Shown one piece after another: positions 1 to 64,000 of a stretch of DNA of 64,000 nt. Below the pieces are notes generated by a model. It was not told where the DNA came from, made no database searches, and saw only the letters and a program-made list of their open reading frames with translations. The DNA is from Alphaproteobacteria bacterium (lineage in GTDB: Bacteria; Pseudomonadota; Alphaproteobacteria; Rs-D84), in the NCBI GenBank assembly GCA_046881825.1, contig JBKSMS010000009.1, forward strand, positions 5,307-69,306, written 5' to 3'. Each line of letters starts with the position of its first letter. Position 1 is the first letter of the stretch. The translations under genes and the position numbers were made by a program.

Positions 1-1
1 A

Positions 2-610
2 AATCCACGTGGATATCGTGATGCTAAATTGATTTTGAATATCGGTTGCGATGGCAAGATAATCCCAATGGAAATCATCTGTCAGGTTAGAACTTTTTTT
101 GAATTTGAACACAGAACTCATATGGCTTATGAAAAAGCGCGTGGTGTAGAAAATAAAAAAAGTAAAAAAACTAATACAGTGGCATCTGTGTCATTGCATA
201 CAGAAAACCTGCATATCGAAGGTGTTAAAACCTATAATTTGATGATTTGTGATTGTGTTGAAGGCTTGTTTGACAGAATAGGTTGGAATATTTTATACAG
301 TGACGGTAACGAAGATATGTTATTCGAAGGTTTCCCGAAAATATTTACCATATATTACCCACAAAAAATCATAGATATATTGATGAGAAAGGTTGATATT
401 TCTGTTGAAAACGAAGTGTTTTATGTTCAAAACGCACCTGCAAAATTGACCAAAGATCAAGAAATTAGAATATTTAGATGGATGGCGCGATTTATCTTGG
501 TTGCTGCTATGCCATATTCTCATGCTGACTGGAAGGTAAAAACAGATACAATGGCGGGAAAATTCTTTGAATTTATCATGAAAGAATTACAACGTTATTA
601 TAAAAAATAG
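2..610 (+). CDS. 5'-truncated protein with RelA/SpoT-like nucleotidyltransferase motifs
   Basis: Frame is open from base 2, upstream of the TTG used by the ORF track: NPRGYRDAKLILNI...MEIICQV...THMAYEKAR, resembling the GYRD...E-x-Q...H-x-x-YE-x-x-R pattern of stand-alone RelA/SpoT-like domains. Confidence 0.5.
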   Translation, partial: NPRGYRDAKLILNIGCDGKIIPMEIICQVRTFFEFEHRTHMAYEKARGVENKKSKKTNTVASVSLHTENLHIEGVKTYNLMICDCVEGLFDRIGWNILYSDGNEDMLFEGFPKIFTIYYPQKIIDILMRKVDISVENEVFYVQNAPAKLTKDQEIRIFRWMARFILVAAMPYSHADWKVKTDTMAGKFFEFIMKELQRYYKK

Positions 611-724
611 GATATCGTTTTTCCTATTATATTTACTTGCCTTTTTATGTGAAATTGATGTAAAATAAAAGCAGGTCATTGATGGGTTTACAATGACTAT
701 AACAAGCATGAAAAGGATTCAATT

Positions 725-1069
725 ATGCGTCAAGGAAAGGTTAAATGGTATAACAGCAAAAAGTGCTTTGGTTTTATTGCACCGGATACACCAAATGAAG
801 ATGGAAACACGGATGATGTATTTGTTCATTCTTCTTCATTAAAGGCTGCGGATATTCGTTTTTTAAATGAAAATGATATTGTCGAATTCGAAGAAGAAGT
901 TCGTAATGGAAAATTATCTGTCACAACATTAAAATTGATTCAAAGGGATGAAGAATCGGCAAAAAGATTCCAAGAACGTCGTGCAGAACGCAGACGCGCC
1001 CGCGAAGAAAGAAAATCACGTGCAGAACACAAAGAAAAACGTTCTGGATTTGCTTTCTGGAAGAAATAA
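725..1069 (+). CDS. Cold-shock domain protein with charged C-terminal extension
   Basis: GKVKWYNSKKCFGFI (RNP1) and DVFVHSS (RNP2); ~40 aa Arg/Glu-rich tail; SD AAAGGA upstream. Confidence 0.92.
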   Translation: MRQGKVKWYNSKKCFGFIAPDTPNEDGNTDDVFVHSSSLKAADIRFLNENDIVEFEEEVRNGKLSVTTLKLIQRDEESAKRFQERRAERRRAREERKSRAEHKEKRSGFAFWKK

Positions 1070-1073
1070 AATT

Positions 1074-1100
1074 AAAAACCATCCAAACGGATGGTTTTTT
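1074..1100. terminator. Bidirectional intrinsic terminator
   Basis: AAAAACCATCC-AAAC-GGATGGTTTTTT between convergent csp and xerC. Confidence 0.85.
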
Positions 1101-2014
1101 TAATCATTGCTATTAGCCAAAGGGTGGGCATGTTTATATGCGTCCATAATTTCTGCCATATTTACTTTGGTATATAATTGCGTTGTTGATAACGACGCGT
1201 GTCCCAACAATTCTTGTAACGAACGCAAATCAGCACCACCAGCCAGCAGGGCAGTAGCAAAAGTATGACGCAGTGCATGTGGTGTCACATAATCTGGTAA
1301 TTGTAAATAATGACGCAAGTTTTCAATAACTTTTTCAGCCATACGCGGCGACATAGGAAGCCCCCGAACACTGCGAAATAATGGTTCATCGGCGCGCGTG
1401 CCATACGGATTTATTCTTGTGTATTTTTCAATAGCTGTATTCACAGCAGGCAAAACCGGGACAATTCGTTCTTTGTTCCCTTTGCCGATGATGCGCAAAG
1501 AATCTGGTGCACCATATACATCTTTGTTTTTTAATGACAAAGCTTCACTTATACGCAACCCACAACCAAATATCAATACGACCAACGCCCAATCTCGTGC
1601 GGCAATCCATGGTTCGTTCATATCTATTGCGCGAATTGCACCATGCATATCTGATATATCTGTTGTTTCAATAGCCTTTGATAATTTGCGTTCTATCTTT
1701 GGTGAAGAAATAAGCCCAATCGCATCGTTTTGGATGTTTTTATATCGCGCCAACCATTTATAAAAAGTTCGCAACGAAGACAAAGCGCGTGCCGTTGATT
1801 TGTGTGTTAATTCGCGTTTTGCCCTGTCTGCCAACCAACCGCGGAACGAAAAAGTATCAGCATGCGCGATATCTGATAGTTCGACAGCATTACTAAATCG
1901 CGCAAAAAAATTCAAGAAATCGCGAATATCACTTTCATAAGCAGATGCGGTATATGTTGAATAGTTTTTCGTATTCAACAAATAATCTACAAATTCAGCA
2001 ATTATTTCGTTCAT
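1100..2014 (-). CDS. xerC: Tyrosine recombinase XerC
   Basis: GLRISE, GKGNKER, TPHALRHTFAT, LLGHASLSTTQLYT catalytic motifs; 304 aa; N-terminal SAM-like domain. Confidence 0.88.
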   Translation of the reverse strand: MNEIIAEFVDYLLNTKNYSTYTASAYESDIRDFLNFFARFSNAVELSDIAHADTFSFRGWLADRAKRELTHKSTARALSSLRTFYKWLARYKNIQNDAIGLISSPKIERKLSKAIETTDISDMHGAIRAIDMNEPWIAARDWALVVLIFGCGLRISEALSLKNKDVYGAPDSLRIIGKGNKERIVPVLPAVNTAIEKYTRINPYGTRADEPLFRSVRGLPMSPRMAEKVIENLRHYLQLPDYVTPHALRHTFATALLAGGADLRSLQELLGHASLSTTQLYTKVNMAEIMDAYKHAHPLANSND

Positions 2015-2748
2015 TTTATTTCAAAAGTTGCAGATACATTGACGGTTATTTCTGTATCTTTGCCAACAATAGTTCCAGATGTATCAAATGCCGCAGATTC
2101 AGCAGTTGCCATCTTTGCACCCATCAATCTGTAATTAGCATACGGTCTTTCTTCGTAAGAAACATTACCATAAGATACAGATAATAATTTGCCAGCTTTT
2201 AATCCATTGCCCGAAACCAAAGCATTTGCGCGCACGCGTGCATCTTCGACAGCAGCACCTAAACATTTTTCCATGGCTGGTTTCAAAGCTTCAGAACTTG
2301 TGAACATACGAAGATTTTCTGTGAATATATCTGGCTGACCTGCATATTTGTTCAACACAGATTCTATGATTTCAGGATTAGATGCCGAAACTTCAACGGC
2401 AATACGCGTTTCTATCCCCAGATTTTCAGATTTTTGGGCAACATGATTCCATTCTGATTTTTCATAAGAATTGAATTCTGTTGTCTGCATTTTTACATCG
2501 ATGGTCTTCAAATAATCTGTAATGGCAGCCATTTTTTCTGTTGCCATTTTCATAGATTTTGCTGCGTTTTTATCCAAAGTTGTCACACGCAAAGTAATAG
2601 CAGTTCTGTCCTTTGGAACAGAAGTTAAACATTCGCCATTTACATTGATTTTGCGTATTTCTTTCGGCTTTTCAAACACACCAAAAATCAAATCTAGAAC
2701 AGCAGCAGCACCAATAATTCCAGCAGTTATTGTAAGTGTTTTTTTCAT
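2011..2748 (-). CDS. SIMPL (DUF541) family exported protein
   Basis: N-terminal hydrophobic segment; INVNGEC...PKDRTAITL, AVEDARVRANAL...GKLLSVS, C-terminal VNVSATFEIK. Confidence 0.8.
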   Translation of the reverse strand: MKKTLTITAGIIGAAAVLDLIFGVFEKPKEIRKINVNGECLTSVPKDRTAITLRVTTLDKNAAKSMKMATEKMAAITDYLKTIDVKMQTTEFNSYEKSEWNHVAQKSENLGIETRIAVEVSASNPEIIESVLNKYAGQPDIFTENLRMFTSSEALKPAMEKCLGAAVEDARVRANALVSGNGLKAGKLLSVSYGNVSYEERPYANYRLMGAKMATAESAAFDTSGTIVGKDTEITVNVSATFEIK

Positions 2749-2770
2749 GGTATTTCTCTCCTTTAAATTT

Positions 2771-3766
2771 TTATAAACCCAACATTTTCTTTTTTACTTT
2801 TGTAATAACTTTTTTTGCGACCACGCGTGCGCGTTCAGCCCCGGTATTTAATACAGTATCAATTTCAGACGTGTTCGCCATCAAATGTTCGTATTTTTCA
2901 CGATGTGGTTTTAATACAGAATCCATTTTTTCAAATAATATTGTTTTTGCTTCGCCATAACCCATGCCACCATCCAAAAAGCGTTTACGGAATGTCGAAA
3001 TTTCATCAGTATTTGCAAAGAATTTATAAAGTTGGAATATTGTAGATTCGTCTGGATTTTTCGATTCTTCTGGTGTTTTGGAATCTGTGATAATCCGCAT
3101 AATTTTTTTCTTTAATTCAGCAGTTGGGCACAATAATGGAATAGTGTTATCATAAGACTTGCTCATCTTTCTGCCGTCCAGTCCCGGAATTAAGCCACAA
3201 TCTTCACCAATTACAGGTTCAGGCAATTTGAAGGTTTCACCATAAATATTATTGAAATATCCAGCAATATCGCGTGCGAATTCGACATGTTGCTTTTGAT
3301 CTTTGCCAACAGGCACAACATCAGAATTATAAAGCAAAATATCAGCCGCCATTAAAACAGGATAGGTATATAAACCCATATTAACCCCAGAATCTATATC
3401 AATGCCAGATTCTGTATTTTTTTCAATCATCGCCTTGTAAGAATGGGCGCGATTCATTAAACCTTTTGGCGTAACATTCATTAAAAATTCTGTTAATTGA
3501 TAAACCGCGTCAATATCCGATTGGCGGAAAAATATGGTGTTTTCCAAATTTAATCCCATCGCAATCATCAGCGCGGCAATTTCATATGTGTGTTGTTTAA
3601 TTGCTTTTGCATCGTGTATACTATTCAAAGCATGTAAATCAGCGATAAACATAACTGTTTTATGATTTTGTGATAAATCAATTAATGGCTTTAGTGCGCC
3701 AATATAATTTCCAATATGTGGCGTTCCTGTTGGTTTTATCCCAGTTAAAACAATTTTATCAGTCAT
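2771..3766 (-). CDS. trpS: Tryptophan--tRNA ligase
   Basis: TGIKPTGTPHIGNY, YPVLMAADILLY, VPVGKDQKQH, KMSKS. Confidence 0.97.
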   Translation of the reverse strand: MTDKIVLTGIKPTGTPHIGNYIGALKPLIDLSQNHKTVMFIADLHALNSIHDAKAIKQHTYEIAALMIAMGLNLENTIFFRQSDIDAVYQLTEFLMNVTPKGLMNRAHSYKAMIEKNTESGIDIDSGVNMGLYTYPVLMAADILLYNSDVVPVGKDQKQHVEFARDIAGYFNNIYGETFKLPEPVIGEDCGLIPGLDGRKMSKSYDNTIPLLCPTAELKKKIMRIITDSKTPEESKNPDESTIFQLYKFFANTDEISTFRKRFLDGGMGYGEAKTILFEKMDSVLKPHREKYEHLMANTSEIDTVLNTGAERARVVAKKVITKVKKKMLGL

Positions 3767-3865
3767 ATTTGTTTACCTTTCAAAGTGATGATAACACTTT
3801 TGTATAAAAATTTCCAATAAAAAAATCCCGCAAAGCGCAGGATTTTATAATAGGTGTTTTTTCTA

Positions 3866-4498
3866 TTATCTGGAATAGAATTCGACGACCAATTCTGGAA
3901 ACATTTGCACAGGATATGGAACATCTGTAAACGCTGGAACGCGTGTAAATGTCGCAGTAAATGCATTGCTGTCCACAGTAATATAGTCTGGGAAATTGCG
4001 TTCGCCAGATTCCAAAGCCAATACGACCAATGGCATCTGTTTTGCTTTTTCACTAACCGTGATAACATCGCCTGGGTTAACACGATAAGAAGCAATTTTA
4101 ACGCGCTTTCCGTTTACATAGATATGACCGTGGCTGACCAATTGACGTGCAGAAAACACTGTTGGTGCCAATTTAGAACGATATACGACAGCATCCAAGC
4201 GTCTTTCCAACAAGCCAATCAAGTTATCAGGTGTGTCACCTTTCATATTATCTGCTTCCAAATAATAAGCATGGAATTTCTTTTCGCCAATATTGCCATA
4301 GTATCCCTTCAAAGTCTGTTTTGCGCGCATCTGTTTCGCGTAATCAGAAGACGAAGCCCCACGTGAAGTTGGACCATGTTGTCCTGGTTTATATTTGCGT
4401 TTGTTAAATGGGGATTTAGCTTGACCCCAAAGATTGCAACCCAAAGAACGGCCAATCTTTAATTTGCGTGTGCTGCGTTTTGCACCAGCTCTTGCCAT
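3866..4498 (-). CDS. rpsD: 30S ribosomal protein S4
   Basis: PGQHG, LERRLDAVVYR, ARQLVSHGHI, VVEFYSR. Confidence 0.98.
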   Translation of the reverse strand: MARAGAKRSTRKLKIGRSLGCNLWGQAKSPFNKRKYKPGQHGPTSRGASSSDYAKQMRAKQTLKGYYGNIGEKKFHAYYLEADNMKGDTPDNLIGLLERRLDAVVYRSKLAPTVFSARQLVSHGHIYVNGKRVKIASYRVNPGDVITVSEKAKQMPLVVLALESGERNFPDYITVDSNAFTATFTRVPAFTDVPYPVQMFPELVVEFYSR

Positions 4499-4668
4499 AA
4501 TATTATCCTTTTAGTTTTTGGTTTTTATTGTGCCGAACACTTCACAGAATCCTTATCTCAAACGGGACCAAAAGACACCGTCGATTATTCAGTTCTGGTT
4601 ATCCAGCAGGGCATATTTTATACATATTTTTGACAAATGCAAGAAAAATCCGCCAATCGGCGGATGTT

Positions 4669-6420
4669 TTATTTCATCACAAAATGAACACTATATTGTG
4701 GTTTTTTGTCTGCACCTAATGCTGCACGAATAACCTTGTTTGATGCCACTTGAACTGCTTTTCTAAGGTTATCTTGATTTTTGCGTTCAGTCTTGGTTAA
4801 TTTATCAATCGCATTAGTGATTTCAATTTGAATTTGACGTTTCATAAATCCAGTGTCATCAGATTCAAATATACCTGCGCTTGATACTTCGGGCACACCT
4901 TTTAAGAATCCCTTTTTGTCGACGGGCAGGGTGACAAATATCGCACCATTAGAAGCAATCTTTTTACGGTTTTTATAAACCTGGTCATCGGCACTGCGTT
5001 CTGTTTCGCCTTCCATAACAACAAAACCAGTTGGCACAGATTCACACACATACGGTTCTGTCCCATCTTTTAACGCGATAACATCGCCATTATGGACAAG
5101 CATCATATGTTTTGCACCACCACGTTCCATCGCCATTTTTCCGTTCAACATTTCACTGATATATTCGCCGTGCATTGGGATAGAAACTTGGGGGTGAACC
5201 ATATCATAGAATCTTTCAAATTCTGGTCGTCCAGCATGTCCAGATGCGTGGATATGGTCAGTATCAAATATAGTATATGTTTTGATACCCATGCGCGCCA
5301 ATTTGTTATAAAGGTAAGAAACATCTTGTTCGCGTCCCGGAATAATAATCGCACTGAATACCACAGTATCAGTTGGCAAAAGCTTTAATTCTTTTACATG
5401 ACCGTTGCAAAGACGTGTCAACATAGCATACTTTTCGCCCTGGGAACCCGTTAAAAACACAGCTTGTTTTTCAGCAGGCAAATCTTTGATTTCTTCAAAA
5501 GTGTAAACATCATCTTCGCCAAGATAACCGTATTCAATACCAATTTCACGAAATTCTGGCAACCCAACATAAGGTACAGGATTAGGATTGCTGCGCTCTT
5601 TAATCGCGGCAATTCGTCCCGCGGCATGTGCTGCTTCGCTAAACATCTTTATGCGCGCCAAACTTCTGGAATAACCGGTCACAAAAACGCGCCCTGGGGC
5701 TTTTTTCATAATTTCAGTTAAGCTGTCGCGAACTTGAATTTCTGTGGTTTGTGGTGTCTGTCTTTCAGACGAAGTAGAATCACAAACGCAGGCCAGCAAT
5801 TTTGGGTCAGAACCAATTTCGCGTAATCTTTCATAATTTGTCCCAGGTTCAATAGGGTTGTCATCGTTAAAAGTCCAATCGCCTGTGTGCAAGATTTTTC
5901 CCGCAGGTGTTTTTATAATTAACATTTGTGCTTCTGGAACAGAATGGGATACATGAAAAGTTTCAATCACAAACGGATCCAAATCTAATTCAGCGCCAGC
6001 CGCATCAAATTCAATAATATCTTTTTCTGGATTATAATCCATTTCCAGACCATCAAATGTCCGTCTTAAAATTTCAGCAGGAAACCGCGTGCAATAAATA
6101 GGTTTTCTAAACTTTGGCCAGATGAATTTCAATGCGCCAATATGATCTTCGTGACCATGTGTCATAACAAAAGCAACAACATCTTTTTTATGTTTTTCCA
6201 ACCATGTTGTATCACAATATTGAACATCGCCAGCACCGATTTCTTCTTCTAAAAAACCCATACCGCAATCAACGATTAAATATTTGCCCTTGTATTTATA
6301 AAGATACATGTTTTGACCAACATGTTCCAATCCCCCCAGCGCCATAAAATATATTTTTTCATCGTTGGTGTCACTTTCGTGGGCCGGTTTATCAGCAATT
6401 TTTTCTTTTACTTTTACCAT
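4669..6420 (-). CDS. rnj: Ribonuclease J
   Basis: LGGLEHVGQNM, THGHEDHIG, HSVPE, HTGDW, GSQGE, HASGHA, PMHGE. Confidence 0.95.
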   Translation of the reverse strand: MVKVKEKIADKPAHESDTNDEKIYFMALGGLEHVGQNMYLYKYKGKYLIVDCGMGFLEEEIGAGDVQYCDTTWLEKHKKDVVAFVMTHGHEDHIGALKFIWPKFRKPIYCTRFPAEILRRTFDGLEMDYNPEKDIIEFDAAGAELDLDPFVIETFHVSHSVPEAQMLIIKTPAGKILHTGDWTFNDDNPIEPGTNYERLREIGSDPKLLACVCDSTSSERQTPQTTEIQVRDSLTEIMKKAPGRVFVTGYSRSLARIKMFSEAAHAAGRIAAIKERSNPNPVPYVGLPEFREIGIEYGYLGEDDVYTFEEIKDLPAEKQAVFLTGSQGEKYAMLTRLCNGHVKELKLLPTDTVVFSAIIIPGREQDVSYLYNKLARMGIKTYTIFDTDHIHASGHAGRPEFERFYDMVHPQVSIPMHGEYISEMLNGKMAMERGGAKHMMLVHNGDVIALKDGTEPYVCESVPTGFVVMEGETERSADDQVYKNRKKIASNGAIFVTLPVDKKGFLKGVPEVSSAGIFESDDTGFMKRQIQIEITNAIDKLTKTERKNQDNLRKAVQVASNKVIRAALGADKKPQYSVHFVMK

Positions 6421-6522
6421 AATTCATAATCCTTTAATCAATGTGAATATAATATGATTTTTAATATATAAAATCAAGAAAAATAGAAAAATAAAAAAGC
6501 GCAATTAAATTTGCGCTTTTTA

Positions 6523-6792
6523 TTATCTGTGAATTCGTTCTGCTTTTAAAGCAACGATTTGTAATGGATGTGCTATAAGTTGTTTGCGTAACATTTCGCG
6601 TTTTGCTTGGACTTGTTTATTGTGTTTTAAAGTTTTATTTTTCTTATACAACACAGAATCGGGATCTATGGTCATTTCTTCTGGATACATCATATTGTGT
6701 TTTTTATATTCTTTTCTGAATGTTTTTCTAGGCATTTCTAAAATAACGGTATCACCAATTTGAATGTAATCATAAGTATTGTTGTCATACAT
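6523..6792 (-). CDS. Hypothetical protein (GD...NxT orphan family; ends ERIHR)
   Basis: ATG with AGGA upstream; terminator-like hairpin at ~6494-6521; YDYIQIGDTVIL...KNKT. Confidence 0.6.
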   Translation of the reverse strand: MYDNNTYDYIQIGDTVILEMPRKTFRKEYKKHNMMYPEEMTIDPDSVLYKKNKTLKHNKQVQAKREMLRKQLIAHPLQIVALKAERIHR

Positions 6793-6821
6793 TGTTATCC
6801 TGGCGGCAAGAAATGTTTTTC

Positions 6822-6847
6822 TAATTCGTGGCGCACCCAGCGGGAGT
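6822..6847 (-). repeat. Direct duplication of tRNA-Arg 3' end
   Basis: 6828-6847 GTGGCGCACCCAGCGGGAGT is identical to 6993-7012; the match extends to 26 bp with one mismatch; spacing 165 bp. Confidence 0.92.
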
Positions 6848-6993
6848 GTAATTCCCGCTCACTTTGTTCGCGGGCCCCTTTCACTTCGCTTCGCTTCGTC
6901 CCGAACCTGTCGTTGCTGCGCAACTTTTTCGGTTCGCCTCCCTTGGGTGATAACAACACAAACAAAACCGACCACAAGGGTCGGTTTAATTTG

Positions 6994-7070
6994 TGGCGCA
7001 CCCAGCGGGAGTCGAACCTGCAGTCTTTGCCTTCGGAGGGCAATGCATTATCCAGTTATGCTATGGGTGC
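6994..7070 (-). tRNA. tRNA-Arg(CCG)
   Basis: GCACCCATAGCATAACTGGATAATGCA-TTGCC-CT-CCG-AA-GGCAA...GGTTCGACTCC...GGGTGCGCCA; encoded CCA. Confidence 0.96.
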
Positions 7071-7087
7071 ATGCGTTATATTATATC

Positions 7088-8159
7088 TTATTTTGCCAGC
7101 ATTGCCAACATAAAATCGTCCAAGTCACCATCAAGAACCGCAGCAGAATCTGTCTTTTCAACATTTGTCCGAACATCTTTAACCAATTGGTACGGGTAAA
7201 GAACATAGTTGCGAATTTGACTGCCCCATTCGATTTTTTTCTGTTGTGCCTTTGCTGCGTCTTCTTCGGCAGCGCGTTTTTGCATTTCCAATTCATAAAG
7301 ACGAGATTTTAACATCTTCATCGCCATTTCTTTGTTTTGAATTTGACTGCGTTCGTTCTGGCAAGTCACAACGGTATTTGTTGGGATATGCGTAATACGC
7401 ACCGCGGAATCTGTCTTGTTAACATGCTGGCCTCCGGCACCACTTGCACGATAAGTGTCAATGCGCAAATCTTTTTCGTTTATTTCAATTTCTATGGAAT
7501 CATCAACATCTGGCCACACATCTACCGAAGCAAAACTGGTCTGACGTTTGCCGTTTGCATTAAAAGGCGATATGCGAACCAATCTGTGAACGCCGATTTC
7601 ATTCTTTAACCAACCAAATGCGCGTTCGCCAGAGATACGAAAAGTGACGCTTTTTATTCCCGCAACATCCCCAATGTGTTCTTCGACGGTTTCGATTGTA
7701 AAGCCATGTCTTTCGCACCATCTGGTATACATACGGGACAGCATTTGCGCCCAATCTTGTGCTTCTGTGCCACCGGCACCCGCCTGAATAAACAAAAAGG
7801 CACCATTGTTATCCATTGGGTCGTTAAACAAAGTGATAAATTTAGCGCGATGAACATCGTCAGCCAAGGTTGATATTGCAGTCAAAACATCTGTATCTTC
7901 TGGGGATAATTCATACAATTCAACCAAATTATTATATTCGCTTTCGAGATGGTTAAATTCAGACAACTGTTTTTCTAGATTTGATTTTTTCTGTAAAATT
8001 CCGCGGGCATAATCAGGATTGTCCCACAAATCAGGCGCATTTACAATTTGATTTAATTTTTCTATTTCTGATTGGATTTTATTTGGGTCAAAGAAACCCC
8101 CTTATGGCGGAAATATCGTCATAAATTTGATTTAAAATTTCATTGTTTGTCGTAATCAT
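7088..8159 (-). CDS. prfB: Peptide chain release factor 2 with programmed +1 frameshift
   Basis: ATG at 8159, 23 codons ending AGG GGG TTT CTT TGA C (shift at 8090), then the +1 frame runs to 7088; SPF and GGQ motifs. Confidence 0.97.
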
Positions 8160-8275
8160 GTTCAAAATATAGCAATTTATTTATCTAAATCAACTTTTTT
8201 GTGTTTTTATTGTTAAAGTTTTATTGCGTTTAGTTTTAAAATATGATAAAATAATTCTAACGAGAGGGATTTCTT

Positions 8276-9523
8276 ATGAAAAGATTTTGGTTGACTTGTG
8301 GATGTATCGGCGCTTTTTTGATAGGCGATGCGGCAATGGCCATTTCTGCGGGAACCGTTGCTAATGATTCTGCGCGCGCATCGGTTTATACTAATTCTGC
8401 AGGATATTCAACTGCGGGCAGTCGCGGGCAAAAGGGTATTGCTAATGCGTATATCCAAAATCAACGCAATACATATTTCTTGGTTACACAACCAGATGTT
8501 GATACCGCATGCCGTCGTAAAATTATGAACTGTTTAACAGATTATTGTGGCGACAGCACTGTTGTTCCTGGAAAAACATCTTCTCGGTGTATGTATGCAA
8601 CTGAAACAGAATTGTATAATTATGCATTGCTTTGCTTACAAAAAGATACATCCATCTTGCTACCACAATATAACACAATGACAAGAAATGGGGCGGGGGG
8701 GATGAATACGGCTGCACGTCTTTGTCCGTCTTATGTGCAACAAGAATTAATGTCTTATTTATCAATGGCGAATATGGCGGATAAATTGACTAAATCTCAT
8801 TCTGATTTGTGTGTCCAGCGCCGTCGTGAATTAGAAGCGGCCATGGCGTGTCATTCTGTTGCTTTGGCTTATGGTAACGAAACAACCAGTATGTTGACTA
8901 CACAATTGACCGATTATTGCGGTGCTGGTGTTGCTGGTGGTTCTGCTGAAATGGTGACTCGTTTTGTTAATGCTGGTAATGTTGGTGCCAGTGTTTGGGG
9001 TTGGGCTGAAAAAATAGTTAGTTTGGATTTGAATAACAAGGGTGCAAATTGGGAATCTGCGGTTGATGCTGTTTTGGCAAGTTATACGAATCGTATGAAT
9101 TTGGCATGTGGTGATGATTTACAATTAAATACTGTGTCTCATCCAACAACAACAAATACTACACCTAATTTACAGAATGCCGTGTCTTTGGTTGCGAATG
9201 TTGCTTTTCCAACCACACAAAACACAAAACAAAATCCATATGAAGACCAAAGTGTTTTTATGGAAGTGACATCGATGTCTGAAATATATGATTATGCCAG
9301 TGCGAACCAGGTTGTTCAAGCAGGTTTAACAAACAGTGCTTTGACACAAAACTCGTTTTTAACATCTACACAGATGGATCAAATGCAAAAGGCATATAAG
9401 CGCGGGACCAAGGTGTTTATTATCCGCGACAGCACGCGTTGTTATACTGTTCCTGTGACCAGTTTGACTCAGTCAGAAACTTCACTGGTTGCAAATGCTT
9501 TTGCTAACTGTGTCAGCAGATAA
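8276..9523 (+). CDS. Exported cysteine-rich hypothetical protein
   Basis: Signal-peptide-like N-terminus (MKRFWL...AAMA); many Cys, e.g. CRRKIMNCLTDYC...RC; SD GAGGG; terminator ~9543-9566. Confidence 0.75.
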   Translation: MKRFWLTCGCIGAFLIGDAAMAISAGTVANDSARASVYTNSAGYSTAGSRGQKGIANAYIQNQRNTYFLVTQPDVDTACRRKIMNCLTDYCGDSTVVPGKTSSRCMYATETELYNYALLCLQKDTSILLPQYNTMTRNGAGGMNTAARLCPSYVQQELMSYLSMANMADKLTKSHSDLCVQRRRELEAAMACHSVALAYGNETTSMLTTQLTDYCGAGVAGGSAEMVTRFVNAGNVGASVWGWAEKIVSLDLNNKGANWESAVDAVLASYTNRMNLACGDDLQLNTVSHPTTTNTTPNLQNAVSLVANVAFPTTQNTKQNPYEDQSVFMEVTSMSEIYDYASANQVVQAGLTNSALTQNSFLTSTQMDQMQKAYKRGTKVFIIRDSTRCYTVPVTSLTQSETSLVANAFANCVSR

Positions 9524-9631
9524 ATTATAAAAGTATTTATGAAAGGCACCCTGTGGGGTGCTTTTTAAATATGTAAAAAAATTCATAGCCTTTTCTTGAA
9601 AACGGAGTGTTTTTTTGATATAATATGTTCC

Positions 9632-10822
9632 ATGAAAATATCACGCAGACAAGTTTTAAAAACAGTAAGTTTTTCTGCTTTGGTTATAGGATTGGCGCCA
9701 CGGGTTGTGTTCGCCACGCCTAATGCGTTGCGTGCTGTGCGAACTGGGGCGCAACCTGGTAAAAAAACTAGATTGGTTATTGAAACTGCATCGCGACCAT
9801 CTTATACATTGTCTTATGGTGACAAACAATTGATTGTTAATTTGTCTAATACAAACGGTAAATCAGATATTCAACCTAAATTAGCAAGTGGGACTTTGAT
9901 AAAACGGATTACGCAAATTCAAGAAGGTGCTGTATTAAAGGTTGTTGCGACATTATCTTCTGCTATAGATGCAATTGATAAAAAACAAATAATGTTATTG
10001 AAACCAAATGGCGATAATGATTATCGTTTAGTTATTGATTTTGCAGCCGGAACTGGCAAGGGGATAGTTGAAAAATCAACTGTGGCAAAGTCTGCGACTA
10101 CACAGCCAAAGACAGAAATTAAAACAAGCAAATATTCATCAAACAATAAACACATTATTGTTATTGACCCGGGACATGGTGGCAAAGATCCTGGGTGCAT
10201 TGGAAGGGGCGGAACCAAAGAAAAAATTGTGGTTTTGTCTGTTGCTAAAAAATTAAAAAAATCGTTGGATGCCGCGGGGTATAAGACATTTTTGACTCGT
10301 TCTTCTGATTCTTTCTTGAAATTGGCAGACAGGGCGGAATTTGCTGAAAAGAAAAAGGCTGATTTGTTCATATCTTTGCATGCCAATGCTAACCCAAGCC
10401 GCAATGTAAAGGGATTTTCTGTTTATACTTTATCAGAAAAAGCTTCAGACGAAGAGGCACAAAAATTGGCTGAATCTGAAAACGCTGCTGATAAAATAGA
10501 TGTAAGTGGTTTCGAACAATTTTCCAAAGACATTCGTGTTGCGCTGTCATCGTTACAACAACACGCAGTTGCGGAATTAAGCGAAGAATACGCAAACAGT
10601 TGTGCCAGGTCATTAAATCGTGCATCTATTGAACAACAAAAAGGGCCAGCGGTTCGTCATGCGCCATTTGCAGTGTTGCGTTCAACTGTCCCCGGTGCTT
10701 TGATTGAATTGGGACATTTGTCTAATAAAACAGAAGAAAATCTTTTGAAATCTGATTCTCATCAAAACAAATTGGTCGCTGCTATTGTAAAATCAATCAA
10801 TTCATATGATTTTGATGTTTAA
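9632..10822 (+). CDS. amiC: N-acetylmuramoyl-L-alanine amidase (AMIN + Amidase_3), Tat signal
   Basis: MKISRRQVLK twin-arginine leader; TRLVIE (AMIN); IDPGHGGKDPG, EK, FISLHAN, LIELGHLSN. Confidence 0.92.
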   Translation: MKISRRQVLKTVSFSALVIGLAPRVVFATPNALRAVRTGAQPGKKTRLVIETASRPSYTLSYGDKQLIVNLSNTNGKSDIQPKLASGTLIKRITQIQEGAVLKVVATLSSAIDAIDKKQIMLLKPNGDNDYRLVIDFAAGTGKGIVEKSTVAKSATTQPKTEIKTSKYSSNNKHIIVIDPGHGGKDPGCIGRGGTKEKIVVLSVAKKLKKSLDAAGYKTFLTRSSDSFLKLADRAEFAEKKKADLFISLHANANPSRNVKGFSVYTLSEKASDEEAQKLAESENAADKIDVSGFEQFSKDIRVALSSLQQHAVAELSEEYANSCARSLNRASIEQQKGPAVRHAPFAVLRSTVPGALIELGHLSNKTEENLLKSDSHQNKLVAAIVKSINSYDFDV

Positions 10823-10835
10823 GAAATTTGAATAT

Positions 10836-10864
10836 AAAAAACCGCGTTTATCGCGGTTTTTTTT
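10836..10864. terminator. Bidirectional intrinsic terminator
   Basis: AAAAAACCGCG-TTTAT-CGCGGTTTTTTTT between convergent genes. Confidence 0.85.
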
Positions 10865-10867
10865 GTT

Positions 10868-13800
10868 TTATTTTGTTATAATCGAATCATCGTACGCGTT
10901 ATACAAATCTCCGTTGTACAAGATGTTTATTTGTTTGTTTGATTCTTTGGTCATGTTTACAGCTTCGTCCCCATCTTGTTTTTGTGTCATCTTTAGATAA
11001 TATTTTTTGTTTCCATTGCCAACAGCCAATGACGGAGAAGTTTGTTTTGTTTGTGACAAACACGCAGCATCATTACCAATATGCAGGAATTTTCCAGAAT
11101 CACACACGAATTCTTCTTCGGTCCATTGGGCATAAAGAGTTTTATTACCTGATGACCAAGGTCCGTTAATGGTGTCTTTGACCATGGCGTTTGTTGTGCA
11201 ATTTGGTGTATCTATGCACCATCCGTCAAAGATATATCTATCTTTGGTCGCAGATTGCAGTTGTATAGTTTCATCTTCAACAGTAAATGTTCCGGTAAAC
11301 AATTCTGTTTCGCCATCCATATATGTTATAGTGTAAATTTCTGGTTCGCATGTTGTTGTACCATTTATTTCTTTTTCAATATAACCATCTGGACAAGAAG
11401 TAAAAGACCACTGGGCATATAAATCTAGGTCATAAAGAGTTTCTGCCGGATTTATCATGAATGATTGAACAGGGTTATTACAATTATCTTCACCAACACA
11501 CCAACCAACGAAATCTTCCCAAACGCGATTTTGAGGGTTGCTAATTGTAAACGACGAATCTTCTACTGTGTAAGAAAGTGGATGATTTGCGCCTGTCGCC
11601 CAATCAATATTATCAACATTGTGATAAGTTATTCCATATGTATTCAGGACACATTCTCCAGATTGCTTTGTGTATCCATCGTAACATTCAACATTCATTT
11701 CACACGAATATGTTTCGCCAGGATGTATTGTGCCACTGGGTTGCCCAGAAACTAAAGTGCAACTTGCATGTGCAGGGCAATCGTTGTCACAACTCCAATT
11801 ATAGTAACACGAATTTAAGCCACCTGTATTTTCTTCAACTGAAGTAAATGGATAGTCGGTTGGACATGAAAAACATTGCGCAGAATCAAGATATTGACCG
11901 GCGTGACATGCAATCGCATCCCAATTTGCCCACATCACGATATTTGTTCCCGAACCGTCTGGTGTTGGGATAGAATAACTTGTCACCAATTGTTCGTCTG
12001 TGCAATTATTAGTTTCGCCAACACACCATCCCTTGAAAGTTGCATACACAGTATTTGACGGATTAGATTCTGGCACAGTCAATGGCGTATCAGATACACG
12101 GTATGTTGCGGGCGTCAAATTTGACAACACTGTCCCATCATTGTTTTTGTATGTAATATTGTAACTTGTTTCACCCCAATTCGCGGTGCAAGTTGAATTG
12201 TCTGCAATGAGCCACGTATCGCCGGCTGGGTCAAGACCATTTGTACATGACCAAGAAGTTATTGAATAATTATCCCGTGGTTTACATATATTATCCAAAG
12301 AATACGAACCATCATAATATACAGAAACAGTTGCGGTTTGTCCGTCTGCTAAGTCCCCATCACCACAATCGCGAGTAAACTCGAAAGTCTGTGCAGTCCA
12401 TTGTGCGGTGCAAACCATGTTACTATCAAATCCATATTCAATTACGGCTTCGTTGGCAAGGTCCTCTTCGTATGTTTGATCATCGTCATATACAGCAGAA
12501 CAATGCCACCCTGCAAAATCATAACCAGTTATGCTGAAACCATTAGCGGTTAATTTAACGGTATCTTCATGATTTATTGGTTCGTCAGAATCTTCGCCGT
12601 AATTCACAGTTGTCTGATTCGGCATTTTACCTGTGAAACCAGTTGTTCTATCGCCAGCTTTGCCGTGCAAGAATTCTATGTGATAAGGTGTTGCATTCCA
12701 TTTTGCGTAAAAATCAAAACGAGGTGGTTCATTATTTGGAACTTCTGTGCTTAAAATTTCGGTGACAGGGTCCCCTTCAAATGCGCCATTATTATACCAA
12801 CCAGCAAAATCATAGTGTGGTATGTCATATGTGTTAGGCAGATTCGTATCAACACCATACGTGTGTATTATTGGCAGACTAAAGCTAGATGCTTGTCCAT
12901 CACTGAGCTCATTTTCACCATCATGATATTTTATAGGATATGTATCTGGATCGCATCCCGTCTCTGCATCATTTGAATGATAATTGGTATTACAAGTAAA
13001 TGTAAAGCTGCATGATGGCATGGCTTCGTCAGAACTAATTTCGCGATAATAATCTCTATTGTTTTCATCTATGTTGTCATAGTCGCAAGTTGAATGTTCT
13101 GGACAATCTGCAATTTCTGCTGGGCATACTGCGTAGCAATCATTTACTGTCGTAGCGGTTGTGCCGTCTGCAAATGGATAATAGCCATTTGTTTCATCGC
13201 TGCAAGAGTAGCATGTTCCGCCGCGTTCTGGCAAATAATAACCATCTTCGCAAGATACGCGTGTCCATTGTGCATAAAGATACCAATCTTTGCCAGGTAT
13301 TGGATGTATTCCTTCGACAAGTTGATTGTTTTCAAAATTATACCAACCATCAAATTCAAAATGCTCTCTTATCGGTTCTTCTGCCAGTGTTATGTTGGCA
13401 GTTTCAACAGTGAATGTGTCTGTATAATAAGGATTATCATCATCGGGATTTGTAGTATCATGGTCTTTGTATTGTGCATAATATTTTATTGTATATTCAA
13501 TAGGTTCCCATTGTCCGACCAGTATTACTGGTTGTGTATAAATCTTGTCTTCATCGTCTTTGTCATACTGTGCATTAATAGAGGTAATAGGTGTTTCTGA
13601 AAGTGCATTTCCATTATTATCATACACACCCCAACCGATAAAATTGTATCCAGGATTATCATCATCATCCAAATTTGGTAATTCTGTCACTTCAGCATAA
13701 GTATATTGTGTCGGTAAACCTAAACCACTTATTTCTTGGGCAGTAAGCGAAACAGGCGGGTCACTTTCATAGTTTTCATTGTTAAGATAATATGTTATGT

Positions 13801-15472
13801 TATAACTCGCTGCTTGCCAATGTGCATAAAGATGAACATCTTCTGTAGTATTTGGTGCAATCGTATAAGATTGATTTGCATTTTGTTCTAATACTTCATC
13901 ACTGCAATCATTGTCTATACTATTGCACCAAGCATAAAAATCGTATTGTGCGCTTGATGCCATCGCCGGCGGTATAGTCAGCCCATTATCATTGATATCT
14001 TCAACAGTAAATTCATGAAGATTATCTTCGTTAAGGTCGCGGTCTTCTAACCATGAAGTATCAAAGTTTACATTTGTATCACTGCTGTAATAGTGCACAT
14101 AATATTTATGTGTATCCCACAGGGCAGTACAAGTCATATTACCAGCATAATTATAGTTCGCTATGACATAATTGCCATTGTTGTCTTTTGTTGGTTGGAC
14201 AGATTCAGGTTCTCCATCAACAACACAATTCCAACCAGCGAAATCATATCCTGTTCTTTCAAACGCATTTTCACTTAATACAACATTTGTCTGGTCATAA
14301 TACACATCCTGATTTTCCATAGAACCAGGGTTATTATTTATCACCACATCAACTGTTCCTGGTTCAAAGCTAATAGTTGTTTTCCATCTTGCATAAAAAG
14401 TCTTGTCGCCATAAGAACCTGTTGGTATTGTCTGTGTTCGCGCACATTTTGTTTCGTCTGTTGGGTTTGTGGTCTCTTCACACCAGCCATCAAACACAAA
14501 TGGATCCATATTGTTCAAATCTGGGATGGTTACAGTTTTATACACAATTGAATACAGTGCTTCTGGTTCTGATACCCAAGTTGCCTTTTCGAACCGTTTT
14601 TCGTATGTTACATCATATTTTTCAATATTACACGCAGAATACCTGCCAAACACCTGTGCACGGAAAAAGCTGTTATCGCCCTTCATCGCACTAACACAGT
14701 CAGCCGCGCACTTGTCGGCACAACGGTCAGCGACTGAAGGATAGTTAAGTTTGTTATCATATGTCTTCAAATATACCCACGGACTATCTGTGGTTTGTTG
14801 TGATCCATCACTTGATTCAAAATTCATCATTTTACACCAACAATGACCGCCACTGTCATTTGTGTTACCAATATTGTTTGTCTCAGAATATTCAATGGCA
14901 TCAGGTGGTGTTAAACCATCATCTGCCATGCAACCAGATTTACCATACACCACATACCACGGATTTATTACGGTAGCTCCAGATATACCATCAGCAAAAA
15001 GCAATCCCCAGATTCCCTTTTCGCCATTATCTTTTATTCCCGGAACATAATCGTTTTTACCATCGTTGCCTGTTGTGACTTGAGTGCGACTACTTATATA
15101 GGCAGTCAATGACCCTTTTGTTCCAAGACTTGGGTCCAACATCCCCGCAGAATCATTGTTTTTACCATATCCAGGATTGCAGGTTTGAGGCACAGGGAAT
15201 TGGTTAAAATACTGGACATAAACAGAACCACCGGTCGAAGTTTGGCTGCCAGAACTAGATACCCTTCGTACATACACATCTGTAGGTGCGTATTCCGAAA
15301 CGCTTGCCGGTGCAGATTTAGCCAAGACAGACCGAAGCTCTTGACCCGAAGGAAAACTTGTCACAGCATACACATTTGATACACCAAACGTCAAAACGAC
15401 CGCAAACAACGCAGTTTTAAAAAATGTTAAAACACGCGCAAATCTAGGCACATTAACCCCTTTCCATAACAT
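10868..15472 (-). CDS. Large exported repeat protein (InlB B-repeat/Flg_new-like units, Cys-rich modules, conserved C-terminal domain)
   Basis: Signal peptide (...VSNVYA); repeated Y-x-I-x-Y ... F-x-GW ... LYA-x-W units; C-x-x-G-Y/Q modules; 1534 aa. Confidence 0.85.
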   Translation of the reverse strand: MLWKGVNVPRFARVLTFFKTALFAVVLTFGVSNVYAVTSFPSGQELRSVLAKSAPASVSEYAPTDVYVRRVSSSGSQTSTGGSVYVQYFNQFPVPQTCNPGYGKNNDSAGMLDPSLGTKGSLTAYISSRTQVTTGNDGKNDYVPGIKDNGEKGIWGLLFADGISGATVINPWYVVYGKSGCMADDGLTPPDAIEYSETNNIGNTNDSGGHCWCKMMNFESSDGSQQTTDSPWVYLKTYDNKLNYPSVADRCADKCAADCVSAMKGDNSFFRAQVFGRYSACNIEKYDVTYEKRFEKATWVSEPEALYSIVYKTVTIPDLNNMDPFVFDGWCEETTNPTDETKCARTQTIPTGSYGDKTFYARWKTTISFEPGTVDVVINNNPGSMENQDVYYDQTNVVLSENAFERTGYDFAGWNCVVDGEPESVQPTKDNNGNYVIANYNYAGNMTCTALWDTHKYYVHYYSSDTNVNFDTSWLEDRDLNEDNLHEFTVEDINDNGLTIPPAMASSAQYDFYAWCNSIDNDCSDEVLEQNANQSYTIAPNTTEDVHLYAHWQAASYNITYYLNNENYESDPPVSLTAQEISGLGLPTQYTYAEVTELPNLDDDDNPGYNFIGWGVYDNNGNALSETPITSINAQYDKDDEDKIYTQPVILVGQWEPIEYTIKYYAQYKDHDTTNPDDDNPYYTDTFTVETANITLAEEPIREHFEFDGWYNFENNQLVEGIHPIPGKDWYLYAQWTRVSCEDGYYLPERGGTCYSCSDETNGYYPFADGTTATTVNDCYAVCPAEIADCPEHSTCDYDNIDENNRDYYREISSDEAMPSCSFTFTCNTNYHSNDAETGCDPDTYPIKYHDGENELSDGQASSFSLPIIHTYGVDTNLPNTYDIPHYDFAGWYNNGAFEGDPVTEILSTEVPNNEPPRFDFYAKWNATPYHIEFLHGKAGDRTTGFTGKMPNQTTVNYGEDSDEPINHEDTVKLTANGFSITGYDFAGWHCSAVYDDDQTYEEDLANEAVIEYGFDSNMVCTAQWTAQTFEFTRDCGDGDLADGQTATVSVYYDGSYSLDNICKPRDNYSITSWSCTNGLDPAGDTWLIADNSTCTANWGETSYNITYKNNDGTVLSNLTPATYRVSDTPLTVPESNPSNTVYATFKGWCVGETNNCTDEQLVTSYSIPTPDGSGTNIVMWANWDAIACHAGQYLDSAQCFSCPTDYPFTSVEENTGGLNSCYYNWSCDNDCPAHASCTLVSGQPSGTIHPGETYSCEMNVECYDGYTKQSGECVLNTYGITYHNVDNIDWATGANHPLSYTVEDSSFTISNPQNRVWEDFVGWCVGEDNCNNPVQSFMINPAETLYDLDLYAQWSFTSCPDGYIEKEINGTTTCEPEIYTITYMDGETELFTGTFTVEDETIQLQSATKDRYIFDGWCIDTPNCTTNAMVKDTINGPWSSGNKTLYAQWTEEEFVCDSGKFLHIGNDAACLSQTKQTSPSLAVGNGNKKYYLKMTQKQDGDEAVNMTKESNKQINILYNGDLYNAYDDSIITK

Positions 15473-15578
15473 TCCTAAAAATATTCTAGAAAAAAAGCTA
15501 TATGTAAAGCAAGTGTTTTTTTATCCTTTTTAAATAGTTGATTTTTTGTTTGGCATATATATAATAAAGTCTTGTTGT

Positions 15579-15669
15579 GGAGATATGGCAGAGCTGGTTG
15601 AATGCGCGCGACTCGAAATCGCGTATACGGGCGACCGTATCGAGGGTTCGAATCCCCCTATCTCCGCCA
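15579..15669 (+). tRNA. tRNA-Ser(CGA)
   Basis: GGAGATATGG...CGCGA-CT-CGA-AA-TCGCG, long variable arm, GGTTCGAATCC, TCTCCGCCA. Confidence 0.96.
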
Positions 15670-15680
15670 GTAAAATTAGA

Positions 15681-15713
15681 CATCCCGTGGAATTACCACG
15701 GGATGTTCTTTTT
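15681..15713 (+). terminator. Terminator after tRNA-Ser(CGA)
   Basis: CATCCCGTGG-AATTA-CCACGGGATG followed by TTCTTTTT. Confidence 0.85.
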
Positions 15714-15832
15714 CGCCCCGTTTCCGGCGGTTTTTACACACGACATTACCAGTATATATCATTGTTTTTACCAACTATGCCATATTTTACCATATTTATA
15801 TACCTTACCCAAAAACGCCATGCCAGTTTTGG

Positions 15833-15861
15833 TTGATTTTTTACGCGATTTGTGATATAAT
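15833..15861 (+). promoter_or_regulatory. Sigma70-type promoter for the toxin islet
   Basis: TTGATT-17 bp-TATAAT with an extended -10 TG. Confidence 0.65.
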
Positions 15862-15953
15862 ACAATCAATTTAACAGGCGGCTTTTGTCGTCTTTTTTTG
15901 TTGTTATGACTCGTCTTGCACGAGCTTTTTTTATTTAACAAAAGGAGTTTTAT

Positions 15954-17027
15954 ATGAGTGATATGTGGGAAGGTGCCACTTGGAATGAAAATGGCGAATT
16001 GGTTATAGATGTTTATGCTAACCCACCAGATGTGGAACCAGAAATAAGTGAGTTTGATGAAACTGATGAGGATTTTGAAGATGAAATTGATGAAGAATCA
16101 GATGAAAACGAACCAAAACACACTTATGCCACAATTGATTGTGGTGGTGAATGTGGCGGATGCGTTGCCTTGATTGTTGATGACGAAGTTGTATCAGGAC
16201 CGCCTTTTCATCCGAATTGTAAATGTACATTAAATTTATCCGATATAGAAAACGCAGATTATCATGATTCGAATTTACATCAAGATGTTGCAAGCGATAG
16301 AAGTGTGGATACTCGCGATATCAAATGGTTAAAAAGGGCTTTGGTCAAACTTGGCTACTATACCCCTAATTCCAGAGCAGGAGAATCCGACAAAAAACTA
16401 AACCAATACCCAAATCAAAGATTATTTGATGCAATAGAAAATTTTAGAAAAGAAAATAAAATCAAAGAAACCGGTGCTGTAAAACCAGGTCATTGGACAG
16501 AAGTAAAAATAAATGAAAAAATTGAACAAAAAGAAACAGAAGAAAAAATTATAAATGCAGTATTTGATAAAGACACAGATATTGAACCGGGGCAATATGC
16601 TACATTTAATGGTAAAACATTAACAATATATCAAGACGGTAAACCTGTTATATCTTGGGATGCGGTATCTGGCAATAAAGATTTTCAAAGTTCAGAATAT
16701 CAAAATCTAAAATCAAAAGGCCCAATTCCAGAAGGTATTTATGTAGCTCGACAGGAAAAATTACAATATATAACCCCATATGGATTAGCGGCTGGGCTTA
16801 TAAATAAAGGCACTTGGCCAGGCAGTTTATATTCATGGGGTAGTTCCAGAATAGCACTGGAAGCATCCAAAGAAACCGACACTTTTGACAGAGGTGGTTT
16901 TTATGTCCATGGTGGCTGGGAACCAGGTTCTAATGGTTGTATTGACCTAACATCGCAAATGGATGATTTTACTAAATGGTTTGAAAATAATGGACACGAT
17001 TTAATTGTTAATGTAAAATATGAATGA
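15954..17027 (+). CDS. Putative polymorphic toxin: MuF-like motif + PG-binding-like domain + Tlde1/DUF2778 L,D-transpeptidase-fold domain
   Basis: CGGC...GPPFHPNCKC; DIKWLKRALVKLGYY...LFDAIENFR; SG...KGPIPEGIY...RGGFYVHGG...GSNGCI; SD AAGGAG. Confidence 0.75.
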   Translation: MSDMWEGATWNENGELVIDVYANPPDVEPEISEFDETDEDFEDEIDEESDENEPKHTYATIDCGGECGGCVALIVDDEVVSGPPFHPNCKCTLNLSDIENADYHDSNLHQDVASDRSVDTRDIKWLKRALVKLGYYTPNSRAGESDKKLNQYPNQRLFDAIENFRKENKIKETGAVKPGHWTEVKINEKIEQKETEEKIINAVFDKDTDIEPGQYATFNGKTLTIYQDGKPVISWDAVSGNKDFQSSEYQNLKSKGPIPEGIYVARQEKLQYITPYGLAAGLINKGTWPGSLYSWGSSRIALEASKETDTFDRGGFYVHGGWEPGSNGCIDLTSQMDDFTKWFENNGHDLIVNVKYE

Positions 17028-17326
17028 TGAGTTTTATAGGCAGTTTTTTATCTATGATCTTTGTATTGTTCTTTATGAATGATCTGCACGGTCTTTTAAA
17101 TAACAGCAAATGGGACGGGTTGCTGTGTTTTATATGCAAACACAACTGCCTGATACTTATTGATAAAATTGCATTGGTATTATTTAGTACTATGTTTGTG
17201 ATATTTTCTGTTCAGGTAATAAAGATATATAAGTGGAAATTTTTATTTGTTCCCGTATTGGCTTGCCTTGCATGGTTATTGCTGATGATACTACATTTAC
17301 TAATAGTCTATTTATTTTTTATATAG
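17024..17326 (+). CDS. Small 3-TM membrane protein, candidate immunity protein
   Basis: ATGA overlap with the toxin stop; three hydrophobic segments; very low GC. Confidence 0.65.
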   Translation: MMSFIGSFLSMIFVLFFMNDLHGLLNNSKWDGLLCFICKHNCLILIDKIALVLFSTMFVIFSVQVIKIYKWKFLFVPVLACLAWLLLMILHLLIVYLFFI

Positions 17327-17374
17327 TATTTTAAACAATGGACATGATTTAATTATCAATGTAAAATATTAGGC

Positions 17375-17716
17375 ATGAAACAAAAAATATATCCATTATT
17401 GTATACTGTGGCAATATTCTTGTCTGGGCTTTTTTACATATTTTTATGTGATTTAGCATATTTTGATAGAATAGCAAAAAATGGTGGAATATGGTTGAAT
17501 TCATGTTCTTATTTAACAGGACACTCATAACAGGTATGCATGGCACATTATGATGTGTTGTGTATACTTGGAGTGCTTGGATTGTTAATATGGTTAGGAT
17601 ATATTCTTGTCCCGGTATATAAAAACAAAACGTTTTTTATTCCTTTGCTTGGAATGCCTGTTTTTTTGGTATTTCAATTTGTGTTATGTTCAATACTAAA
17701 AACAGTATGCTTATAA
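17375..17716 (+). pseudogene. Paralogue of the candidate immunity gene with one in-frame TAA
   Basis: MKQKIYPLLYTVAIFLSGLFYIFLCDL...TGHS*(17528-17530)QVCMAHY...VYKNKTFFIPLL...KTVCL*; aligns by eye with 17024-17326. Confidence 0.65.
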
Positions 17717-17887
17717 CATTTTTGTTGTTTTATCCCCAAAAAGTCTATAGTTGGGGGTGTATTCCTGACAACTGAGGGCAATCAACGGGTAAATTCCCTG
17801 TATTTACGCATTTAGGTATGGGAAAGTTAGCAACAGAATTTCTGCCCGCCATGATAAGTTTCTTATTTATGATTTCACATATTTATA

Positions 17888-18058
17888 TTATAATAAATCT
17901 GTTGTACACACAGGTGTAAAATCCATCGGATGTGAAAACAAAATAATCCAATGACCTGCAAAATCATCAGGAAACTTTATAATCCCGTTCGTGGTTTTTG
18001 CAATAAATTTTGGTGCAGTATCGCCAATCAGCGGCAAAATAGAACATTCGTTTCGCAT
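17888..18058 (-). pseudogene. Truncated peroxiredoxin (Prx6-type N-terminus)
   Basis: PLIGDTAPKF...WIILFSHPMDFTPVCTT then a stop after only 56 codons; full-length members are ~200 aa. Confidence 0.85.
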
Positions 18059-18192
18059 AAAAACTCCTTTTGATAACACCAAAAATACTAATGAATAAGC
18101 GGGTTTTGTATAAGATGGTTTTTTAATTGATAAAAAGCTTTATTTTTTGTAAAATATGGTGTTATATATGTGAAACAACAAAGGTATTTATT

Positions 18193-18471
18193 ATGAAACG
18201 TTCAGATATTATTAGAACAATTCAGGTGCAATTCAAAAATATGCGCGCTACAGATGCCGCGATGGTGTTGGATACTGTTGTAGACGAAATGATTTCTTCA
18301 ATAGCTAATGATGACAGAATTGAAATTCGTGGTTTTGGTTCTTTTCAGGTGCGCAAACACTCTACAAAAAATGGCTATAACCCAACAACTGGTGAAACAA
18401 TGATTGTCCCGGCTGGTCGGACGGTTTTATTTAAACCAAGTCGTGATTTAACAAAAAAAATGAATGGATAA
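18193..18471 (+). CDS. HU/IHF family DNA-binding protein (IHF-beta-like)
   Basis: MKRSDII...RIEIRGFGSF...GYNPTTGE...FKPS. Confidence 0.9.
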   Translation: MKRSDIIRTIQVQFKNMRATDAAMVLDTVVDEMISSIANDDRIEIRGFGSFQVRKHSTKNGYNPTTGETMIVPAGRTVLFKPSRDLTKKMNG

Positions 18472-20215
18472 CATTATGTCAGGTGGAATAAAAAATCATA
18501 ATCGTGACAGATATGAACGCGTTCGTCGCTTAATGTGGATTAAATGCGAAGCATGTGGTCGTTTGGTGTTTTATAAAGATTATAAAAACAATCACTATGT
18601 TTGCCCGCGTTGTAATCGTGCATTTATAATGAATCCAAAGCAAAGATTTGATTTGCTGTTTGATGATGTGGATTGGCAAAAATTTGATTTTAATATCCCG
18701 GTGGACGACCCACTTGATTTTACTGACAGGGTTTCATACAAAGAAAGATTGGCTGAAGCGCGTGAAGATACTGGTGCCAAAGATGCTGTTTCAACTGCTG
18801 ACGGTAAAATAGGTGGTATTGACGCAACCGTATGTGTTATGAATGGTGATTTTATGATGGGGTCTATGGGACGCGCTGTTGGTGATGGTATAATTGCCAG
18901 TATTGAACATGCGGTTGAACTTAAAAATCCTTTCATTATGGTGACGTGCAGTGGCGGTGCGCGTATGCAAGAAAATATTCTGTCCTTAATGCAAATGGCA
19001 CGAACAACGGTTGCTGTAAATAAATTACATGAAAATAAATTGCCTTATATTGTGATTTTAACAGATCCAACTTTCGGTGGTGTGACGGCTTCGTTTGCTA
19101 TGTTGGGGGATATTCATATTGCGGAACGCGGGGCAAGAATAGGTTTCGCTGGGCGTCGTGTAATTGAACAAAATATACATGAAAAATTACCATCTAATTT
19201 TCAGACGGCTGATTATTTGTATGATCATGGAATGGTTGATATTGTTGCAGATCGTTCTGAATTAAAATCAAACTTGGAACGTATTTTATCTGTGCTGACC
19301 AAGCAACCGCGCGATGCCAAAGTGATAGATATAAAAACACCTAAATTCGATACACCAAAGAAATCGCGTGATACTGGTAAATCACCAGAATATGACAGGG
19401 TTTTGCTGGCGCGTAATGAAAACAGACCGCATTTATTGGATTATGTTGCGGGTATTGTTGATAATTGGACATACCTTGCGGGTGATAGATGTTTTGCCGA
19501 AGATGCGGCAATGTGTGGTGGTATTGGATATTGGTATGGTATCCCATCTGTGATTATTGGGCAAGAAAAAGGTCGAACCATAGAAACGCGTCAAAAACAT
19601 AGATTTGGTATGCCTAATCCCGAAGGATATAGAAAAGCGCAAAGATTGATGAAATTGGCTGAAAAATTTAATTTGCCCATTATATCTTTGTTTGATACTG
19701 CGGGTGCGTTTGCGGGTGGTGCCGCTGAAGAACGCGGACAGTCCCAGGCGGTTGCGGCGACCATTGCAACGGGATTAAGCGTAAAAACGCCTTATGTTGC
19801 TGTGAATGTTGGCGAAGGTGGTTCTGGGGGCGCAATTGCAATCGGCACAGGCGACAAGGTGTTTATGCTGGAAAATGCTATTTATTCTGTGATTGCACCT
19901 GAATCTTGTGCAAGTATTTTGTGGAAAGATAATAAATTCAAGGCCCAGGCAGCAACTGTGCTTAAATTAACCGCACGTGATATGGCGTCCCTTAATGTAA
20001 TTGATAAAATTATTGATGAACCAGCGGGCGGGGCACACAAAGATTGGCAAACAACAATGGAAATGGTTGGTAAAACGGTGGCAGACGCAATCAAAGAATT
20101 GCAAGAAATTCCAATTGAAGAATTGGTGCCAAATCGTGTAAAGAAATTCTTATCTATGACGCGCGATGTTGAAATTTTCCAACCAGATCATGTCAGCGAA
20201 GAAAAACAGGTTTAA
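18464..20215 (+). CDS. accDA: Fused acetyl-CoA carboxylase carboxyltransferase beta-alpha
   Basis: N-half WIKCEAC...CPRC zinc finger, SGGARMQE, GGVTASF (AccD); C-half FGMPNPEGYRKAQRLM, GEGGSGGA, YSVIAPE (AccA). Confidence 0.93.
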   Translation: MDNIMSGGIKNHNRDRYERVRRLMWIKCEACGRLVFYKDYKNNHYVCPRCNRAFIMNPKQRFDLLFDDVDWQKFDFNIPVDDPLDFTDRVSYKERLAEAREDTGAKDAVSTADGKIGGIDATVCVMNGDFMMGSMGRAVGDGIIASIEHAVELKNPFIMVTCSGGARMQENILSLMQMARTTVAVNKLHENKLPYIVILTDPTFGGVTASFAMLGDIHIAERGARIGFAGRRVIEQNIHEKLPSNFQTADYLYDHGMVDIVADRSELKSNLERILSVLTKQPRDAKVIDIKTPKFDTPKKSRDTGKSPEYDRVLLARNENRPHLLDYVAGIVDNWTYLAGDRCFAEDAAMCGGIGYWYGIPSVIIGQEKGRTIETRQKHRFGMPNPEGYRKAQRLMKLAEKFNLPIISLFDTAGAFAGGAAEERGQSQAVAATIATGLSVKTPYVAVNVGEGGSGGAIAIGTGDKVFMLENAIYSVIAPESCASILWKDNKFKAQAATVLKLTARDMASLNVIDKIIDEPAGGAHKDWQTTMEMVGKTVADAIKELQEIPIEELVPNRVKKFLSMTRDVEIFQPDHVSEEKQV

Positions 20216-20276
20216 ATAAAAAATATAAATTCTCGCTTGCAATTAACTGAGTGTTTATATATAATAACCCCAGTTC

Positions 20277-20365
20277 GGAGCGTTGGCAGAGTGGTAATGC
20301 AGCGGATTGCTAATCCGTGACCGTGTTTTAGCGGTCCATAGGTTCGAGTCCTATACGCTCCGCCA
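20277..20365 (+). tRNA. tRNA-Ser(GCT)
   Basis: GGAGCGTTGG...GCGGA-TT-GCT-AA-TCCGT, long variable arm, GGTTCGAGTCC, CGCTCCGCCA. Confidence 0.96.
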
Positions 20366-20439
20366 CTTATTTAACCGTCATTTGACGGTTTCTGTTTTTT
20401 AATAAGAAGAGATTCTTGTGTTTTTCTGATGTTTTAGGC

Positions 20440-20468
20440 TTGACAAAGCGCTGTTTTTTCGTTATATT
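20440..20468 (+). promoter_or_regulatory. Sigma70-type promoter
   Basis: TTGACA-17 bp-TATATT. Confidence 0.75.
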
Positions 20469-20477
20469 AGCATTAAC

Positions 20478-20589
20478 TTGGTTCCCTAAACACGGGGCGG
20501 ACTGCTAAGGTATTTTAGCAAGTCGGGGCATAGGTTGAACCTTTGTCCGAATGTACGTCGCAAAATTTAATTTATTGTCGACGGGCCAA
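20478..20589 (+). ncRNA. Candidate structured RNA / cis-regulatory leader
   Basis: Relatively GC-rich stretch with a closing stem TTGGTT/GGCCAA enclosing 3-4 hairpins, starting just after the promoter. Confidence 0.5.
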
Positions 20590-20691
20590 ATCTCAAAGAA
20601 AAACTAAATGTTTGGTGTGGGTTTGTACGGATTTTTGACGTATTTATCTATCATTAAATCTATTATGCTGCAACAACCAAAGGAGAACCAA

Positions 20692-21510
20692 ATGAAGTAT
20701 ATAAGAATTTTTGATTATTTACCAAGGGATACAAAAACTGTTTTTGCAACAGTTGTGTTAAGCACTTTGACTTTTCAAATCAAACAAAATGATTCAAAAG
20801 TGCCAAAGGCTTCTTTCCCAAAGCCAAATGTTTCTGCTTTTAATATGTTGACGGCGGAAAATTTGATGCACAACACATATGTTATTAAAAACTTTCAAAG
20901 TGAAGTGGATAAAACAAACAATGCCAAAAATATTGGCACAGATTCTCTTAATAATATTGTGCCGATTAAATCTGTTGAAAGCGACAGTGTCAAACCAGCA
21001 ACTAATATCGAAAAAGATGTTTCTAATGCTGGTTCCGAAGTAAAAATCTTAGCAAGTGGGAAAAAAGTAAAATATATTTACAACGATGGCACAATCGAAA
21101 TCCGCGAAGGTGGCACATTAGCTTGGCGCAATAAAAATCCTGGTGCTTTAAGAAGCAGCGATAAGTCTGTTGGCAAAGCTAATAGATTTGCTGTATTTGC
21201 ATCCGAAGAAGAAGGTATGGAGGCAATGAAGGCTTTGTTACGTGGCGAAAAATTTTGTAATTTATCATTAATGGCAGCAGTTGCTAAATATGCACCGCCA
21301 CATGAAAACAACACAAAAAAGTATCAGGCTGATTTGAAAAGACTCACAGGTCTTGATTTGAACTTGAAATTGCGTGATTTAACCGAAGAAGAACTGGACC
21401 GTGTGGCGCAAACAATCAAAAAAATAGAAGGTTGGGTTCCAGGTAAATTAACCCGCATCGAAGCGCAAAAGCAAATTGTTGATACATTGGCACGACAAAA
21501 TGTGCGTTAA
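20692..21510 (+). CDS. Putative lysozyme-like/peptidoglycan hydrolase (RNxNPG family)
   Basis: SD AAGGAG; AWRNKNPGALR...FAVFASEEEG...KYAPPHENNTKKY...IKKIEGW; ends RQNVR. Confidence 0.65.
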   Translation: MKYIRIFDYLPRDTKTVFATVVLSTLTFQIKQNDSKVPKASFPKPNVSAFNMLTAENLMHNTYVIKNFQSEVDKTNNAKNIGTDSLNNIVPIKSVESDSVKPATNIEKDVSNAGSEVKILASGKKVKYIYNDGTIEIREGGTLAWRNKNPGALRSSDKSVGKANRFAVFASEEEGMEAMKALLRGEKFCNLSLMAAVAKYAPPHENNTKKYQADLKRLTGLDLNLKLRDLTEEELDRVAQTIKKIEGWVPGKLTRIEAQKQIVDTLARQNVR

Positions 21511-21514
21511 GAAC

Positions 21515-21539
21515 AAAACCGGCATCCGCCGGTTTTTTT
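21515..21539 (+). terminator. Intrinsic terminator
   Basis: AAAACCGGC-ATCC-GCCGGTTTTTTT. Confidence 0.85.
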
Positions 21540-21702
21540 ATTATTGATTTATAAATTATAATTTGTCATAATATAAACCATGACAGTATTATTCATTAAT
21601 TTTTACTGTTGTTGTTAAAAATGTTTGTTTGCAAACATATTGTTTGCATTATTTTCTGTAATTTATTATCATCATCCATTATAAAACCAAAGGAAAGTTG
21701 TT

Positions 21703-23127
21703 ATGCAAATCAGATTATATAATACAATGTCGCGTAAAGTCGAAGATTTTAAGCCAATTACACCAAATCATGTTGGTTTTTATTCGTGCGGACCGACTGT
21801 TTATCATTATGCACATTTGGGAAACCTTAAAACAATGGTTCATAATGATATTTTGAAACGCATGTTTTTGGCAAATGGATTTAATGTTCGTCATGTTATG
21901 AATATAACAGATGTTGGGCATTTAACAAACGAAGATGATGATTCTGGCGAAGACAAAATGGAAAAGGGCGCAGCGCGTGATAATAAATCTGTGTGGGATA
22001 TTGCTCAATATTATTTGGATGAATTTTTGCGTGATATGGATGCTTTGAACAATATGCGTCCAACAGATATGCCGCGTGCAACAGAATATATCAACGAACA
22101 AATTGAATTGATTCAAAAACTAGAAGAATTGGGTTATACATACGAAATACCAGGTGACGGTATTTATTATGATACATCTAAATTTGCAGATTATGGCGCA
22201 TTAACAGGTGGTTCTTTGTCTGGTCAGCGGGCGGGTGCGCGCGTTGAATACAATGATGCAAAAAGAAATCCAACAGATTTTGCGCTTTGGAAATATTCAC
22301 CAAAAGATGTGAAACGGCAAATGGAATGGGATTCACCATGGGGTATTGGCTTTCCGAGCTGGCACACAGAATGCTGTGTAATGAGCATGAAATTATTGGG
22401 AAATCATTTTGATATTCATACCGGGGGTGAAGATTTGTCGCGCGTTCATCACACAAACGAAATCGCACAAAGCGAACCAATTGTTGGAAAACCTTGGGTG
22501 CATTATTGGGTGCACTTTGGTTTTTTGTTAGATAAAAGCGGTGAAAAAATGGCTAAATCCAAGGGTGAATTTTTGGGGATGAACGCACTTCGTGAACGCA
22601 ACATAGCCCCAATAATTTATCGTTATTGGGTGTTGTTGGGACATTTTCAATCTCAAATGGCGTTTTCGTTTGATGCATTAAATGCCGCAGAATCCGGTTA
22701 TAAAAATTTGGTTCGTAAAATTGCTGATTTAATGAATAACAAAGACGGCAGTGTGGACAAAGAAGTTTATCAACAATGGCACGATAAAATCTTGGCACCA
22801 GTTTCTGACAACCTTAAAACAGCAGAAGGTTTGGTTGTTTTCCAAGATTTGTTAAAAGACAAAACAGTCAATAATGCGACTAAATTGGCTTTGGTTGAAT
22901 TTGTTGATGATTTATTGGGGTTGCAATTCATGGCCCATGCGCAAAAATTACATGATTTAGAATCTGTTGCGGCACCAACGGAAATCCAAGAAATGGCACA
23001 AAAACGCGTTGAAGCCAAGAAATCCCGTGATTTTGCGACCGCGGATGCTTTGCGTAATCAAATTGATGCAGCCGGCTGGACAGTTATGGATACCCAGGAT
23101 GGGTTTAAATTAGTAAAAAAACAGTAA
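21703..23127 (+). CDS. cysS: Cysteine--tRNA ligase
   Basis: CGPTVY, HLGN, NITDVGH, WHTEC, DIHTGG, HHTNEIAQ, KMAKS. Confidence 0.97.
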   Translation: MQIRLYNTMSRKVEDFKPITPNHVGFYSCGPTVYHYAHLGNLKTMVHNDILKRMFLANGFNVRHVMNITDVGHLTNEDDDSGEDKMEKGAARDNKSVWDIAQYYLDEFLRDMDALNNMRPTDMPRATEYINEQIELIQKLEELGYTYEIPGDGIYYDTSKFADYGALTGGSLSGQRAGARVEYNDAKRNPTDFALWKYSPKDVKRQMEWDSPWGIGFPSWHTECCVMSMKLLGNHFDIHTGGEDLSRVHHTNEIAQSEPIVGKPWVHYWVHFGFLLDKSGEKMAKSKGEFLGMNALRERNIAPIIYRYWVLLGHFQSQMAFSFDALNAAESGYKNLVRKIADLMNNKDGSVDKEVYQQWHDKILAPVSDNLKTAEGLVVFQDLLKDKTVNNATKLALVEFVDDLLGLQFMAHAQKLHDLESVAAPTEIQEMAQKRVEAKKSRDFATADALRNQIDAAGWTVMDTQDGFKLVKKQ

Positions 23128-23130
23128 AGA

Positions 23131-23156
23131 AAAAGGCATCGAAATCGATGCCTTTT
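23131..23156. terminator. Bidirectional intrinsic terminator
   Basis: AAAAGGCATCGA-AA-TCGATGCCTTTT. Confidence 0.85.
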
Positions 23157-23159
23157 GTA

Positions 23160-23546
23160 TTACTTTTGTATTTGTTTAAATAATTCTAGATATACCATAC
23201 TTTTCTTTTGCTCAATTTTTGCGCGTTCTTCTTCAGCTTTTTTTTGTTCTTGTTCGGTATACAAACGGCAAACATCAAAAAATATTTCTTGCTTTACAGG
23301 TAGTTCAAGATCTTTTATTTCTTGACCTTTAACAAATATTTTGTGTACAACAGTGTTTCCTTCGTTAGTCATTCTACCCAAAGAACTCGCACCATGGGCG
23401 CTAAGAATTACTTCTGTTGAGTTTGTGTCTTTAATGTCATATTCAATCCAATCCCCATTACAATCGAGCCTTTTTAATGGTCTTGAGTGATATATTTTTC
23501 TTTCAACCACAAATGTTCTGCCTGCTAAAATTTCTTTTAATGACAT
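23160..23546 (-). CDS. Hypothetical protein
   Basis: ATG with AAGGA SD; 128 aa; charged helical C-terminus ending FKQIQK. Confidence 0.65.
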   Translation of the reverse strand: MSLKEILAGRTFVVERKIYHSRPLKRLDCNGDWIEYDIKDTNSTEVILSAHGASSLGRMTNEGNTVVHKIFVKGQEIKDLELPVKQEIFFDVCRLYTEQEQKKAEEERAKIEQKKSMVYLELFKQIQK

Positions 23547-23732
23547 TTTTTATCCTTTTTGTTGTTGGTTTTTGTTATCTTTATGTCGTCATATATAATA
23601 CAAAAATATTAATCGTCAAGTGTTTTGTTCGAAAAAATATTGATAATCTCGTTTGTAAAAAATATTAAAAAAACTGCTTGAATATAGTGTATTTTGTGAT
23701 ATATTATAGCGGTCTTAACAAAGGGAAAATCC

Positions 23733-24263
23733 ATGAATTATCCGTATATGCCTAAATCTACCGCACTTTGGTTGATTGAAAATACTGCACTTACATTCGA
23801 ACAAATTGGTGAATTCTGCGGCTTGCACGAATTAGAAGTTAAAAATATCGCTGATGCTGAATCTAATAAAATGCAGGGTTTGAACCCAATTATCAGTGGC
23901 CAGGTTACTCGCGAAGATATTGAAAAATGCGAAGCAGACCCAAACGCACGGTTGACTTTGCGCGAAGCTATTATAGAAGCTCAGAAAAAACAAAACAAAA
24001 AAGGTGTTGGATACACACCAAAATTACACCGCCAAAATCGTTTGGGCGGAATTTTGTGGATTTTAAAGAACTATCCTGAATTGACAGACGGTCAAATTGC
24101 ACGCTTGATGCGCAGTACCAATCCAACTGTGAAATCCATACGTGAAAAAACGCACAAATCGTATTCAATGATCCAAATTCAAAGTCCTATTGTTTTGGGC
24201 TTGGTTTCTGAATCTGCTGTGCGTGATGCTTTGGCAAAGGCACAACGTAAATCGGGCAAATAA
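23733..24263 (+). CDS. trcR: DUF1013 family transcription factor (TrcR)
   Basis: MPKSTALWLIENTALTFEQIGEFCGLHELEV, YTP...RQNR, PELTDGQI. Confidence 0.85.
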   Translation: MNYPYMPKSTALWLIENTALTFEQIGEFCGLHELEVKNIADAESNKMQGLNPIISGQVTREDIEKCEADPNARLTLREAIIEAQKKQNKKGVGYTPKLHRQNRLGGILWILKNYPELTDGQIARLMRSTNPTVKSIREKTHKSYSMIQIQSPIVLGLVSESAVRDALAKAQRKSGK

Positions 24264-24300
24264 TAAATCACAGTTTTAACCCCATATCAAAGGTTTGTTC

Positions 24301-26382
24301 ATGTCTAAAAAAATAGATGAAGCAACAAGATTATTGATAGATTCTTTACCAGAAAGTTTAAAAGAATTGGCTCTGTCGGCAAGTGAAATCGGCTATCTTT
24401 CTCAAATGGATTTAGATAACGCTTTTCAATCAGACGAAGTTCCTGATGAAGAACAGGATGAAGTTGTAGATTTCTTTAAACAAGATTTGGGATTGGAAGT
24501 TATTGAAACAGACAGCGACAGATTTACGCGCGATATGGAAAAGTATTACGAAGAAGATGAAGACAGTTATTCTCGTGATAAAACCCGTGATTTATTAAAT
24601 GCTGACGCAGAGCAGGTTGATGTTAATGATGATGATTATGAACATTATGCAAAACAGCTGGAACGCAGCAATACGGGTAATTTAGTTCTTGGAATACAAG
24701 ATTCTATACAATCTTATTTGAAACAAATTGGGACAGTTCAGTTGTTGACAGCTGCTGGGGAAATAGCTATTGCACAACGCATTGAAGCAGCGTCTCGTTT
24801 GATGGTGTATGGTCTTTGCGAAAGCCCGATGACTATTCAAGCTATGCTTGATTGGTATCAACAGTTGCTAAATGGCGATATTCGTCTTCGTCACATTGTA
24901 AATCTGGAAGTTATGTATTCCAGTGAATCTGAACAAAAATCATTGGCTGCATTAACGGACACTTTGAAATCAAAAGGAATTGACCAGGTTGATGATTTGG
25001 ATGATGATGATTTGGATGCTTTGGAAGAATCTGTGTCTGATGATGAAGAAGATGAAGATGAAGATATGGATGAAGACAAGAAAGAAGACAATCAACGCGG
25101 TTCTTCTGGTGTGCCAATCCCTGTAATGGAAGATGCTTTGTTGCCTATGATTACTGAATTATTCAGCAAGATTAAACGTGTCTTTTCAAGCATGCAAAAA
25201 TTACAAGAAAAACGTTTGGCTAATTTGCTGGTTTCGTCTAAACCTGATGAAGTTCTGGAAAAGAAATACAATAAATTGCGTCTAGAATTGTTTGAATATG
25301 TTGGCAAAATCCGCCTTAACGATGACAGAATTGCTGAAATTATGGAAAAATTGACTAAACGCGACCAATTGTTGATGGGACTAGAAGGTAAAATGTTGCG
25401 TCTTGCGTTGTCTTGCAAGGTTAAACGCGAAGATTTCTTGGCAGAATATACTGGCAACGAACTGAATCGCAATTGGGTTAAAAAATTGGCTAAAAACAAA
25501 AATGCAGCATGGCAAAATTTTGCTGTTAAACACCAGGCGGATGTCCTTAAAATCCAAGAAGATATCACGGCCATAGCCAAAGAAACAGGTCAACCAACAG
25601 CTGAATACAAAAAGGTTGTTGAATTGGTGCGTCGCGGACAAAGTGAAGCTGCACGCGCAAAACGCGAAATGATAGAAGCTAACTTGCGTCTTGTTATTAA
25701 ATTTGCGAAAAAATCTAGCAATCGTGGTTTAGGTTTAGATTTTTCTGATCTGGTTCAAGACGGAAATATTGGATTAATGAAGGCTGTTGATAAATTCGAT
25801 TATCGTTTAGGAAACAAATTTTCTACATATGCTACAAACTGGATTCAACAGGGCATTTCGCGCAGTATTGCTGATCAGGCAAGAACAATTCGTATTCCTG
25901 TTCACATGATTGATAACATACATAAGATTCAACGTGCTTCGCGTCAATTTATGCATAAATACGGCCGTCAACCAACTGCCGAAGAATTGTCAAAGATTAT
26001 ATATTTACCAGTCGAAAAAATACACAAGGCTTTGAAAGTGAATCTGAAACCGATGTCTTTGGATGCGCCTGTTGGAACAGAAGATGACAGTTCACGCAGT
26101 GAAATTATCGCTGATGAAACAGCTAAAAATCCATTTACTTCGGCTGCCCAAAAGAATTTGCGTAAAATTGTTACTCAAATTTTGTCTGAATTAGACCCCA
26201 AGGAAGAAACTGTTTTACGTCAACGTTTTGGTATGTCAACGAACAAAACCAGCACTTTGGAAGAGGTTGGTGAATATATCGGTGTGACGCGTGAACGTAT
26301 TCGTCAGATAGAACAAAAGGCGCTTAATAAATTAAAGCACCCAACACGCGCCCGTAAATTGCGCAGCTTCTTGGAAGATTAA
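24301..26382 (+). CDS. rpoD: RNA polymerase primary sigma factor RpoD
   Basis: Regions 1.1/1.2, long acidic NCR, ANLRLV, GNIGLMKAVDKF, QARTIRIPVHM, TLEEVG...TRERIRQIE. Confidence 0.96.
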   Translation: MSKKIDEATRLLIDSLPESLKELALSASEIGYLSQMDLDNAFQSDEVPDEEQDEVVDFFKQDLGLEVIETDSDRFTRDMEKYYEEDEDSYSRDKTRDLLNADAEQVDVNDDDYEHYAKQLERSNTGNLVLGIQDSIQSYLKQIGTVQLLTAAGEIAIAQRIEAASRLMVYGLCESPMTIQAMLDWYQQLLNGDIRLRHIVNLEVMYSSESEQKSLAALTDTLKSKGIDQVDDLDDDDLDALEESVSDDEEDEDEDMDEDKKEDNQRGSSGVPIPVMEDALLPMITELFSKIKRVFSSMQKLQEKRLANLLVSSKPDEVLEKKYNKLRLELFEYVGKIRLNDDRIAEIMEKLTKRDQLLMGLEGKMLRLALSCKVKREDFLAEYTGNELNRNWVKKLAKNKNAAWQNFAVKHQADVLKIQEDITAIAKETGQPTAEYKKVVELVRRGQSEAARAKREMIEANLRLVIKFAKKSSNRGLGLDFSDLVQDGNIGLMKAVDKFDYRLGNKFSTYATNWIQQGISRSIADQARTIRIPVHMIDNIHKIQRASRQFMHKYGRQPTAEELSKIIYLPVEKIHKALKVNLKPMSLDAPVGTEDDSSRSEIIADETAKNPFTSAAQKNLRKIVTQILSELDPKEETVLRQRFGMSTNKTSTLEEVGEYIGVTRERIRQIEQKALNKLKHPTRARKLRSFLED

Positions 26383-26383
26383 G

Positions 26384-27007
26384 ATGAAAAAACTAGTTGT
26401 TTTTTGTACGGGACAATCTGGTTCTGGCAAAAGTACTTTTATCAAAAAATTTTTATCAACAAAAGATTTTTATAATCTTAAATCTGCTACAACGCGCCTA
26501 ATGCGCGAAGGTGAAACGGATGGACGCGAATACTATTTCCGCGATGAAGATTATTTCAAAACTGAAAAATTCGCAACCTTGTTGTGGGTAAACGAAAAAT
26601 CTTGGCAGCCCGGTCAACCAAAATGGCTTTATGGTGTCCCTGAATTTGAAGTATTTTATAATTTGGGACTTAATTTTACTTATGATGTCATAGAACCAAA
26701 ATATGTTCGACAAATGATAGATTGGTTTAAAAAGAAAAAATTGACTCAGTATTATGACTTTAAAATTTTATGGTTTCAACCTGTCGCAAATATCGAAAAC
26801 ATTGTTGAAGCGCGTCAAAACATGCCGGACGACAAAAAAGTGCGTAAAGAAAACACTTGTAATATACAAGATTTTCAAAATGTGCATTTGAAACCAGATT
26901 TTGTTATCAAACGCATTCCCCCAGAAGGTTATTTAATACATCCATACGAAAAAACAAAAGAAAAGTATGCTGTGGCGACATTAATGCGCAGAATGAATGT
27001 TCGCTAG
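26384..27007 (+). CDS. Guanylate-kinase-like P-loop protein
   Basis: GQSGSGKST, ATTRLMREGETDGREYYF; divergent C-half; ends RRMNVR. Confidence 0.7.
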   Translation: MKKLVVFCTGQSGSGKSTFIKKFLSTKDFYNLKSATTRLMREGETDGREYYFRDEDYFKTEKFATLLWVNEKSWQPGQPKWLYGVPEFEVFYNLGLNFTYDVIEPKYVRQMIDWFKKKKLTQYYDFKILWFQPVANIENIVEARQNMPDDKKVRKENTCNIQDFQNVHLKPDFVIKRIPPEGYLIHPYEKTKEKYAVATLMRRMNVR

Positions 27008-27015
27008 GCACGATT

Positions 27016-27043
27016 AAAAAAACGCCCCAGCGGGCGTTTTTTT
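27016..27043. terminator. Bidirectional intrinsic terminator
   Basis: AAAAAAACGCCC-CAGC-GGGCGTTTTTTT. Confidence 0.85.
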
Positions 27044-28961
27044 ATGCGTTTTTGCTTATTGTGTTATATATAATTCCCAAATCTGTTTGAAGCAGGGCAG
27101 ATTTTACTGCATCTGCATCATTTGTTTGATCGGCACTTTTAAGGATTTTTTCAAAATTTCGAACAAATTGAGATGCTTGGGAATGAAAAACTTTATCAGC
27201 TTTTAACATTTCGCGAATTTGTTTTTTATCGGATGCTTCAAACATTTTTACCAACCATTTGGCAAAAACTTTGTTGTCCCCGTCATTGTATCTTTTCCAT
27301 ACAACATCTGGTATCTGGGCGCCCGAAGCACGCGTCAAATCAACAGATTGTTCATAAAGTTTTTCAAATAGTTTATCTGTCTGGTTAAGGAAATCTTTGG
27401 TGCTGACCGGTTTATAAGAAGCCGCAGGCGCAACTTTAATTGCATCCATTGGCGCAGATGCACGTGCAACCATCATTTGTTTGTTAAGGCTTTGCATTGC
27501 ATCAACGGCCTTGGCATAATCGGACATTAAATCTATCATTTGTTGGCGTGACTGCCCGGCTAAATCGCCCAGTTGTGTTGAAGAATTGTTTATGTTTTCC
27601 AAAGATTCCGCAATAGTCGTCTTCATAACATTGATTTTATCAACCAAAGTATTTACAATTTGATTCAAGTTTTCGCTCATATCACGCGAACCAGATGCCA
27701 AATCAGGCAAAGCAACATAATATTTTTCGATCAGTTCAGATAACGGTTTCAGTTGTTCTGTCGTTTCTGTTGACATCTTAATCAGATTTTCAGATTGTCC
27801 AGACAACTGTGTGTGCGCCTTGTTCATTTCTATCAAAGTTTCACGGACACCAATACCCATAGCTTTTACAGAATTAGCAAATTCCATCGCAGCAGATTTG
27901 GTGTTTTCCAATGTTTCATTAGCAACCCCAGATACATCTTTGATTTCTTTGACAACACCAGTTGAAAATTCATGAATTTCATTATCAAAACGATTTGTTA
28001 GTCCTGCTAATTCATTTGTGATTCCACGAACAGATGCGGTGGTATTAGTTGTAGAATTATCCAATGCGCTAATTGCACTTTCTAATTTGCGCAATTGTTT
28101 GTCGATAGATGTTTCCGCCAATCTTATATTTGCCCCAACCACATTGGCTGTTTCTGTCATAGTATTGACTTGGCGGGTAAGTTCTTTATTAGCGCGTTTT
28201 GTAAATTCTGCTAACTTAGTTAAATAATCACTTAGCAATTTATCATTTTGACGCATGTTTTCATCATATGCAGCAGATGATTTTGTTACTGCTTCAAAAC
28301 CACTGTTCACGCTAGCACTAAGCTCAGTGAGTTGTTGTTGCAAAGTATTTGCGGCAGCAGTTAATTTTTCCATGTTTTCAGTATTAGAATTAAATGTAGA
28401 TTGTAATTGTTCACTGATTTGATGTTCGGTATCCAAAGATTGCGTTATTTGTTCTTGTAATTGTGTCGCATGCTGAGTGGTTGTAGTAGTTGTTTCAGAT
28501 ATTCTGTTTAACAAGCTTTCTGTTGTGGCAGAAAAATTATCAACACTGTGTTGGACATCTGCCCACCCGGCAGACGCGACAATTTCACCCAGCCCAGTCA
28601 CAGTATTGTCAAGACGTTGAGACATTGTTGCAATCTTTTTTACGGCTTCATCGGCAGTCAAAACCATCTTGTCGTTTTGTTCGCCAAGGTTTTTCTTAAT
28701 TTCTTCACTGCGAACAATTTGGTTTTGCAAAGCATTTGCCATTTGTTTAAAATTATCATCTATTTTTGTGATTTCGTCTTTTAGTATGGTCTGCAAAACC
28801 CGTGTTGCATCTTGAACTTTTGCTTGTTCAGGATTTGTCATAATTTCTAATAAAGACTGCATAACCCGTTGAGATTTGCGCGAAATGAAAAACAAGCAAA
28901 TCAAGTTAATAAACAACAAAACACCCAAAGACAAAGCGGTGATTAACAATATTTGATTCAT
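27042..28961 (-). CDS. Membrane-anchored long coiled-coil protein (TipN-like polar scaffold)
   Basis: N-terminal TM; long heptad-rich helical region; C-terminal WKRYNDGDNKVF...FVRNFE...TDLGIIY resembles alphaproteobacterial TipN-type C-termini. Confidence 0.6.
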   Translation of the reverse strand: MNQILLITALSLGVLLFINLICLFFISRKSQRVMQSLLEIMTNPEQAKVQDATRVLQTILKDEITKIDDNFKQMANALQNQIVRSEEIKKNLGEQNDKMVLTADEAVKKIATMSQRLDNTVTGLGEIVASAGWADVQHSVDNFSATTESLLNRISETTTTTTQHATQLQEQITQSLDTEHQISEQLQSTFNSNTENMEKLTAAANTLQQQLTELSASVNSGFEAVTKSSAAYDENMRQNDKLLSDYLTKLAEFTKRANKELTRQVNTMTETANVVGANIRLAETSIDKQLRKLESAISALDNSTTNTTASVRGITNELAGLTNRFDNEIHEFSTGVVKEIKDVSGVANETLENTKSAAMEFANSVKAMGIGVRETLIEMNKAHTQLSGQSENLIKMSTETTEQLKPLSELIEKYYVALPDLASGSRDMSENLNQIVNTLVDKINVMKTTIAESLENINNSSTQLGDLAGQSRQQMIDLMSDYAKAVDAMQSLNKQMMVARASAPMDAIKVAPAASYKPVSTKDFLNQTDKLFEKLYEQSVDLTRASGAQIPDVVWKRYNDGDNKVFAKWLVKMFEASDKKQIREMLKADKVFHSQASQFVRNFEKILKSADQTNDADAVKSALLQTDLGIIYNTISKNA

Positions 28962-29042
28962 AATTTTTCTCCCTGAAAAAATAAGTTCCTTGAACTCTAA
29001 GGGAATTTATACTAAAATCTTTTTGATAAAGCAAGAGTATAA

Positions 29043-31685
29043 ATGAAACAAAAAGAAGTTTTTTCTTCTGAACAGCTTGCTGCTTCAAACCCAATGGAAA
29101 ATATTTGGGTTCAAGCTAATGCAGGTACTGGAAAAACCAAGGTTTTGGTTCATCGTCTTTTGCGCATATTATTCCGGGACGGACAATATAACAAAGAAGC
29201 AACAGGTGTTCTGTGTTTGACTTATACGAATGCCGCCGCTGGTGAAATGCGCAATCGTATTTTAAAAGAACTGCACAAATGGGCAACCAGTGACGACAAA
29301 GATTTATCTGAACTGTTGGAATCAGTGTCCGAAAATAACCCTCCGACCGCAAAAGATTTGGCTTTTGCTCGTAAAGTATTTTATTCGTATATCGATAACC
29401 CAGATATGTTAAAAATAAAAACAATACACGGATTCTGTGAAGAAATTTTGCATCGTTTTCCTTTGGAAGCAGGAATTTCACCAACTTGGTCACTTGTATC
29501 TGGTGCAGCACAGACCGTTTTGTTGGACTCTGCTTTTAATCGCATGATTAAAAATTCTGTAAACAATGTGTCTGATTTACAAAACACTATGGATGCTTTT
29601 TATAAAATCATAGATATTAAATCAGAGTATTTTTTAAACGACTTGCAAGAATTGTTGCTGGGGCATTATCGTTCGTTTTTTCAAGTTGATGATATAAACG
29701 AATATCGTAAATATTTTATCGAAAAAACACAAGATATATTGGGTATCAAAAACTATAAAGAAGTCATCATAACAACCGATTACTTAATGTCCATAATAAC
29801 ATACGCAGAACAAATAGAAAAATCTTCGAAAAAGCCGGCAAAGTACATTCAAAACATTATCAACACAACCAAACAATACATTGATAAAACTATATATTTT
29901 GAAAAATACAAAGATTTGTACTTAACACAACAAAACGAGATTGATAAAAAGTTTCTAAAAGATGATTTGTTCAGCAAAGAAGCATTGCGAGTATATAACA
30001 AACAGCAATTTTTATTGAACAAAAAAATCTTTAAAAATACTGTTGCATTATTTGATTTATCAATGGATTTTGCAAATACTTATAAAACAATAAAACAAGA
30101 ACACAATGTTCTTGATTTTGAAGATTTGATTTTATACACACAAAAACTGTTTTTAAAACCTGATGTTATGGGTTGGGTTTTATCGCAAATGGATGTTTCT
30201 TTGTCGCATATTTTGGTTGATGAAGCTCAAGATACCAGTCCGCAACAGTGGAATATATTACGCGCCTTGGCGGGTGATTTCTTTACCGAAGGTGACACAA
30301 AAAACAATCGTTCAATATTTGTTGTAGGCGATACGAAACAATCTATATACGGTTTTCAAAATGCAGACCCACGGGCTTTTGCGACCAGCCGCCAAGCAAT
30401 TGCGAATCAAATAAAACAAAATTACAGAACAATTCAAGAAGTGTCTTTAGACCAAAGCTTTCGTTCAACAAAGCCGATTTTGGATACCGTAGATTGTTTT
30501 TTTGATTGTCCTGAAATTGTGCATCAAACAGGTTTTATAAACAACAAACATAAATGTTTCAGACAAGAAGCCAAAGGATTGGTTGAAATACATAATGTGT
30601 TTAAATGTGATAAAACCGGCACAATAAAAAACAAACTTTATGTAAACATGTTGGCAGACAAAATAGAAACTTTGGTAAAAACACAAAAAATCAATCCGAA
30701 AGATATTATGATTTTGGTTCAGCGACGCGGACCCTTTGTGGATTATTTGTCGGCTGCTCTAAAAAAACGCGGAATAGATATTGCAGGTAATGACAGAATA
30801 AAATTACCTGAATTTTCTGCGATAAAAGATATGTTGCATTTGGTAAGATTTTGTGTTGATACAACAAATGATTATAGTTTATGTTGTGTATTAAAAAGCC
30901 CGTTTTATAAATTGAAAGAACTCGATATTTTTGAATTATGTAAAATTAAAAATAACGATAAAACAACATCTGTTTTTGATTGTTTGCACGAAAAATTTCC
31001 GGACATTTATGATGATTTAATAGACACTATAAATCAGTCAAAAAAATTGGCACCATATTCATTTTTTACTTATGTTTTGAATAAAAACGATAACAGAAAA
31101 AAGTTTATATCGGCACTTGGAAAACAAATTATTGACCCGTTGGAAGAATTTTTAACAATGTGTCTTGCTTATGAAAGAACACAGTCTGGAACGCTTTATC
31201 ATTTCTTGAAATGGTTTATCACAGGCGACAGCGAAATAAAACGCGACATGGATGCTTCGGCTGGGGTGCGCATAATGACTGTGCATGGCAGTAAAGGTCT
31301 GGATTCGAAAATAGTGTTTTTAATAGATACATTGACCTTTCCAAAATCAAAACAAATTTTAAACATAAATCATTTACATAATGATTCTAAATATGATTTA
31401 TGGTTTTGGAAAACCAATGAATCTGCGGCTTTGAAGCCAATTGTTGAACAAAACAAAAATGATGATATTGCAGAATATTATCGATTGCTTTATGTAGCGA
31501 TGACGCGTGCGCGCGATGAACTTTATATTTATGGAGTTGATATGGATAGGGCTTCTGAAATGGTTTGGCACAAACAATTATGGAATGTTTTTTCAAATGC
31601 TAAAGATTTATTTACAGACGAAGACACAATAAGGATTAATAATGACACAGACCTTACACGATTTTTTGACTGGTGCAAAGAATAA
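29043..31685 (+). CDS. addA: AddA helicase domain (UvrD family), lacking the nuclease domain
   Basis: ANAGTGKT, LTYTNAAAGEM, TIHGFC, VDEAQD, VGDTKQSIY, MTVHGSKGL, YVAMTRA. Confidence 0.88.
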   Translation: MKQKEVFSSEQLAASNPMENIWVQANAGTGKTKVLVHRLLRILFRDGQYNKEATGVLCLTYTNAAAGEMRNRILKELHKWATSDDKDLSELLESVSENNPPTAKDLAFARKVFYSYIDNPDMLKIKTIHGFCEEILHRFPLEAGISPTWSLVSGAAQTVLLDSAFNRMIKNSVNNVSDLQNTMDAFYKIIDIKSEYFLNDLQELLLGHYRSFFQVDDINEYRKYFIEKTQDILGIKNYKEVIITTDYLMSIITYAEQIEKSSKKPAKYIQNIINTTKQYIDKTIYFEKYKDLYLTQQNEIDKKFLKDDLFSKEALRVYNKQQFLLNKKIFKNTVALFDLSMDFANTYKTIKQEHNVLDFEDLILYTQKLFLKPDVMGWVLSQMDVSLSHILVDEAQDTSPQQWNILRALAGDFFTEGDTKNNRSIFVVGDTKQSIYGFQNADPRAFATSRQAIANQIKQNYRTIQEVSLDQSFRSTKPILDTVDCFFDCPEIVHQTGFINNKHKCFRQEAKGLVEIHNVFKCDKTGTIKNKLYVNMLADKIETLVKTQKINPKDIMILVQRRGPFVDYLSAALKKRGIDIAGNDRIKLPEFSAIKDMLHLVRFCVDTTNDYSLCCVLKSPFYKLKELDIFELCKIKNNDKTTSVFDCLHEKFPDIYDDLIDTINQSKKLAPYSFFTYVLNKNDNRKKFISALGKQIIDPLEEFLTMCLAYERTQSGTLYHFLKWFITGDSEIKRDMDASAGVRIMTVHGSKGLDSKIVFLIDTLTFPKSKQILNINHLHNDSKYDLWFWKTNESAALKPIVEQNKNDDIAEYYRLLYVAMTRARDELYIYGVDMDRASEMVWHKQLWNVFSNAKDLFTDEDTIRINNDTDLTRFFDWCKE

Positions 31686-32085
31686 AGAATTTGCAACAAA
31701 AACAGGAATACAAAAGCATGCTGATTTACAACATGTTGTTATAGACAGTTCTGGCAATTATGGCGATAATGAATTAATAAAAATTATACAAAATCATCCA
31801 AATTTAAAACCTTTCTTTGTCAAAGACGCAAAAACGGAAGTTCCAATCGCGGGCTTAATAAACGGGCATTTTATAAGTCGCAGAATAGACAGATTTTTAA
31901 TAAACAAAACGACAAAAACCATTGATTTTATTGATTATAAAACAGATATAGACAAAACATTATTTATTGAAAAATATAAACACCAATTAAACGAATATCA
32001 TGAATTATTAAAATCTGCCTATCCAGATTATAAAATAAACGGCTATATCTTATGGACTAATGATTGGGTATTGCAGCAAATTTAA
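31642..32085 (+). CDS. Stand-alone PD-(D/E)XK nuclease (AddA C-terminal domain)
   Basis: G-x-x-x-H-x-x-LQ, EVPIAG, RIDR, IDYKT, QLNEY; SD AAGGA; overlaps addA by 44 bp in the +1 frame. Confidence 0.85.
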   Translation: MTQTLHDFLTGAKNKEFATKTGIQKHADLQHVVIDSSGNYGDNELIKIIQNHPNLKPFFVKDAKTEVPIAGLINGHFISRRIDRFLINKTTKTIDFIDYKTDIDKTLFIEKYKHQLNEYHELLKSAYPDYKINGYILWTNDWVLQQI

Positions 32086-32106
32086 TAATAAAAAAAGGAT
32101 AACAAA

Positions 32107-32460
32107 ATGAAAAAAGAAAACAAAACAAAAACGAACAAAAAGATAGACATTATTCGTTGGCTATCAATATTACCAATAGCTTATGCAGAAAGTTGGTTGT
32201 GCTGGTGGATGGCGCGTATAATAGATAAAGAATATCGCACATATTATAGTAGGGCTTATGAAATATCTTCTGTTGGTGGATCGTTGTATAATTTTATTGA
32301 ACTAATGCTTGTTTGTGTTGTCCCGTTTGTTATGGTGTTTTTTACGACCAGATTTGTAGCACCAAAATATAAAAATACAGTGGCTGTCATTACTACTATA
32401 GTAATCTTTATATGGGCCGTTTATCTGCTTTTTCTGGGGTTGTCTCATATGGCATATTAA
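32107..32460 (+). CDS. Small 3-TM membrane protein
   Basis: SD AAGGA; three hydrophobic segments. Confidence 0.7.
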   Translation: MKKENKTKTNKKIDIIRWLSILPIAYAESWLCWWMARIIDKEYRTYYSRAYEISSVGGSLYNFIELMLVCVVPFVMVFFTTRFVAPKYKNTVAVITTIVIFIWAVYLLFLGLSHMAY

Positions 32461-32498
32461 AACTTGAATAGAGATAATAAAACAGCTATAATTCGGGC

Positions 32499-34151
32499 AT
32501 GTTAGTTAGTTTACATATTTCAAATATAGTATTGATTGAAAAACTGAATTTACAATTCGGTAATGGTTTGAATATTATGACTGGGGAAACCGGCGCTGGC
32601 AAAAGTATTCTGTTGGATGCGTTATCGCTGGCTTTGGGTGCGCGTTCTGATACGGGCTTGGTTCGCAACGGTTGTGATATGGCAACGGTGACCGCAGAAT
32701 TTGATTTTGTTAATGATAATGTAAAAACAATCTTGGACGAAAATGGCATTGATTATAACGACGGGTTAATTTTACGGCGCACATTATCGCGTGACGGCAA
32801 AAGCAAAGCATGGATTAATGATATACCTGTGTCCGTCAAATTATTGAAACAAATTGGTGATGAAGTTGTTGAAATTCATGGGCAATTTGAAAGTCATTCT
32901 TTGTTAGATACGGCTTTGCATTTGACGACTTTGGATGAATACGCGCAATTGAATAATCCGGAATTTTCTATTGCTTTGGAACGAACCCGGCAAGCGTATG
33001 TTGATTTACATGAATCACAAAAAAGATTAAAAGAATTAACGGAACTTTTGGAAAGATCTGAAAGCGAACGGGATTTCTTGGAACATAATGTTAATGAGCT
33101 GCGCAATCTGAATCCACAAATTGGCGAAGAAGAAGACTTGGCTGGTGCGCGCGCAAAAATGATGGATGCCGAAAAAAATGCTGGTATTTTGACCGATGCG
33201 ATAACAGTATTAAAGAATAATGGTAATTCATTGGATGAACAGATTTGTTCTGTGGCTCATATTTTAGAGCGCATAAAGACCGAACCAAATCCATATAGTG
33301 AACAAATTGATAAACTTTATGATGCGGCATCTGTTGTGGCGGAAATAGGCGAACAAATTCATCCTGAAAACACCGATATTGCAGATATAGATACTGTCGA
33401 AGAAAGATTGTTTGCGTTACGTGCTGCTGCACGAAAACATCGTTGTGCGGTTGATGAATTGCCAACCAGATTGATTGAAATGGAAAAACAATTGAACGCG
33501 ATTGATAACAGCGATACAGAATTAAAAAAATGTAAGTCGGATGTTGATAATTATATGTCGGTATTTAATAAACTGGCAAACACCTTGTCTGCTTTGCGAA
33601 AAACAGCCTCAGACAATTTACGCCAACAAATTCTTGTTGAATTACCTGATTTAAAATTGGGCTCAGCTGATTTCATTGTAGATATTCAATCAACGATTCC
33701 AACTTTAAGTGGTTTGGACGCTGTTGTATTTACGATAAAAACTAATCCTGGCACTCCGTTTGCTCCGTTGAATAAAATCGCGTCTGGCGGCGAATTATCG
33801 CGCTTTATGTTGGCATTGCGTGTAGCACTTAACAACCCAAACAACAAAAAGACTATCGTGTTTGATGAATTGGATACTGGGATAAGTGGTGCAACGGCTT
33901 CTGCGGTTGGGGAAAGATTAAATAAATTGGCAAGAAACGAACAATTATTGGTTATAACTCATTCGGCTCAGGTTGCTGGTTTTGCAGATAAACATTTCAA
34001 GATTTCTAAGCAAAGCGCAAACGACAAAACGATAACATCCGTTGTTGAAATTTCTGGTGACGATAAAATAAATGAAATTGCTCGTATAATAAGCGGCGCG
34101 AAAATCACGCCAGAAGCGGTTGCTACTGCAAAAACCTTGATTAAAAATTAA
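32499..34151 (+). CDS. recN: DNA repair protein RecN
   Basis: TGETGAGKS, EIHGQF, ASGGELSR, FDELDTGISG, ITHSAQVA. Confidence 0.97.
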   Translation: MLVSLHISNIVLIEKLNLQFGNGLNIMTGETGAGKSILLDALSLALGARSDTGLVRNGCDMATVTAEFDFVNDNVKTILDENGIDYNDGLILRRTLSRDGKSKAWINDIPVSVKLLKQIGDEVVEIHGQFESHSLLDTALHLTTLDEYAQLNNPEFSIALERTRQAYVDLHESQKRLKELTELLERSESERDFLEHNVNELRNLNPQIGEEEDLAGARAKMMDAEKNAGILTDAITVLKNNGNSLDEQICSVAHILERIKTEPNPYSEQIDKLYDAASVVAEIGEQIHPENTDIADIDTVEERLFALRAAARKHRCAVDELPTRLIEMEKQLNAIDNSDTELKKCKSDVDNYMSVFNKLANTLSALRKTASDNLRQQILVELPDLKLGSADFIVDIQSTIPTLSGLDAVVFTIKTNPGTPFAPLNKIASGGELSRFMLALRVALNNPNNKKTIVFDELDTGISGATASAVGERLNKLARNEQLLVITHSAQVAGFADKHFKISKQSANDKTITSVVEISGDDKINEIARIISGAKITPEAVATAKTLIKN

Positions 34152-34154
34152 AAC

Positions 34155-35393
34155 TTACTTTTTTATATGATATATTCCATCGGCAAATTCAATAGATGCT
34201 GGAATTGCGGTATTCGTACTGATAATATTATTATCTTGGTCACGAACAATAGCATATCCGCGTTGCAGAACATTTTTATAACTTAAACTATTTAGCATTT
34301 GCCCCATGTGGTTCAAAGCTTGGTTTAATGCTTTGAATCGGTTTTCTAGTATTGTTGGGAAACGTGCCACTAATTCTATTTTTTGATGTGCTGATTGTGT
34401 TTTTGTTGTGATAATCAATCCCATGGTTCGCCCGATATCATCAAGGCGTTGCATTTGTTCCATTAAAATCTGTTTAGGACTTTTGATATTCACACTATTT
34501 ATGTTGCGTTTTAATTGCACAATTTTTGTCATAAACGCAGTATTTAACCTATGCGATAAATTATCTAGTTCTTGAACCAAAGATATTTTTGTTGGCACAA
34601 CCATTTCGGCGGCACCAGTTGGGGTAGGTGCGCGTACATCCGCTGCAAAATCAATCAGCATCCAATCTGGTTCGTGGCCAACGCCAGAAATCAAAGGTAT
34701 ATGACTGGCCGCAGCAGCGCGCACAACAATTTCTTCGCTGAACGGCAACAAATCTTCCAAAGCCCCGCCACCGCGCGCGACAATAATAACATCTACATTA
34801 TTTTTTGCGTTAAAGTATTCAATACCTGCTGCAACTTCGGCGGCAGCTGTCGCGCCCTGAACAGTAGCAGGATAAAGCAATATATGGACAGGGAATCTTT
34901 CGCGAAGTCGATTTTGTATATCCTGAAAAGCAGCGCCTGTTGGGCTGGTAACAACACCTATTGTTTGTGGAAAGCGGGGCAATGTTTTCTTGCGTGATTC
35001 ATCAAACAATCCTTCGGCTGCTAGTTTTTGTTTGCGCATTTCTAACATTTTTAATATCGCGCCAACCCCAGCCAATTCAATAGAATTGATTATGATTTGA
35101 TAATTACTACGCGCAGGATAAGTTGTAAAACGCCCTGTAATAATAACTTCTGCGCCTTCTTCTAATTTGAAATTCACAGGTGTCCCACGCCAAATAATCG
35201 CATTTATAGCGGCGTTTGCATCCTTGATTGTCATATACAAGTGTCCCGAAGTAGCGCGCGTAATCTGTGATAATTCGCCACGAATACGAATTTCTGGAAA
35301 TGCGGTTTCAACGACTTTTTTTAACAGTGTTGCAGCATCAGAAACACTGAATATCATATCTGGTTTAACAAAAGGTTCTGGTTTGGGTAACAT
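34155..35393 (-). CDS. xseA: Exodeoxyribonuclease VII large subunit
   Basis: SGHLY, VTSPTGAAFQD, ARGGG, GVGHE, APTPTGAAE, LQRGY. Confidence 0.96.
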   Translation of the reverse strand: MLPKPEPFVKPDMIFSVSDAATLLKKVVETAFPEIRIRGELSQITRATSGHLYMTIKDANAAINAIIWRGTPVNFKLEEGAEVIITGRFTTYPARSNYQIIINSIELAGVGAILKMLEMRKQKLAAEGLFDESRKKTLPRFPQTIGVVTSPTGAAFQDIQNRLRERFPVHILLYPATVQGATAAAEVAAGIEYFNAKNNVDVIIVARGGGALEDLLPFSEEIVVRAAAASHIPLISGVGHEPDWMLIDFAADVRAPTPTGAAEMVVPTKISLVQELDNLSHRLNTAFMTKIVQLKRNINSVNIKSPKQILMEQMQRLDDIGRTMGLIITTKTQSAHQKIELVARFPTILENRFKALNQALNHMGQMLNSLSYKNVLQRGYAIVRDQDNNIISTNTAIPASIEFADGIYHIKK

Positions 35394-35483
35394 CGATTTT
35401 CTCTTTTATTAACAAGCATAGCATTCTAACCGATTTTTAGACGAATTGCAATTCGATAATTGTTGTGGTATAATACTATCGAT

Positions 35484-36410
35484 ATGACGGATAACAAAGA
35501 TTTTATAAACACAGATAAACCGCGGGAAAGTATTGTTTTTGCCGACGGTAATTATGTTATAAAAAAACCGACAGCAACAAACAAAGAACATATCAAAGTT
35601 TGGGTAAACAAACAAAAAAACGCGAAAAACACTGTCGATAATTTGTTACAAAAATCAAAATATATAAATCAATATTTTGTTCCAAAAATTATAGAAATTT
35701 CTAATACTGATACGCCATATGTTCGCGAAGAAAGGGTTTTGGGTCAGCCTGTTACAAAAAATTTTTTCAAAAAACTGCCCTTGACACAACAAGAAAAATT
35801 ATATGATTCTTTGGCTGCGTTTATAACAGATATGAATCAGAGTAAACCAATATTAAATATGTCTTCTTTGTTGCAAGAAACTGACAACAATGGATATAAT
35901 CTTGTGAAAGTGCTGGCATCAATCAAACAATATTTATCAAAAGAAGACATTGAAAAAATTAATCGTATTTATAAATTTTTTATGTCTCGTTCGGATATGA
36001 TGGAAGCATATGTGTTTTTTCATGGTGACATGAACGAAAACAACATGTTTTATGATATTGAACATGATGTTGTTTCTTTCTTGGATTTTGCGGAATCAAA
36101 GTATGAAAACATAGAATATATGTTTAATCATGATTTGAAAAAACTGCAATGGTTGGATACAGAAAAATTGATTTCTAAATATACAAAGATAAATCCAAAA
36201 CTAAGAATTAAATCGGATAAAAATATGTTGAATTTGTTTAATGCTTTGCGCGCGATTCAATGGACTGGCGAATCTTTGATACAACAACCAAAACAGGCAA
36301 ATATTTACAAAATAATTTTAAAAGGAAAAATCAACGAACTGGAAACTGCATATAATAATTGTGTTAAATCTGTTCAAGTTCAACAAATAGCCTCAAAACA
36401 AAGATTATAA
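35484..36410 (+). CDS. APH/choline-kinase-like phosphotransferase
   Basis: YVIKK, FVPKII, FFHGDMNENN, FLDFAE; very low GC; ends QQIASKQRL. Confidence 0.75.
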   Translation: MTDNKDFINTDKPRESIVFADGNYVIKKPTATNKEHIKVWVNKQKNAKNTVDNLLQKSKYINQYFVPKIIEISNTDTPYVREERVLGQPVTKNFFKKLPLTQQEKLYDSLAAFITDMNQSKPILNMSSLLQETDNNGYNLVKVLASIKQYLSKEDIEKINRIYKFFMSRSDMMEAYVFFHGDMNENNMFYDIEHDVVSFLDFAESKYENIEYMFNHDLKKLQWLDTEKLISKYTKINPKLRIKSDKNMLNLFNALRAIQWTGESLIQQPKQANIYKIILKGKINELETAYNNCVKSVQVQQIASKQRL

Positions 36411-37538
36411 TTCAGTCAATGGCCAACGGGGGCGGGGGGCAATTGGCTCTTTGACTATATTACCAATTGTATAATTTTCTATTCCTGCCCATGCAATCAT
36501 GGCACCATTATCAGTACATAAATTCATGGGGGGTGCAGCAAATTGCATATTAAAATTATTTGCTAGCTTTTCCATGGCATCACGTATAGCACTGTTTTTT
36601 GCAACACCACCAGCCACAACCAAAGTTTTTGGATTGGCCTTCTTTACACGCATATCAAACAAGGCATTGTTTAATCTGTTTGTTATACAATCAACAACAG
36701 CGCACTGAAATGAGGCGCAAAAATCATTTATAAATTGTTCATTGATATCTTTTTCTGGTATTTTGTCCAACAACATGCGTGCCGCGGTTTTTATACCAGA
36801 AAACGAAAAATCGCACCCTGGCTTGTCGCACAGTGGTCGCGGAAAATGAAACCGTTTGGCATTACCAAGTTTTGCGCGATTATCTACAATTGGTCCCCCA
36901 GGATATCCCAAACCTAACATCTTAGCGATTTTATCAAACGCTTCCCCGGCACTATCGTCTAAAGTTTGTCCAATCAATTCATATTTACCAACACCGCGAA
37001 CAAGCAAAATCTGACAGTGTCCCCCAGAAGCCAACATTAACAAATATGGAAATTCAACATCTATATTTGTCACAGAATCACCAGCCGAAGTAGCTTTAAG
37101 ACGCGGCACTAACGCATGTCCTTCTAAATGATTCACTGCAACTAATGGTTTTTTTGTAGCATTTGCAATACCCGTCGCCGTCATCCATCCGATTAAAACG
37201 CCACCAATCAACCCAGGACCCGCAGTCGCAGCGATAATATCTATGTCATCAATTGTTTTGCCCGCGCGTTCCAGTGTTAATTTTACGACTTCGTCTATTG
37301 CTAATATATGTGCGCGTGCCGCTAATTCAGGAACGACACCACCATATTTTTGATGTTCCGGGATTTGTGAATAAATAATATGAGATAAAATATTTTTATT
37401 GCTGTCTATAATTGCTGCACTGGTTTCATCACATGAAGATTCAATTCCCAAACACAATACAGAATCTTTGGAACATTGTTTGGACACATCAGCACCCATA
37501 TCTGTAATGATTAAATTTTCATTATTCATGTTTGTCAT
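36405..37538 (-). CDS. tsaD: tRNA threonylcarbamoyltransferase TsaD
   Basis: LGIESSCDET, GGVVPELAARAH, NHLEGH, SGGH, GYPGGP, TDNGAMIA. Confidence 0.97.
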   Translation of the reverse strand: MTNMNNENLIITDMGADVSKQCSKDSVLCLGIESSCDETSAAIIDSNKNILSHIIYSQIPEHQKYGGVVPELAARAHILAIDEVVKLTLERAGKTIDDIDIIAATAGPGLIGGVLIGWMTATGIANATKKPLVAVNHLEGHALVPRLKATSAGDSVTNIDVEFPYLLMLASGGHCQILLVRGVGKYELIGQTLDDSAGEAFDKIAKMLGLGYPGGPIVDNRAKLGNAKRFHFPRPLCDKPGCDFSFSGIKTAARMLLDKIPEKDINEQFINDFCASFQCAVVDCITNRLNNALFDMRVKKANPKTLVVAGGVAKNSAIRDAMEKLANNFNMQFAAPPMNLCTDNGAMIAWAGIENYTIGNIVKEPIAPRPRWPLTEL

Positions 37539-37857
37539 CTGTTTTTGAATTAAGTTTTATGCCATTATAACAAAGAACAGCAGCATCATGAATAACCATT
37601 TTATTAGAATCAGGCAATTCTGCAATCTTGGTAACACAGCTTATTAACAAGTCTTGATTTTCCGCATTTGGCACAATTTTTTGAACAGTTGTAATTTGTT
37701 CTTGTTCTGACAAGGTTAACCATTTTTTCATGTGTGATTTTTCAAAAGTCCGTATTGGCTTAACAAAAAAGCCCAACACTATAAACATGCCAAGAATACA
37801 AACAACAATAGATATTTTTATAAAAAGCTTTATTTGTTGAAGTTTGTGTTTTTGCAT
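37522..37857 (-). CDS. Membrane-anchored hypothetical protein
   Basis: N-terminal TM, Cys pair, in-operon position. Confidence 0.65.
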   Translation of the reverse strand: MQKHKLQQIKLFIKISIVVCILGMFIVLGFFVKPIRTFEKSHMKKWLTLSEQEQITTVQKIVPNAENQDLLISCVTKIAELPDSNKMVIHDAAVLCYNGIKLNSKTDDKHE

Positions 37858-37863
37858 AGTTAA

Positions 37864-38223
37864 TTACTCACATCTTTCAAGCCAAACATCATAAGTATCA
37901 TCTTGTAACGGGTTTTGTCCTGGTTCGTTACGATTCATCCACCCACTAAAAATGCGACCATCTGTTTTTGTATATATTTCAAAAAAACCAAAATAGTTTT
38001 CTGCGTCAAAAGGGTCACTTTGTTTGCAACTTCTAACCCGTATAGTTAAACCATCGTGTTGAAAAGCTTGTCCAACCCCTACAGAAGCCAGTTGTGTTTT
38101 CCCCGCTGCTTTGTTCATAATACGAATAACAGCATTAGATTTATCAATATATGCAAAAGCAGGGCAAGATGATAATAAAAACAGGGGCGTTATAAACAAA
38201 CACAATTTTTTTGTAATGCTCAT
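37864..38223 (-). CDS. DUF2155 family exported protein
   Basis: AVIRIMNKAAG, IFSGWM, YDVWLERC; signal peptide. Confidence 0.8.
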   Translation of the reverse strand: MSITKKLCLFITPLFLLSSCPAFAYIDKSNAVIRIMNKAAGKTQLASVGVGQAFQHDGLTIRVRSCKQSDPFDAENYFGFFEIYTKTDGRIFSGWMNRNEPGQNPLQDDTYDVWLERCE

Positions 38224-38252
38224 TTATCTCACCCCCTGTTTTAAATTTTTAA

Positions 38253-38642
38253 TTATTTGTTTTCTGATTTATTGGTATTAGCAGATAAATCTTCGACAAT
38301 TCTAGCCTTCTTGCCAGACAATGCACGCAAGAAGAACAATTTTGAACGACGCACCTTACCAACACGAACCTTTTCAATTTTTTCCACAGCAGGTGTGTAC
38401 AATGGGAATTTGCGTTCAACACCTACACCATAAGATTCACGACGCACAGTAAACGAAGCGTTATTGCCTGTACCACCATCGCGCGCAATAACAACACCTT
38501 CGAAAACCTGGATACGGAATTTATCCCCATCTTTGATTTTTACATGAACTTTTACAGTGTCTCCAGCTTTAAAATCTGGAATTTTTTTATCGCCTTTCAA
38601 TTTAGCGATTTGTTCTTGTTCTATTTTTTTAATTATACTCAT
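38253..38642 (-). CDS. rplS: 50S ribosomal protein L19
   Basis: [33 protein letters not shown]. Confidence 0.98.
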
Positions 38643-39319
38643 TTTTTATTTTCCTTTATTAAATCCGGACGACGAATTTTTGTTATTTCGTCCGATTGTT
38701 GTTTCCGCCACCGTTCGATATTGCCATGGTGACCGGACAGCAGGACTTCTGGGACATGTCGTCCACGCCATACTGACGGACGGGTGTATAATGGCCATTC
38801 AAGCCCGCCGATTTCAAAACTTTCGTTTTGGGTTGATTCCAACCCGCCACCCAATACATTATCTAACAGACGAACCGCGCTGTCAACAAAAACTTGTGCA
38901 GCCAATTCGCCCCCAGACAAAACATAATCACCAACAGAGATTTCTTCAATATCATATTCGTCGATTATCCGTTGGTCAATACCTTCATATCGACCGCAAA
39001 GCAGGGTAAAAGTATCGTTTTTTATGTATTCGTGGACTAATTCTTGTGTTAATGTCTTTCCGCGCGGTGAAAAGAATATGATTTTACCCTTGTTTTTTAT
39101 GGAATCTATCGCATTTCCTAAAACATCAGGTCTCATAACCATACCTGCGCCACCACCAAATTGTTCGTCATCAACACTGCCATAATTATTAATAGCAAAA
39201 TCACGAATATTTATAACATCCATTGACCATATTTTTTTATCCAAAGCACGTCCAACAACCCCGCCTGACAAGGTCCCTGGAAACATTTCTGGAAAAACAG
39301 TCAATATATTAAAATGCAT
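38639..39319 (-). CDS. trmD: tRNA (guanine-N1)-methyltransferase
   Basis: [39 protein letters not shown]; likely start MHFNILT. Confidence 0.97.
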
Positions 39320-39320
39320 G

Positions 39321-39501
39321 TTATCTTGTGTGTGTTTTTGCTTGTTCATTAATTTGTAAGTTGCAACGATTATAAATCAAGCGAATATTCACCAATTCGC
39401 GAGCAATCTTTAATGTGTCATTTGTATGTGGTATAAGGCTTATGCCGTTCAAAGAAATATGAAACACATCTTTGTGTTCTTGTAAATATTTCTGTATACA
39501 T
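39321..39501 (-). pseudogene. Probable frameshifted orphan between rimM and trmD
   Basis: SD AAGGA + ATG (39501) gives only 27 codons; a neighbouring frame is open for ~60 codons ending ...EQAKTHTR*, 1 nt before the trmD ATG. Confidence 0.4.
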
Positions 39502-39512
39502 ATTAAAAATCC

Positions 39513-39974
39513 TTATTTTACTGTTATGCTTTTGTTTGCCACATCGACAAACGCCCCCACAAAAGACACCATTTCGCCGTTATCTAATTCAATAATATCT
39601 CCCCCGCCATAATTTTGAAAACCATCAACGACACCAATTTTTTTATTATCACGAATAACATCAAATCCAATTAAATCAGTTTGATAATATTCGTTATCTT
39701 TTAATTTTGGTAAATCATCGCGTAAAACAAAAAGTTCTGTTCCACGCAAAGATTCGACTGCATTTCTGTCATCAATACCATCAATTTTTGCGATAATCAT
39801 GTTTTGTTTTAAAACACGAACAAAATGAAAATTTTCACTTTCGCATTTGTCGCATAAAACACGAAAGCCTTTAAAATCATCTGGTTTTGCAGCAAAAGAT
39901 TGCACCCGAAATTCACCACGAATTCCCTGGGGTGCAACGATTTTGCCAACCAAGATTTTGCGATTATCGCGCAT
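39513..39974 (-). CDS. rimM: Ribosome maturation factor RimM
   Basis: VGKIVAPQGIRGE, DRNAVESLRG, EYYQTDLIG; start MRDNRK. Confidence 0.93.
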   Translation of the reverse strand: MRDNRKILVGKIVAPQGIRGEFRVQSFAAKPDDFKGFRVLCDKCESENFHFVRVLKQNMIIAKIDGIDDRNAVESLRGTELFVLRDDLPKLKDNEYYQTDLIGFDVIRDNKKIGVVDGFQNYGGGDIIELDNGEMVSFVGAFVDVANKSITVK

Positions 39975-40206
39975 TTTGTTGCTGCTTTTTCTGAAGTATT
40001 TTATGACAATATTCGCGATACCTTTTACATGTTTCTTCGCGTTCAATTTCATTTTTTAAAGGGCATATTGCGAACAGATTAGTTTTAAATGGAATAACTA
40101 ATTCCGGATTACGAAAAGCAAAATTCTTTAATTCGCTAAAGTAAATTTCTTTTCTTACGCAATCGGCACCATCAAAAGGGCATTCAGTATCGTGTATCGT
40201 AGTCAT
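39964..40206 (-). CDS. Small Cys-containing hypothetical protein (ends QQQNAR)
   Basis: Exactly fills the rpsP-rimM gap; CPF...C...CP...C...YC pattern. Confidence 0.65.
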   Translation of the reverse strand: MTTIHDTECPFDGADCVRKEIYFSELKNFAFRNPELVIPFKTNLFAICPLKNEIEREETCKRYREYCHKILQKKQQQNAR

Positions 40207-40210
40207 AGCA

Positions 40211-40663
40211 TTATTCCGCAGAGCTTTCTGTTGCAGGTGCTTCTTCTGCTGGTGTTTCAGCAGGTGCTTCAGCGGCAGCCTTTGAGGCAGCTTCAGCTGC
40301 GGCTTTTTCTTCTGCGATTTTAGCTAATTTATCAGCTTTGTCTTTTGCTTTTTGTTGTGTTTTTTCAGATGGTTGATTTTTCTTTGTTTGATTTGGAATT
40401 GGTTTAGCAGCAACCAAGCCAGCATTTACCAAGAATTTGTAAACACGATCTGATGGTTTAGCACCTTTTGCCATCCAGGCTTTTACTTTTTCAATATCCA
40501 AAATAACACGGTTTTTATCATCGCGTGCCAACATTGGATTGTATTTACCAATTGTTTCCAAAATTGCGCCAGAATTACGGGCATTTCTAGAATCTGTGAC
40601 CACTACATGATAATAAGGGCGTTTTTTTGCACCATAACGCGCCAATCTGATAACTGTTGCCAT
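40211..40663 (-). CDS. rpsP: 30S ribosomal protein S16 with Ala/Glu tail
   Basis: IRLARYGAKKRPYY, DSRNAR, GAKPSDRV. Confidence 0.97.
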   Translation of the reverse strand: MATVIRLARYGAKKRPYYHVVVTDSRNARNSGAILETIGKYNPMLARDDKNRVILDIEKVKAWMAKGAKPSDRVYKFLVNAGLVAAKPIPNQTKKNQPSEKTQQKAKDKADKLAKIAEEKAAAEAASKAAAEAPAETPAEEAPATESSAE

Positions 40664-40855
40664 ATTTTATACTCCTTGGTTTTTTATAATCTTGTTAAAC
40701 CCAAAAACCACACCAAAACCGCCATCAAGAGCGAAAACTCGCCGGTTGATGTTCCTTGTGCATACCGCACACAGGGGTTCAATAATAGCAATCTTTGGGA
40801 TTTGCGGACCTATTATGTATCTAAAAACACAAAAAGTCAAATGATTATTATGTTT

Positions 40856-41509
40856 TTATCTGCCATGGCGTCTGCCAAAATGGTGTTTTCTGTGTTTGTG
40901 GCACCAACCGTCTTGTTTGCGCAAAGCAGGATTAAACTTTTTAACATTGCGTGTCTTTTGGCGAACTACTTTGTCAGAACAATTATCAAAACATATATTT
41001 ACAACGATGTTTATTTGATATTGCGCGTGTGATTCTTCTGGGGGCGTGCTGCCTTTTATATTGTTGCACAATTTATGCGTTTCTTGTAAATTCGACAAAT
41101 CACTTGTTCCGCCCAAAGATTTCGGTTGTATATGATCCCAAGTAAATTCTTTATGGGAACATTTAGTAGCAGAATTACGAACAGTTTGGCTGTTTATATA
41201 TATTGGTTTACCACACAGTTTACACACCGGATAGTGTCCATAATCGCCCATAATAGCATACATTTGCTTTATCTGTTTGTGGTTAAACTGATACAACGGG
41301 TGATTTATTCCAGAGATATTTGTAAGTTTTTTCTTGATACTTTTACGCAAAACAGGCGGATAACACAAATTAACTTCCTTTTCCCCAGTTAATATTTGAA
41401 ACAAAGCTTTTAAGTGTTCCCGGTCCATAGAATTAGTAAGAACAAAAATATCTTTTAATACTTGTTTTATTTCACTGTCTGTCATAATCTTTTTTACTCT
41501 CTTTACCAT
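40856..41509 (-). CDS. HNH endonuclease domain protein
   Basis: CKLCG...TWDHIQPKSLGG...SNLQETHKLCNNIKG; basic His/Arg tail. Confidence 0.85.
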   Translation of the reverse strand: MVKRVKKIMTDSEIKQVLKDIFVLTNSMDREHLKALFQILTGEKEVNLCYPPVLRKSIKKKLTNISGINHPLYQFNHKQIKQMYAIMGDYGHYPVCKLCGKPIYINSQTVRNSATKCSHKEFTWDHIQPKSLGGTSDLSNLQETHKLCNNIKGSTPPEESHAQYQINIVVNICFDNCSDKVVRQKTRNVKKFNPALRKQDGWCHKHRKHHFGRRHGR

Positions 41510-41551
41510 CTTACAAGATGCCGACCTCAGCTTTGCGCTAGCAAAGACGGG

Positions 41552-41625
41552 TGGTGCGGGCGAAGGGAATCGAACCCTCGTCTAAAGCTTGGGAAGCTTT
41601 CGTGCTGCCATTATACCACACCCGC
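41552..41625 (-). tRNA. tRNA-Gly(CCC)
   Basis: GCGGGTGTGG...AAAGC-TT-CCC-AA-GCTTT...GGTTCGATTCC...CCCGCACCA. Confidence 0.96.
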
Positions 41626-41669
41626 AAACAGAACGATACTACAAGATTACTTTACAAAAGTCCAGAAGT

Positions 41670-41924
41670 TTATCTTTGATATTGTTCTTTGATTTTGGCG
41701 AACTTGTTTTCCATGCCACGCAAAACTTTGTTAGCGTGTTTTCCTTTTTCAAGATTCCTTATCATCCGATTTAACAAGAACCAATCTTCGCGCTTAAGCT
41801 CTGTGTTTTGTATAAAAAACATTATCTCTGCTAACAAATCTGACACAGTTTGTTCTTTTTTTGTCACAGGTGGGACATAATCATAATTTCTATGTCTGGT
41901 ATCTTTCATTATCTGCCTCCACAA
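41670..41924 (-). CDS. Hypothetical protein (ends EQYQR)
   Basis: Fills the gap between the LysM gene and tRNA-Gly; GGAGG before an internal ATG (MKDTRH). Confidence 0.6.
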   Translation of the reverse strand: MWRQIMKDTRHRNYDYVPPVTKKEQTVSDLLAEIMFFIQNTELKREDWFLLNRMIRNLEKGKHANKVLRGMENKFAKIKEQYQR

Positions 41925-41934
41925 GTTAAAAGAG

Positions 41935-43056
41935 TTAATCTTTCATTGGTATTTGCAATAATTGGTCTGGATAAATTAAATCAGGATTCGTTATATTGTT
42001 TCTTTCCGCTATCATTGTGACCAATACGCCCCGACGCAAAAAGTTGCGTGCAATAATCCATAAACAATCACCACGACGAACTGTATAGAAAGTATTATCA
42101 TCGCCCGTCATTTCAGGCATAACAAATTCATGTTCTACATTTGCTATTGTCGTTCCTTCGCCATCGTGCAGACGGATGTTTAATTTATATTTTTTACCAC
42201 TTTCCAATTTTCCAATATCTGCACCCAAACCAAAATTTTTATAATCAGATACACGTGCAAAGCCCAAATATTTATCATCCAAAGAAAGCGATACACGCAA
42301 TCTTGGCAAAGCACGACCTGTCACAACCATACGACCGCTGTCCAAATAATCTATCTTTGACACAACCAAATCGCCATCTGCTAATTCTGGTGCTTGCATA
42401 ACTTTGCTGCCGTTTTTTGTCATTAACAAAGACACAGAATTTTTATATCCGCGTTCGGAAACATAAACAAATACGGAATCTTCTGATTTGATATTTTTAT
42501 CTGCGTCTATTAATGAAATAACATAATTGCCTGGTTTTAATGCTTCGTTTGGTGCAAAGACAAATTCACCAGATTTGTTAGTGTGTTTTGTTGCAACTAT
42601 TTTTTTGTTGATTAAAACAGAAATATTAGATTCCCGTGGATTGCGTCCCGCAATAATTATATTTCCTGATTTTTCAATTCTTACCAAATCAAAAGACGGT
42701 GTATTTGATTGTTTAACCACATGTTTAACAACAGGTTCAGGAACCGTTGGTGCGATAACTTTGACTGGCGCATTTATTTTGAATAACATGATAAACAAAG
42801 CCAACAAAATAACTATCAAAGCACACAATATCGGCAACCAATAAGATTTTAAAACAGAGTTGTTTTTTGTTTCTGTTTTTACAATGATTTCTTCTGGCTT
42901 TGATTTTTGTTCAGTATTTTCTGATTTGTTGAATCTTCTAATAAAATAACTTGTAAATCTGCGACGACGGTTTAACCAAGATTGTTGGCGATCGATAGCA
43001 TCATCAATTAAATTATCTGTGGAACGTTTTGTTTTACCGATATTATTGTTTGTCAT
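41935..43056 (-). CDS. Membrane-anchored LysM protein with Ig-like domains
   Basis: TM segment; PSFDLVRIE...IAGR; C-terminal TVRRGDCLWIIA...NPDLIYPDQ LysM. Confidence 0.88.
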   Translation of the reverse strand: MTNNNIGKTKRSTDNLIDDAIDRQQSWLNRRRRFTSYFIRRFNKSENTEQKSKPEEIIVKTETKNNSVLKSYWLPILCALIVILLALFIMLFKINAPVKVIAPTVPEPVVKHVVKQSNTPSFDLVRIEKSGNIIIAGRNPRESNISVLINKKIVATKHTNKSGEFVFAPNEALKPGNYVISLIDADKNIKSEDSVFVYVSERGYKNSVSLLMTKNGSKVMQAPELADGDLVVSKIDYLDSGRMVVTGRALPRLRVSLSLDDKYLGFARVSDYKNFGLGADIGKLESGKKYKLNIRLHDGEGTTIANVEHEFVMPEMTGDDNTFYTVRRGDCLWIIARNFLRRGVLVTMIAERNNITNPDLIYPDQLLQIPMKD

Positions 43057-43156
43057 GTTGTTTCCCTTTATCCGTTTAAAAAAGTATTCCAAAAATTATT
43101 TATTTGTCAATCTTTTTATGGTATAATAAGCTCATAACAAAAACAAGGGATAGAAA

Positions 43157-44245
43157 TTGGCAACTAAAAAAATAGGAATCATGACAACTGGGGGCGATTG
43201 TTCCGGTTTAAACACTGTTATTCAGCGCATTGTGGATGGCTGTATCACGCGCAAATGGTCTGTGATTGGGATTCAAGACGGAACGGATGGTTTATATGCT
43301 AATCCGGCAAAAACAATTAATTTAACAGACAAAACATTACAATTTGCTCAATCTCATCTGGCGGGCAGCCTTTTGGCAAATGGGAATGCTGGCAATACTA
43401 ATTTCGAATCTTCTGCGCGGGCGGGGAAATTGACTGCTTTTAACAAAAGATTAAAAAAGTCTTTGCAAGATTTAAACTTGGATGTGCTTGTTTTAATTGG
43501 GGGCAATGGATCGTTATCCTTGGCACATCTTTATCGTGAAATTTATAGCGGATTGCAATTGATATGCATCCCAAAAACGATAGATATGGATGTTCCATTA
43601 ACAGATAAAACAATCGGTTTTGACACCGCAGTTCAACAATTGGTTTCGTATTGTGACCAACTGCTGATGACAGCACACAGCCACCACCGTTGGTTTGTCG
43701 TTCAAACTATGGGACGCGATTGTGGCAATTTGGCACTAAATGCGGGGGTTGCAATTGGTGCAGACGCTGTTTTAATTCCAGAAATCAAATTTGATGTGAA
43801 CAATTTAATCAAACACATAAAACAATCAAGACGCGATTATGGTATCATCATAGTATCCGAAGGAATTTCGATACGCGGACATTCTGGACGGGCGGCAGAT
43901 ATGATATCTCGTGAATTAACCAAGGCGGATATTCCAAATCGCACCGCGTTCCCCGAACATATTCAAAGGGCAGGTGACACAGTCGCAACAGACAGAATAT
44001 TAGCAGCCGGTTTTGTTGACGCGGCATTTCATGCGATTGATTCAGGCGAAACATTTGTTATGACGGTGCTTCAAAATGGTGAATACAAGACAGTGTCTTT
44101 GGATAAATTCTTCAAAAGTGGCAAACAACAAAAAGACCCGCATATTATCGGCGCCATGACATCTAATTCTTATGTAGAACCAGACAATATACTGCTACAT
44201 ATTGCCACAGACGCAGGTATATATATTGGTGAAAGAAAGAAATAA
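43157..44245 (+). CDS. pfkA: 6-phosphofructokinase (PfkA family)
   Basis: TTGGDCSGLN, IGGNGS, PKTIDMD, GFDTA, MGR, SEG. Confidence 0.9.
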   Translation: MATKKIGIMTTGGDCSGLNTVIQRIVDGCITRKWSVIGIQDGTDGLYANPAKTINLTDKTLQFAQSHLAGSLLANGNAGNTNFESSARAGKLTAFNKRLKKSLQDLNLDVLVLIGGNGSLSLAHLYREIYSGLQLICIPKTIDMDVPLTDKTIGFDTAVQQLVSYCDQLLMTAHSHHRWFVVQTMGRDCGNLALNAGVAIGADAVLIPEIKFDVNNLIKHIKQSRRDYGIIIVSEGISIRGHSGRAADMISRELTKADIPNRTAFPEHIQRAGDTVATDRILAAGFVDAAFHAIDSGETFVMTVLQNGEYKTVSLDKFFKSGKQQKDPHIIGAMTSNSYVEPDNILLHIATDAGIYIGERKK

Positions 44246-44274
44246 AAAAACCGCCCAAACGGGCGGTGTATTTT

Positions 44275-44466
44275 TTACCGTTTTTTAAAATATCCTGGTC
44301 CCTTTGGTATAAATCTGCCATATGCTCTATATTCTGCTTTCTTTTCGCTAATACTATCTTTTATAAACTTTAAAGTTTTGTCTGATTTTACGAACTTTGA
44401 TGATTTTTTTGTTTCTTTTCTATATTCTTTTTCAACAAATCTGTCTTTGATTTTTTCCAATGTCAT
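44275..44466 (-). CDS. Small basic hypothetical protein (ends YFKKR)
   Basis: 63 aa Lys-rich ORF ending at the terminator hairpin shared with pfkA. Confidence 0.5.
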   Translation of the reverse strand: MTLEKIKDRFVEKEYRKETKKSSKFVKSDKTLKFIKDSISEKKAEYRAYGRFIPKGPGYFKKR

Positions 44467-44496
44467 GTATTCTTCAATAGTATATAACCCCGTTTG

Positions 44497-44637
44497 TTAT
44501 TTCGTTTTTTCGTTTGTTTTTTCTCTTGCTTTTGCTTTCAATTTGTTCATCAAAGTATAAATAAATATAATAGTAAGCCCAGTAAGGAACAACACACATT
44601 TTGGTTCACGATAAAAATCACTTATATCTTTTTTCAT
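44497..44637 (-). CDS. 46-aa single-TM peptide (below the ORF-track cutoff)
   Basis: MKKDISDFYREPKCVLFLTGLTIIFIYTLMNKLKAKAREKTNEKTK; starts 8 nt after the upstream stop. Confidence 0.45.
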   Translation of the reverse strand: MKKDISDFYREPKCVLFLTGLTIIFIYTLMNKLKAKAREKTNEKTK

Positions 44638-44645
44638 GTTGTTTT

Positions 44646-44966
44646 TTAGCGAGTATTAGATTTTTTATAATAAGCTTGCTTAAAATCGTTTATTCTTTTT
44701 TCATTACTTAAATTCTTTAAAATCTTTTTTGTTCGCGATTCACCAATGTATTCAACATAATCACCAATTTTGCATGTTGATAATAAATCTTCGTATGCTT
44801 CATCATCATAATCATCAGAAACAGCATAAACACGACCATCTTCTGGGTTATAAATGCCAACGAAACAATAATGATGGTTGCGTATAATTTTAGTATAGCA
44901 ACCTGTGTTAAATTTTTCTTGTTGATATTTCCACTTAATCTGTTCTACTAACCCGATTTTGCTCAT
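44646..44966 (-). CDS. Hypothetical protein (GD...NxS orphan family; ends KSNTR)
   Basis: AAGGT SD; KIGDYVEY...ILKNLSNE. Confidence 0.65.
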   Translation of the reverse strand: MSKIGLVEQIKWKYQQEKFNTGCYTKIIRNHHYCFVGIYNPEDGRVYAVSDDYDDEAYEDLLSTCKIGDYVEYIGESRTKKILKNLSNEKRINDFKQAYYKKSNTR

Positions 44967-45068
44967 AATTCATACCTTTTTATGGTGCAAAACATAACAC
45001 AAAGCCGGCAAAAGTCAACAAAAAAACCGGGCAAACACCCGGTTTTCAAAGGAAGAAAGAGAAAAACA

Positions 45069-46967
45069 TTATTTCTTTTCAGAAAAATCAGCATCCGTTG
45101 CGCCATTGTTGTCGCCAGACGCATCAGATTTGTTTTCTTCTGCTTTTTGCGCTTCTTGGGCAGCTTTGTACACTGCTTCGCCCAATTTCATCGCTTTTTC
45201 GGTTAAAGCATCAGTTTTTGCCTTCAAAGATTCAACTGTCGCTTCTGCTTTTGCCAATTCATCGCTTAATTCTTTCTTAGCGTTTTCTATTGCTTCGCGT
45301 TCTTCGGCAGAAATCTTGTCACCATGTTCTTTCAAAGATTTTTCAATACTGAACACCGCGGTTTCTGCTGTATTTTTCGCTTCGGCTAATTCTTTCTTAT
45401 TTTTATCAGCTTCGGCATTAGCAGCAGCTTCGTCAACCATGCGTTTAATTTCTTCTTCGCTTAATCCGCCATCAGATTTAATCGAAATCGCTTGTTCTTT
45501 ACCTGTGCCTTTGTCTTTTGCAGACACATGGACTATACCATTGGCGTCGATATCAAAAGACACTTCGATTTGTGGCATACCACGTGGGGCAGGTGCGATA
45601 CCTTCTAAATTAAATTGACCAAGCAATTTATTATCCGCAGCCATATCGCGTTCACCTTGGAATACACGAATTGTCACCGCAGATTGGTTGTCTTCGGCAG
45701 TAGAGAATATCTGTGATTTCTTGGTTGGAATTGTTGTGTTTCTGTCAATCAATCTTGTGAATACACCACCCAATGTTTCAATTCCCAAAGACAATGGTGT
45801 CACATCCAACAACAAAACATCTTTGACTTCGCCTTTCAGGACACCGCCCTGGATAGCTGCACCCAATGCAACCACTTCATCAGGATTTACACCCTTATGC
45901 GGTTCTTTACCAAAGAATTCTTTCACAGTTTCTACAACCTTTGGCATACGAGTTTGACCACCGACCAAAATAACTTCGTTGATTTGAGATGTTGTTAAAC
46001 CCGCATCTTTCAAAGCCTTTTTACATGGTTCAATAGTCTTTTTAATCAAATCGTCGACCAAAGATTCAAGTTTAGCGCGAGTCAAAGTGGTATTAAAATG
46101 CTTTGGCCCTGTTGCATCCGCTGTCAAATAAGGTAAATTGATTTCTGTTGAAGTCTTTGAAGACAATTCAATTTTTGCCTTTTCTGCAGCTTCTTTTAAT
46201 CTTTGCAAGGCCAATTTATCACCAGACAAATCAATACCTGTTTGTGCTTTGAATTCTTCAATCAAATATTTCAAAACACGCGCATCGAAATCGGAACCGC
46301 CCAATGCGGTATCTCCATTAGTAGATTTAACTTCGAATACACCATCAACGATTTCCAAAATAGAAACATCAAATGTTCCACCACCCAAATCATACACAGC
46401 AATCGTTCCATCTTTGTCTTTGTCCAGACCATAAGCCAAAGCCGCAGCGGTTGGTTCATTAACAATACGCAATACATTCAATCCCGCAATGCGCCCAGCA
46501 TCTTTTGTAGCCTGACGTTGAGAATCATTGAAATAAGCCGGCACAGTAATAACTGCATCTGTTATTTTTTCGCCCAAATAGCTTTCTGCATCTTTCTTTA
46601 ATTTTGATAAGATCATAGCAGAAATTTGAGAAGGTGCATATTTTTTACCTTCGATTTCAACCCACGCATCACCATTGTCACCAGCCACAATTTTATAAGG
46701 AACGCGTTTTTGAATTTCCTTAACAGCTTCGCTGTCATAGCGCAATCCCATCAATCTTTTAATTTCATAAATAGTATTTTCTGGATTGGTCACTGCCTGA
46801 TTCTTGGCAGTAATACCCACAAGATGTTCCCCACCAGCAGTAAATGCAACGACAGATGGTGTTGTGCGTTGTCCTTCGCTGTTTTCGATGATTTTTGGAT
46901 TGCTTCCGTCCATGAAAGCCATAGCGGAATTAGTTGTTCCCAAATCGATACCTAATACTTTTGCCAT
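45069..46967 (-). CDS. dnaK: Chaperone DnaK
   Basis: [32 protein letters not shown]. Confidence 0.99.
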
Positions 46968-47110
46968 AATTTAACTCCTTAAAGTTTTTGCATAACCAAG
47001 ATATAGTTATAAACGATATTGTTTCAAGGGGAAAATTGAAAAATATTTTTGGTATATATTCACACAAAAAACCGCCCGTTTGGGCGGTTAATTTTATGTA
47101 TAACACAATG

Positions 47111-47728
47111 TTATTTCTTTGCCGGGGCAGCAGCTGCAGCAGCTTGTTGTTTTGCATCTGCTTCTTCTGGCATTTTACCACCAATTGTAGCAAAAGCCAA
47201 ATCTGCCATACGCAAGCCCAAAGTAATACCTTTTGGCAAAACCAAATCAGACCCATGAATTGTATCGCCAATCGTCACATCTGCCAAATCAATAGTGATT
47301 TTTTCTGGCATATCAGAAACCAGACCAACCAAAGCCACCTTACGAACAGCAAAATTCAAAACACCGCCCAATTTAATACCTTTGGAAATATCGGCATTAA
47401 TAACCTCAACAGGCACAACGACATGCACTGGTTTTTTAACATCGATTCTTTTGAAATCGACATGAACAACCTTGTCCGACACCGGATGATATTGAATATC
47501 CATCAACATAGCATCTTCTTTGTTGCTGCCAACCATAATTTCAAACAATTTTGTTCGCAAAGATGGTTTACCCAACAACACATTAAAATCGTGTCCGTTT
47601 AATTCAATGGACACAGGTTCTTTCTTTTCGCCATAGATAACAGCAGGGATATTTGCATTCTTGCGAACTGCACGTGCGGCCCCCTTGCCAGCAACTTTGC
47701 GAATTTCAGCATTTAATTTAATAGCCAT
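47111..47728 (-). CDS. rplY: 50S ribosomal protein L25/Ctc
   Basis: GKGAARAVR, IPAVIYG, QYHPV, HVDF, GIKLGG. Confidence 0.96.
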   Translation of the reverse strand: MAIKLNAEIRKVAGKGAARAVRKNANIPAVIYGEKKEPVSIELNGHDFNVLLGKPSLRTKLFEIMVGSNKEDAMLMDIQYHPVSDKVVHVDFKRIDVKKPVHVVVPVEVINADISKGIKLGGVLNFAVRKVALVGLVSDMPEKITIDLADVTIGDTIHGSDLVLPKGITLGLRMADLAFATIGGKMPEEADAKQQAAAAAAPAKK

Positions 47729-47829
47729 TTTTAATTCCTTTTATATTTATTTTTACAATACACGACCTCCAAGGGTGTCGTGCGGGGCATATTATTTATC
47801 AAAAAACGCAAAAAATCAAGTTTTTTATA

Positions 47830-48372
47830 TTATTTTTTCACTAATATCAAAAATCTAGCGCGCCCATAAGTTTTGTCTTTTAAAACTTCCCAGTTTGTGT
47901 CGATCTTAGGGTCTGGTTGATTTGATTCAAATTCCCAAATCAAAATCGCGCCAGATTTGGCTATTTTTCCGACTTTTTTAACAAACAATAGTCCCAATCC
48001 AAAGTCGGCATAGGGCGGGTCAACAAAAAACAAATCTGTCATTCCGCCAAAACGCGGCACAGCAGATATTGCATCTGTTTTTTCCAGTGTTGCGCGTTCG
48101 TTCATTGACAAAAGATTCTTTTTAACCGTATCAATAACGACATCTGTAAAAACAACCATAGGCTGGTTAAACCTGGACAAACATTCCAACCCAAAAGCCC
48201 CAGAACCTGCAAACGCATCCCAAACAGCTATGGGGACAGTTGTATCAATTATTCCGTTTAACATATTGAACAGCGCGCCACGTGCCATATTTTGTGTTGG
48301 TCGCGCGTCATTTGGCAAAAACAACTTCTTACCACGATATTTTCCAGAAATAATTTGCAAATTCGATTTCAT
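47830..48372 (-). CDS. rsmD: 16S rRNA m2G966 methyltransferase RsmD
   Basis: IISGKYRG, RPT, DAFAGSGAFGLE, DPPY. Confidence 0.92.
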   Translation of the reverse strand: MKSNLQIISGKYRGKKLFLPNDARPTQNMARGALFNMLNGIIDTTVPIAVWDAFAGSGAFGLECLSRFNQPMVVFTDVVIDTVKKNLLSMNERATLEKTDAISAVPRFGGMTDLFFVDPPYADFGLGLLFVKKVGKIAKSGAILIWEFESNQPDPKIDTNWEVLKDKTYGRARFLILVKK

Positions 48373-48389
48373 GGTATAAACTTTACATT

Positions 48390-48854
48390 ATGAATTTTAT
48401 GAATCAAGCATTTATTTTAGCAAAAAAAGCCAAAAATCATGACGATGTTCCAATCGGCGCAGTAATTGTTCGCAATACTAAAATCATAGCCCGTGGCGAA
48501 AACCGTGTCCAAAAATCTAAAAACCCGACATTACACGCAGAAATAGTAGCAATTAACAAAGCTTGTAAAAAATTAAATGCCAAGTTTTTGGATGATTGTG
48601 ATTTATATGTGACTCTGGAACCATGCGCCATGTGTGCTACTGCGATTTCTTTTGCACGAATCAAAAACATCTATTTTGCAGCAACAGACGAAAAGGGCGG
48701 GGGAATAACCGCAAATGCGCGTATATTTGAAAACGACAAACATTTATGGAAACCGAACGTGATTCAAATGCCGGAATACGCAGAACAATCTGCAAAAATG
48801 CTGCGCGATTTTTTTAAACAACAACGACAAAACAAAAAGGAAATAAAATGGTAA
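48390..48854 (+). CDS. tadA: tRNA adenosine deaminase TadA
   Basis: VPIGAVIV, HAE, TLEPCAMC. Confidence 0.9.
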   Translation: MNFMNQAFILAKKAKNHDDVPIGAVIVRNTKIIARGENRVQKSKNPTLHAEIVAINKACKKLNAKFLDDCDLYVTLEPCAMCATAISFARIKNIYFAATDEKGGGITANARIFENDKHLWKPNVIQMPEYAEQSAKMLRDFFKQQRQNKKEIKW

Positions 48855-49309
48855 TAAAATCTGTAATGATACTTGAACCGCTTTTTGCAGAATATTATAC
48901 AATTTCATTAAACCAATTTGATGAAGAACCTTATAAGAAAACCGGATATTCCAAAGTAAAAAATGTGAAAGAATTTAAACCCGCCAAAGGCGATACTTTT
49001 GAAGTAAAATATACCCCGGATGGTATGATTTGGACAAAACTTGCCAATTACAAAGAACATAATTTTGAACATGCTGTTGTTTTGGGGGTCAAGGGTTTAC
49101 AATTGTGGGTATACGGTAATAAAATAGGCAGAAAATTAATCAATGACAATTTAACCATAAACAACAATCCAGTATCACCAAAAATTTACGAACACAAACG
49201 CGGTGATGAATTGTTGCTTGAAATAGATAAAACAATTCGTATTATTCACAACATAACAGTCGAAAAGCTGGCATACAACGAAAGACAAAACTGGCCACAC
49301 ACCAGATAA
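48848..49309 (+). CDS. Hypothetical protein (GD...NxT orphan family; ends WPHTR)
   Basis: SD AAGGA; KRGDELLL...IIHNITVE. Confidence 0.7.
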   Translation: MVIKSVMILEPLFAEYYTISLNQFDEEPYKKTGYSKVKNVKEFKPAKGDTFEVKYTPDGMIWTKLANYKEHNFEHAVVLGVKGLQLWVYGNKIGRKLINDNLTINNNPVSPKIYEHKRGDELLLEIDKTIRIIHNITVEKLAYNERQNWPHTR

Positions 49310-49322
49310 AAAAATCCCGTTT

Positions 49323-50801
49323 TTACGGGATTTTTTTTATCAAAGATTTTCCAGTCATTTCTTTTGGCTTTTTGATTTTTAATAATTTCAATATAGTTGG
49401 CGCAACATCACGCAAACCACCATTATGGGCTTTATATTTACCGTTTGAAACCATTATAAAACGCACAGGGTTTGTAGTGTGCGAAGTCAATGGAACATTA
49501 TGTTTGTTGTCCCACATTTGTTCTGCATTGCCATGATCCGCAGCTATTAAAACAGCGCCGTTTAATTTTAATACCGCTGGAACAATTTTCTTTAATTGAT
49601 TATCCAGACATTTCATAGCTTTTATAGTAGCCTTTTCGTTCCCAGTATGTCCAACCATGTCGCCGTTTGCAAAATTCAAAACAACAACATCAAACTTGGA
49701 AAGCCTTTTCAAAAGCGCAGTTGTAATTTCTTTGGCTGCCATTTCGGGTTTCTTGTCAAATGTTTCAACAGCAGGCGACGGGATTAAAACTTTCTCTTCA
49801 TCAACATAATTCATGTTTCGCTCTGCATCAAAGAAATAAGTCACATGATTATATTTTTCAGTTTCAGCAATACGCAGTTGGCTTTTGCCATTTTTTGCCA
49901 GCACATCCCCCAAAGTATTTTCTATTTTTTCATCAGACAAAATTGCGGGGCAAACATCGTTCAATCCTTCGCCATATTGGGAAAAACACAACATATGACA
50001 TTTTGTTTCGATAATTTTACGCAAAATTTGACGCGCCCGATCACCACGATAATTACAGAACAAAAATCCATCGCGCGGTGTTATTTTTTGAGATTTTATA
50101 ATTATTGGTTTAATAAATTCATCTGTTTCGCCACGCGCATACGCATCAGCCAAAGCCACATCTATATTCTTTGCACGATATTTAGATTTACCTTTGGCTA
50201 TTGCATCAAAGGCCAACTGTGTTCTGTCCATGTTTTTGTTTCTGTCCATTGTATAATAACGACCAGACAAAGTCCCAAAAAACACAAGTCCCTTATTAAA
50301 TTCTTTTGCCAAATCCGTTCTTAATAAATCAATATATTTTTGTGCAGATTGGGGTGGGGTATCACGACCATCGGACACGAAATGAATACACACACGCAAC
50401 CCATGTTTTAAAACATATTTAATTGCTAAAACAGTATCAGCAATATTCGCATGAACACGCCCATCAGACATTAAACCAACAACATTAACGATTCCACCAT
50501 CTTGTTTAACCAATTTAATAAAATTATTTAATGGCTTGTTTTTGTGAAAATTCATTGTTTCAAATCTGCGCAAGAATTGATTTACTATACGACCAGCACC
50601 AATCGTTATATGTCCAACCTCTGAATTGCCCATCAAACCATCAGGCAACCCCACAGCTGCACCACTTGTTTTTAATTTTGAATTAGGATATTTATTTAAT
50701 AAATCGCTGAAATAGGGCATTTTTGCCAACAATACAGCATTATGTTCATGCTGTGAATTTATACCAACACCATCCAAAATACATAAAACTATAGGTTTCA
50801 T
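49323..50801 (-). CDS. gpmI: 2,3-bisphosphoglycerate-independent phosphoglycerate mutase
   Basis: GNSEVGH, DGRD, GRYYTMDR, AETEKY, DMVGHTG, DHGN. Confidence 0.97.
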   Translation of the reverse strand: MKPIVLCILDGVGINSQHEHNAVLLAKMPYFSDLLNKYPNSKLKTSGAAVGLPDGLMGNSEVGHITIGAGRIVNQFLRRFETMNFHKNKPLNNFIKLVKQDGGIVNVVGLMSDGRVHANIADTVLAIKYVLKHGLRVCIHFVSDGRDTPPQSAQKYIDLLRTDLAKEFNKGLVFFGTLSGRYYTMDRNKNMDRTQLAFDAIAKGKSKYRAKNIDVALADAYARGETDEFIKPIIIKSQKITPRDGFLFCNYRGDRARQILRKIIETKCHMLCFSQYGEGLNDVCPAILSDEKIENTLGDVLAKNGKSQLRIAETEKYNHVTYFFDAERNMNYVDEEKVLIPSPAVETFDKKPEMAAKEITTALLKRLSKFDVVVLNFANGDMVGHTGNEKATIKAMKCLDNQLKKIVPAVLKLNGAVLIAADHGNAEQMWDNKHNVPLTSHTTNPVRFIMVSNGKYKAHNGGLRDVAPTILKLLKIKKPKEMTGKSLIKKIP

Positions 50802-50919
50802 AAAACACTTCCTTTCGCAGAGAACATATTATCATATATGTTTTTTGATTGCAAAACAAAAAGAAAAATTGTATATATAGAAAAAGAAGGAACATTTTCT
50901 TATATTGGGAGATTAAACA

Positions 50920-51330
50920 ATGACACGCAAACCAGGTCTTATAAATGAAATAGACAAACATATCGCACAACGTCTGCAATTGCGTCGGGTTATGTTGGGG
51001 ATGTCGCAATCTGATTTGGCAAAAAAATGTGGCTTAAGCTTTCAGCAGATTCAAAAATACGAAACGGCCAGCAACCGTGTTCCTGCGGCCCGCTTATTTG
51101 ATTTAAGCCAGGCTTTGGAAACCCCTGTGGCCTTTTTCTTTTCTGGATTACCCGGAAATTTGCCTGCTGAAACCAAGGCAACCCGTTCTATGCGTGTTTC
51201 TGAACAAAAAGAAGAAGACCCGCTGGCAAAGACAGAATCTTTACGATTAATAAATCTTTATTGGGATTTGCCTTTGGATTCCCAACGCGATATGATTATG
51301 AAGATGCTAAAATCATTAAACGGAAAGTAA
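50920..51330 (+). CDS. XRE-family HTH transcriptional regulator
   Basis: DKHIAQRLQLRR...MSQSDLA...SFQQIQKYE...NRV. Confidence 0.9.
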   Translation: MTRKPGLINEIDKHIAQRLQLRRVMLGMSQSDLAKKCGLSFQQIQKYETASNRVPAARLFDLSQALETPVAFFFSGLPGNLPAETKATRSMRVSEQKEEDPLAKTESLRLINLYWDLPLDSQRDMIMKMLKSLNGK

Positions 51331-51347
51331 TTAAAATATTTAAATAG

Positions 51348-51374
51348 AAAACGGGGCGAACGCCCCGTTTTTTT
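51348..51374. terminator. Bidirectional intrinsic terminator
   Basis: AAAACGGGGCG-AA-CGCCCCGTTTTTTT. Confidence 0.85.
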
Positions 51375-51382
51375 GCAATGTT

Positions 51383-53689
51383 TTAAGGCGTGAGAACATC
51401 AAATATATCTGTAATAGTACATTGTTCATTGACAGACGACCAAGCACCACCAAGATTATGTTCGCAAAGATACTGATTCCCTTGCGTTGTCAAGATACAG
51501 TCAATTCCATTCCAGCTTGCGTTCTGACTGCCCAAAGCAACACACTGTTGTTGACGCGTGCCACCAATACACCAACCTATTTGATGCGAATTTAAACTGT
51601 TCACATTGGTTTGACTGTTAATGGTTATACCATAATAAGTCAAATAGAAATCTGCATTTAACAAATCACTTGATGCTGGCACGCTTGTGGTCCAAATACC
51701 GTCAAATTCATCACAACCAGCGGTGAACACGATATCCAAGTCCCTGTAAATATCTTGTATTACCTGGTTCATGATTGTTGTATTATACGCATCGGCACTT
51801 GTTGACAAAGTATTAGCATCATCATCGTTAACCATCGTAGCAGGGCAGAATGTCTTTCTGCGCGCTTCCATAGAAGCCCATAATTCTTCACGACTCATAG
51901 AAGCACAGCCCGCAGGATACACAACCGTATCATCATCACCCACCTGTGGATCGCATAATTGATGAGCATACTTAGTCAGCGCTATTTCACATCCTTCGGC
52001 AACCTTTACCGCATCAACTGTATCAACAAATGCCAACAAAGACTGCAGACCACATTTCTTACCTGACGCATTTGTTAATTTTTTCGTTTTATCATCAAAT
52101 TTACAACCATCCTGGTCACCATAAAGTGCCGCACAAGCCAAAACTTTATCATAACACGTGCCACGCGCCGCCACTGTAACCATAGCACCCGTAGATTGCA
52201 TATCCGTCGTATCCATATCATACAAGCTTTCAGATTTTTCATCATAACATTCTTTGATTGTTTCTACACAAGAATCTTTGATTTTTTGAATTCTGTCATC
52301 TTGAGCCTGTGCCATTTGAATCAACGCAGAACGTTTAAATTCCTGCCAAACAACATTTGATATATCACGACAAGAGTCTAATGCAGTTTCTGCGAATTTC
52401 TTTGTATTTTTATCAAGCCATTTATCATATTCAGAATTAGCCTTTAATACATCTGCACTGCCGTCCAAAACTATCAAAGAATTCAACCCAAATAATTCTT
52501 TGGAATAAATCGCTTCACCAGTATCATAGCTAATATATTTGCCAGTATAATCCATGCATCTTTCATAATTTTCACCGCACGCCAATGGATTACGCATAGC
52601 AGTTTCTACCTTGCCCAAACATTCAAGAACATCAGCAGAATTATGTGCACGATATTCATCTAATCTGGCATCACGCAAATATTTTTGCGCAGTTCTTACT
52701 GTTTCTTCAACCGCAGCACGCTTTGCATTAATATTCTTTTCAATCACATTACAATCTTGAGAAATCATGATAGAATAAGAACTGCGTGCCAGATTAAATA
52801 CAGCATCACTGCCACAAGCATCTTTAACAATTTCCACACACTGCTTGTTGACTTTGTTATACAAAGCCTTGCCTTCCAGGTCAGCAATATTGGTTGCGGA
52901 ATCACCACCAAATATAGATGAAGATTCACCCCAAATATCACCTTCATCAAATTCAAAATCCGAAAAATCAAGAACCCCCAAAGAATTCAAATTAGTGTTC
53001 GTCTTTACTGTCGATTTACCAGACAAAATATTACTGATATTGTTTAACAGTTTTTGCGAAGCACTGGTATCTTTTTTTATTACCTTTTCGCCTTCGCTTG
53101 CCATATACATAGCGGTCACTTCTGCGGCAGTTTTATCAACAGCATCCAAATTTTCGTTTTGAAAATCAGCCAACATTCCTAACGCGGCATCTAAATTTTC
53201 CGAAGTTTCACGATATCTGGTAAATTTATCACTGCAATAACATCTTCTGTATGTATCATTAGCATTTGCACAAAATTGGTCCATACATGTCGCATAAGCA
53301 TCACGACAAGAAGCAAATCCGCCACCAATCTTTGATACATCATTAAAAACAGCCGTTGCGCGCGCAGTTTGGACACGCGAACCACTTTTCGCAGTTTGCT
53401 TTTCGGGCACAACCGCAGACCGCGTATTGCGTGCAGCATTAGGTGTGCCACCCGCCGTTGCGGACCGCGCAGAACGCGACTTAATACTTGACGCGTTTAC
53501 CGCCGAACGAGTTTGACGACCGTCTTTCGCCACGGATCTTGAAATCACAGAAGTTGCTGAATTATCAGGCGCCTGATTGGTACGAACACCCCCTGTGCGA
53601 GGATTAACCCTTTGAGCACCCAAAGCCACCGCTGGTATTGCCAACGCAATAACAGACATTTTAAAAATATTTTTTACAATCCCTGCCAC
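51383..53689 (-). CDS. Large exported cysteine-rich protein with Arg/Ser/Ala-rich N-terminal linker
   Basis: Signal peptide; SRSARSAT low-complexity region; CRDAYATCMDQFC...RCYCS and many further Cys. Confidence 0.8.
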   Translation of the reverse strand: MAGIVKNIFKMSVIALAIPAVALGAQRVNPRTGGVRTNQAPDNSATSVISRSVAKDGRQTRSAVNASSIKSRSARSATAGGTPNAARNTRSAVVPEKQTAKSGSRVQTARATAVFNDVSKIGGGFASCRDAYATCMDQFCANANDTYRRCYCSDKFTRYRETSENLDAALGMLADFQNENLDAVDKTAAEVTAMYMASEGEKVIKKDTSASQKLLNNISNILSGKSTVKTNTNLNSLGVLDFSDFEFDEGDIWGESSSIFGGDSATNIADLEGKALYNKVNKQCVEIVKDACGSDAVFNLARSSYSIMISQDCNVIEKNINAKRAAVEETVRTAQKYLRDARLDEYRAHNSADVLECLGKVETAMRNPLACGENYERCMDYTGKYISYDTGEAIYSKELFGLNSLIVLDGSADVLKANSEYDKWLDKNTKKFAETALDSCRDISNVVWQEFKRSALIQMAQAQDDRIQKIKDSCVETIKECYDEKSESLYDMDTTDMQSTGAMVTVAARGTCYDKVLACAALYGDQDGCKFDDKTKKLTNASGKKCGLQSLLAFVDTVDAVKVAEGCEIALTKYAHQLCDPQVGDDDTVVYPAGCASMSREELWASMEARRKTFCPATMVNDDDANTLSTSADAYNTTIMNQVIQDIYRDLDIVFTAGCDEFDGIWTTSVPASSDLLNADFYLTYYGITINSQTNVNSLNSHQIGWCIGGTRQQQCVALGSQNASWNGIDCILTTQGNQYLCEHNLGGAWSSVNEQCTITDIFDVLTP

Positions 53690-53743
53690 TTTTTGTCTCC
53701 TCGCTTTTTATTTTATCACTTTTTGCCCCACCAATGCAAGACT

Positions 53744-54343
53744 TTATTCAATACAACAGTTGACTTTTTCTTTTACCCATTGCCCCAGTCTTTTAACCCC
53801 AGAAATCTTTTCTTCTTTTTTTGCTGGTTTTACAGATTTTTTTTCGGTTTTAGAATCTAAACATGCCTCATTAGCACCATCATAAAAAGCCGGCACAGAT
53901 TCTTTAACCCCGCCCAAATCAATAAGGTGCATATTCAACCCCCAAAACAAAGAATATAATTCATATGCTTTTTCAAACATTTCATAGGCTTCTTTTTTCT
54001 TGCCAGCACCAATAGCCTTGGTTCCAACTTCGTAAATACGCATAGATGCAGCCAACAAATGTTTAGAAATACACCAGACTTCACCATCTTCACCACTAGA
54101 TTTTTTAACAATGCGTTCCATTAATTCTTTGCGCATACTGCGAACGGTGTTTATCAAATCATAAAAGCCAACCTTGCCAGTTTTTGCGCCACTGAAAAAG
54201 AAGTGTTCTTCCAGCGAAACCAGATTCATCAACGCAATCGATAAATCTTGATCAGACGATAAATCCAATGGATTAGCCTTTTTTGCGGCATCCAATTTTT
54301 CAATCATTTCTTCCATAGATAATTTTTTGCTTGCTTTTTTCAT
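53744..54343 (-). CDS. Helical hypothetical protein with EEH, WCISKH and C-terminal CC
   Basis: MNLVSLEEHFFF, EVWCISKHLLAAS, NCCIE; SD GGAGG. Confidence 0.75.
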   Translation of the reverse strand: MKKASKKLSMEEMIEKLDAAKKANPLDLSSDQDLSIALMNLVSLEEHFFFSGAKTGKVGFYDLINTVRSMRKELMERIVKKSSGEDGEVWCISKHLLAASMRIYEVGTKAIGAGKKKEAYEMFEKAYELYSLFWGLNMHLIDLGGVKESVPAFYDGANEACLDSKTEKKSVKPAKKEEKISGVKRLGQWVKEKVNCCIE

Positions 54344-54361
54344 GAATATCCTCCGTCAGTT

Positions 54362-54913
54362 TTAACACAAAACAATTCCGTATTGTGGCAACAATTTTAT
54401 TATCGCCCAGAACACACCTGTCATTAACAACAAGCCCGCAAAAGGCATAACCACTTTTTGAAAAGGAAACATTGCGTGTCCACCATTATTTCTTTTGATG
54501 CGGGCATACCACAATTCCATCAAAATAAATGTTGTCGCACCAACCAACACCCCCAACAAGAACTGATCCATATGCCACATGCAATTTTCCCACCACTTTA
54601 CAATCGGGTTATCAGTTGGAAAGAAATAAACCCCCGCCAACAAAGCAATATAAACAAACGCGTTTAACAAATACCAGAAAGGGTTTTTAATATTATGTCT
54701 GTGCATATAGCCCGCGGTCCAACCAATCAAAGATACCGTCAAACCACCAGCCCAAATACCGGTCAACACATCTTTGACACCCAAGACGCGCATGCTTTCC
54801 AATCCCGCGCCAATCGCAATAGTGCATACGGGACATACGGCCTCTGCCATTGATGTAAAAAGTATCAAACCACAAAAAATACACAATAAATATGTTGATA
54901 AATGTTTTTTCAT
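54362..54913 (-). CDS. Multi-TM membrane protein with CPVC motif
   Basis: AEAVCPVCTIAIGAG...GIWAGGL...FPFQKVV; 4-5 TM segments; SD AAGGA. Confidence 0.75.
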   Translation of the reverse strand: MKKHLSTYLLCIFCGLILFTSMAEAVCPVCTIAIGAGLESMRVLGVKDVLTGIWAGGLTVSLIGWTAGYMHRHNIKNPFWYLLNAFVYIALLAGVYFFPTDNPIVKWWENCMWHMDQFLLGVLVGATTFILMELWYARIKRNNGGHAMFPFQKVVMPFAGLLLMTGVFWAIIKLLPQYGIVLC

Positions 54914-54962
54914 TTTCCTTTCCTTATAATTTTTCTGACTTATTTTATCAAAAACCGACAAA

Positions 54963-55829
54963 TCAAGTCAACAAGATATTTATACTTTTTTCCACCCCGC
55001 GCATATGTGCAGACCGCGCCCGCGGATTTTCGGTCAACTCCTTATCAGACGGCAACACTGTTCGCAACAATTTATATTCAGCTGGTTCTATTGTTGGCAA
55101 ATGCGGATCACCAAGGTTTTCTGTCCATTTGCGAAAAGTATTTTTAACAATTCTGTCTTCCAACGAATGAAAAGTAACACAAACACACCGCCCACCATCG
55201 CGTAATAAACAGCGTACACTTTCCAAAGCAGATTTGATTTCGCCCATTTCATCATTTACCGCAATACGCAATGCCTGAAACACAGGGGCAACATCACTTT
55301 GTTTTTTTACCAAATCGCGCAATTCAAAAGTTGTGCGTGGTAATTCTTTTTTTAATATTTTTGCCAACATATGAGATTTTTTTATATCACCATATTCATA
55401 CAATATATCAGCCAATTCAGAATCAGACAGCTTTTCTATTAAATCTGCCGCAGTAGTTTTACAACGAACATCCATCCGCATATCAAGTGGCGCATCAAAA
55501 CGAAAAGAAAAACCACGTGCCCCGTTGTCAATCTGCATTGAAGAAATCCCCAAATCAAAAACAACATCATCAAAATCGTTTGGATTTAAATTGCTTATTT
55601 CAGAAAACGGTGCATTAATAAAACGAAATCTGTCACCGTATTCTTTTTGTATTTCAATTACATCCGATAAAACACTTGTGTCTCTGTCAAAAGCAATTAC
55701 ATTTGCCCCAGCTTTTAAGAAAGCACGTGTATATCCACCTGCACCAAAAGTACAATCAACAATCGTGCGTCCACGAACATCGCCAAGTGCATTTTGAACA
55801 GCATCTAAAAGAACAGGTATATGCTTCAT
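54963..55829 (-). CDS. rsmH: 16S rRNA m4C1402 methyltransferase RsmH
   Basis: HIPVLL, DCTFGAGGY, DLGISSMQ, RGFSF, PLDMRM, FHSLEDR, NPRARSA. Confidence 0.96.
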   Translation of the reverse strand: MKHIPVLLDAVQNALGDVRGRTIVDCTFGAGGYTRAFLKAGANVIAFDRDTSVLSDVIEIQKEYGDRFRFINAPFSEISNLNPNDFDDVVFDLGISSMQIDNGARGFSFRFDAPLDMRMDVRCKTTAADLIEKLSDSELADILYEYGDIKKSHMLAKILKKELPRTTFELRDLVKKQSDVAPVFQALRIAVNDEMGEIKSALESVRCLLRDGGRCVCVTFHSLEDRIVKNTFRKWTENLGDPHLPTIEPAEYKLLRTVLPSDKELTENPRARSAHMRGVEKSINILLT

Positions 55830-58800
55830 TATTCTATATCAACCTTTATCCCCAGTGCACTTAAATCTTTAGCCGTAGTTGCCCCCAATTCTACGGAATT
55901 TTTCAAAGCCAAAGACACACTTTTATTATCTGAATATAAATTCAAAATAACTTTCGTGTTCCCGGATGGCAACCCAGCAATAACTTTCTTTACATTTTCT
56001 AGAACAGATTTATCCCGAATATCCAATGTCATTGTTTTAGCAATTTTCGCAACCCATTGTGCCAATGGTATAATAGAATCCATAAACACAGAAACCCGGT
56101 CATCACGCACAGAAGTTTTTCCAGAAATAACAACGGCAGTTTCACTGTTTAATATTTGTGATAATTCTATTGAAGATTCTCCAAAAGCCACACATTCAAT
56201 ATTACCAAAACTGTCCGAAGCGTTTACAGTCAACATATCCTTTCCAGTTTTTGTTCTGCGTCTTGAAAAAGAATTCACATTAACCGCAACTTGAACAGGC
56301 TTTCTATCAGCCATATCATTCAATGTTTGACTGGTGGTCAATTTTGCACGCGCAATCAAATGTTTATATTGGTCCAACGGATGCGCAGAAATATAAAATC
56401 CCAACGCAGACAATTCATTTTCTAATTTTTGTGAAAAAGTCCAAGGCTTTGTTTTTGGCAAATCTTTCAACAATCTATCTTCGCTGATATCGTCTTCGGT
56501 GGTATCAGCAAACAAAGACAAAGAATTTGCGTTTTCTCGCGATTTAGATGCATATGCCAATATTGCATCAGCATTCATAAAGATTAATGCACGATTTTTT
56601 TCTAAAGAATCTAAAACACCGACCTTAGCAAAAGCTTCCAATATTCTTTTGTTGATTATGGGCGCACAACGTTTTGCAAAATCAGTCAAGTTTTTAAATT
56701 TTCCGTGTGCTTCACGTTCAGCAACTATCGCATCTGTTGCCGCTGTCCCGACCCCCTTAATCGCAGCCAAAGCATAAATAATTTTGCCGTTTTTCACAGT
56801 AAACAAAGATTCACTTTCATTTATATCTGGCGCAACAATTTGAATATTAAAATTAGTTTTAGCATCATCAACAAATATAGCCAACTGATCTGTATCGTTC
56901 ATATTGCTTGACATAGAAGCCGCTAAAAATTCGGCCGGGAAATGCGCTTTTAAATATGCACATTGATTTGCCACGATAGAATAGGCGATAGCATGTGATT
57001 TATTAAATGCATATTTTGCGAACTCTTTAAATTTTTCCCACAAATCTTTTGCTGTTTTTTCATCCAAAGTATCTTCTTTCTTACATCCTTCCAAAAACTT
57101 CTTTTCAAGTTCAGCCAACAATTCAATTTTCTTTTTACCCATAGCTTTTCGCACTGTATCAGATTCCCCACGGGTAAATCCCGCCAACACACGCGTTAAT
57201 TGCATAACTTGTTCTTGATACACAATAATTCCATAGGTTTCTTTTAACACAGGTTCAGCCCTCGGATGAACATATTCCACGGGTTCTTCACCATGCATAC
57301 GCGCAATAAACTGTGGAATAAAAGCGATAGGACCCGGACGGTTTAATGCGTTTAACGCTGATATTTCCAAAAAGCTCGTTGGGTGCATTTTTTTCAAAGT
57401 CTGTTGAACAAATTGAGCATCGAATTGGAAAATGCCTTCTGTGGTTCCCGCCTGCCAAAGCTTAAGAGTTTTTTCATCATCCGTTGGAATCTGGTCTAAA
57501 TCAATATTTATTCCATGCGTCTGTTGAATCAACTTGGTTGTATATTTCAACACAACCAAAGTCTCTAAGCCTAAAAAGTCAAACTTAATTAACCCAGCAC
57601 TTTCCAAATAATGCCCATCGAATTGACAAGATGGTAATTGATTCGCAGGGTCACGATAAACCGGCGCAATTTGTGTAGTAGGGCGATCGCCAATAACAAC
57701 ACCACACGCATGCTGACCCAAATTTCTAATTGATCCTTCTAAATCTTCAGCCACACAAACTACTTTTGCCATATCTGGGTCATTATCTAAAACATCACGA
57801 ATTTCTTGCGAAGATTCCAAAGCTTCCTTTAATGTTTTCGCATCTGCTGGTATCAACTTAGACAATCTATCTGATTTAGAATAAGGTATCCCATACACAC
57901 GCCCAATATCACGCACAGCACCACGCGCCTGTAAACTGCCAAAAGTTATTATGCGACAAACGGAATCTCGACCGTATTTTTTACCAACATAATCAAGTAC
58001 GCGTTCAATACCCGTTGGTTCAAAATCAATATCAAAATCAGGCATAGAAATACGATCCGGATTCAAAAATCTTTCAAACAACAAACCATATTTTAATGGA
58101 TTAACATGCGTTATTCCCAATGCCCATGCGACAATAGAACCCGCACCGGAACCGCGTCCTGGTCCAGTTAAAATATCATTTTTACGACACCAATTTATAT
58201 AGTCAGCAACTATAAGAAAATATCCTGGGAATCCCATACCAATAATAACACCTAATTCATATTCTGCCTGTTCAAAATAGGGCGCAGTATCTGTAATTTT
58301 GTGTTCTTGTAATCTTGCCTTTAATCCACTTATCGTTGCATCGCGCAACATTTGACATTCTGTTTTCAAATCAGCCCCAAATCGCGGCAACAAAGGTTTT
58401 TCATGAACATTTACAAAAAAAGCACAACGTTTTGCAATATTCACAGTGTTTTCAATTGCTTCTGGCAAATCAGAAAACAATTCCACCATTTCATCAACAG
58501 ACTTAAAATATTGTTCTACAGATTTTCGTGGTCTGTCCGGGTCTATGACTTTTGTCTGTCCCAAAACGCAACCCAACGCATCCAAAGCTTCATATCCATC
58601 TGGTGTTGCAAAACAAACATCATTTGTTGCAACAATAGGAATATTCAAATCACGTGCAATTTGTAAAAAAACTGGTTCTGTTTTTATTTCTGCATCCAAT
58701 CCGTGTCGTTGAATTTCTATATAAAAATTATCACCAAATATGTCCAAGAATTGTTGAGCCAAATTAAATGCAGTATTATTTTGATTATTCAAAACAGCCA

Positions 58801-59263
58801 TACCTATTGGTCCAGCATGCGCCCCAGATAAACAAATTAAATCATCGCTGTATTTTTTTAATTCTGCCATAGTTATGTATGGTCCCAGATGATGATTAGA
58901 ATTGCGCATATACATAACACGACTAAGTTCACAAAGATTCAAATAACCTTTGTGATGTTTTGCCAATAATACAATTTTGGACAACGAAGATTGTCGTAAT
59001 ATTTTTGGATCAGCACTGTGATGATTCAAAGATATTTCAACACCAATAATAGGCTGTAATTTATTAGACGGCATAACATCTGAAAATTCTGCACATCCAG
59101 ACATCATATTTGTATCTGTCAAAGCACATGCAAACATATTATTGTCACGACAAAATTCTGGAATACCTTTTAATACACCCAATTTTTTATTACTGCCCAC
59201 CGGGATAGTACTTGCACCCACAGACACTTTTGAATGAACACGAAGATGCACAAAATCTGGCAT
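55829..59263 (-). CDS. dnaE: DNA polymerase III alpha subunit
   Basis: PHP domain FVHLRVHS, GRGSGAGS, FERFLNPDR, PDFDIDF, YAFNKSH, OB fold. Confidence 0.97.
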   Translation of the reverse strand: MPDFVHLRVHSKVSVGASTIPVGSNKKLGVLKGIPEFCRDNNMFACALTDTNMMSGCAEFSDVMPSNKLQPIIGVEISLNHHSADPKILRQSSLSKIVLLAKHHKGYLNLCELSRVMYMRNSNHHLGPYITMAELKKYSDDLICLSGAHAGPIGMAVLNNQNNTAFNLAQQFLDIFGDNFYIEIQRHGLDAEIKTEPVFLQIARDLNIPIVATNDVCFATPDGYEALDALGCVLGQTKVIDPDRPRKSVEQYFKSVDEMVELFSDLPEAIENTVNIAKRCAFFVNVHEKPLLPRFGADLKTECQMLRDATISGLKARLQEHKITDTAPYFEQAEYELGVIIGMGFPGYFLIVADYINWCRKNDILTGPGRGSGAGSIVAWALGITHVNPLKYGLLFERFLNPDRISMPDFDIDFEPTGIERVLDYVGKKYGRDSVCRIITFGSLQARGAVRDIGRVYGIPYSKSDRLSKLIPADAKTLKEALESSQEIRDVLDNDPDMAKVVCVAEDLEGSIRNLGQHACGVVIGDRPTTQIAPVYRDPANQLPSCQFDGHYLESAGLIKFDFLGLETLVVLKYTTKLIQQTHGINIDLDQIPTDDEKTLKLWQAGTTEGIFQFDAQFVQQTLKKMHPTSFLEISALNALNRPGPIAFIPQFIARMHGEEPVEYVHPRAEPVLKETYGIIVYQEQVMQLTRVLAGFTRGESDTVRKAMGKKKIELLAELEKKFLEGCKKEDTLDEKTAKDLWEKFKEFAKYAFNKSHAIAYSIVANQCAYLKAHFPAEFLAASMSSNMNDTDQLAIFVDDAKTNFNIQIVAPDINESESLFTVKNGKIIYALAAIKGVGTAATDAIVAEREAHGKFKNLTDFAKRCAPIINKRILEAFAKVGVLDSLEKNRALIFMNADAILAYASKSRENANSLSLFADTTEDDISEDRLLKDLPKTKPWTFSQKLENELSALGFYISAHPLDQYKHLIARAKLTTSQTLNDMADRKPVQVAVNVNSFSRRRTKTGKDMLTVNASDSFGNIECVAFGESSIELSQILNSETAVVISGKTSVRDDRVSVFMDSIIPLAQWVAKIAKTMTLDIRDKSVLENVKKVIAGLPSGNTKVILNLYSDNKSVSLALKNSVELGATTAKDLSALGIKVDIE

Positions 59264-59297
59264 ATTATGCTTTTCCTTCCTTTTTTGTGTTGCCGTT

Positions 59298-61928
59298 TTA
59301 ATTCAATTTTCCATGACAGTGTTTATATTTCAACCCGGAACCACACGGACACAACGCATTACGACTTATGTTCATGTTGCCCATATTATTACCAGCGGTA
59401 TTTTGATTAAGCTCGGAATCGTGCTGTGCATGTTGTTGTGCAGTTGCATCAACATTTTCACGCGTTAATTCCATGCGACAAATGTATGCAACAGACATTG
59501 TTTTGAAATTTTGAATCGTATTTTTAAACAATTCCAAAGATTCACTTTTGTATTCATACAAAGGATTCTTTTGAGCATATCCACGCAAACCAATTGCACC
59601 TTGTAAATAATCCATTTGTTGTAAATGTCTTTTCCATACAGAATCAAGCGCGCCCAACATCATCTGTTTTTGTGCCATTTGCATTAATTCAACACCATAT
59701 TTTTCTTTTTGTTGTTGATAACGACGCATAGCTAAATTAAACAATGTATTATACGCAGCGCGTTCGGATATGCTTTCGTCCGTTTTCCAATTATTAATAT
59801 CCGTAATATCCAAAGCGAATATACGCATCATATTATCGTGAATGCCTTCTGTGTTCCATGCAGATGGATGTGCCTTTTCTGGTATATTTCTTTCACAAAT
59901 CGATTCAACAACATCACCAACAAATTCTGTTATCAAAGGCTCTAAATTTTCAGAAGTCATCAATTCATCGCGTTGTTTATAAACGACTGTTCTTTGATCG
60001 TTCATAACATTATCGTATTTCAATAATTCTTTACGCGCTTCGAAATATCGTGCTTCTACACGCTTTTGTGCTTTTTCCAAAGCCTTGGTTATCCAAGGAT
60101 GTGTAATTGCTTCACCCGGTTTTAATCCCAAAGTGGTCAACATGTTTTGTAATCTTGCCGCACCAAATATACGCATCAAATCATCATCCAAAGCCAAAAA
60201 GAACTTTGAATCCCCAGGATCCCCCTGACGACCAGACCGACCACGCAACTGATTATCTATACGACGAGATTCATGTCTTTCTGTCCCAATTACATAAAGA
60301 CCACCAGCCTCCAGAACTATTTTCTTGTTTGCTTCGATTTTATCTATTATTTCTTTTTTCTTTTTTTCAAAATCAGGCGCTGTTTCATCTAATTCAGCAA
60401 TTAAATCATCAGCATTTCCACCCAATTTAATATCAGTTCCACGCCCCGCCATATTTGTTGCAATTGTGACTGCCCCAGGCGCACCGGCCTGTGATACTAT
60501 TTTTGCTTCGGATTCGTGATGTTTTGCATTTAACACCGCGGGCTTGATACCCAATTTTTTTTGGACTACCTTTGCCAGCTCTTCTGATTTTTCAATAGAA
60601 ACGGTTCCAACCAGCACAGGCTGTTTGCGTTCCATACATTCAGAAATCTGCTTTATGATCGCTTCGTATTTTTCTTCTTTGTTTCTATATATTTCATCAT
60701 GATGATCAATACGTGCCACAGGCTTATTAGTTGGGATAGACACGACACGCAATTTATATATTTCTTCAAATTCCGCAGCTTCGGTCATAGCTGTTCCAGT
60801 CATACCAGACAGAACAGGGTACATTCTGAATAAATTCTGATAAGAAATACTGGACACAGTTTGATTTTCAGGTTGAACAGCAACATGTTCTTTAGCTTCA
60901 ATAGCCTGATGTAACCCCTTGCCAAAACGACGTCCAGTCATTACACGACCAGTGAATTCATCAACAATTAAAACTTCACCGCCTCGAACAACATAATTCA
61001 CATTTTTTTCATACAAATGATGTGCCAGCAAAGACTGCTGTAAATGCATAACTATAACCGCATTTTCTGATGCGTATAAATTATCACCAGCCAAAATTCC
61101 TGCTTGTTTCAACAGTTCTGTCGCATGGTCCACACCAATTTCTGTCAAAGTCACATGTCTGTCTTTTTCATCGATTTTATAATCATCCGGATTTAATGCC
61201 GCAACTACAGAATCAACTTTGTTATACAAATCACTTGTGTCTTCCGCAGGTCCCGAAATAATAAGCGGTGTTCTTGCTTCGTCAATCAAAATACTATCTA
61301 CTTCATCAACAATAGCAAAAAAGAACGGGCGCAAAACTTGTTGTTCTTTGGTGAATTTCATATTATCGCGCAAATAATCAAAACCCAATTCTGAATTAGT
61401 CACATAAGTGATATCACAATTATAAGCAGCGCGCCTGTCTTCGTCAGACATATCATGTTGAATAATACCAACGGTCATACCCAAAAATCTGTAAACTTGA
61501 CCCATCCAACCCGCATCACGCGAAGCCAAATAATCATTAACGGTAATTAAATGTGCCCCTTTACCATACAAAGCCTTTAAATAAAGTGCCAGTGTAGCGA
61601 CCAAGGTTTTACCTTCACCGGTTTTCATTTCTGAAATTTGACCGTTGTTTAAAACCATCCCACCAATTAATTGCACATCAAAATGACGCAAACCAATAGA
61701 ACGTTTGCCAGCCTCACGCACAGCGGCAAAAACATCTGGTAAAATATCTTTTTCCTTTTCTCCTTTTGCCAACCGTTCGCGAAACACAGACGTCAAACCA
61801 TGAATTTCATCATCTGACATAGCCGCATATTTTGGCTCTAATTTATTTATTGTTGAAACAGTTTTTTCATATGATTTTACAATTCTATCGTTTGCAGAAC
61901 CCAATATTAACTTTAATACATTTTTCAT
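59298..61928 (-). CDS. secA: Preprotein translocase subunit SecA
   Basis: MKTGEGKT, DEVDSILIDEARTPL, TNMAGRGTDI, QLRGRSGRQG, SEC-C CPCGSGLKYKHCH. Confidence 0.98.
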   Translation of the reverse strand: MKNVLKLILGSANDRIVKSYEKTVSTINKLEPKYAAMSDDEIHGLTSVFRERLAKGEKEKDILPDVFAAVREAGKRSIGLRHFDVQLIGGMVLNNGQISEMKTGEGKTLVATLALYLKALYGKGAHLITVNDYLASRDAGWMGQVYRFLGMTVGIIQHDMSDEDRRAAYNCDITYVTNSELGFDYLRDNMKFTKEQQVLRPFFFAIVDEVDSILIDEARTPLIISGPAEDTSDLYNKVDSVVAALNPDDYKIDEKDRHVTLTEIGVDHATELLKQAGILAGDNLYASENAVIVMHLQQSLLAHHLYEKNVNYVVRGGEVLIVDEFTGRVMTGRRFGKGLHQAIEAKEHVAVQPENQTVSSISYQNLFRMYPVLSGMTGTAMTEAAEFEEIYKLRVVSIPTNKPVARIDHHDEIYRNKEEKYEAIIKQISECMERKQPVLVGTVSIEKSEELAKVVQKKLGIKPAVLNAKHHESEAKIVSQAGAPGAVTIATNMAGRGTDIKLGGNADDLIAELDETAPDFEKKKKEIIDKIEANKKIVLEAGGLYVIGTERHESRRIDNQLRGRSGRQGDPGDSKFFLALDDDLMRIFGAARLQNMLTTLGLKPGEAITHPWITKALEKAQKRVEARYFEARKELLKYDNVMNDQRTVVYKQRDELMTSENLEPLITEFVGDVVESICERNIPEKAHPSAWNTEGIHDNMMRIFALDITDINNWKTDESISERAAYNTLFNLAMRRYQQQKEKYGVELMQMAQKQMMLGALDSVWKRHLQQMDYLQGAIGLRGYAQKNPLYEYKSESLELFKNTIQNFKTMSVAYICRMELTRENVDATAQQHAQHDSELNQNTAGNNMGNMNISRNALCPCGSGLKYKHCHGKLN

Positions 61929-62092
61929 TTTACTTTTCCTTACCGTTCTTTCCAGACTCGCCACCCTAAATCGTATAGTTTATAGCAATTTTTAAGCCCC
62001 CGGTCAAGCCACTTTATTCCATATAATGAATATTTTTAAAAAAACAAGATTAAAAAAGAAAAAGCCCGTAGAAACAGGCTTTTTATAACATT

Positions 62093-64000
62093 TTAATTTG
62101 CTAATTCTGGACAAGTAGATTTATCACAGACATTATAAACGTTACCGTCTGGGTGCACAATATGCATTTTCTTTTCAGAACCATAATGTATCTTCTTATC
62201 AGAATCCAAAGACAACATCATATAATATGGTTCTGCGTTTTTATCGCTTCTGCTAACTCGAACAGCAGGCGTTTGGCTCGTTGGGCGTTTTTCATACAAA
62301 CACACCTTGTCATATTCGCCATCACCAATGTGCAACCAATGTTCATGTCCTGGTTCATTACACAGTGTTGTATCATCTTCACAAACCAAATTTCCGTACA
62401 ACACTATATCTTCACCTTCCTCATCAATCGCCAGAGCAGGGGTATGAGTCACAGGTTCACCAGCAAAGTCTTCGTTGTCATACCATCCTCTAAATTCACA
62501 ATTTGACCATGACACTTCTGGATATTCCACAGGTTCATCCCCAGGTCTATATGTATTTGGTCTCAGCTCATTCACATTTATTTCTTGTTCGTCATATATC
62601 ACTCTGTTCTGTCCTGTGCCATTTCTATAAACACGATATTCTATATTGTATTCCAAATTAGAACAGTCTTTTACTGGTGTACACGTCACAGTCGTATTCG
62701 GCACTAAAACCTTTATATAATCATAATCTTCTTCTTCATCTTCCACATAAGGTCTGTAATCCAGTCGTGAACCAGTATAATCTCCACAATGCCATAACGA
62801 GAATTCACAGTTACCAATCTCACAATAGGTGCCTTCTGCAGTCAGAACATCCGCATCTTCCGGTTCTTTATGAGTTTCTGCCCAACCTGTTAAACAATTA
62901 AACTTTATCTTACCAGCTGGTTTCCATTTTGCATACAACATCACATCACAATTTGCGAACCCATCTTCATCCCATTGTGCCGATATCCTATCTGTCTGTT
63001 CAACAAGCACAGAGCTCGTTGGTGGATTTGTTCGCAAACTATTACCCGGCAAACTTGTCACTGCATTACCAGTTCCTTCTGAATTACCATACCAACCATC
63101 AAACACATAATAAGGTGCTTCCCCCTTATCATCATGCTCTGCCAACGGCACACCCGCATCGATCGTATCAACATCAAATTCATACAACGGTTCTCTTCTA
63201 TCATTTGTATCCCATTGACCACCTTTAACAGTAAAATCATAACAAACATTATATATCTTCTTCTTACACACAGCATACAATGTCAAACCTTCGTCTTTTG
63301 TCCAAGAATCATATGTTCCAACAGAATAATTAACACCATCTTCTGTTACATTATCTTCATCATCTGTCCAGCCAACAAATTCATATCCAACAGGTACAAT
63401 CAGGTTATTTATATCTGTAATGTTCTTGATTTCATACCCAGCACCATATTGCAAAGCATTTGCAAATTCTTTATATGTTCCACTACAGCTCCCAGCTTCA
63501 TATTTAATGTTATATCTGTGTGGTTCCCACTGCATTGTACAGGTTGTATCTTGCCGTATATCTTTGAAGGAATCACCAGGGATAAGTTCCTCCGTCTTAT
63601 ACCCGCCATTACAAGCCCACAAAGTAGGTGAATACCCAAACCTTACACAAGCATCCTGCTCGTTCAATTGGTTATCCGAAGTAATTACATCTGCATCATA
63701 ATGATAAGCTGTGTTATCTTCTGGTGTCCGACAGCCCGTAGTATCGCTATTGTCGCACGAAGTGCCACTGTCACAATTATACAACACATGATATTCATCC
63801 TCTATCCATTGTGCTGTACATCTTGCATCCGCCGCCAACATTTCAAAACGATTTGTATTTTGACTTATTGGCAATTCAGTATGATTATCATCATCTGCAA
63901 CACAATTCCATTTATCAAAATGATAACCTATCTTTTTGCAAGTATTTGCTTCGTTCAGCGGAACAGGGACCGTATCAGTAATATGATATATAGTATCATC
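62093..64000 (-). CDS. 5'-truncated large repeat surface protein (InlB B-repeat-like) with conserved C-terminal domain
   Basis: Frame stays open to the window edge (DDTIYHITD...GYHFDKWNC...); repeats GYEFVGW...LYA, FDGWY...LYAKW; C-terminus shared with 10868-15472. Confidence 0.85.
   Translation of the reverse strand, partial: DDTIYHITDTVPVPLNEANTCKKIGYHFDKWNCVADDDNHTELPISQNTNRFEMLAADARCTAQWIEDEYHVLYNCDSGTSCDNSDTTGCRTPEDNTAYHYDADVITSDNQLNEQDACVRFGYSPTLWACNGGYKTEELIPGDSFKDIRQDTTCTMQWEPHRYNIKYEAGSCSGTYKEFANALQYGAGYEIKNITDINNLIVPVGYEFVGWTDDEDNVTEDGVNYSVGTYDSWTKDEGLTLYAVCKKKIYNVCYDFTVKGGQWDTNDRREPLYEFDVDTIDAGVPLAEHDDKGEAPYYVFDGWYGNSEGTGNAVTSLPGNSLRTNPPTSSVLVEQTDRISAQWDEDGFANCDVMLYAKWKPAGKIKFNCLTGWAETHKEPEDADVLTAEGTYCEIGNCEFSLWHCGDYTGSRLDYRPYVEDEEEDYDYIKVLVPNTTVTCTPVKDCSNLEYNIEYRVYRNGTGQNRVIYDEQEINVNELRPNTYRPGDEPVEYPEVSWSNCEFRGWYDNEDFAGEPVTHTPALAIDEEGEDIVLYGNLVCEDDTTLCNEPGHEHWLHIGDGEYDKVCLYEKRPTSQTPAVRVSRSDKNAEPYYMMLSLDSDKKIHYGSEKKMHIVHPDGNVYNVCDKSTCPELAN

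Follow-up and report, generated by a model that had tools for sequence, protein, structure and literature searches.

The window analysed here is a stretch of 64,000 nucleotides from Ca. Enterousia, a small-genome gut bacterium of the order Rs-D84. A preliminary description of it had singled out ten open reading frames (ORFs) ending in Arg, most of them in [N/H]-x-R followed by a stop codon. All ten end as described; two are doubtful genes. They are listed here with two further Arg-ending genes of the window.

3866-4498, minus strand: ribosomal protein S4, a conserved protein ending in R, tail ..EFYSR, identical in genome G003
6523-6792, minus strand: 89-aa orphan, tail ..AERIHR, stop TAA, intrinsic terminator immediately 3´
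8276-9523, plus strand: 415-aa conserved protein without a Pfam family, tail ..NCVSR, absent from the earlier list
20608-21510, plus strand: 300-aa protein, tail ..ARQNVR (Q at -4, N at -3)
26384-27007, plus strand: 207-aa guanylate-kinase-like P-loop protein, tail ..RRMNVR, stop TAG
39321-39467, minus strand: 48-aa ORF, doubtful gene with trmD and rimM on either side, tail ..KTHTR
39964-40206, minus strand: 80-aa ORF, doubtful gene with rpsP and rimM on either side, tail ..QQNAR
40856-41509, minus strand: 217-aa HNH endonuclease adjoining tRNA-Gly (41552-41625), tail ..GRRHGR
41670-41924, minus strand: 84-aa orphan, family size 1, tail ..KEQYQR (Q at -4 and -2)
44275-44466, minus strand: 63-aa orphan, family size 1, tail ..GYFKKR, stop TAA, terminator 3´
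44646-44966, minus strand: 106-aa orphan, tail ..KKSNTR, matching [KRNH]-[QTS]-R
48848-49309, plus strand: 153-aa orphan, tail ..NWPHTR, matching [KRNH]-[QTS]-R, terminator 3´

Both doubtful ORFs (39321 and 39964) were dropped by the simple ORF caller of our own that was used throughout; the first matched no family in a Pfam search and the second overlaps the longest RimM ORF by 89 nt. The 89-aa orphan has no Pfam or PHROG family, no match among 100 other genomes of the genus and a family size of 1 in three genomes. Pfam and PHROG searches gave no family for the 63-aa orphan, and the 84-aa orphan has no PHROG family and a single Pfam match below threshold (Ring_hydroxyl_A, E 0.006; 16.9 bits, cut-off 24.9). 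Five of 100 genus genomes have weak matches to the 106-aa orphan; R ends neither of the two aligned tails. The 300-aa protein has a C-terminal domain like phage lysin or tape-measure lytic domains and belongs to a multi-copy family present in 22 of 41 relatives. Homologues of the 153-aa orphan were found in 9 of 100 genus genomes; a contig from RNA-library run X2 (175 nt, 1 difference) spans 48835-49009 and is no proof of transcription of this gene.

The tail is retained to a moderate degree among homologues. Two-member families gave 25 cross-genome pairs, of which 14 retain terminal R; among homologous tails, R ends none of 14 for the 300-aa protein and 4 of 11 (HTR, HIR, KIR, LTR) for the 153-aa orphan. 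In G003, the best reciprocal hits of the kinase-like protein and the HNH endonuclease (31% identity) end in ..KLQH and ..NKGR, and the orthologue of the 415-aa protein in ..CRSSL. The two near misses pointed out earlier, ..KQRL (35460-36410) and ..QIQK (23160-23546), were borne out, and the statement that only one of 28 housekeeping proteins ends in Arg was roughly right: 46 genes of the window have a best reciprocal hit in a congener, and five of these end in Arg, namely S4, the 415-aa protein and three carriers from the earlier list.

The [N/H]-x-R motif was chosen post hoc and fails as a definition. When ten tails were drawn at random 20,000 times, at least five of them fell into the best two-residue class at -3 in 34% of the draws (P = 0.34). 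Among 852 ORFs, [NH]xR precedes the stop in ten, five of them inside the window, and outside it N or H stands at -3 in 5 of 52 R-ending proteins, the background rate. Enrichment of the class at -3 was seen in G040 (12/49 vs 60/700, p = 0.0013) and was absent in G003 (6/82 vs 45/768) and G285 (7/60 vs 64/843). The actual pattern spans five residues, (Q)-[K/R/N/H]-[Q/T/S]-R-stop, and is 60-fold enriched at the ends of orphans and absent from non-gene ORFs.

The enrichment of terminal R in accessory proteins, by contrast, was strongly confirmed genome-wide. In three Ca. Enterousia genomes, R ends 103 of 462 proteins without a homologue in the other two, compared to 69 of 1839 proteins of conserved families (odds ratio, OR, 7.4). 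With accessory and core genes defined as those without and with a best reciprocal hit, the counts are 42/291 vs 20/561 in the genome of the window, G000 (OR 4.55, CI 2.55-8.37), 58/289 vs 24/561 in G003 (OR 5.61), 34/230 vs 17/515 in G285 (OR 5.08) and 36/327 vs 13/422 in G040 (OR 3.9). The contrast also holds in a genome from a different family of the same order, and no terminal residue other than R shows it. The excess over the conserved rate amounts to 31, 46 and 29 proteins in three genomes. R-tails are concentrated in small, basic, species-specific proteins; of the 52 singletons with 70-100 aa, 23 end in R. Conserved genes show no divergence gradient, their R-terminal share being 5.3% below 45% identity and 2.2% above 75%; the contrast is thus a step between shared and unshared genes rather than between slowly and rapidly evolving ones. 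Terminators do not explain it, as accessory genes without a terminator have terminal R in 99 of 613 cases. In a 435-kb sample of the E. coli K-12 chromosome the contrast is absent, with no R excess in prophage and island genes (14/181 vs 25/220), and the tail motif is not enriched (2/24 vs 13/215). The tails therefore do not merely represent general bacterial behaviour.

The signature is confined to the last few residues and is not exclusive to Arg. The Arg excess is seen at -1 and -3 only, and nothing differs beyond -5. The pair [KRNH][QTS] occupies -3 and -2 in 42 of 139 R-tails, 36 of 209 K-tails and 18 of 441 other orphans, and is stronger with R than with K (30% vs 17%, p = 0.006). Q is found at -4 in 17%, 8% and 3% of the same classes, such that K-ending orphans have the pattern of the R-tails at -4, -3 and -2 in weaker form; K is under-represented at -2 of R-tails (6% vs 16%). 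The end xRTR occurs in nine proteins from three genomes with differing codons, where independent positions predict about two (hand estimate), and QRTR is encoded by four different codon sets. The preliminary description took the variety of terminal Arg codons as a sign of protein-level selection. This part stands, all six codons being used; the usage is nevertheless uneven. AGA and CGA are over-represented at -1 by 7.6x and 7.7x in accessory genes and by 2.0x and 1.5x in core genes, and the latter are depleted in CGT and CGC as last codons. GGA is not enriched as last codon, and the share of A at third positions, 0.32 in gene bodies, reaches 0.38-0.45 at codons -5 to -2. In G003, CGT and CGC alone make up 21 of 136 singleton ends, common codons being used as often as rare ones, and the effect is accordingly not solely one of A-ending codons. 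R- and K-tails alike are coupled to A-ending last codons and UAA stops; TAA follows 81% of R-tails, 83% of K-tails and 68% of other orphans, and TGA 6%, 5% and 17%.

One trivial explanation is that many orphans are non-genes and the pattern reflects DNA composition near stops. Our gene set comes from a simple caller, and the orphans are short with a median codon score of 0.16-0.17 per codon compared to 0.235. However, only 3.9-9.7% of rejected ORFs have terminal R, and they show no enrichment of [KRNH][QTS] or of Q at -4, which largely refutes such an artefact. The excess also persists in longer singletons (31/122 at 150-250 aa and 15/140 at 250 aa or more), 13 of the 20 largest accessory R-ending proteins outside the window carry ordinary Pfam domains, and clean terminators follow many of the genes. 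An artefact is therefore highly improbable.

Terminal R could also be a mark of origin on non-shared genes acquired from donors or mobile elements and still unadapted. In favour of this, R-ending proteins are concentrated among genes without congener homologues, the NadE carrier lies in an island known from 1 of 100 genus genomes (98% identity), and AGA makes up 0.30 of Arg codons in accessory genes compared to 0.17 in core genes. We nevertheless consider an origin mark improbable. R ends proteins equally often in large islands and in single genes scattered between core genes, a phage-family scan matched none of the five carriers, out of ten, that are single-copy orphans, and E. coli prophage and island genes lack the excess. 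Moreover, a ..QYQR-type ending of Gmd was gained inside the lineage, the broader family having ..ENVRHAD, and the orphan R:K ratio follows the GC content of the resident genome, being 0.33, 0.67, 0.97 and 1.83 at 31%, 37%, 43% and 50% GC.

The carriers had been described as mostly unrelated and as candidate effectors of a secretion system. The first point is upheld, as the tail arose in 32 unrelated families, and the search for a secretion locus was positive, with homologues of VirB4, VirD4, VirB9 and VirB10 found in G000. VirB4 and VirD4 are 72% and 68% identical between G000 and G003. Of the 121 genomes searched in the order, all but one carry VirB4, each of these 120 as a single copy. Because the system is universal in the order, a secretion signal is retained as an alternative, in which a basic C-terminal [K/R]-x-[R/K] would be an address label read by VirD4 of a VirB/D4-type type IV secretion system (T4SS) on about 30-45 species-specific putative substrates per genome. 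Consistent with this, selection acts at the protein level (QRTR codon variety, absence from rejected ORFs, many unrelated families), 76% of the R-tailed species-specific proteins lack an N-terminal hydrophobic stretch, and retention in the cross-genome pairs and the number of excess proteins per genome fit a substrate repertoire. The E. coli K-12 sample, which gave no match in a VirB4 family search, also lacks the contrast. The Agrobacterium VirB/D4 signal, a C-terminal peptide rich in arginine whose positive charge is important (Vergunst et al., 2005, as cited in PMC3937733 and PMC10025392), is similar in kind: C-terminal, dependent on positive charge and Arg, borne by unrelated proteins, and from an alphaproteobacterium with VirB4 and VirD4. 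Unlike this signal, which these sources describe as Arg-rich or as clusters of positive residues and not as a tripeptide at the very end, the tail reported here has its excess at two positions only, exchanges K for R according to GC and is coupled to stop choice, a link to TAA and A-ending codons not expected of a docking signal. The 20 residues of the tail are neither Arg-rich (Arg in -21 to -2, 1.07 vs 0.88, p = 0.06, in G000 and 1.59 vs 1.28, p = 0.08, in G003) nor significantly different in net charge. The frequency of basic endings (K+R) in lineage-specific proteins is only about 1.4 times that in conserved housekeeping proteins (37-50% vs 29-34%), and the tail is not conserved in the two window families of the 300-aa and 153-aa proteins. 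Carriers include ordinary NAD-salvage and sugar-nucleotide enzymes (NadE and Gmd) along with DHFR, an isochorismatase-family protein and inorganic pyrophosphatase, and they are not clustered (RR neighbour pairs 5 vs 3.9 expected, P = 0.35, and 7 vs 7.7 expected, P = 0.68). Of the effector interpretation there remains a genome- and lineage-wide C-terminal tail on non-conserved proteins under protein-level selection; an R-specific effector tag is unsupported, and an address label in general appears unlikely.

Alternatively, the tail may be read by another cellular machine, as a stabilising cap, as a degradation or adaptor signal, or as a termination brake with ribosome rescue on young or foreign genes. 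A position-specific, protein-level signature within the last five residues and the over-use of AGA and CGA would fit such a role. Against it, the tails are basic and polar, whereas bacterial C-terminal degrons are generally described as non-polar. The pattern is shared by K-tails, common CGT and CGC serve as often as rare codons in G003, and coupling to the strong stop TAA would not be expected of an expression brake. Hayes, Bose and Sauer (2002, PNAS) reportedly found that rare Arg codons before the stop cause SsrA tagging in E. coli. The likeness is that the last one or two residues and codons matter at the stop and that AGA and CGA are involved; the difference is that endings causing stalling or tagging cut yield and are avoided, whereas those described here are strongly favoured. 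C-terminal Pro has comparable effects at stop codons (stalling and SsrA tagging reviewed in PMC3985003), and in Mycoplasma pneumoniae the last residues alter the amount of protein by as much as fourfold, in part via the degradation rate (Weber et al., PMC7246954). On balance, a dedicated reader of this kind is rather doubtful.

The tail resembles an extreme version of the established C-terminal bias more closely than it does a proven export tag. Across bacteria, Weber et al. (2020; PMC7246954) report that K and R are 2.32x and 1.76x enriched at -1 and T depleted, that only CGA, AGA and AGG are strongly enriched among Arg last codons, that NNA last codons are preferred and that the K bias, not the R bias, is stronger in abundant proteins. 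The tails described here agree in that K and R are up and T and P down (T ends only 4 of 852 G000 proteins), CGA, AGA and NNA are favoured, the effect fades within a few residues and overall R enrichment at -1 (1.68x in G000, 1.67x in G003) matches the reported value. The general bias is weaker; here K ends 24-30% of all proteins, and K and R together up to 50% of orphans. Neither the positional grammar (Q)-[KRNH]-[QTS]-[RK] nor a partition of K and R by conservation is described in that study's section on C-terminal composition. Some observations do not sit easily with a bias: the R pattern is stronger than that of K, xRTR is in excess, there is no divergence gradient, and the contrast is absent in E. 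coli K-12. Nor does a general bias predict more basic endings in orphans than in conserved proteins, an excess for which structural constraint can be invoked by inference only.

In conclusion, we favour, at a probability of about one half, the reading that the tails are no address label. They would instead be local instances of a strong and structured variant, found throughout the lineage, of the general bacterial preference for a basic final residue. Across the lineage, (Q)-[K/R/N/H]-[Q/T/S]-[K/R] is the favoured ending, its last codon finishing in A and the stop being UAA. In the Gmd and NadE families, ends shift by 0-3 residues yet repeatedly finish on a basic residue. Two mechanisms, chain release and protection from proteolysis, have been put forward for the general C-terminal bias, and the ending may likewise be selected because it aids release at the stop codon, shields the free C-terminus, or both. 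Conserved genes end almost exclusively in K rather than R (R:K 0.11, 0.11, 0.13 and 0.16 at the four GC values above); their probably more abundant products may additionally be held on the best codon, AAA. Non-conserved genes use K or R roughly as the genome does, and the free C-termini of young or weakly constrained proteins would drift to any basic ending. With K near-fixed in the former and K or R set by genome usage in the latter, R endings come to look like a mark of accessory proteins.

The window lies on contig C9 of the source genome (G000), an assembly of 0.89 Mb in 21 contigs with ~37% GC and a completeness of 93.7%. In the excerpts of PMC12306168 used here, the alphaproteobacterial genus Candidatus Enterousia is placed in the uncultured order Rs-D84, and gut genomes are described that are reduced (~0.9 Mb) and have neither a TCA cycle nor a respiratory chain. 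Genes were called with a simple caller of our own (stop-to-stop ORFs, a codon log-likelihood trained on long ORFs, greedy choice with little overlap), giving 852 ORFs that cover 88% of the genome; because the stop position fixes the C-terminus, the protein ends are independent of the choice of start codon. Comparison was made with two congeners, G003 (whole, two contigs, 50% GC) and G285 (one contig, 43% GC), and with G040, which belongs to a different family of Rs-D84 and was covered over 788 kb of its roughly 1.0 Mb. Since the four are kin, they are replicates of one lineage trait, not independent origins. GC content spans 37% to 50% inside the one genus at near-constant genome size and is 31% in the other family. 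RNA evidence consisted of assembled contigs of the coded runs X1, X2, X4 and X5, which may be DNA and in which stretches without cover carry no meaning.

A preliminary description had listed ten tails of dispersed ORFs in the window and proposed a shared C-terminal [N/H]-x-R-stop tail, which seven of the ten fit. All ten tails, and the two near misses, were read correctly. The ORFs discussed individually are:

20608-21510, 300-aa protein with a phage-lysin-like domain (PHROGs)
26384 (start), guanylate-kinase-like P-loop protein (Pfam)
39321 (start), 48-aa ORF, a doubtful gene
39964-40206, minus strand, 80-aa ORF, a doubtful gene overlapping the longest RimM ORF in the rpsP-rimM-trmD operon
40856-41509, HNH endonuclease (Pfam HNH)
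44646 (start), 106-aa orphan
48848-49309, 153-aa orphan

Apart from the HNH and kinase-like proteins, the remaining eight of the ten carriers had no Pfam match over the curated cut-off, and the 153-aa orphan had no usable match in the protein atlas. The motif as written was not upheld. [NH]xR-stop occurs ten times in the 852 ORFs, five of them within the window; N or H stands at -3 (-1 being the last residue before the stop) in 5/52 Arg-ending proteins beyond the window, which is the background rate, and the best residue pair at -3 covered at least five of ten randomly drawn tails in 34% of 20,000 draws. Among Arg-ending proteins [NH] at -3 was not enriched in G003 (6/82 vs 45/768) or G285 (7/60 vs 64/843); it was enriched in G040 (12/49 vs 60/700, p=0.0013). 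The N-x-R and H-x-R tails are a minority spelling of a real pattern described below, (Q)-[K/R/N/H]-[Q/T/S]-R-stop; its -3 class (K, R, N or H) is matched by eight of the ten listed tails. The original observation is thus partly confirmed: a lineage-specific accessory tail was right in substance and wrong in motif.

The genome-wide comparison of core and accessory proteins gave an excess of terminal Arg in the accessory proteins of all four genomes, the core being best reciprocal BLASTP hits between G000 and G003 (561 pairs, median identity 64%) and the accessory class resting on BLAST between incomplete assemblies.

Table. Terminal Arg in non-shared and shared proteins
Genome; non-shared; shared; statistics
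G000; 42/291; 20/561; Fisher p 3.5e-8, OR 4.55 (CI 2.55-8.37)
G003; 58/289; 24/561; OR 5.61 (CI 3.33-9.68)
G285; 34/230 (shared with neither congener); 17/515 (shared with both); OR 5.08, p 5e-8
G040 (cruder, one-directional classification); 36/327 (no homologue); 13/422; OR 3.9, p 1.8e-5

G285 proteins common to one congener ended in R in 9/158 cases. The excess persists when proteins are compared by length class (at 100-200 aa, accessory vs core 17/94 vs 3/145 in G000, 25/89 vs 9/144 in G003), and confounding by length, codon score, Arg content and GC3 was rejected by a logistic model that keeps the accessory effect (OR 3.7, p 9e-5 in G000; OR 4.4, p 1.6e-7 in G003). When all 2605 proteins of the three congeners were clustered, 103/462 singletons (22.3%) ended in R, compared with 10.5% in families of two, 3.5% in families of three and 4.3% in larger ones; among singletons of 70-100 aa the count was 23/52. 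By terminal residue, the orphan-vs-conserved odds ratio was 7.36 for R (p 4e-33) and 3.4 for C (p 0.03), and all other residues lay at 0.4-1.5, none behaving like R. The excess over the conserved rate amounts to about 31, 46 and 29 proteins in the three congeners. The accessory rate also exceeds that of rejected ORFs (7.0% in G000 and 9.7% in G003), from which the [KRNH][QTS]R pattern was absent, and that the Arg endings are an artefact appears very improbable.

An E. coli K-12 control, 435 kb in nine stretches run through the same caller, gave R ends in 14/181 prophage or island ORFs vs 25/220 backbone ORFs (OR 0.65, CI 0.30-1.36); this is a small sample of one species, with an accessory set (annotated cryptic prophages and the leuX island, its bounds set by us) defined unlike that of the congeners. 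Minus the leuX island the accessory figure was 10/146, and terminal R showed no length trend in this sample.

Several further causes were considered and rejected. Terminator overlap fails, with R ends in 99/613 accessory genes without a detected terminator vs 35/197 with one. Paralogy does not inflate the counts: only two G000 families contain two Arg-ending members, and one-per-family resampling gave a median p of 6e-8 for Q at -4. A conserved DNA element at gene ends was dismissed on the ground that bases are unconserved beyond the codons and 3' of the stop, and stop-loss extension as the source of Q was set aside by reasoning, its expected profile misfitting the dip at -3.

The Arg endings form part of a short, structured tail. 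Arg-ending proteins of both G000 and G003 showed an excess of Q at -4 and of R at -3, and tests of hypotheses fixed beforehand in G285 gave Q at -4 in 15/60 vs 38/843 (p 3.5e-7) and [KN] at -3 in 24/60 vs 152/843 (p 1.4e-4).

Table. Tail residues in the three congeners pooled, 204 Arg-ending proteins vs 1716 whose last residue is not K or R
Position and residue; Arg-ending; others; p
-5 N; 11.8%; 4.7%; 0.0002
-5 Q; 10.3%; 2.8%; 4e-6
-4 Q; 16.7%; 3.6%; 1e-11
-3 K; 25%; 11.7%; 9e-7
-3 R; 14.7%; 5.1%; 3e-6
-2 Q; 13.7%; 4.3%; 8e-7
-2 T; 11.3%; 4.0%; 7e-5

Upstream of -5 no difference between the two groups was seen in this pool. The combination [KRNH][QTS] at -3 and -2 was found in 11/62 Arg-ending proteins vs 36/790 others in G000, 22/82 vs 26/768 in G003, 15/60 vs 32/843 in G285 and 10/49 vs 33/700 in G040; it was not enriched in E. 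coli (2/24 vs 13/215; first five stretches, 239 ORFs), and Q at -4 was not replicated in G040 (2/49). The ending [KRNH][QTS]R closes 34/462 singletons, 60 times the internal per-position rate, and 8/1839 conserved proteins, a ratio of 4 to that rate. The 34 proteins with Q at -4 and a final R are spread over 32 distinct families, and the tail QRTR is written with varying codons (CAA CGC ACG CGT; CAG CGT ACA CGT; CAG CGC ACC CGA; CAA CGG ACC CGC). Nine proteins end in 'xRTR', and K is avoided at -2 of the Arg tails.

Arg is not the only basic residue involved. At -1, K is enriched (253/852 or 3.8x in G000, 4.4x in G003) together with R (62/852 or 1.68x; 1.67x), G285 and G040 being similar for both; T (4/852 or 0.08x; 6/850 in G003) and P (13/852 or 0.44x; 5/850) are depleted. 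Lys-ending orphans share the tail pattern in weaker form: [KRNH][QTS] occurs in 42/139 Arg tails, 36/209 Lys tails and 18/441 other orphans, and Q at -4 in 17%, 8% and 3%. Both tail types are coupled to the stop codon, with TAA in 81% and 83% of Arg and Lys tails vs 68% of other orphans, and TGA in 6% and 5% vs 17%. Basic ends make up 37-50% of orphans vs 29-34% of conserved proteins, and among conserved genes terminal R shows no gradient by divergence.

Table. R:K ratios by genome GC
Genome; GC; orphan terminal; orphan bulk; conserved terminal
G040; 31%; 0.33; 0.28; 0.11
G000; 37%; 0.67; 0.42; 0.11
G285; 43%; 0.97; 0.74; 0.13
G003; 50%; 1.83; 0.77; 0.16

The choice between K and R in orphans follows composition, and therefore the K-only habit of conserved genes is as anomalous as the R of orphans. 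Despite the GC spread, 25-31% of conserved proteins end in K throughout the four genomes. At the codon level AGA and CGA at -1 are enriched 2-13x, the accessory genes giving 7.6-12.6x; core genes are depleted in CGT and CGC, AAA, GAA and CAA are enriched as last codons, and GGA shows no enrichment. Third-position A climbs towards the stop in all genes, a synonymous rise that spans the final five codons. Around the stop, all gene ends of G000 and G003 are rich in adenine both before and after it: the base makes up as much as 57-59% of the second and third positions of the last codon and 47-53% of the first three positions downstream of the stop.

These features are those of a known bias. In the available portions of a survey of 1,582 genomes (Weber et al., 2020; PMC7246954), the last position shows an enrichment of 2.32x for K and 1.76x for R along with a depletion of T, strong enrichment among Arg codons is limited to CGA, AGA and AGG, NNA last codons are preferred, and abundant proteins show stronger K and not stronger R. 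The same source reports that the last residues alter protein level in Mycoplasma pneumoniae up to fourfold, partly via degradation. K and R enrichment, T and P depletion, CGA/AGA and NNA last codons all recur here. For the K-not-R rule, conservation served only as a proxy for abundance, with an R:K of 0.11-0.16 in conserved proteins and 0.33-1.83 in orphans. Because the R enrichment and the near-absence of T match the survey, we class the tails as a variant of this bias that is extreme, structured and found across the lineage. A basic ending may give better release at UAA, or protect the free end, or both; AAA would then be maintained in conserved genes, and in young proteins free of constraint the end would drift to whichever basic residue arises. 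Left unexplained are the larger share of basic ends in orphans, the lack of a divergence gradient in conserved genes, the greater strength of the pattern for R than for K, the avoidance of K at -2, the nine 'xRTR' ends and the absence from the E. coli sample. A literature search and the portions of PMC7246954 at hand contained no prior K/R split by gene conservation, which may still be in print.

An alternative put forward in the preliminary description is secretion. Terminal [K/R]-x-R would be the recognition signal of the order's VirB/D4-type system, and the 30-45 excess small, basic, Arg-tailed proteins per genome its substrates. The search for virB/virD4 that it had suggested gave Pfam matches over cut-off at three separate loci of G000 outside the window:

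C12:93621-96038 (contig 12), VirB4 homologue
C10:124396-126783 (contig 10), VirD4 homologue
C21:5101-5826 and C21:7666-8220 (contig 21), VirB9 and VirB10 homologues

The TrbL/VirB6 Pfam family was not found in G000. VirB4 and VirD4 are conserved between G000 and G003, and since VirB4 is single-copy in 120/121 genomes of the order with at least 90% completeness, the type IV system is a core trait of the lineage. The Arg-tailed singletons are indeed small and basic (net charge per 100 aa +3.5 vs +1.0 for other singletons), and 76% are without an N-terminal hydrophobic stretch. In Agrobacterium the VirB/D4 signal is, in the extracts of PMC3937733 and PMC10025392 drawn upon, an arginine-rich C-terminal peptide whose positive charge matters. 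A signal of this kind would be expected to give an Arg-rich, net-positive stretch of about 20 or more residues at the end. The tails described here are different. The Arg excess is confined to -1 and -3; the accessory R share at -1 was 14.4% vs 2.7-6.5% at -2 to -20 in G000, and 20.1% vs 3-11% in G003, and neither Arg count nor net charge of residues -21 to -2 was significantly above other accessory proteins (p 0.06-0.55). The sharing of the pattern by Lys-ending orphans, their compositional R:K and the coupling of both tail types to stop and last codon also speak against a secretion signal, as do the functional mixture of the carriers and their lack of clustering; tails are moderately conserved in homologues. 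Complex prediction pairing the 106-aa orphan with residues 100-795 of the VirD4 homologue gave no answer (score 0.00), which is neither support nor counter-evidence. We consider secretion unlikely, and the effector reading, itself unproven, less likely than a rule of termination or stability. Were it true, an effector repertoire would be readable from sequence in an uncultured, genome-reduced, symbiont-like gut lineage that has kept its type IV system order-wide.

Equally doubtful is that the tail is read by some other cellular machine. Its short, structured form would suit such a role; the two known kinds of signal compared with it do not resemble it. Degrons of the ssrA/ClpXP type have non-polar last residues, whereas the tails here are basic and polar. 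LPXTG, PEP-CTERM and like sorting signals have a transmembrane-like helix just before a basic end, whereas only 22% of Arg-ending singletons have any transmembrane-like window and the listed tails are hydrophilic. That Arg endings are a mark of origin is improbable, although they are most frequent in singletons. A phage origin of the window orphans was rejected, since six of the ten proteins scanned (all five single-copy orphans and the 80-aa ORF) had no PHROGs match, and clustering in islands was rejected as well, Arg-ending genes being unclustered and as common among genes inserted singly as in large islands.

The carriers are functionally mixed. Outside the window, 13 of the 20 largest accessory Arg-ending proteins have common Pfam domains (serine recombinase, S41 peptidase, GDP-mannose dehydratase, radical SAM, NUDIX-pyrophosphatase, NAD synthase, SIMPL, histidine phosphatase, Clp-protease-like, DHFR, isochorismatase family, DUF559 and pyrophosphatase). 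Homologues conserve the tail only moderately: R was retained in 14/25 pairs from two-member families, 24/77 from three-member and 28/183 from larger ones, and the commonest cross-genome partner of terminal R is K (88, vs R 66). R ends 0/14 homologue tails in the 300-aa family and 4/11 in the 153-aa family, two of them belonging to strains at least 92% identical, and in G003 the kinase-like protein has an orthologue with the end KLQH. NadE homologues keep ..LK[IV]R and end 0-3 residues further on, at R, K or another residue. The lineage's GDP-mannose dehydratase, Gmd (C6:730-1788 in G000, contig 6; P0121-P0240), clearly illustrates how a C-terminus was remodelled within the lineage: the wider-family end ..DNGFAENVRHAD is replaced by ..KEYTR, ..KQYQR or ..QQKIR, a shorter, Q-rich and R-final end, and R ends 26/30 of the closest cluster representatives.

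Some of these loci are of interest in their own right. The 300-aa protein (loci L002-L015) is part of a multi-copy family that 22/41 relatives possess, each genome having at most three matches; a conserved C-terminal stretch of ~140 residues is similar to lytic domains of phage lysins or tape-measure proteins, and the N-terminal halves and extreme C-termini are unconserved. A 1534-aa ORF (10868-15472, minus strand), ending ..SIITK, encodes a very large lineage-specific protein for which neither of the two congeners has a homologue (family size 1). The HNH endonuclease gene directly adjoins tRNA-Gly(CCC), the pair spanning 40856-41625, and its sole G003 counterpart is 31% identical over about 100 residues. 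The 80-aa ORF between rpsP and rimM overlaps the longest RimM ORF by 89 nt and has no Pfam or PHROG family; because the RimM Pfam match begins only at residue 35, RimM may start later and the ORF may be real. In some bacteria this position is occupied by a small gene with a KH domain. The 153-aa orphan may be co-translated with a cytidine/tRNA-adenosine deaminase-like gene (48390-48854) that lies on its strand and overlaps its start by 7 nt. Outside the window, in G000 contig 14 (C14:88923-98544), an accessory run that may be an NAD salvage island holds an isochorismatase-family protein, a radical SAM protein, a NUDIX-pyrophosphatase fusion and an NAD synthase; three consecutive genes end in R, and the NAD synthase has a match in 1/100 other genomes of the genus, at 98% identity.

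If the tails are an extreme form of the known C-terminal bias, this lineage would be a natural extreme of the rule that last residues matter, with a third to half of its proteins ending in K or R, a five-residue grammar, and a clean split in which conserved genes take K and composition decides between K and R in species-specific genes. The purpose of the bias, release or protection from proteolysis, and the preference for K over R would then be testable with simple reporters. It would also serve as a warning that a pattern in which accessory proteins end in R can arise without any targeting function.
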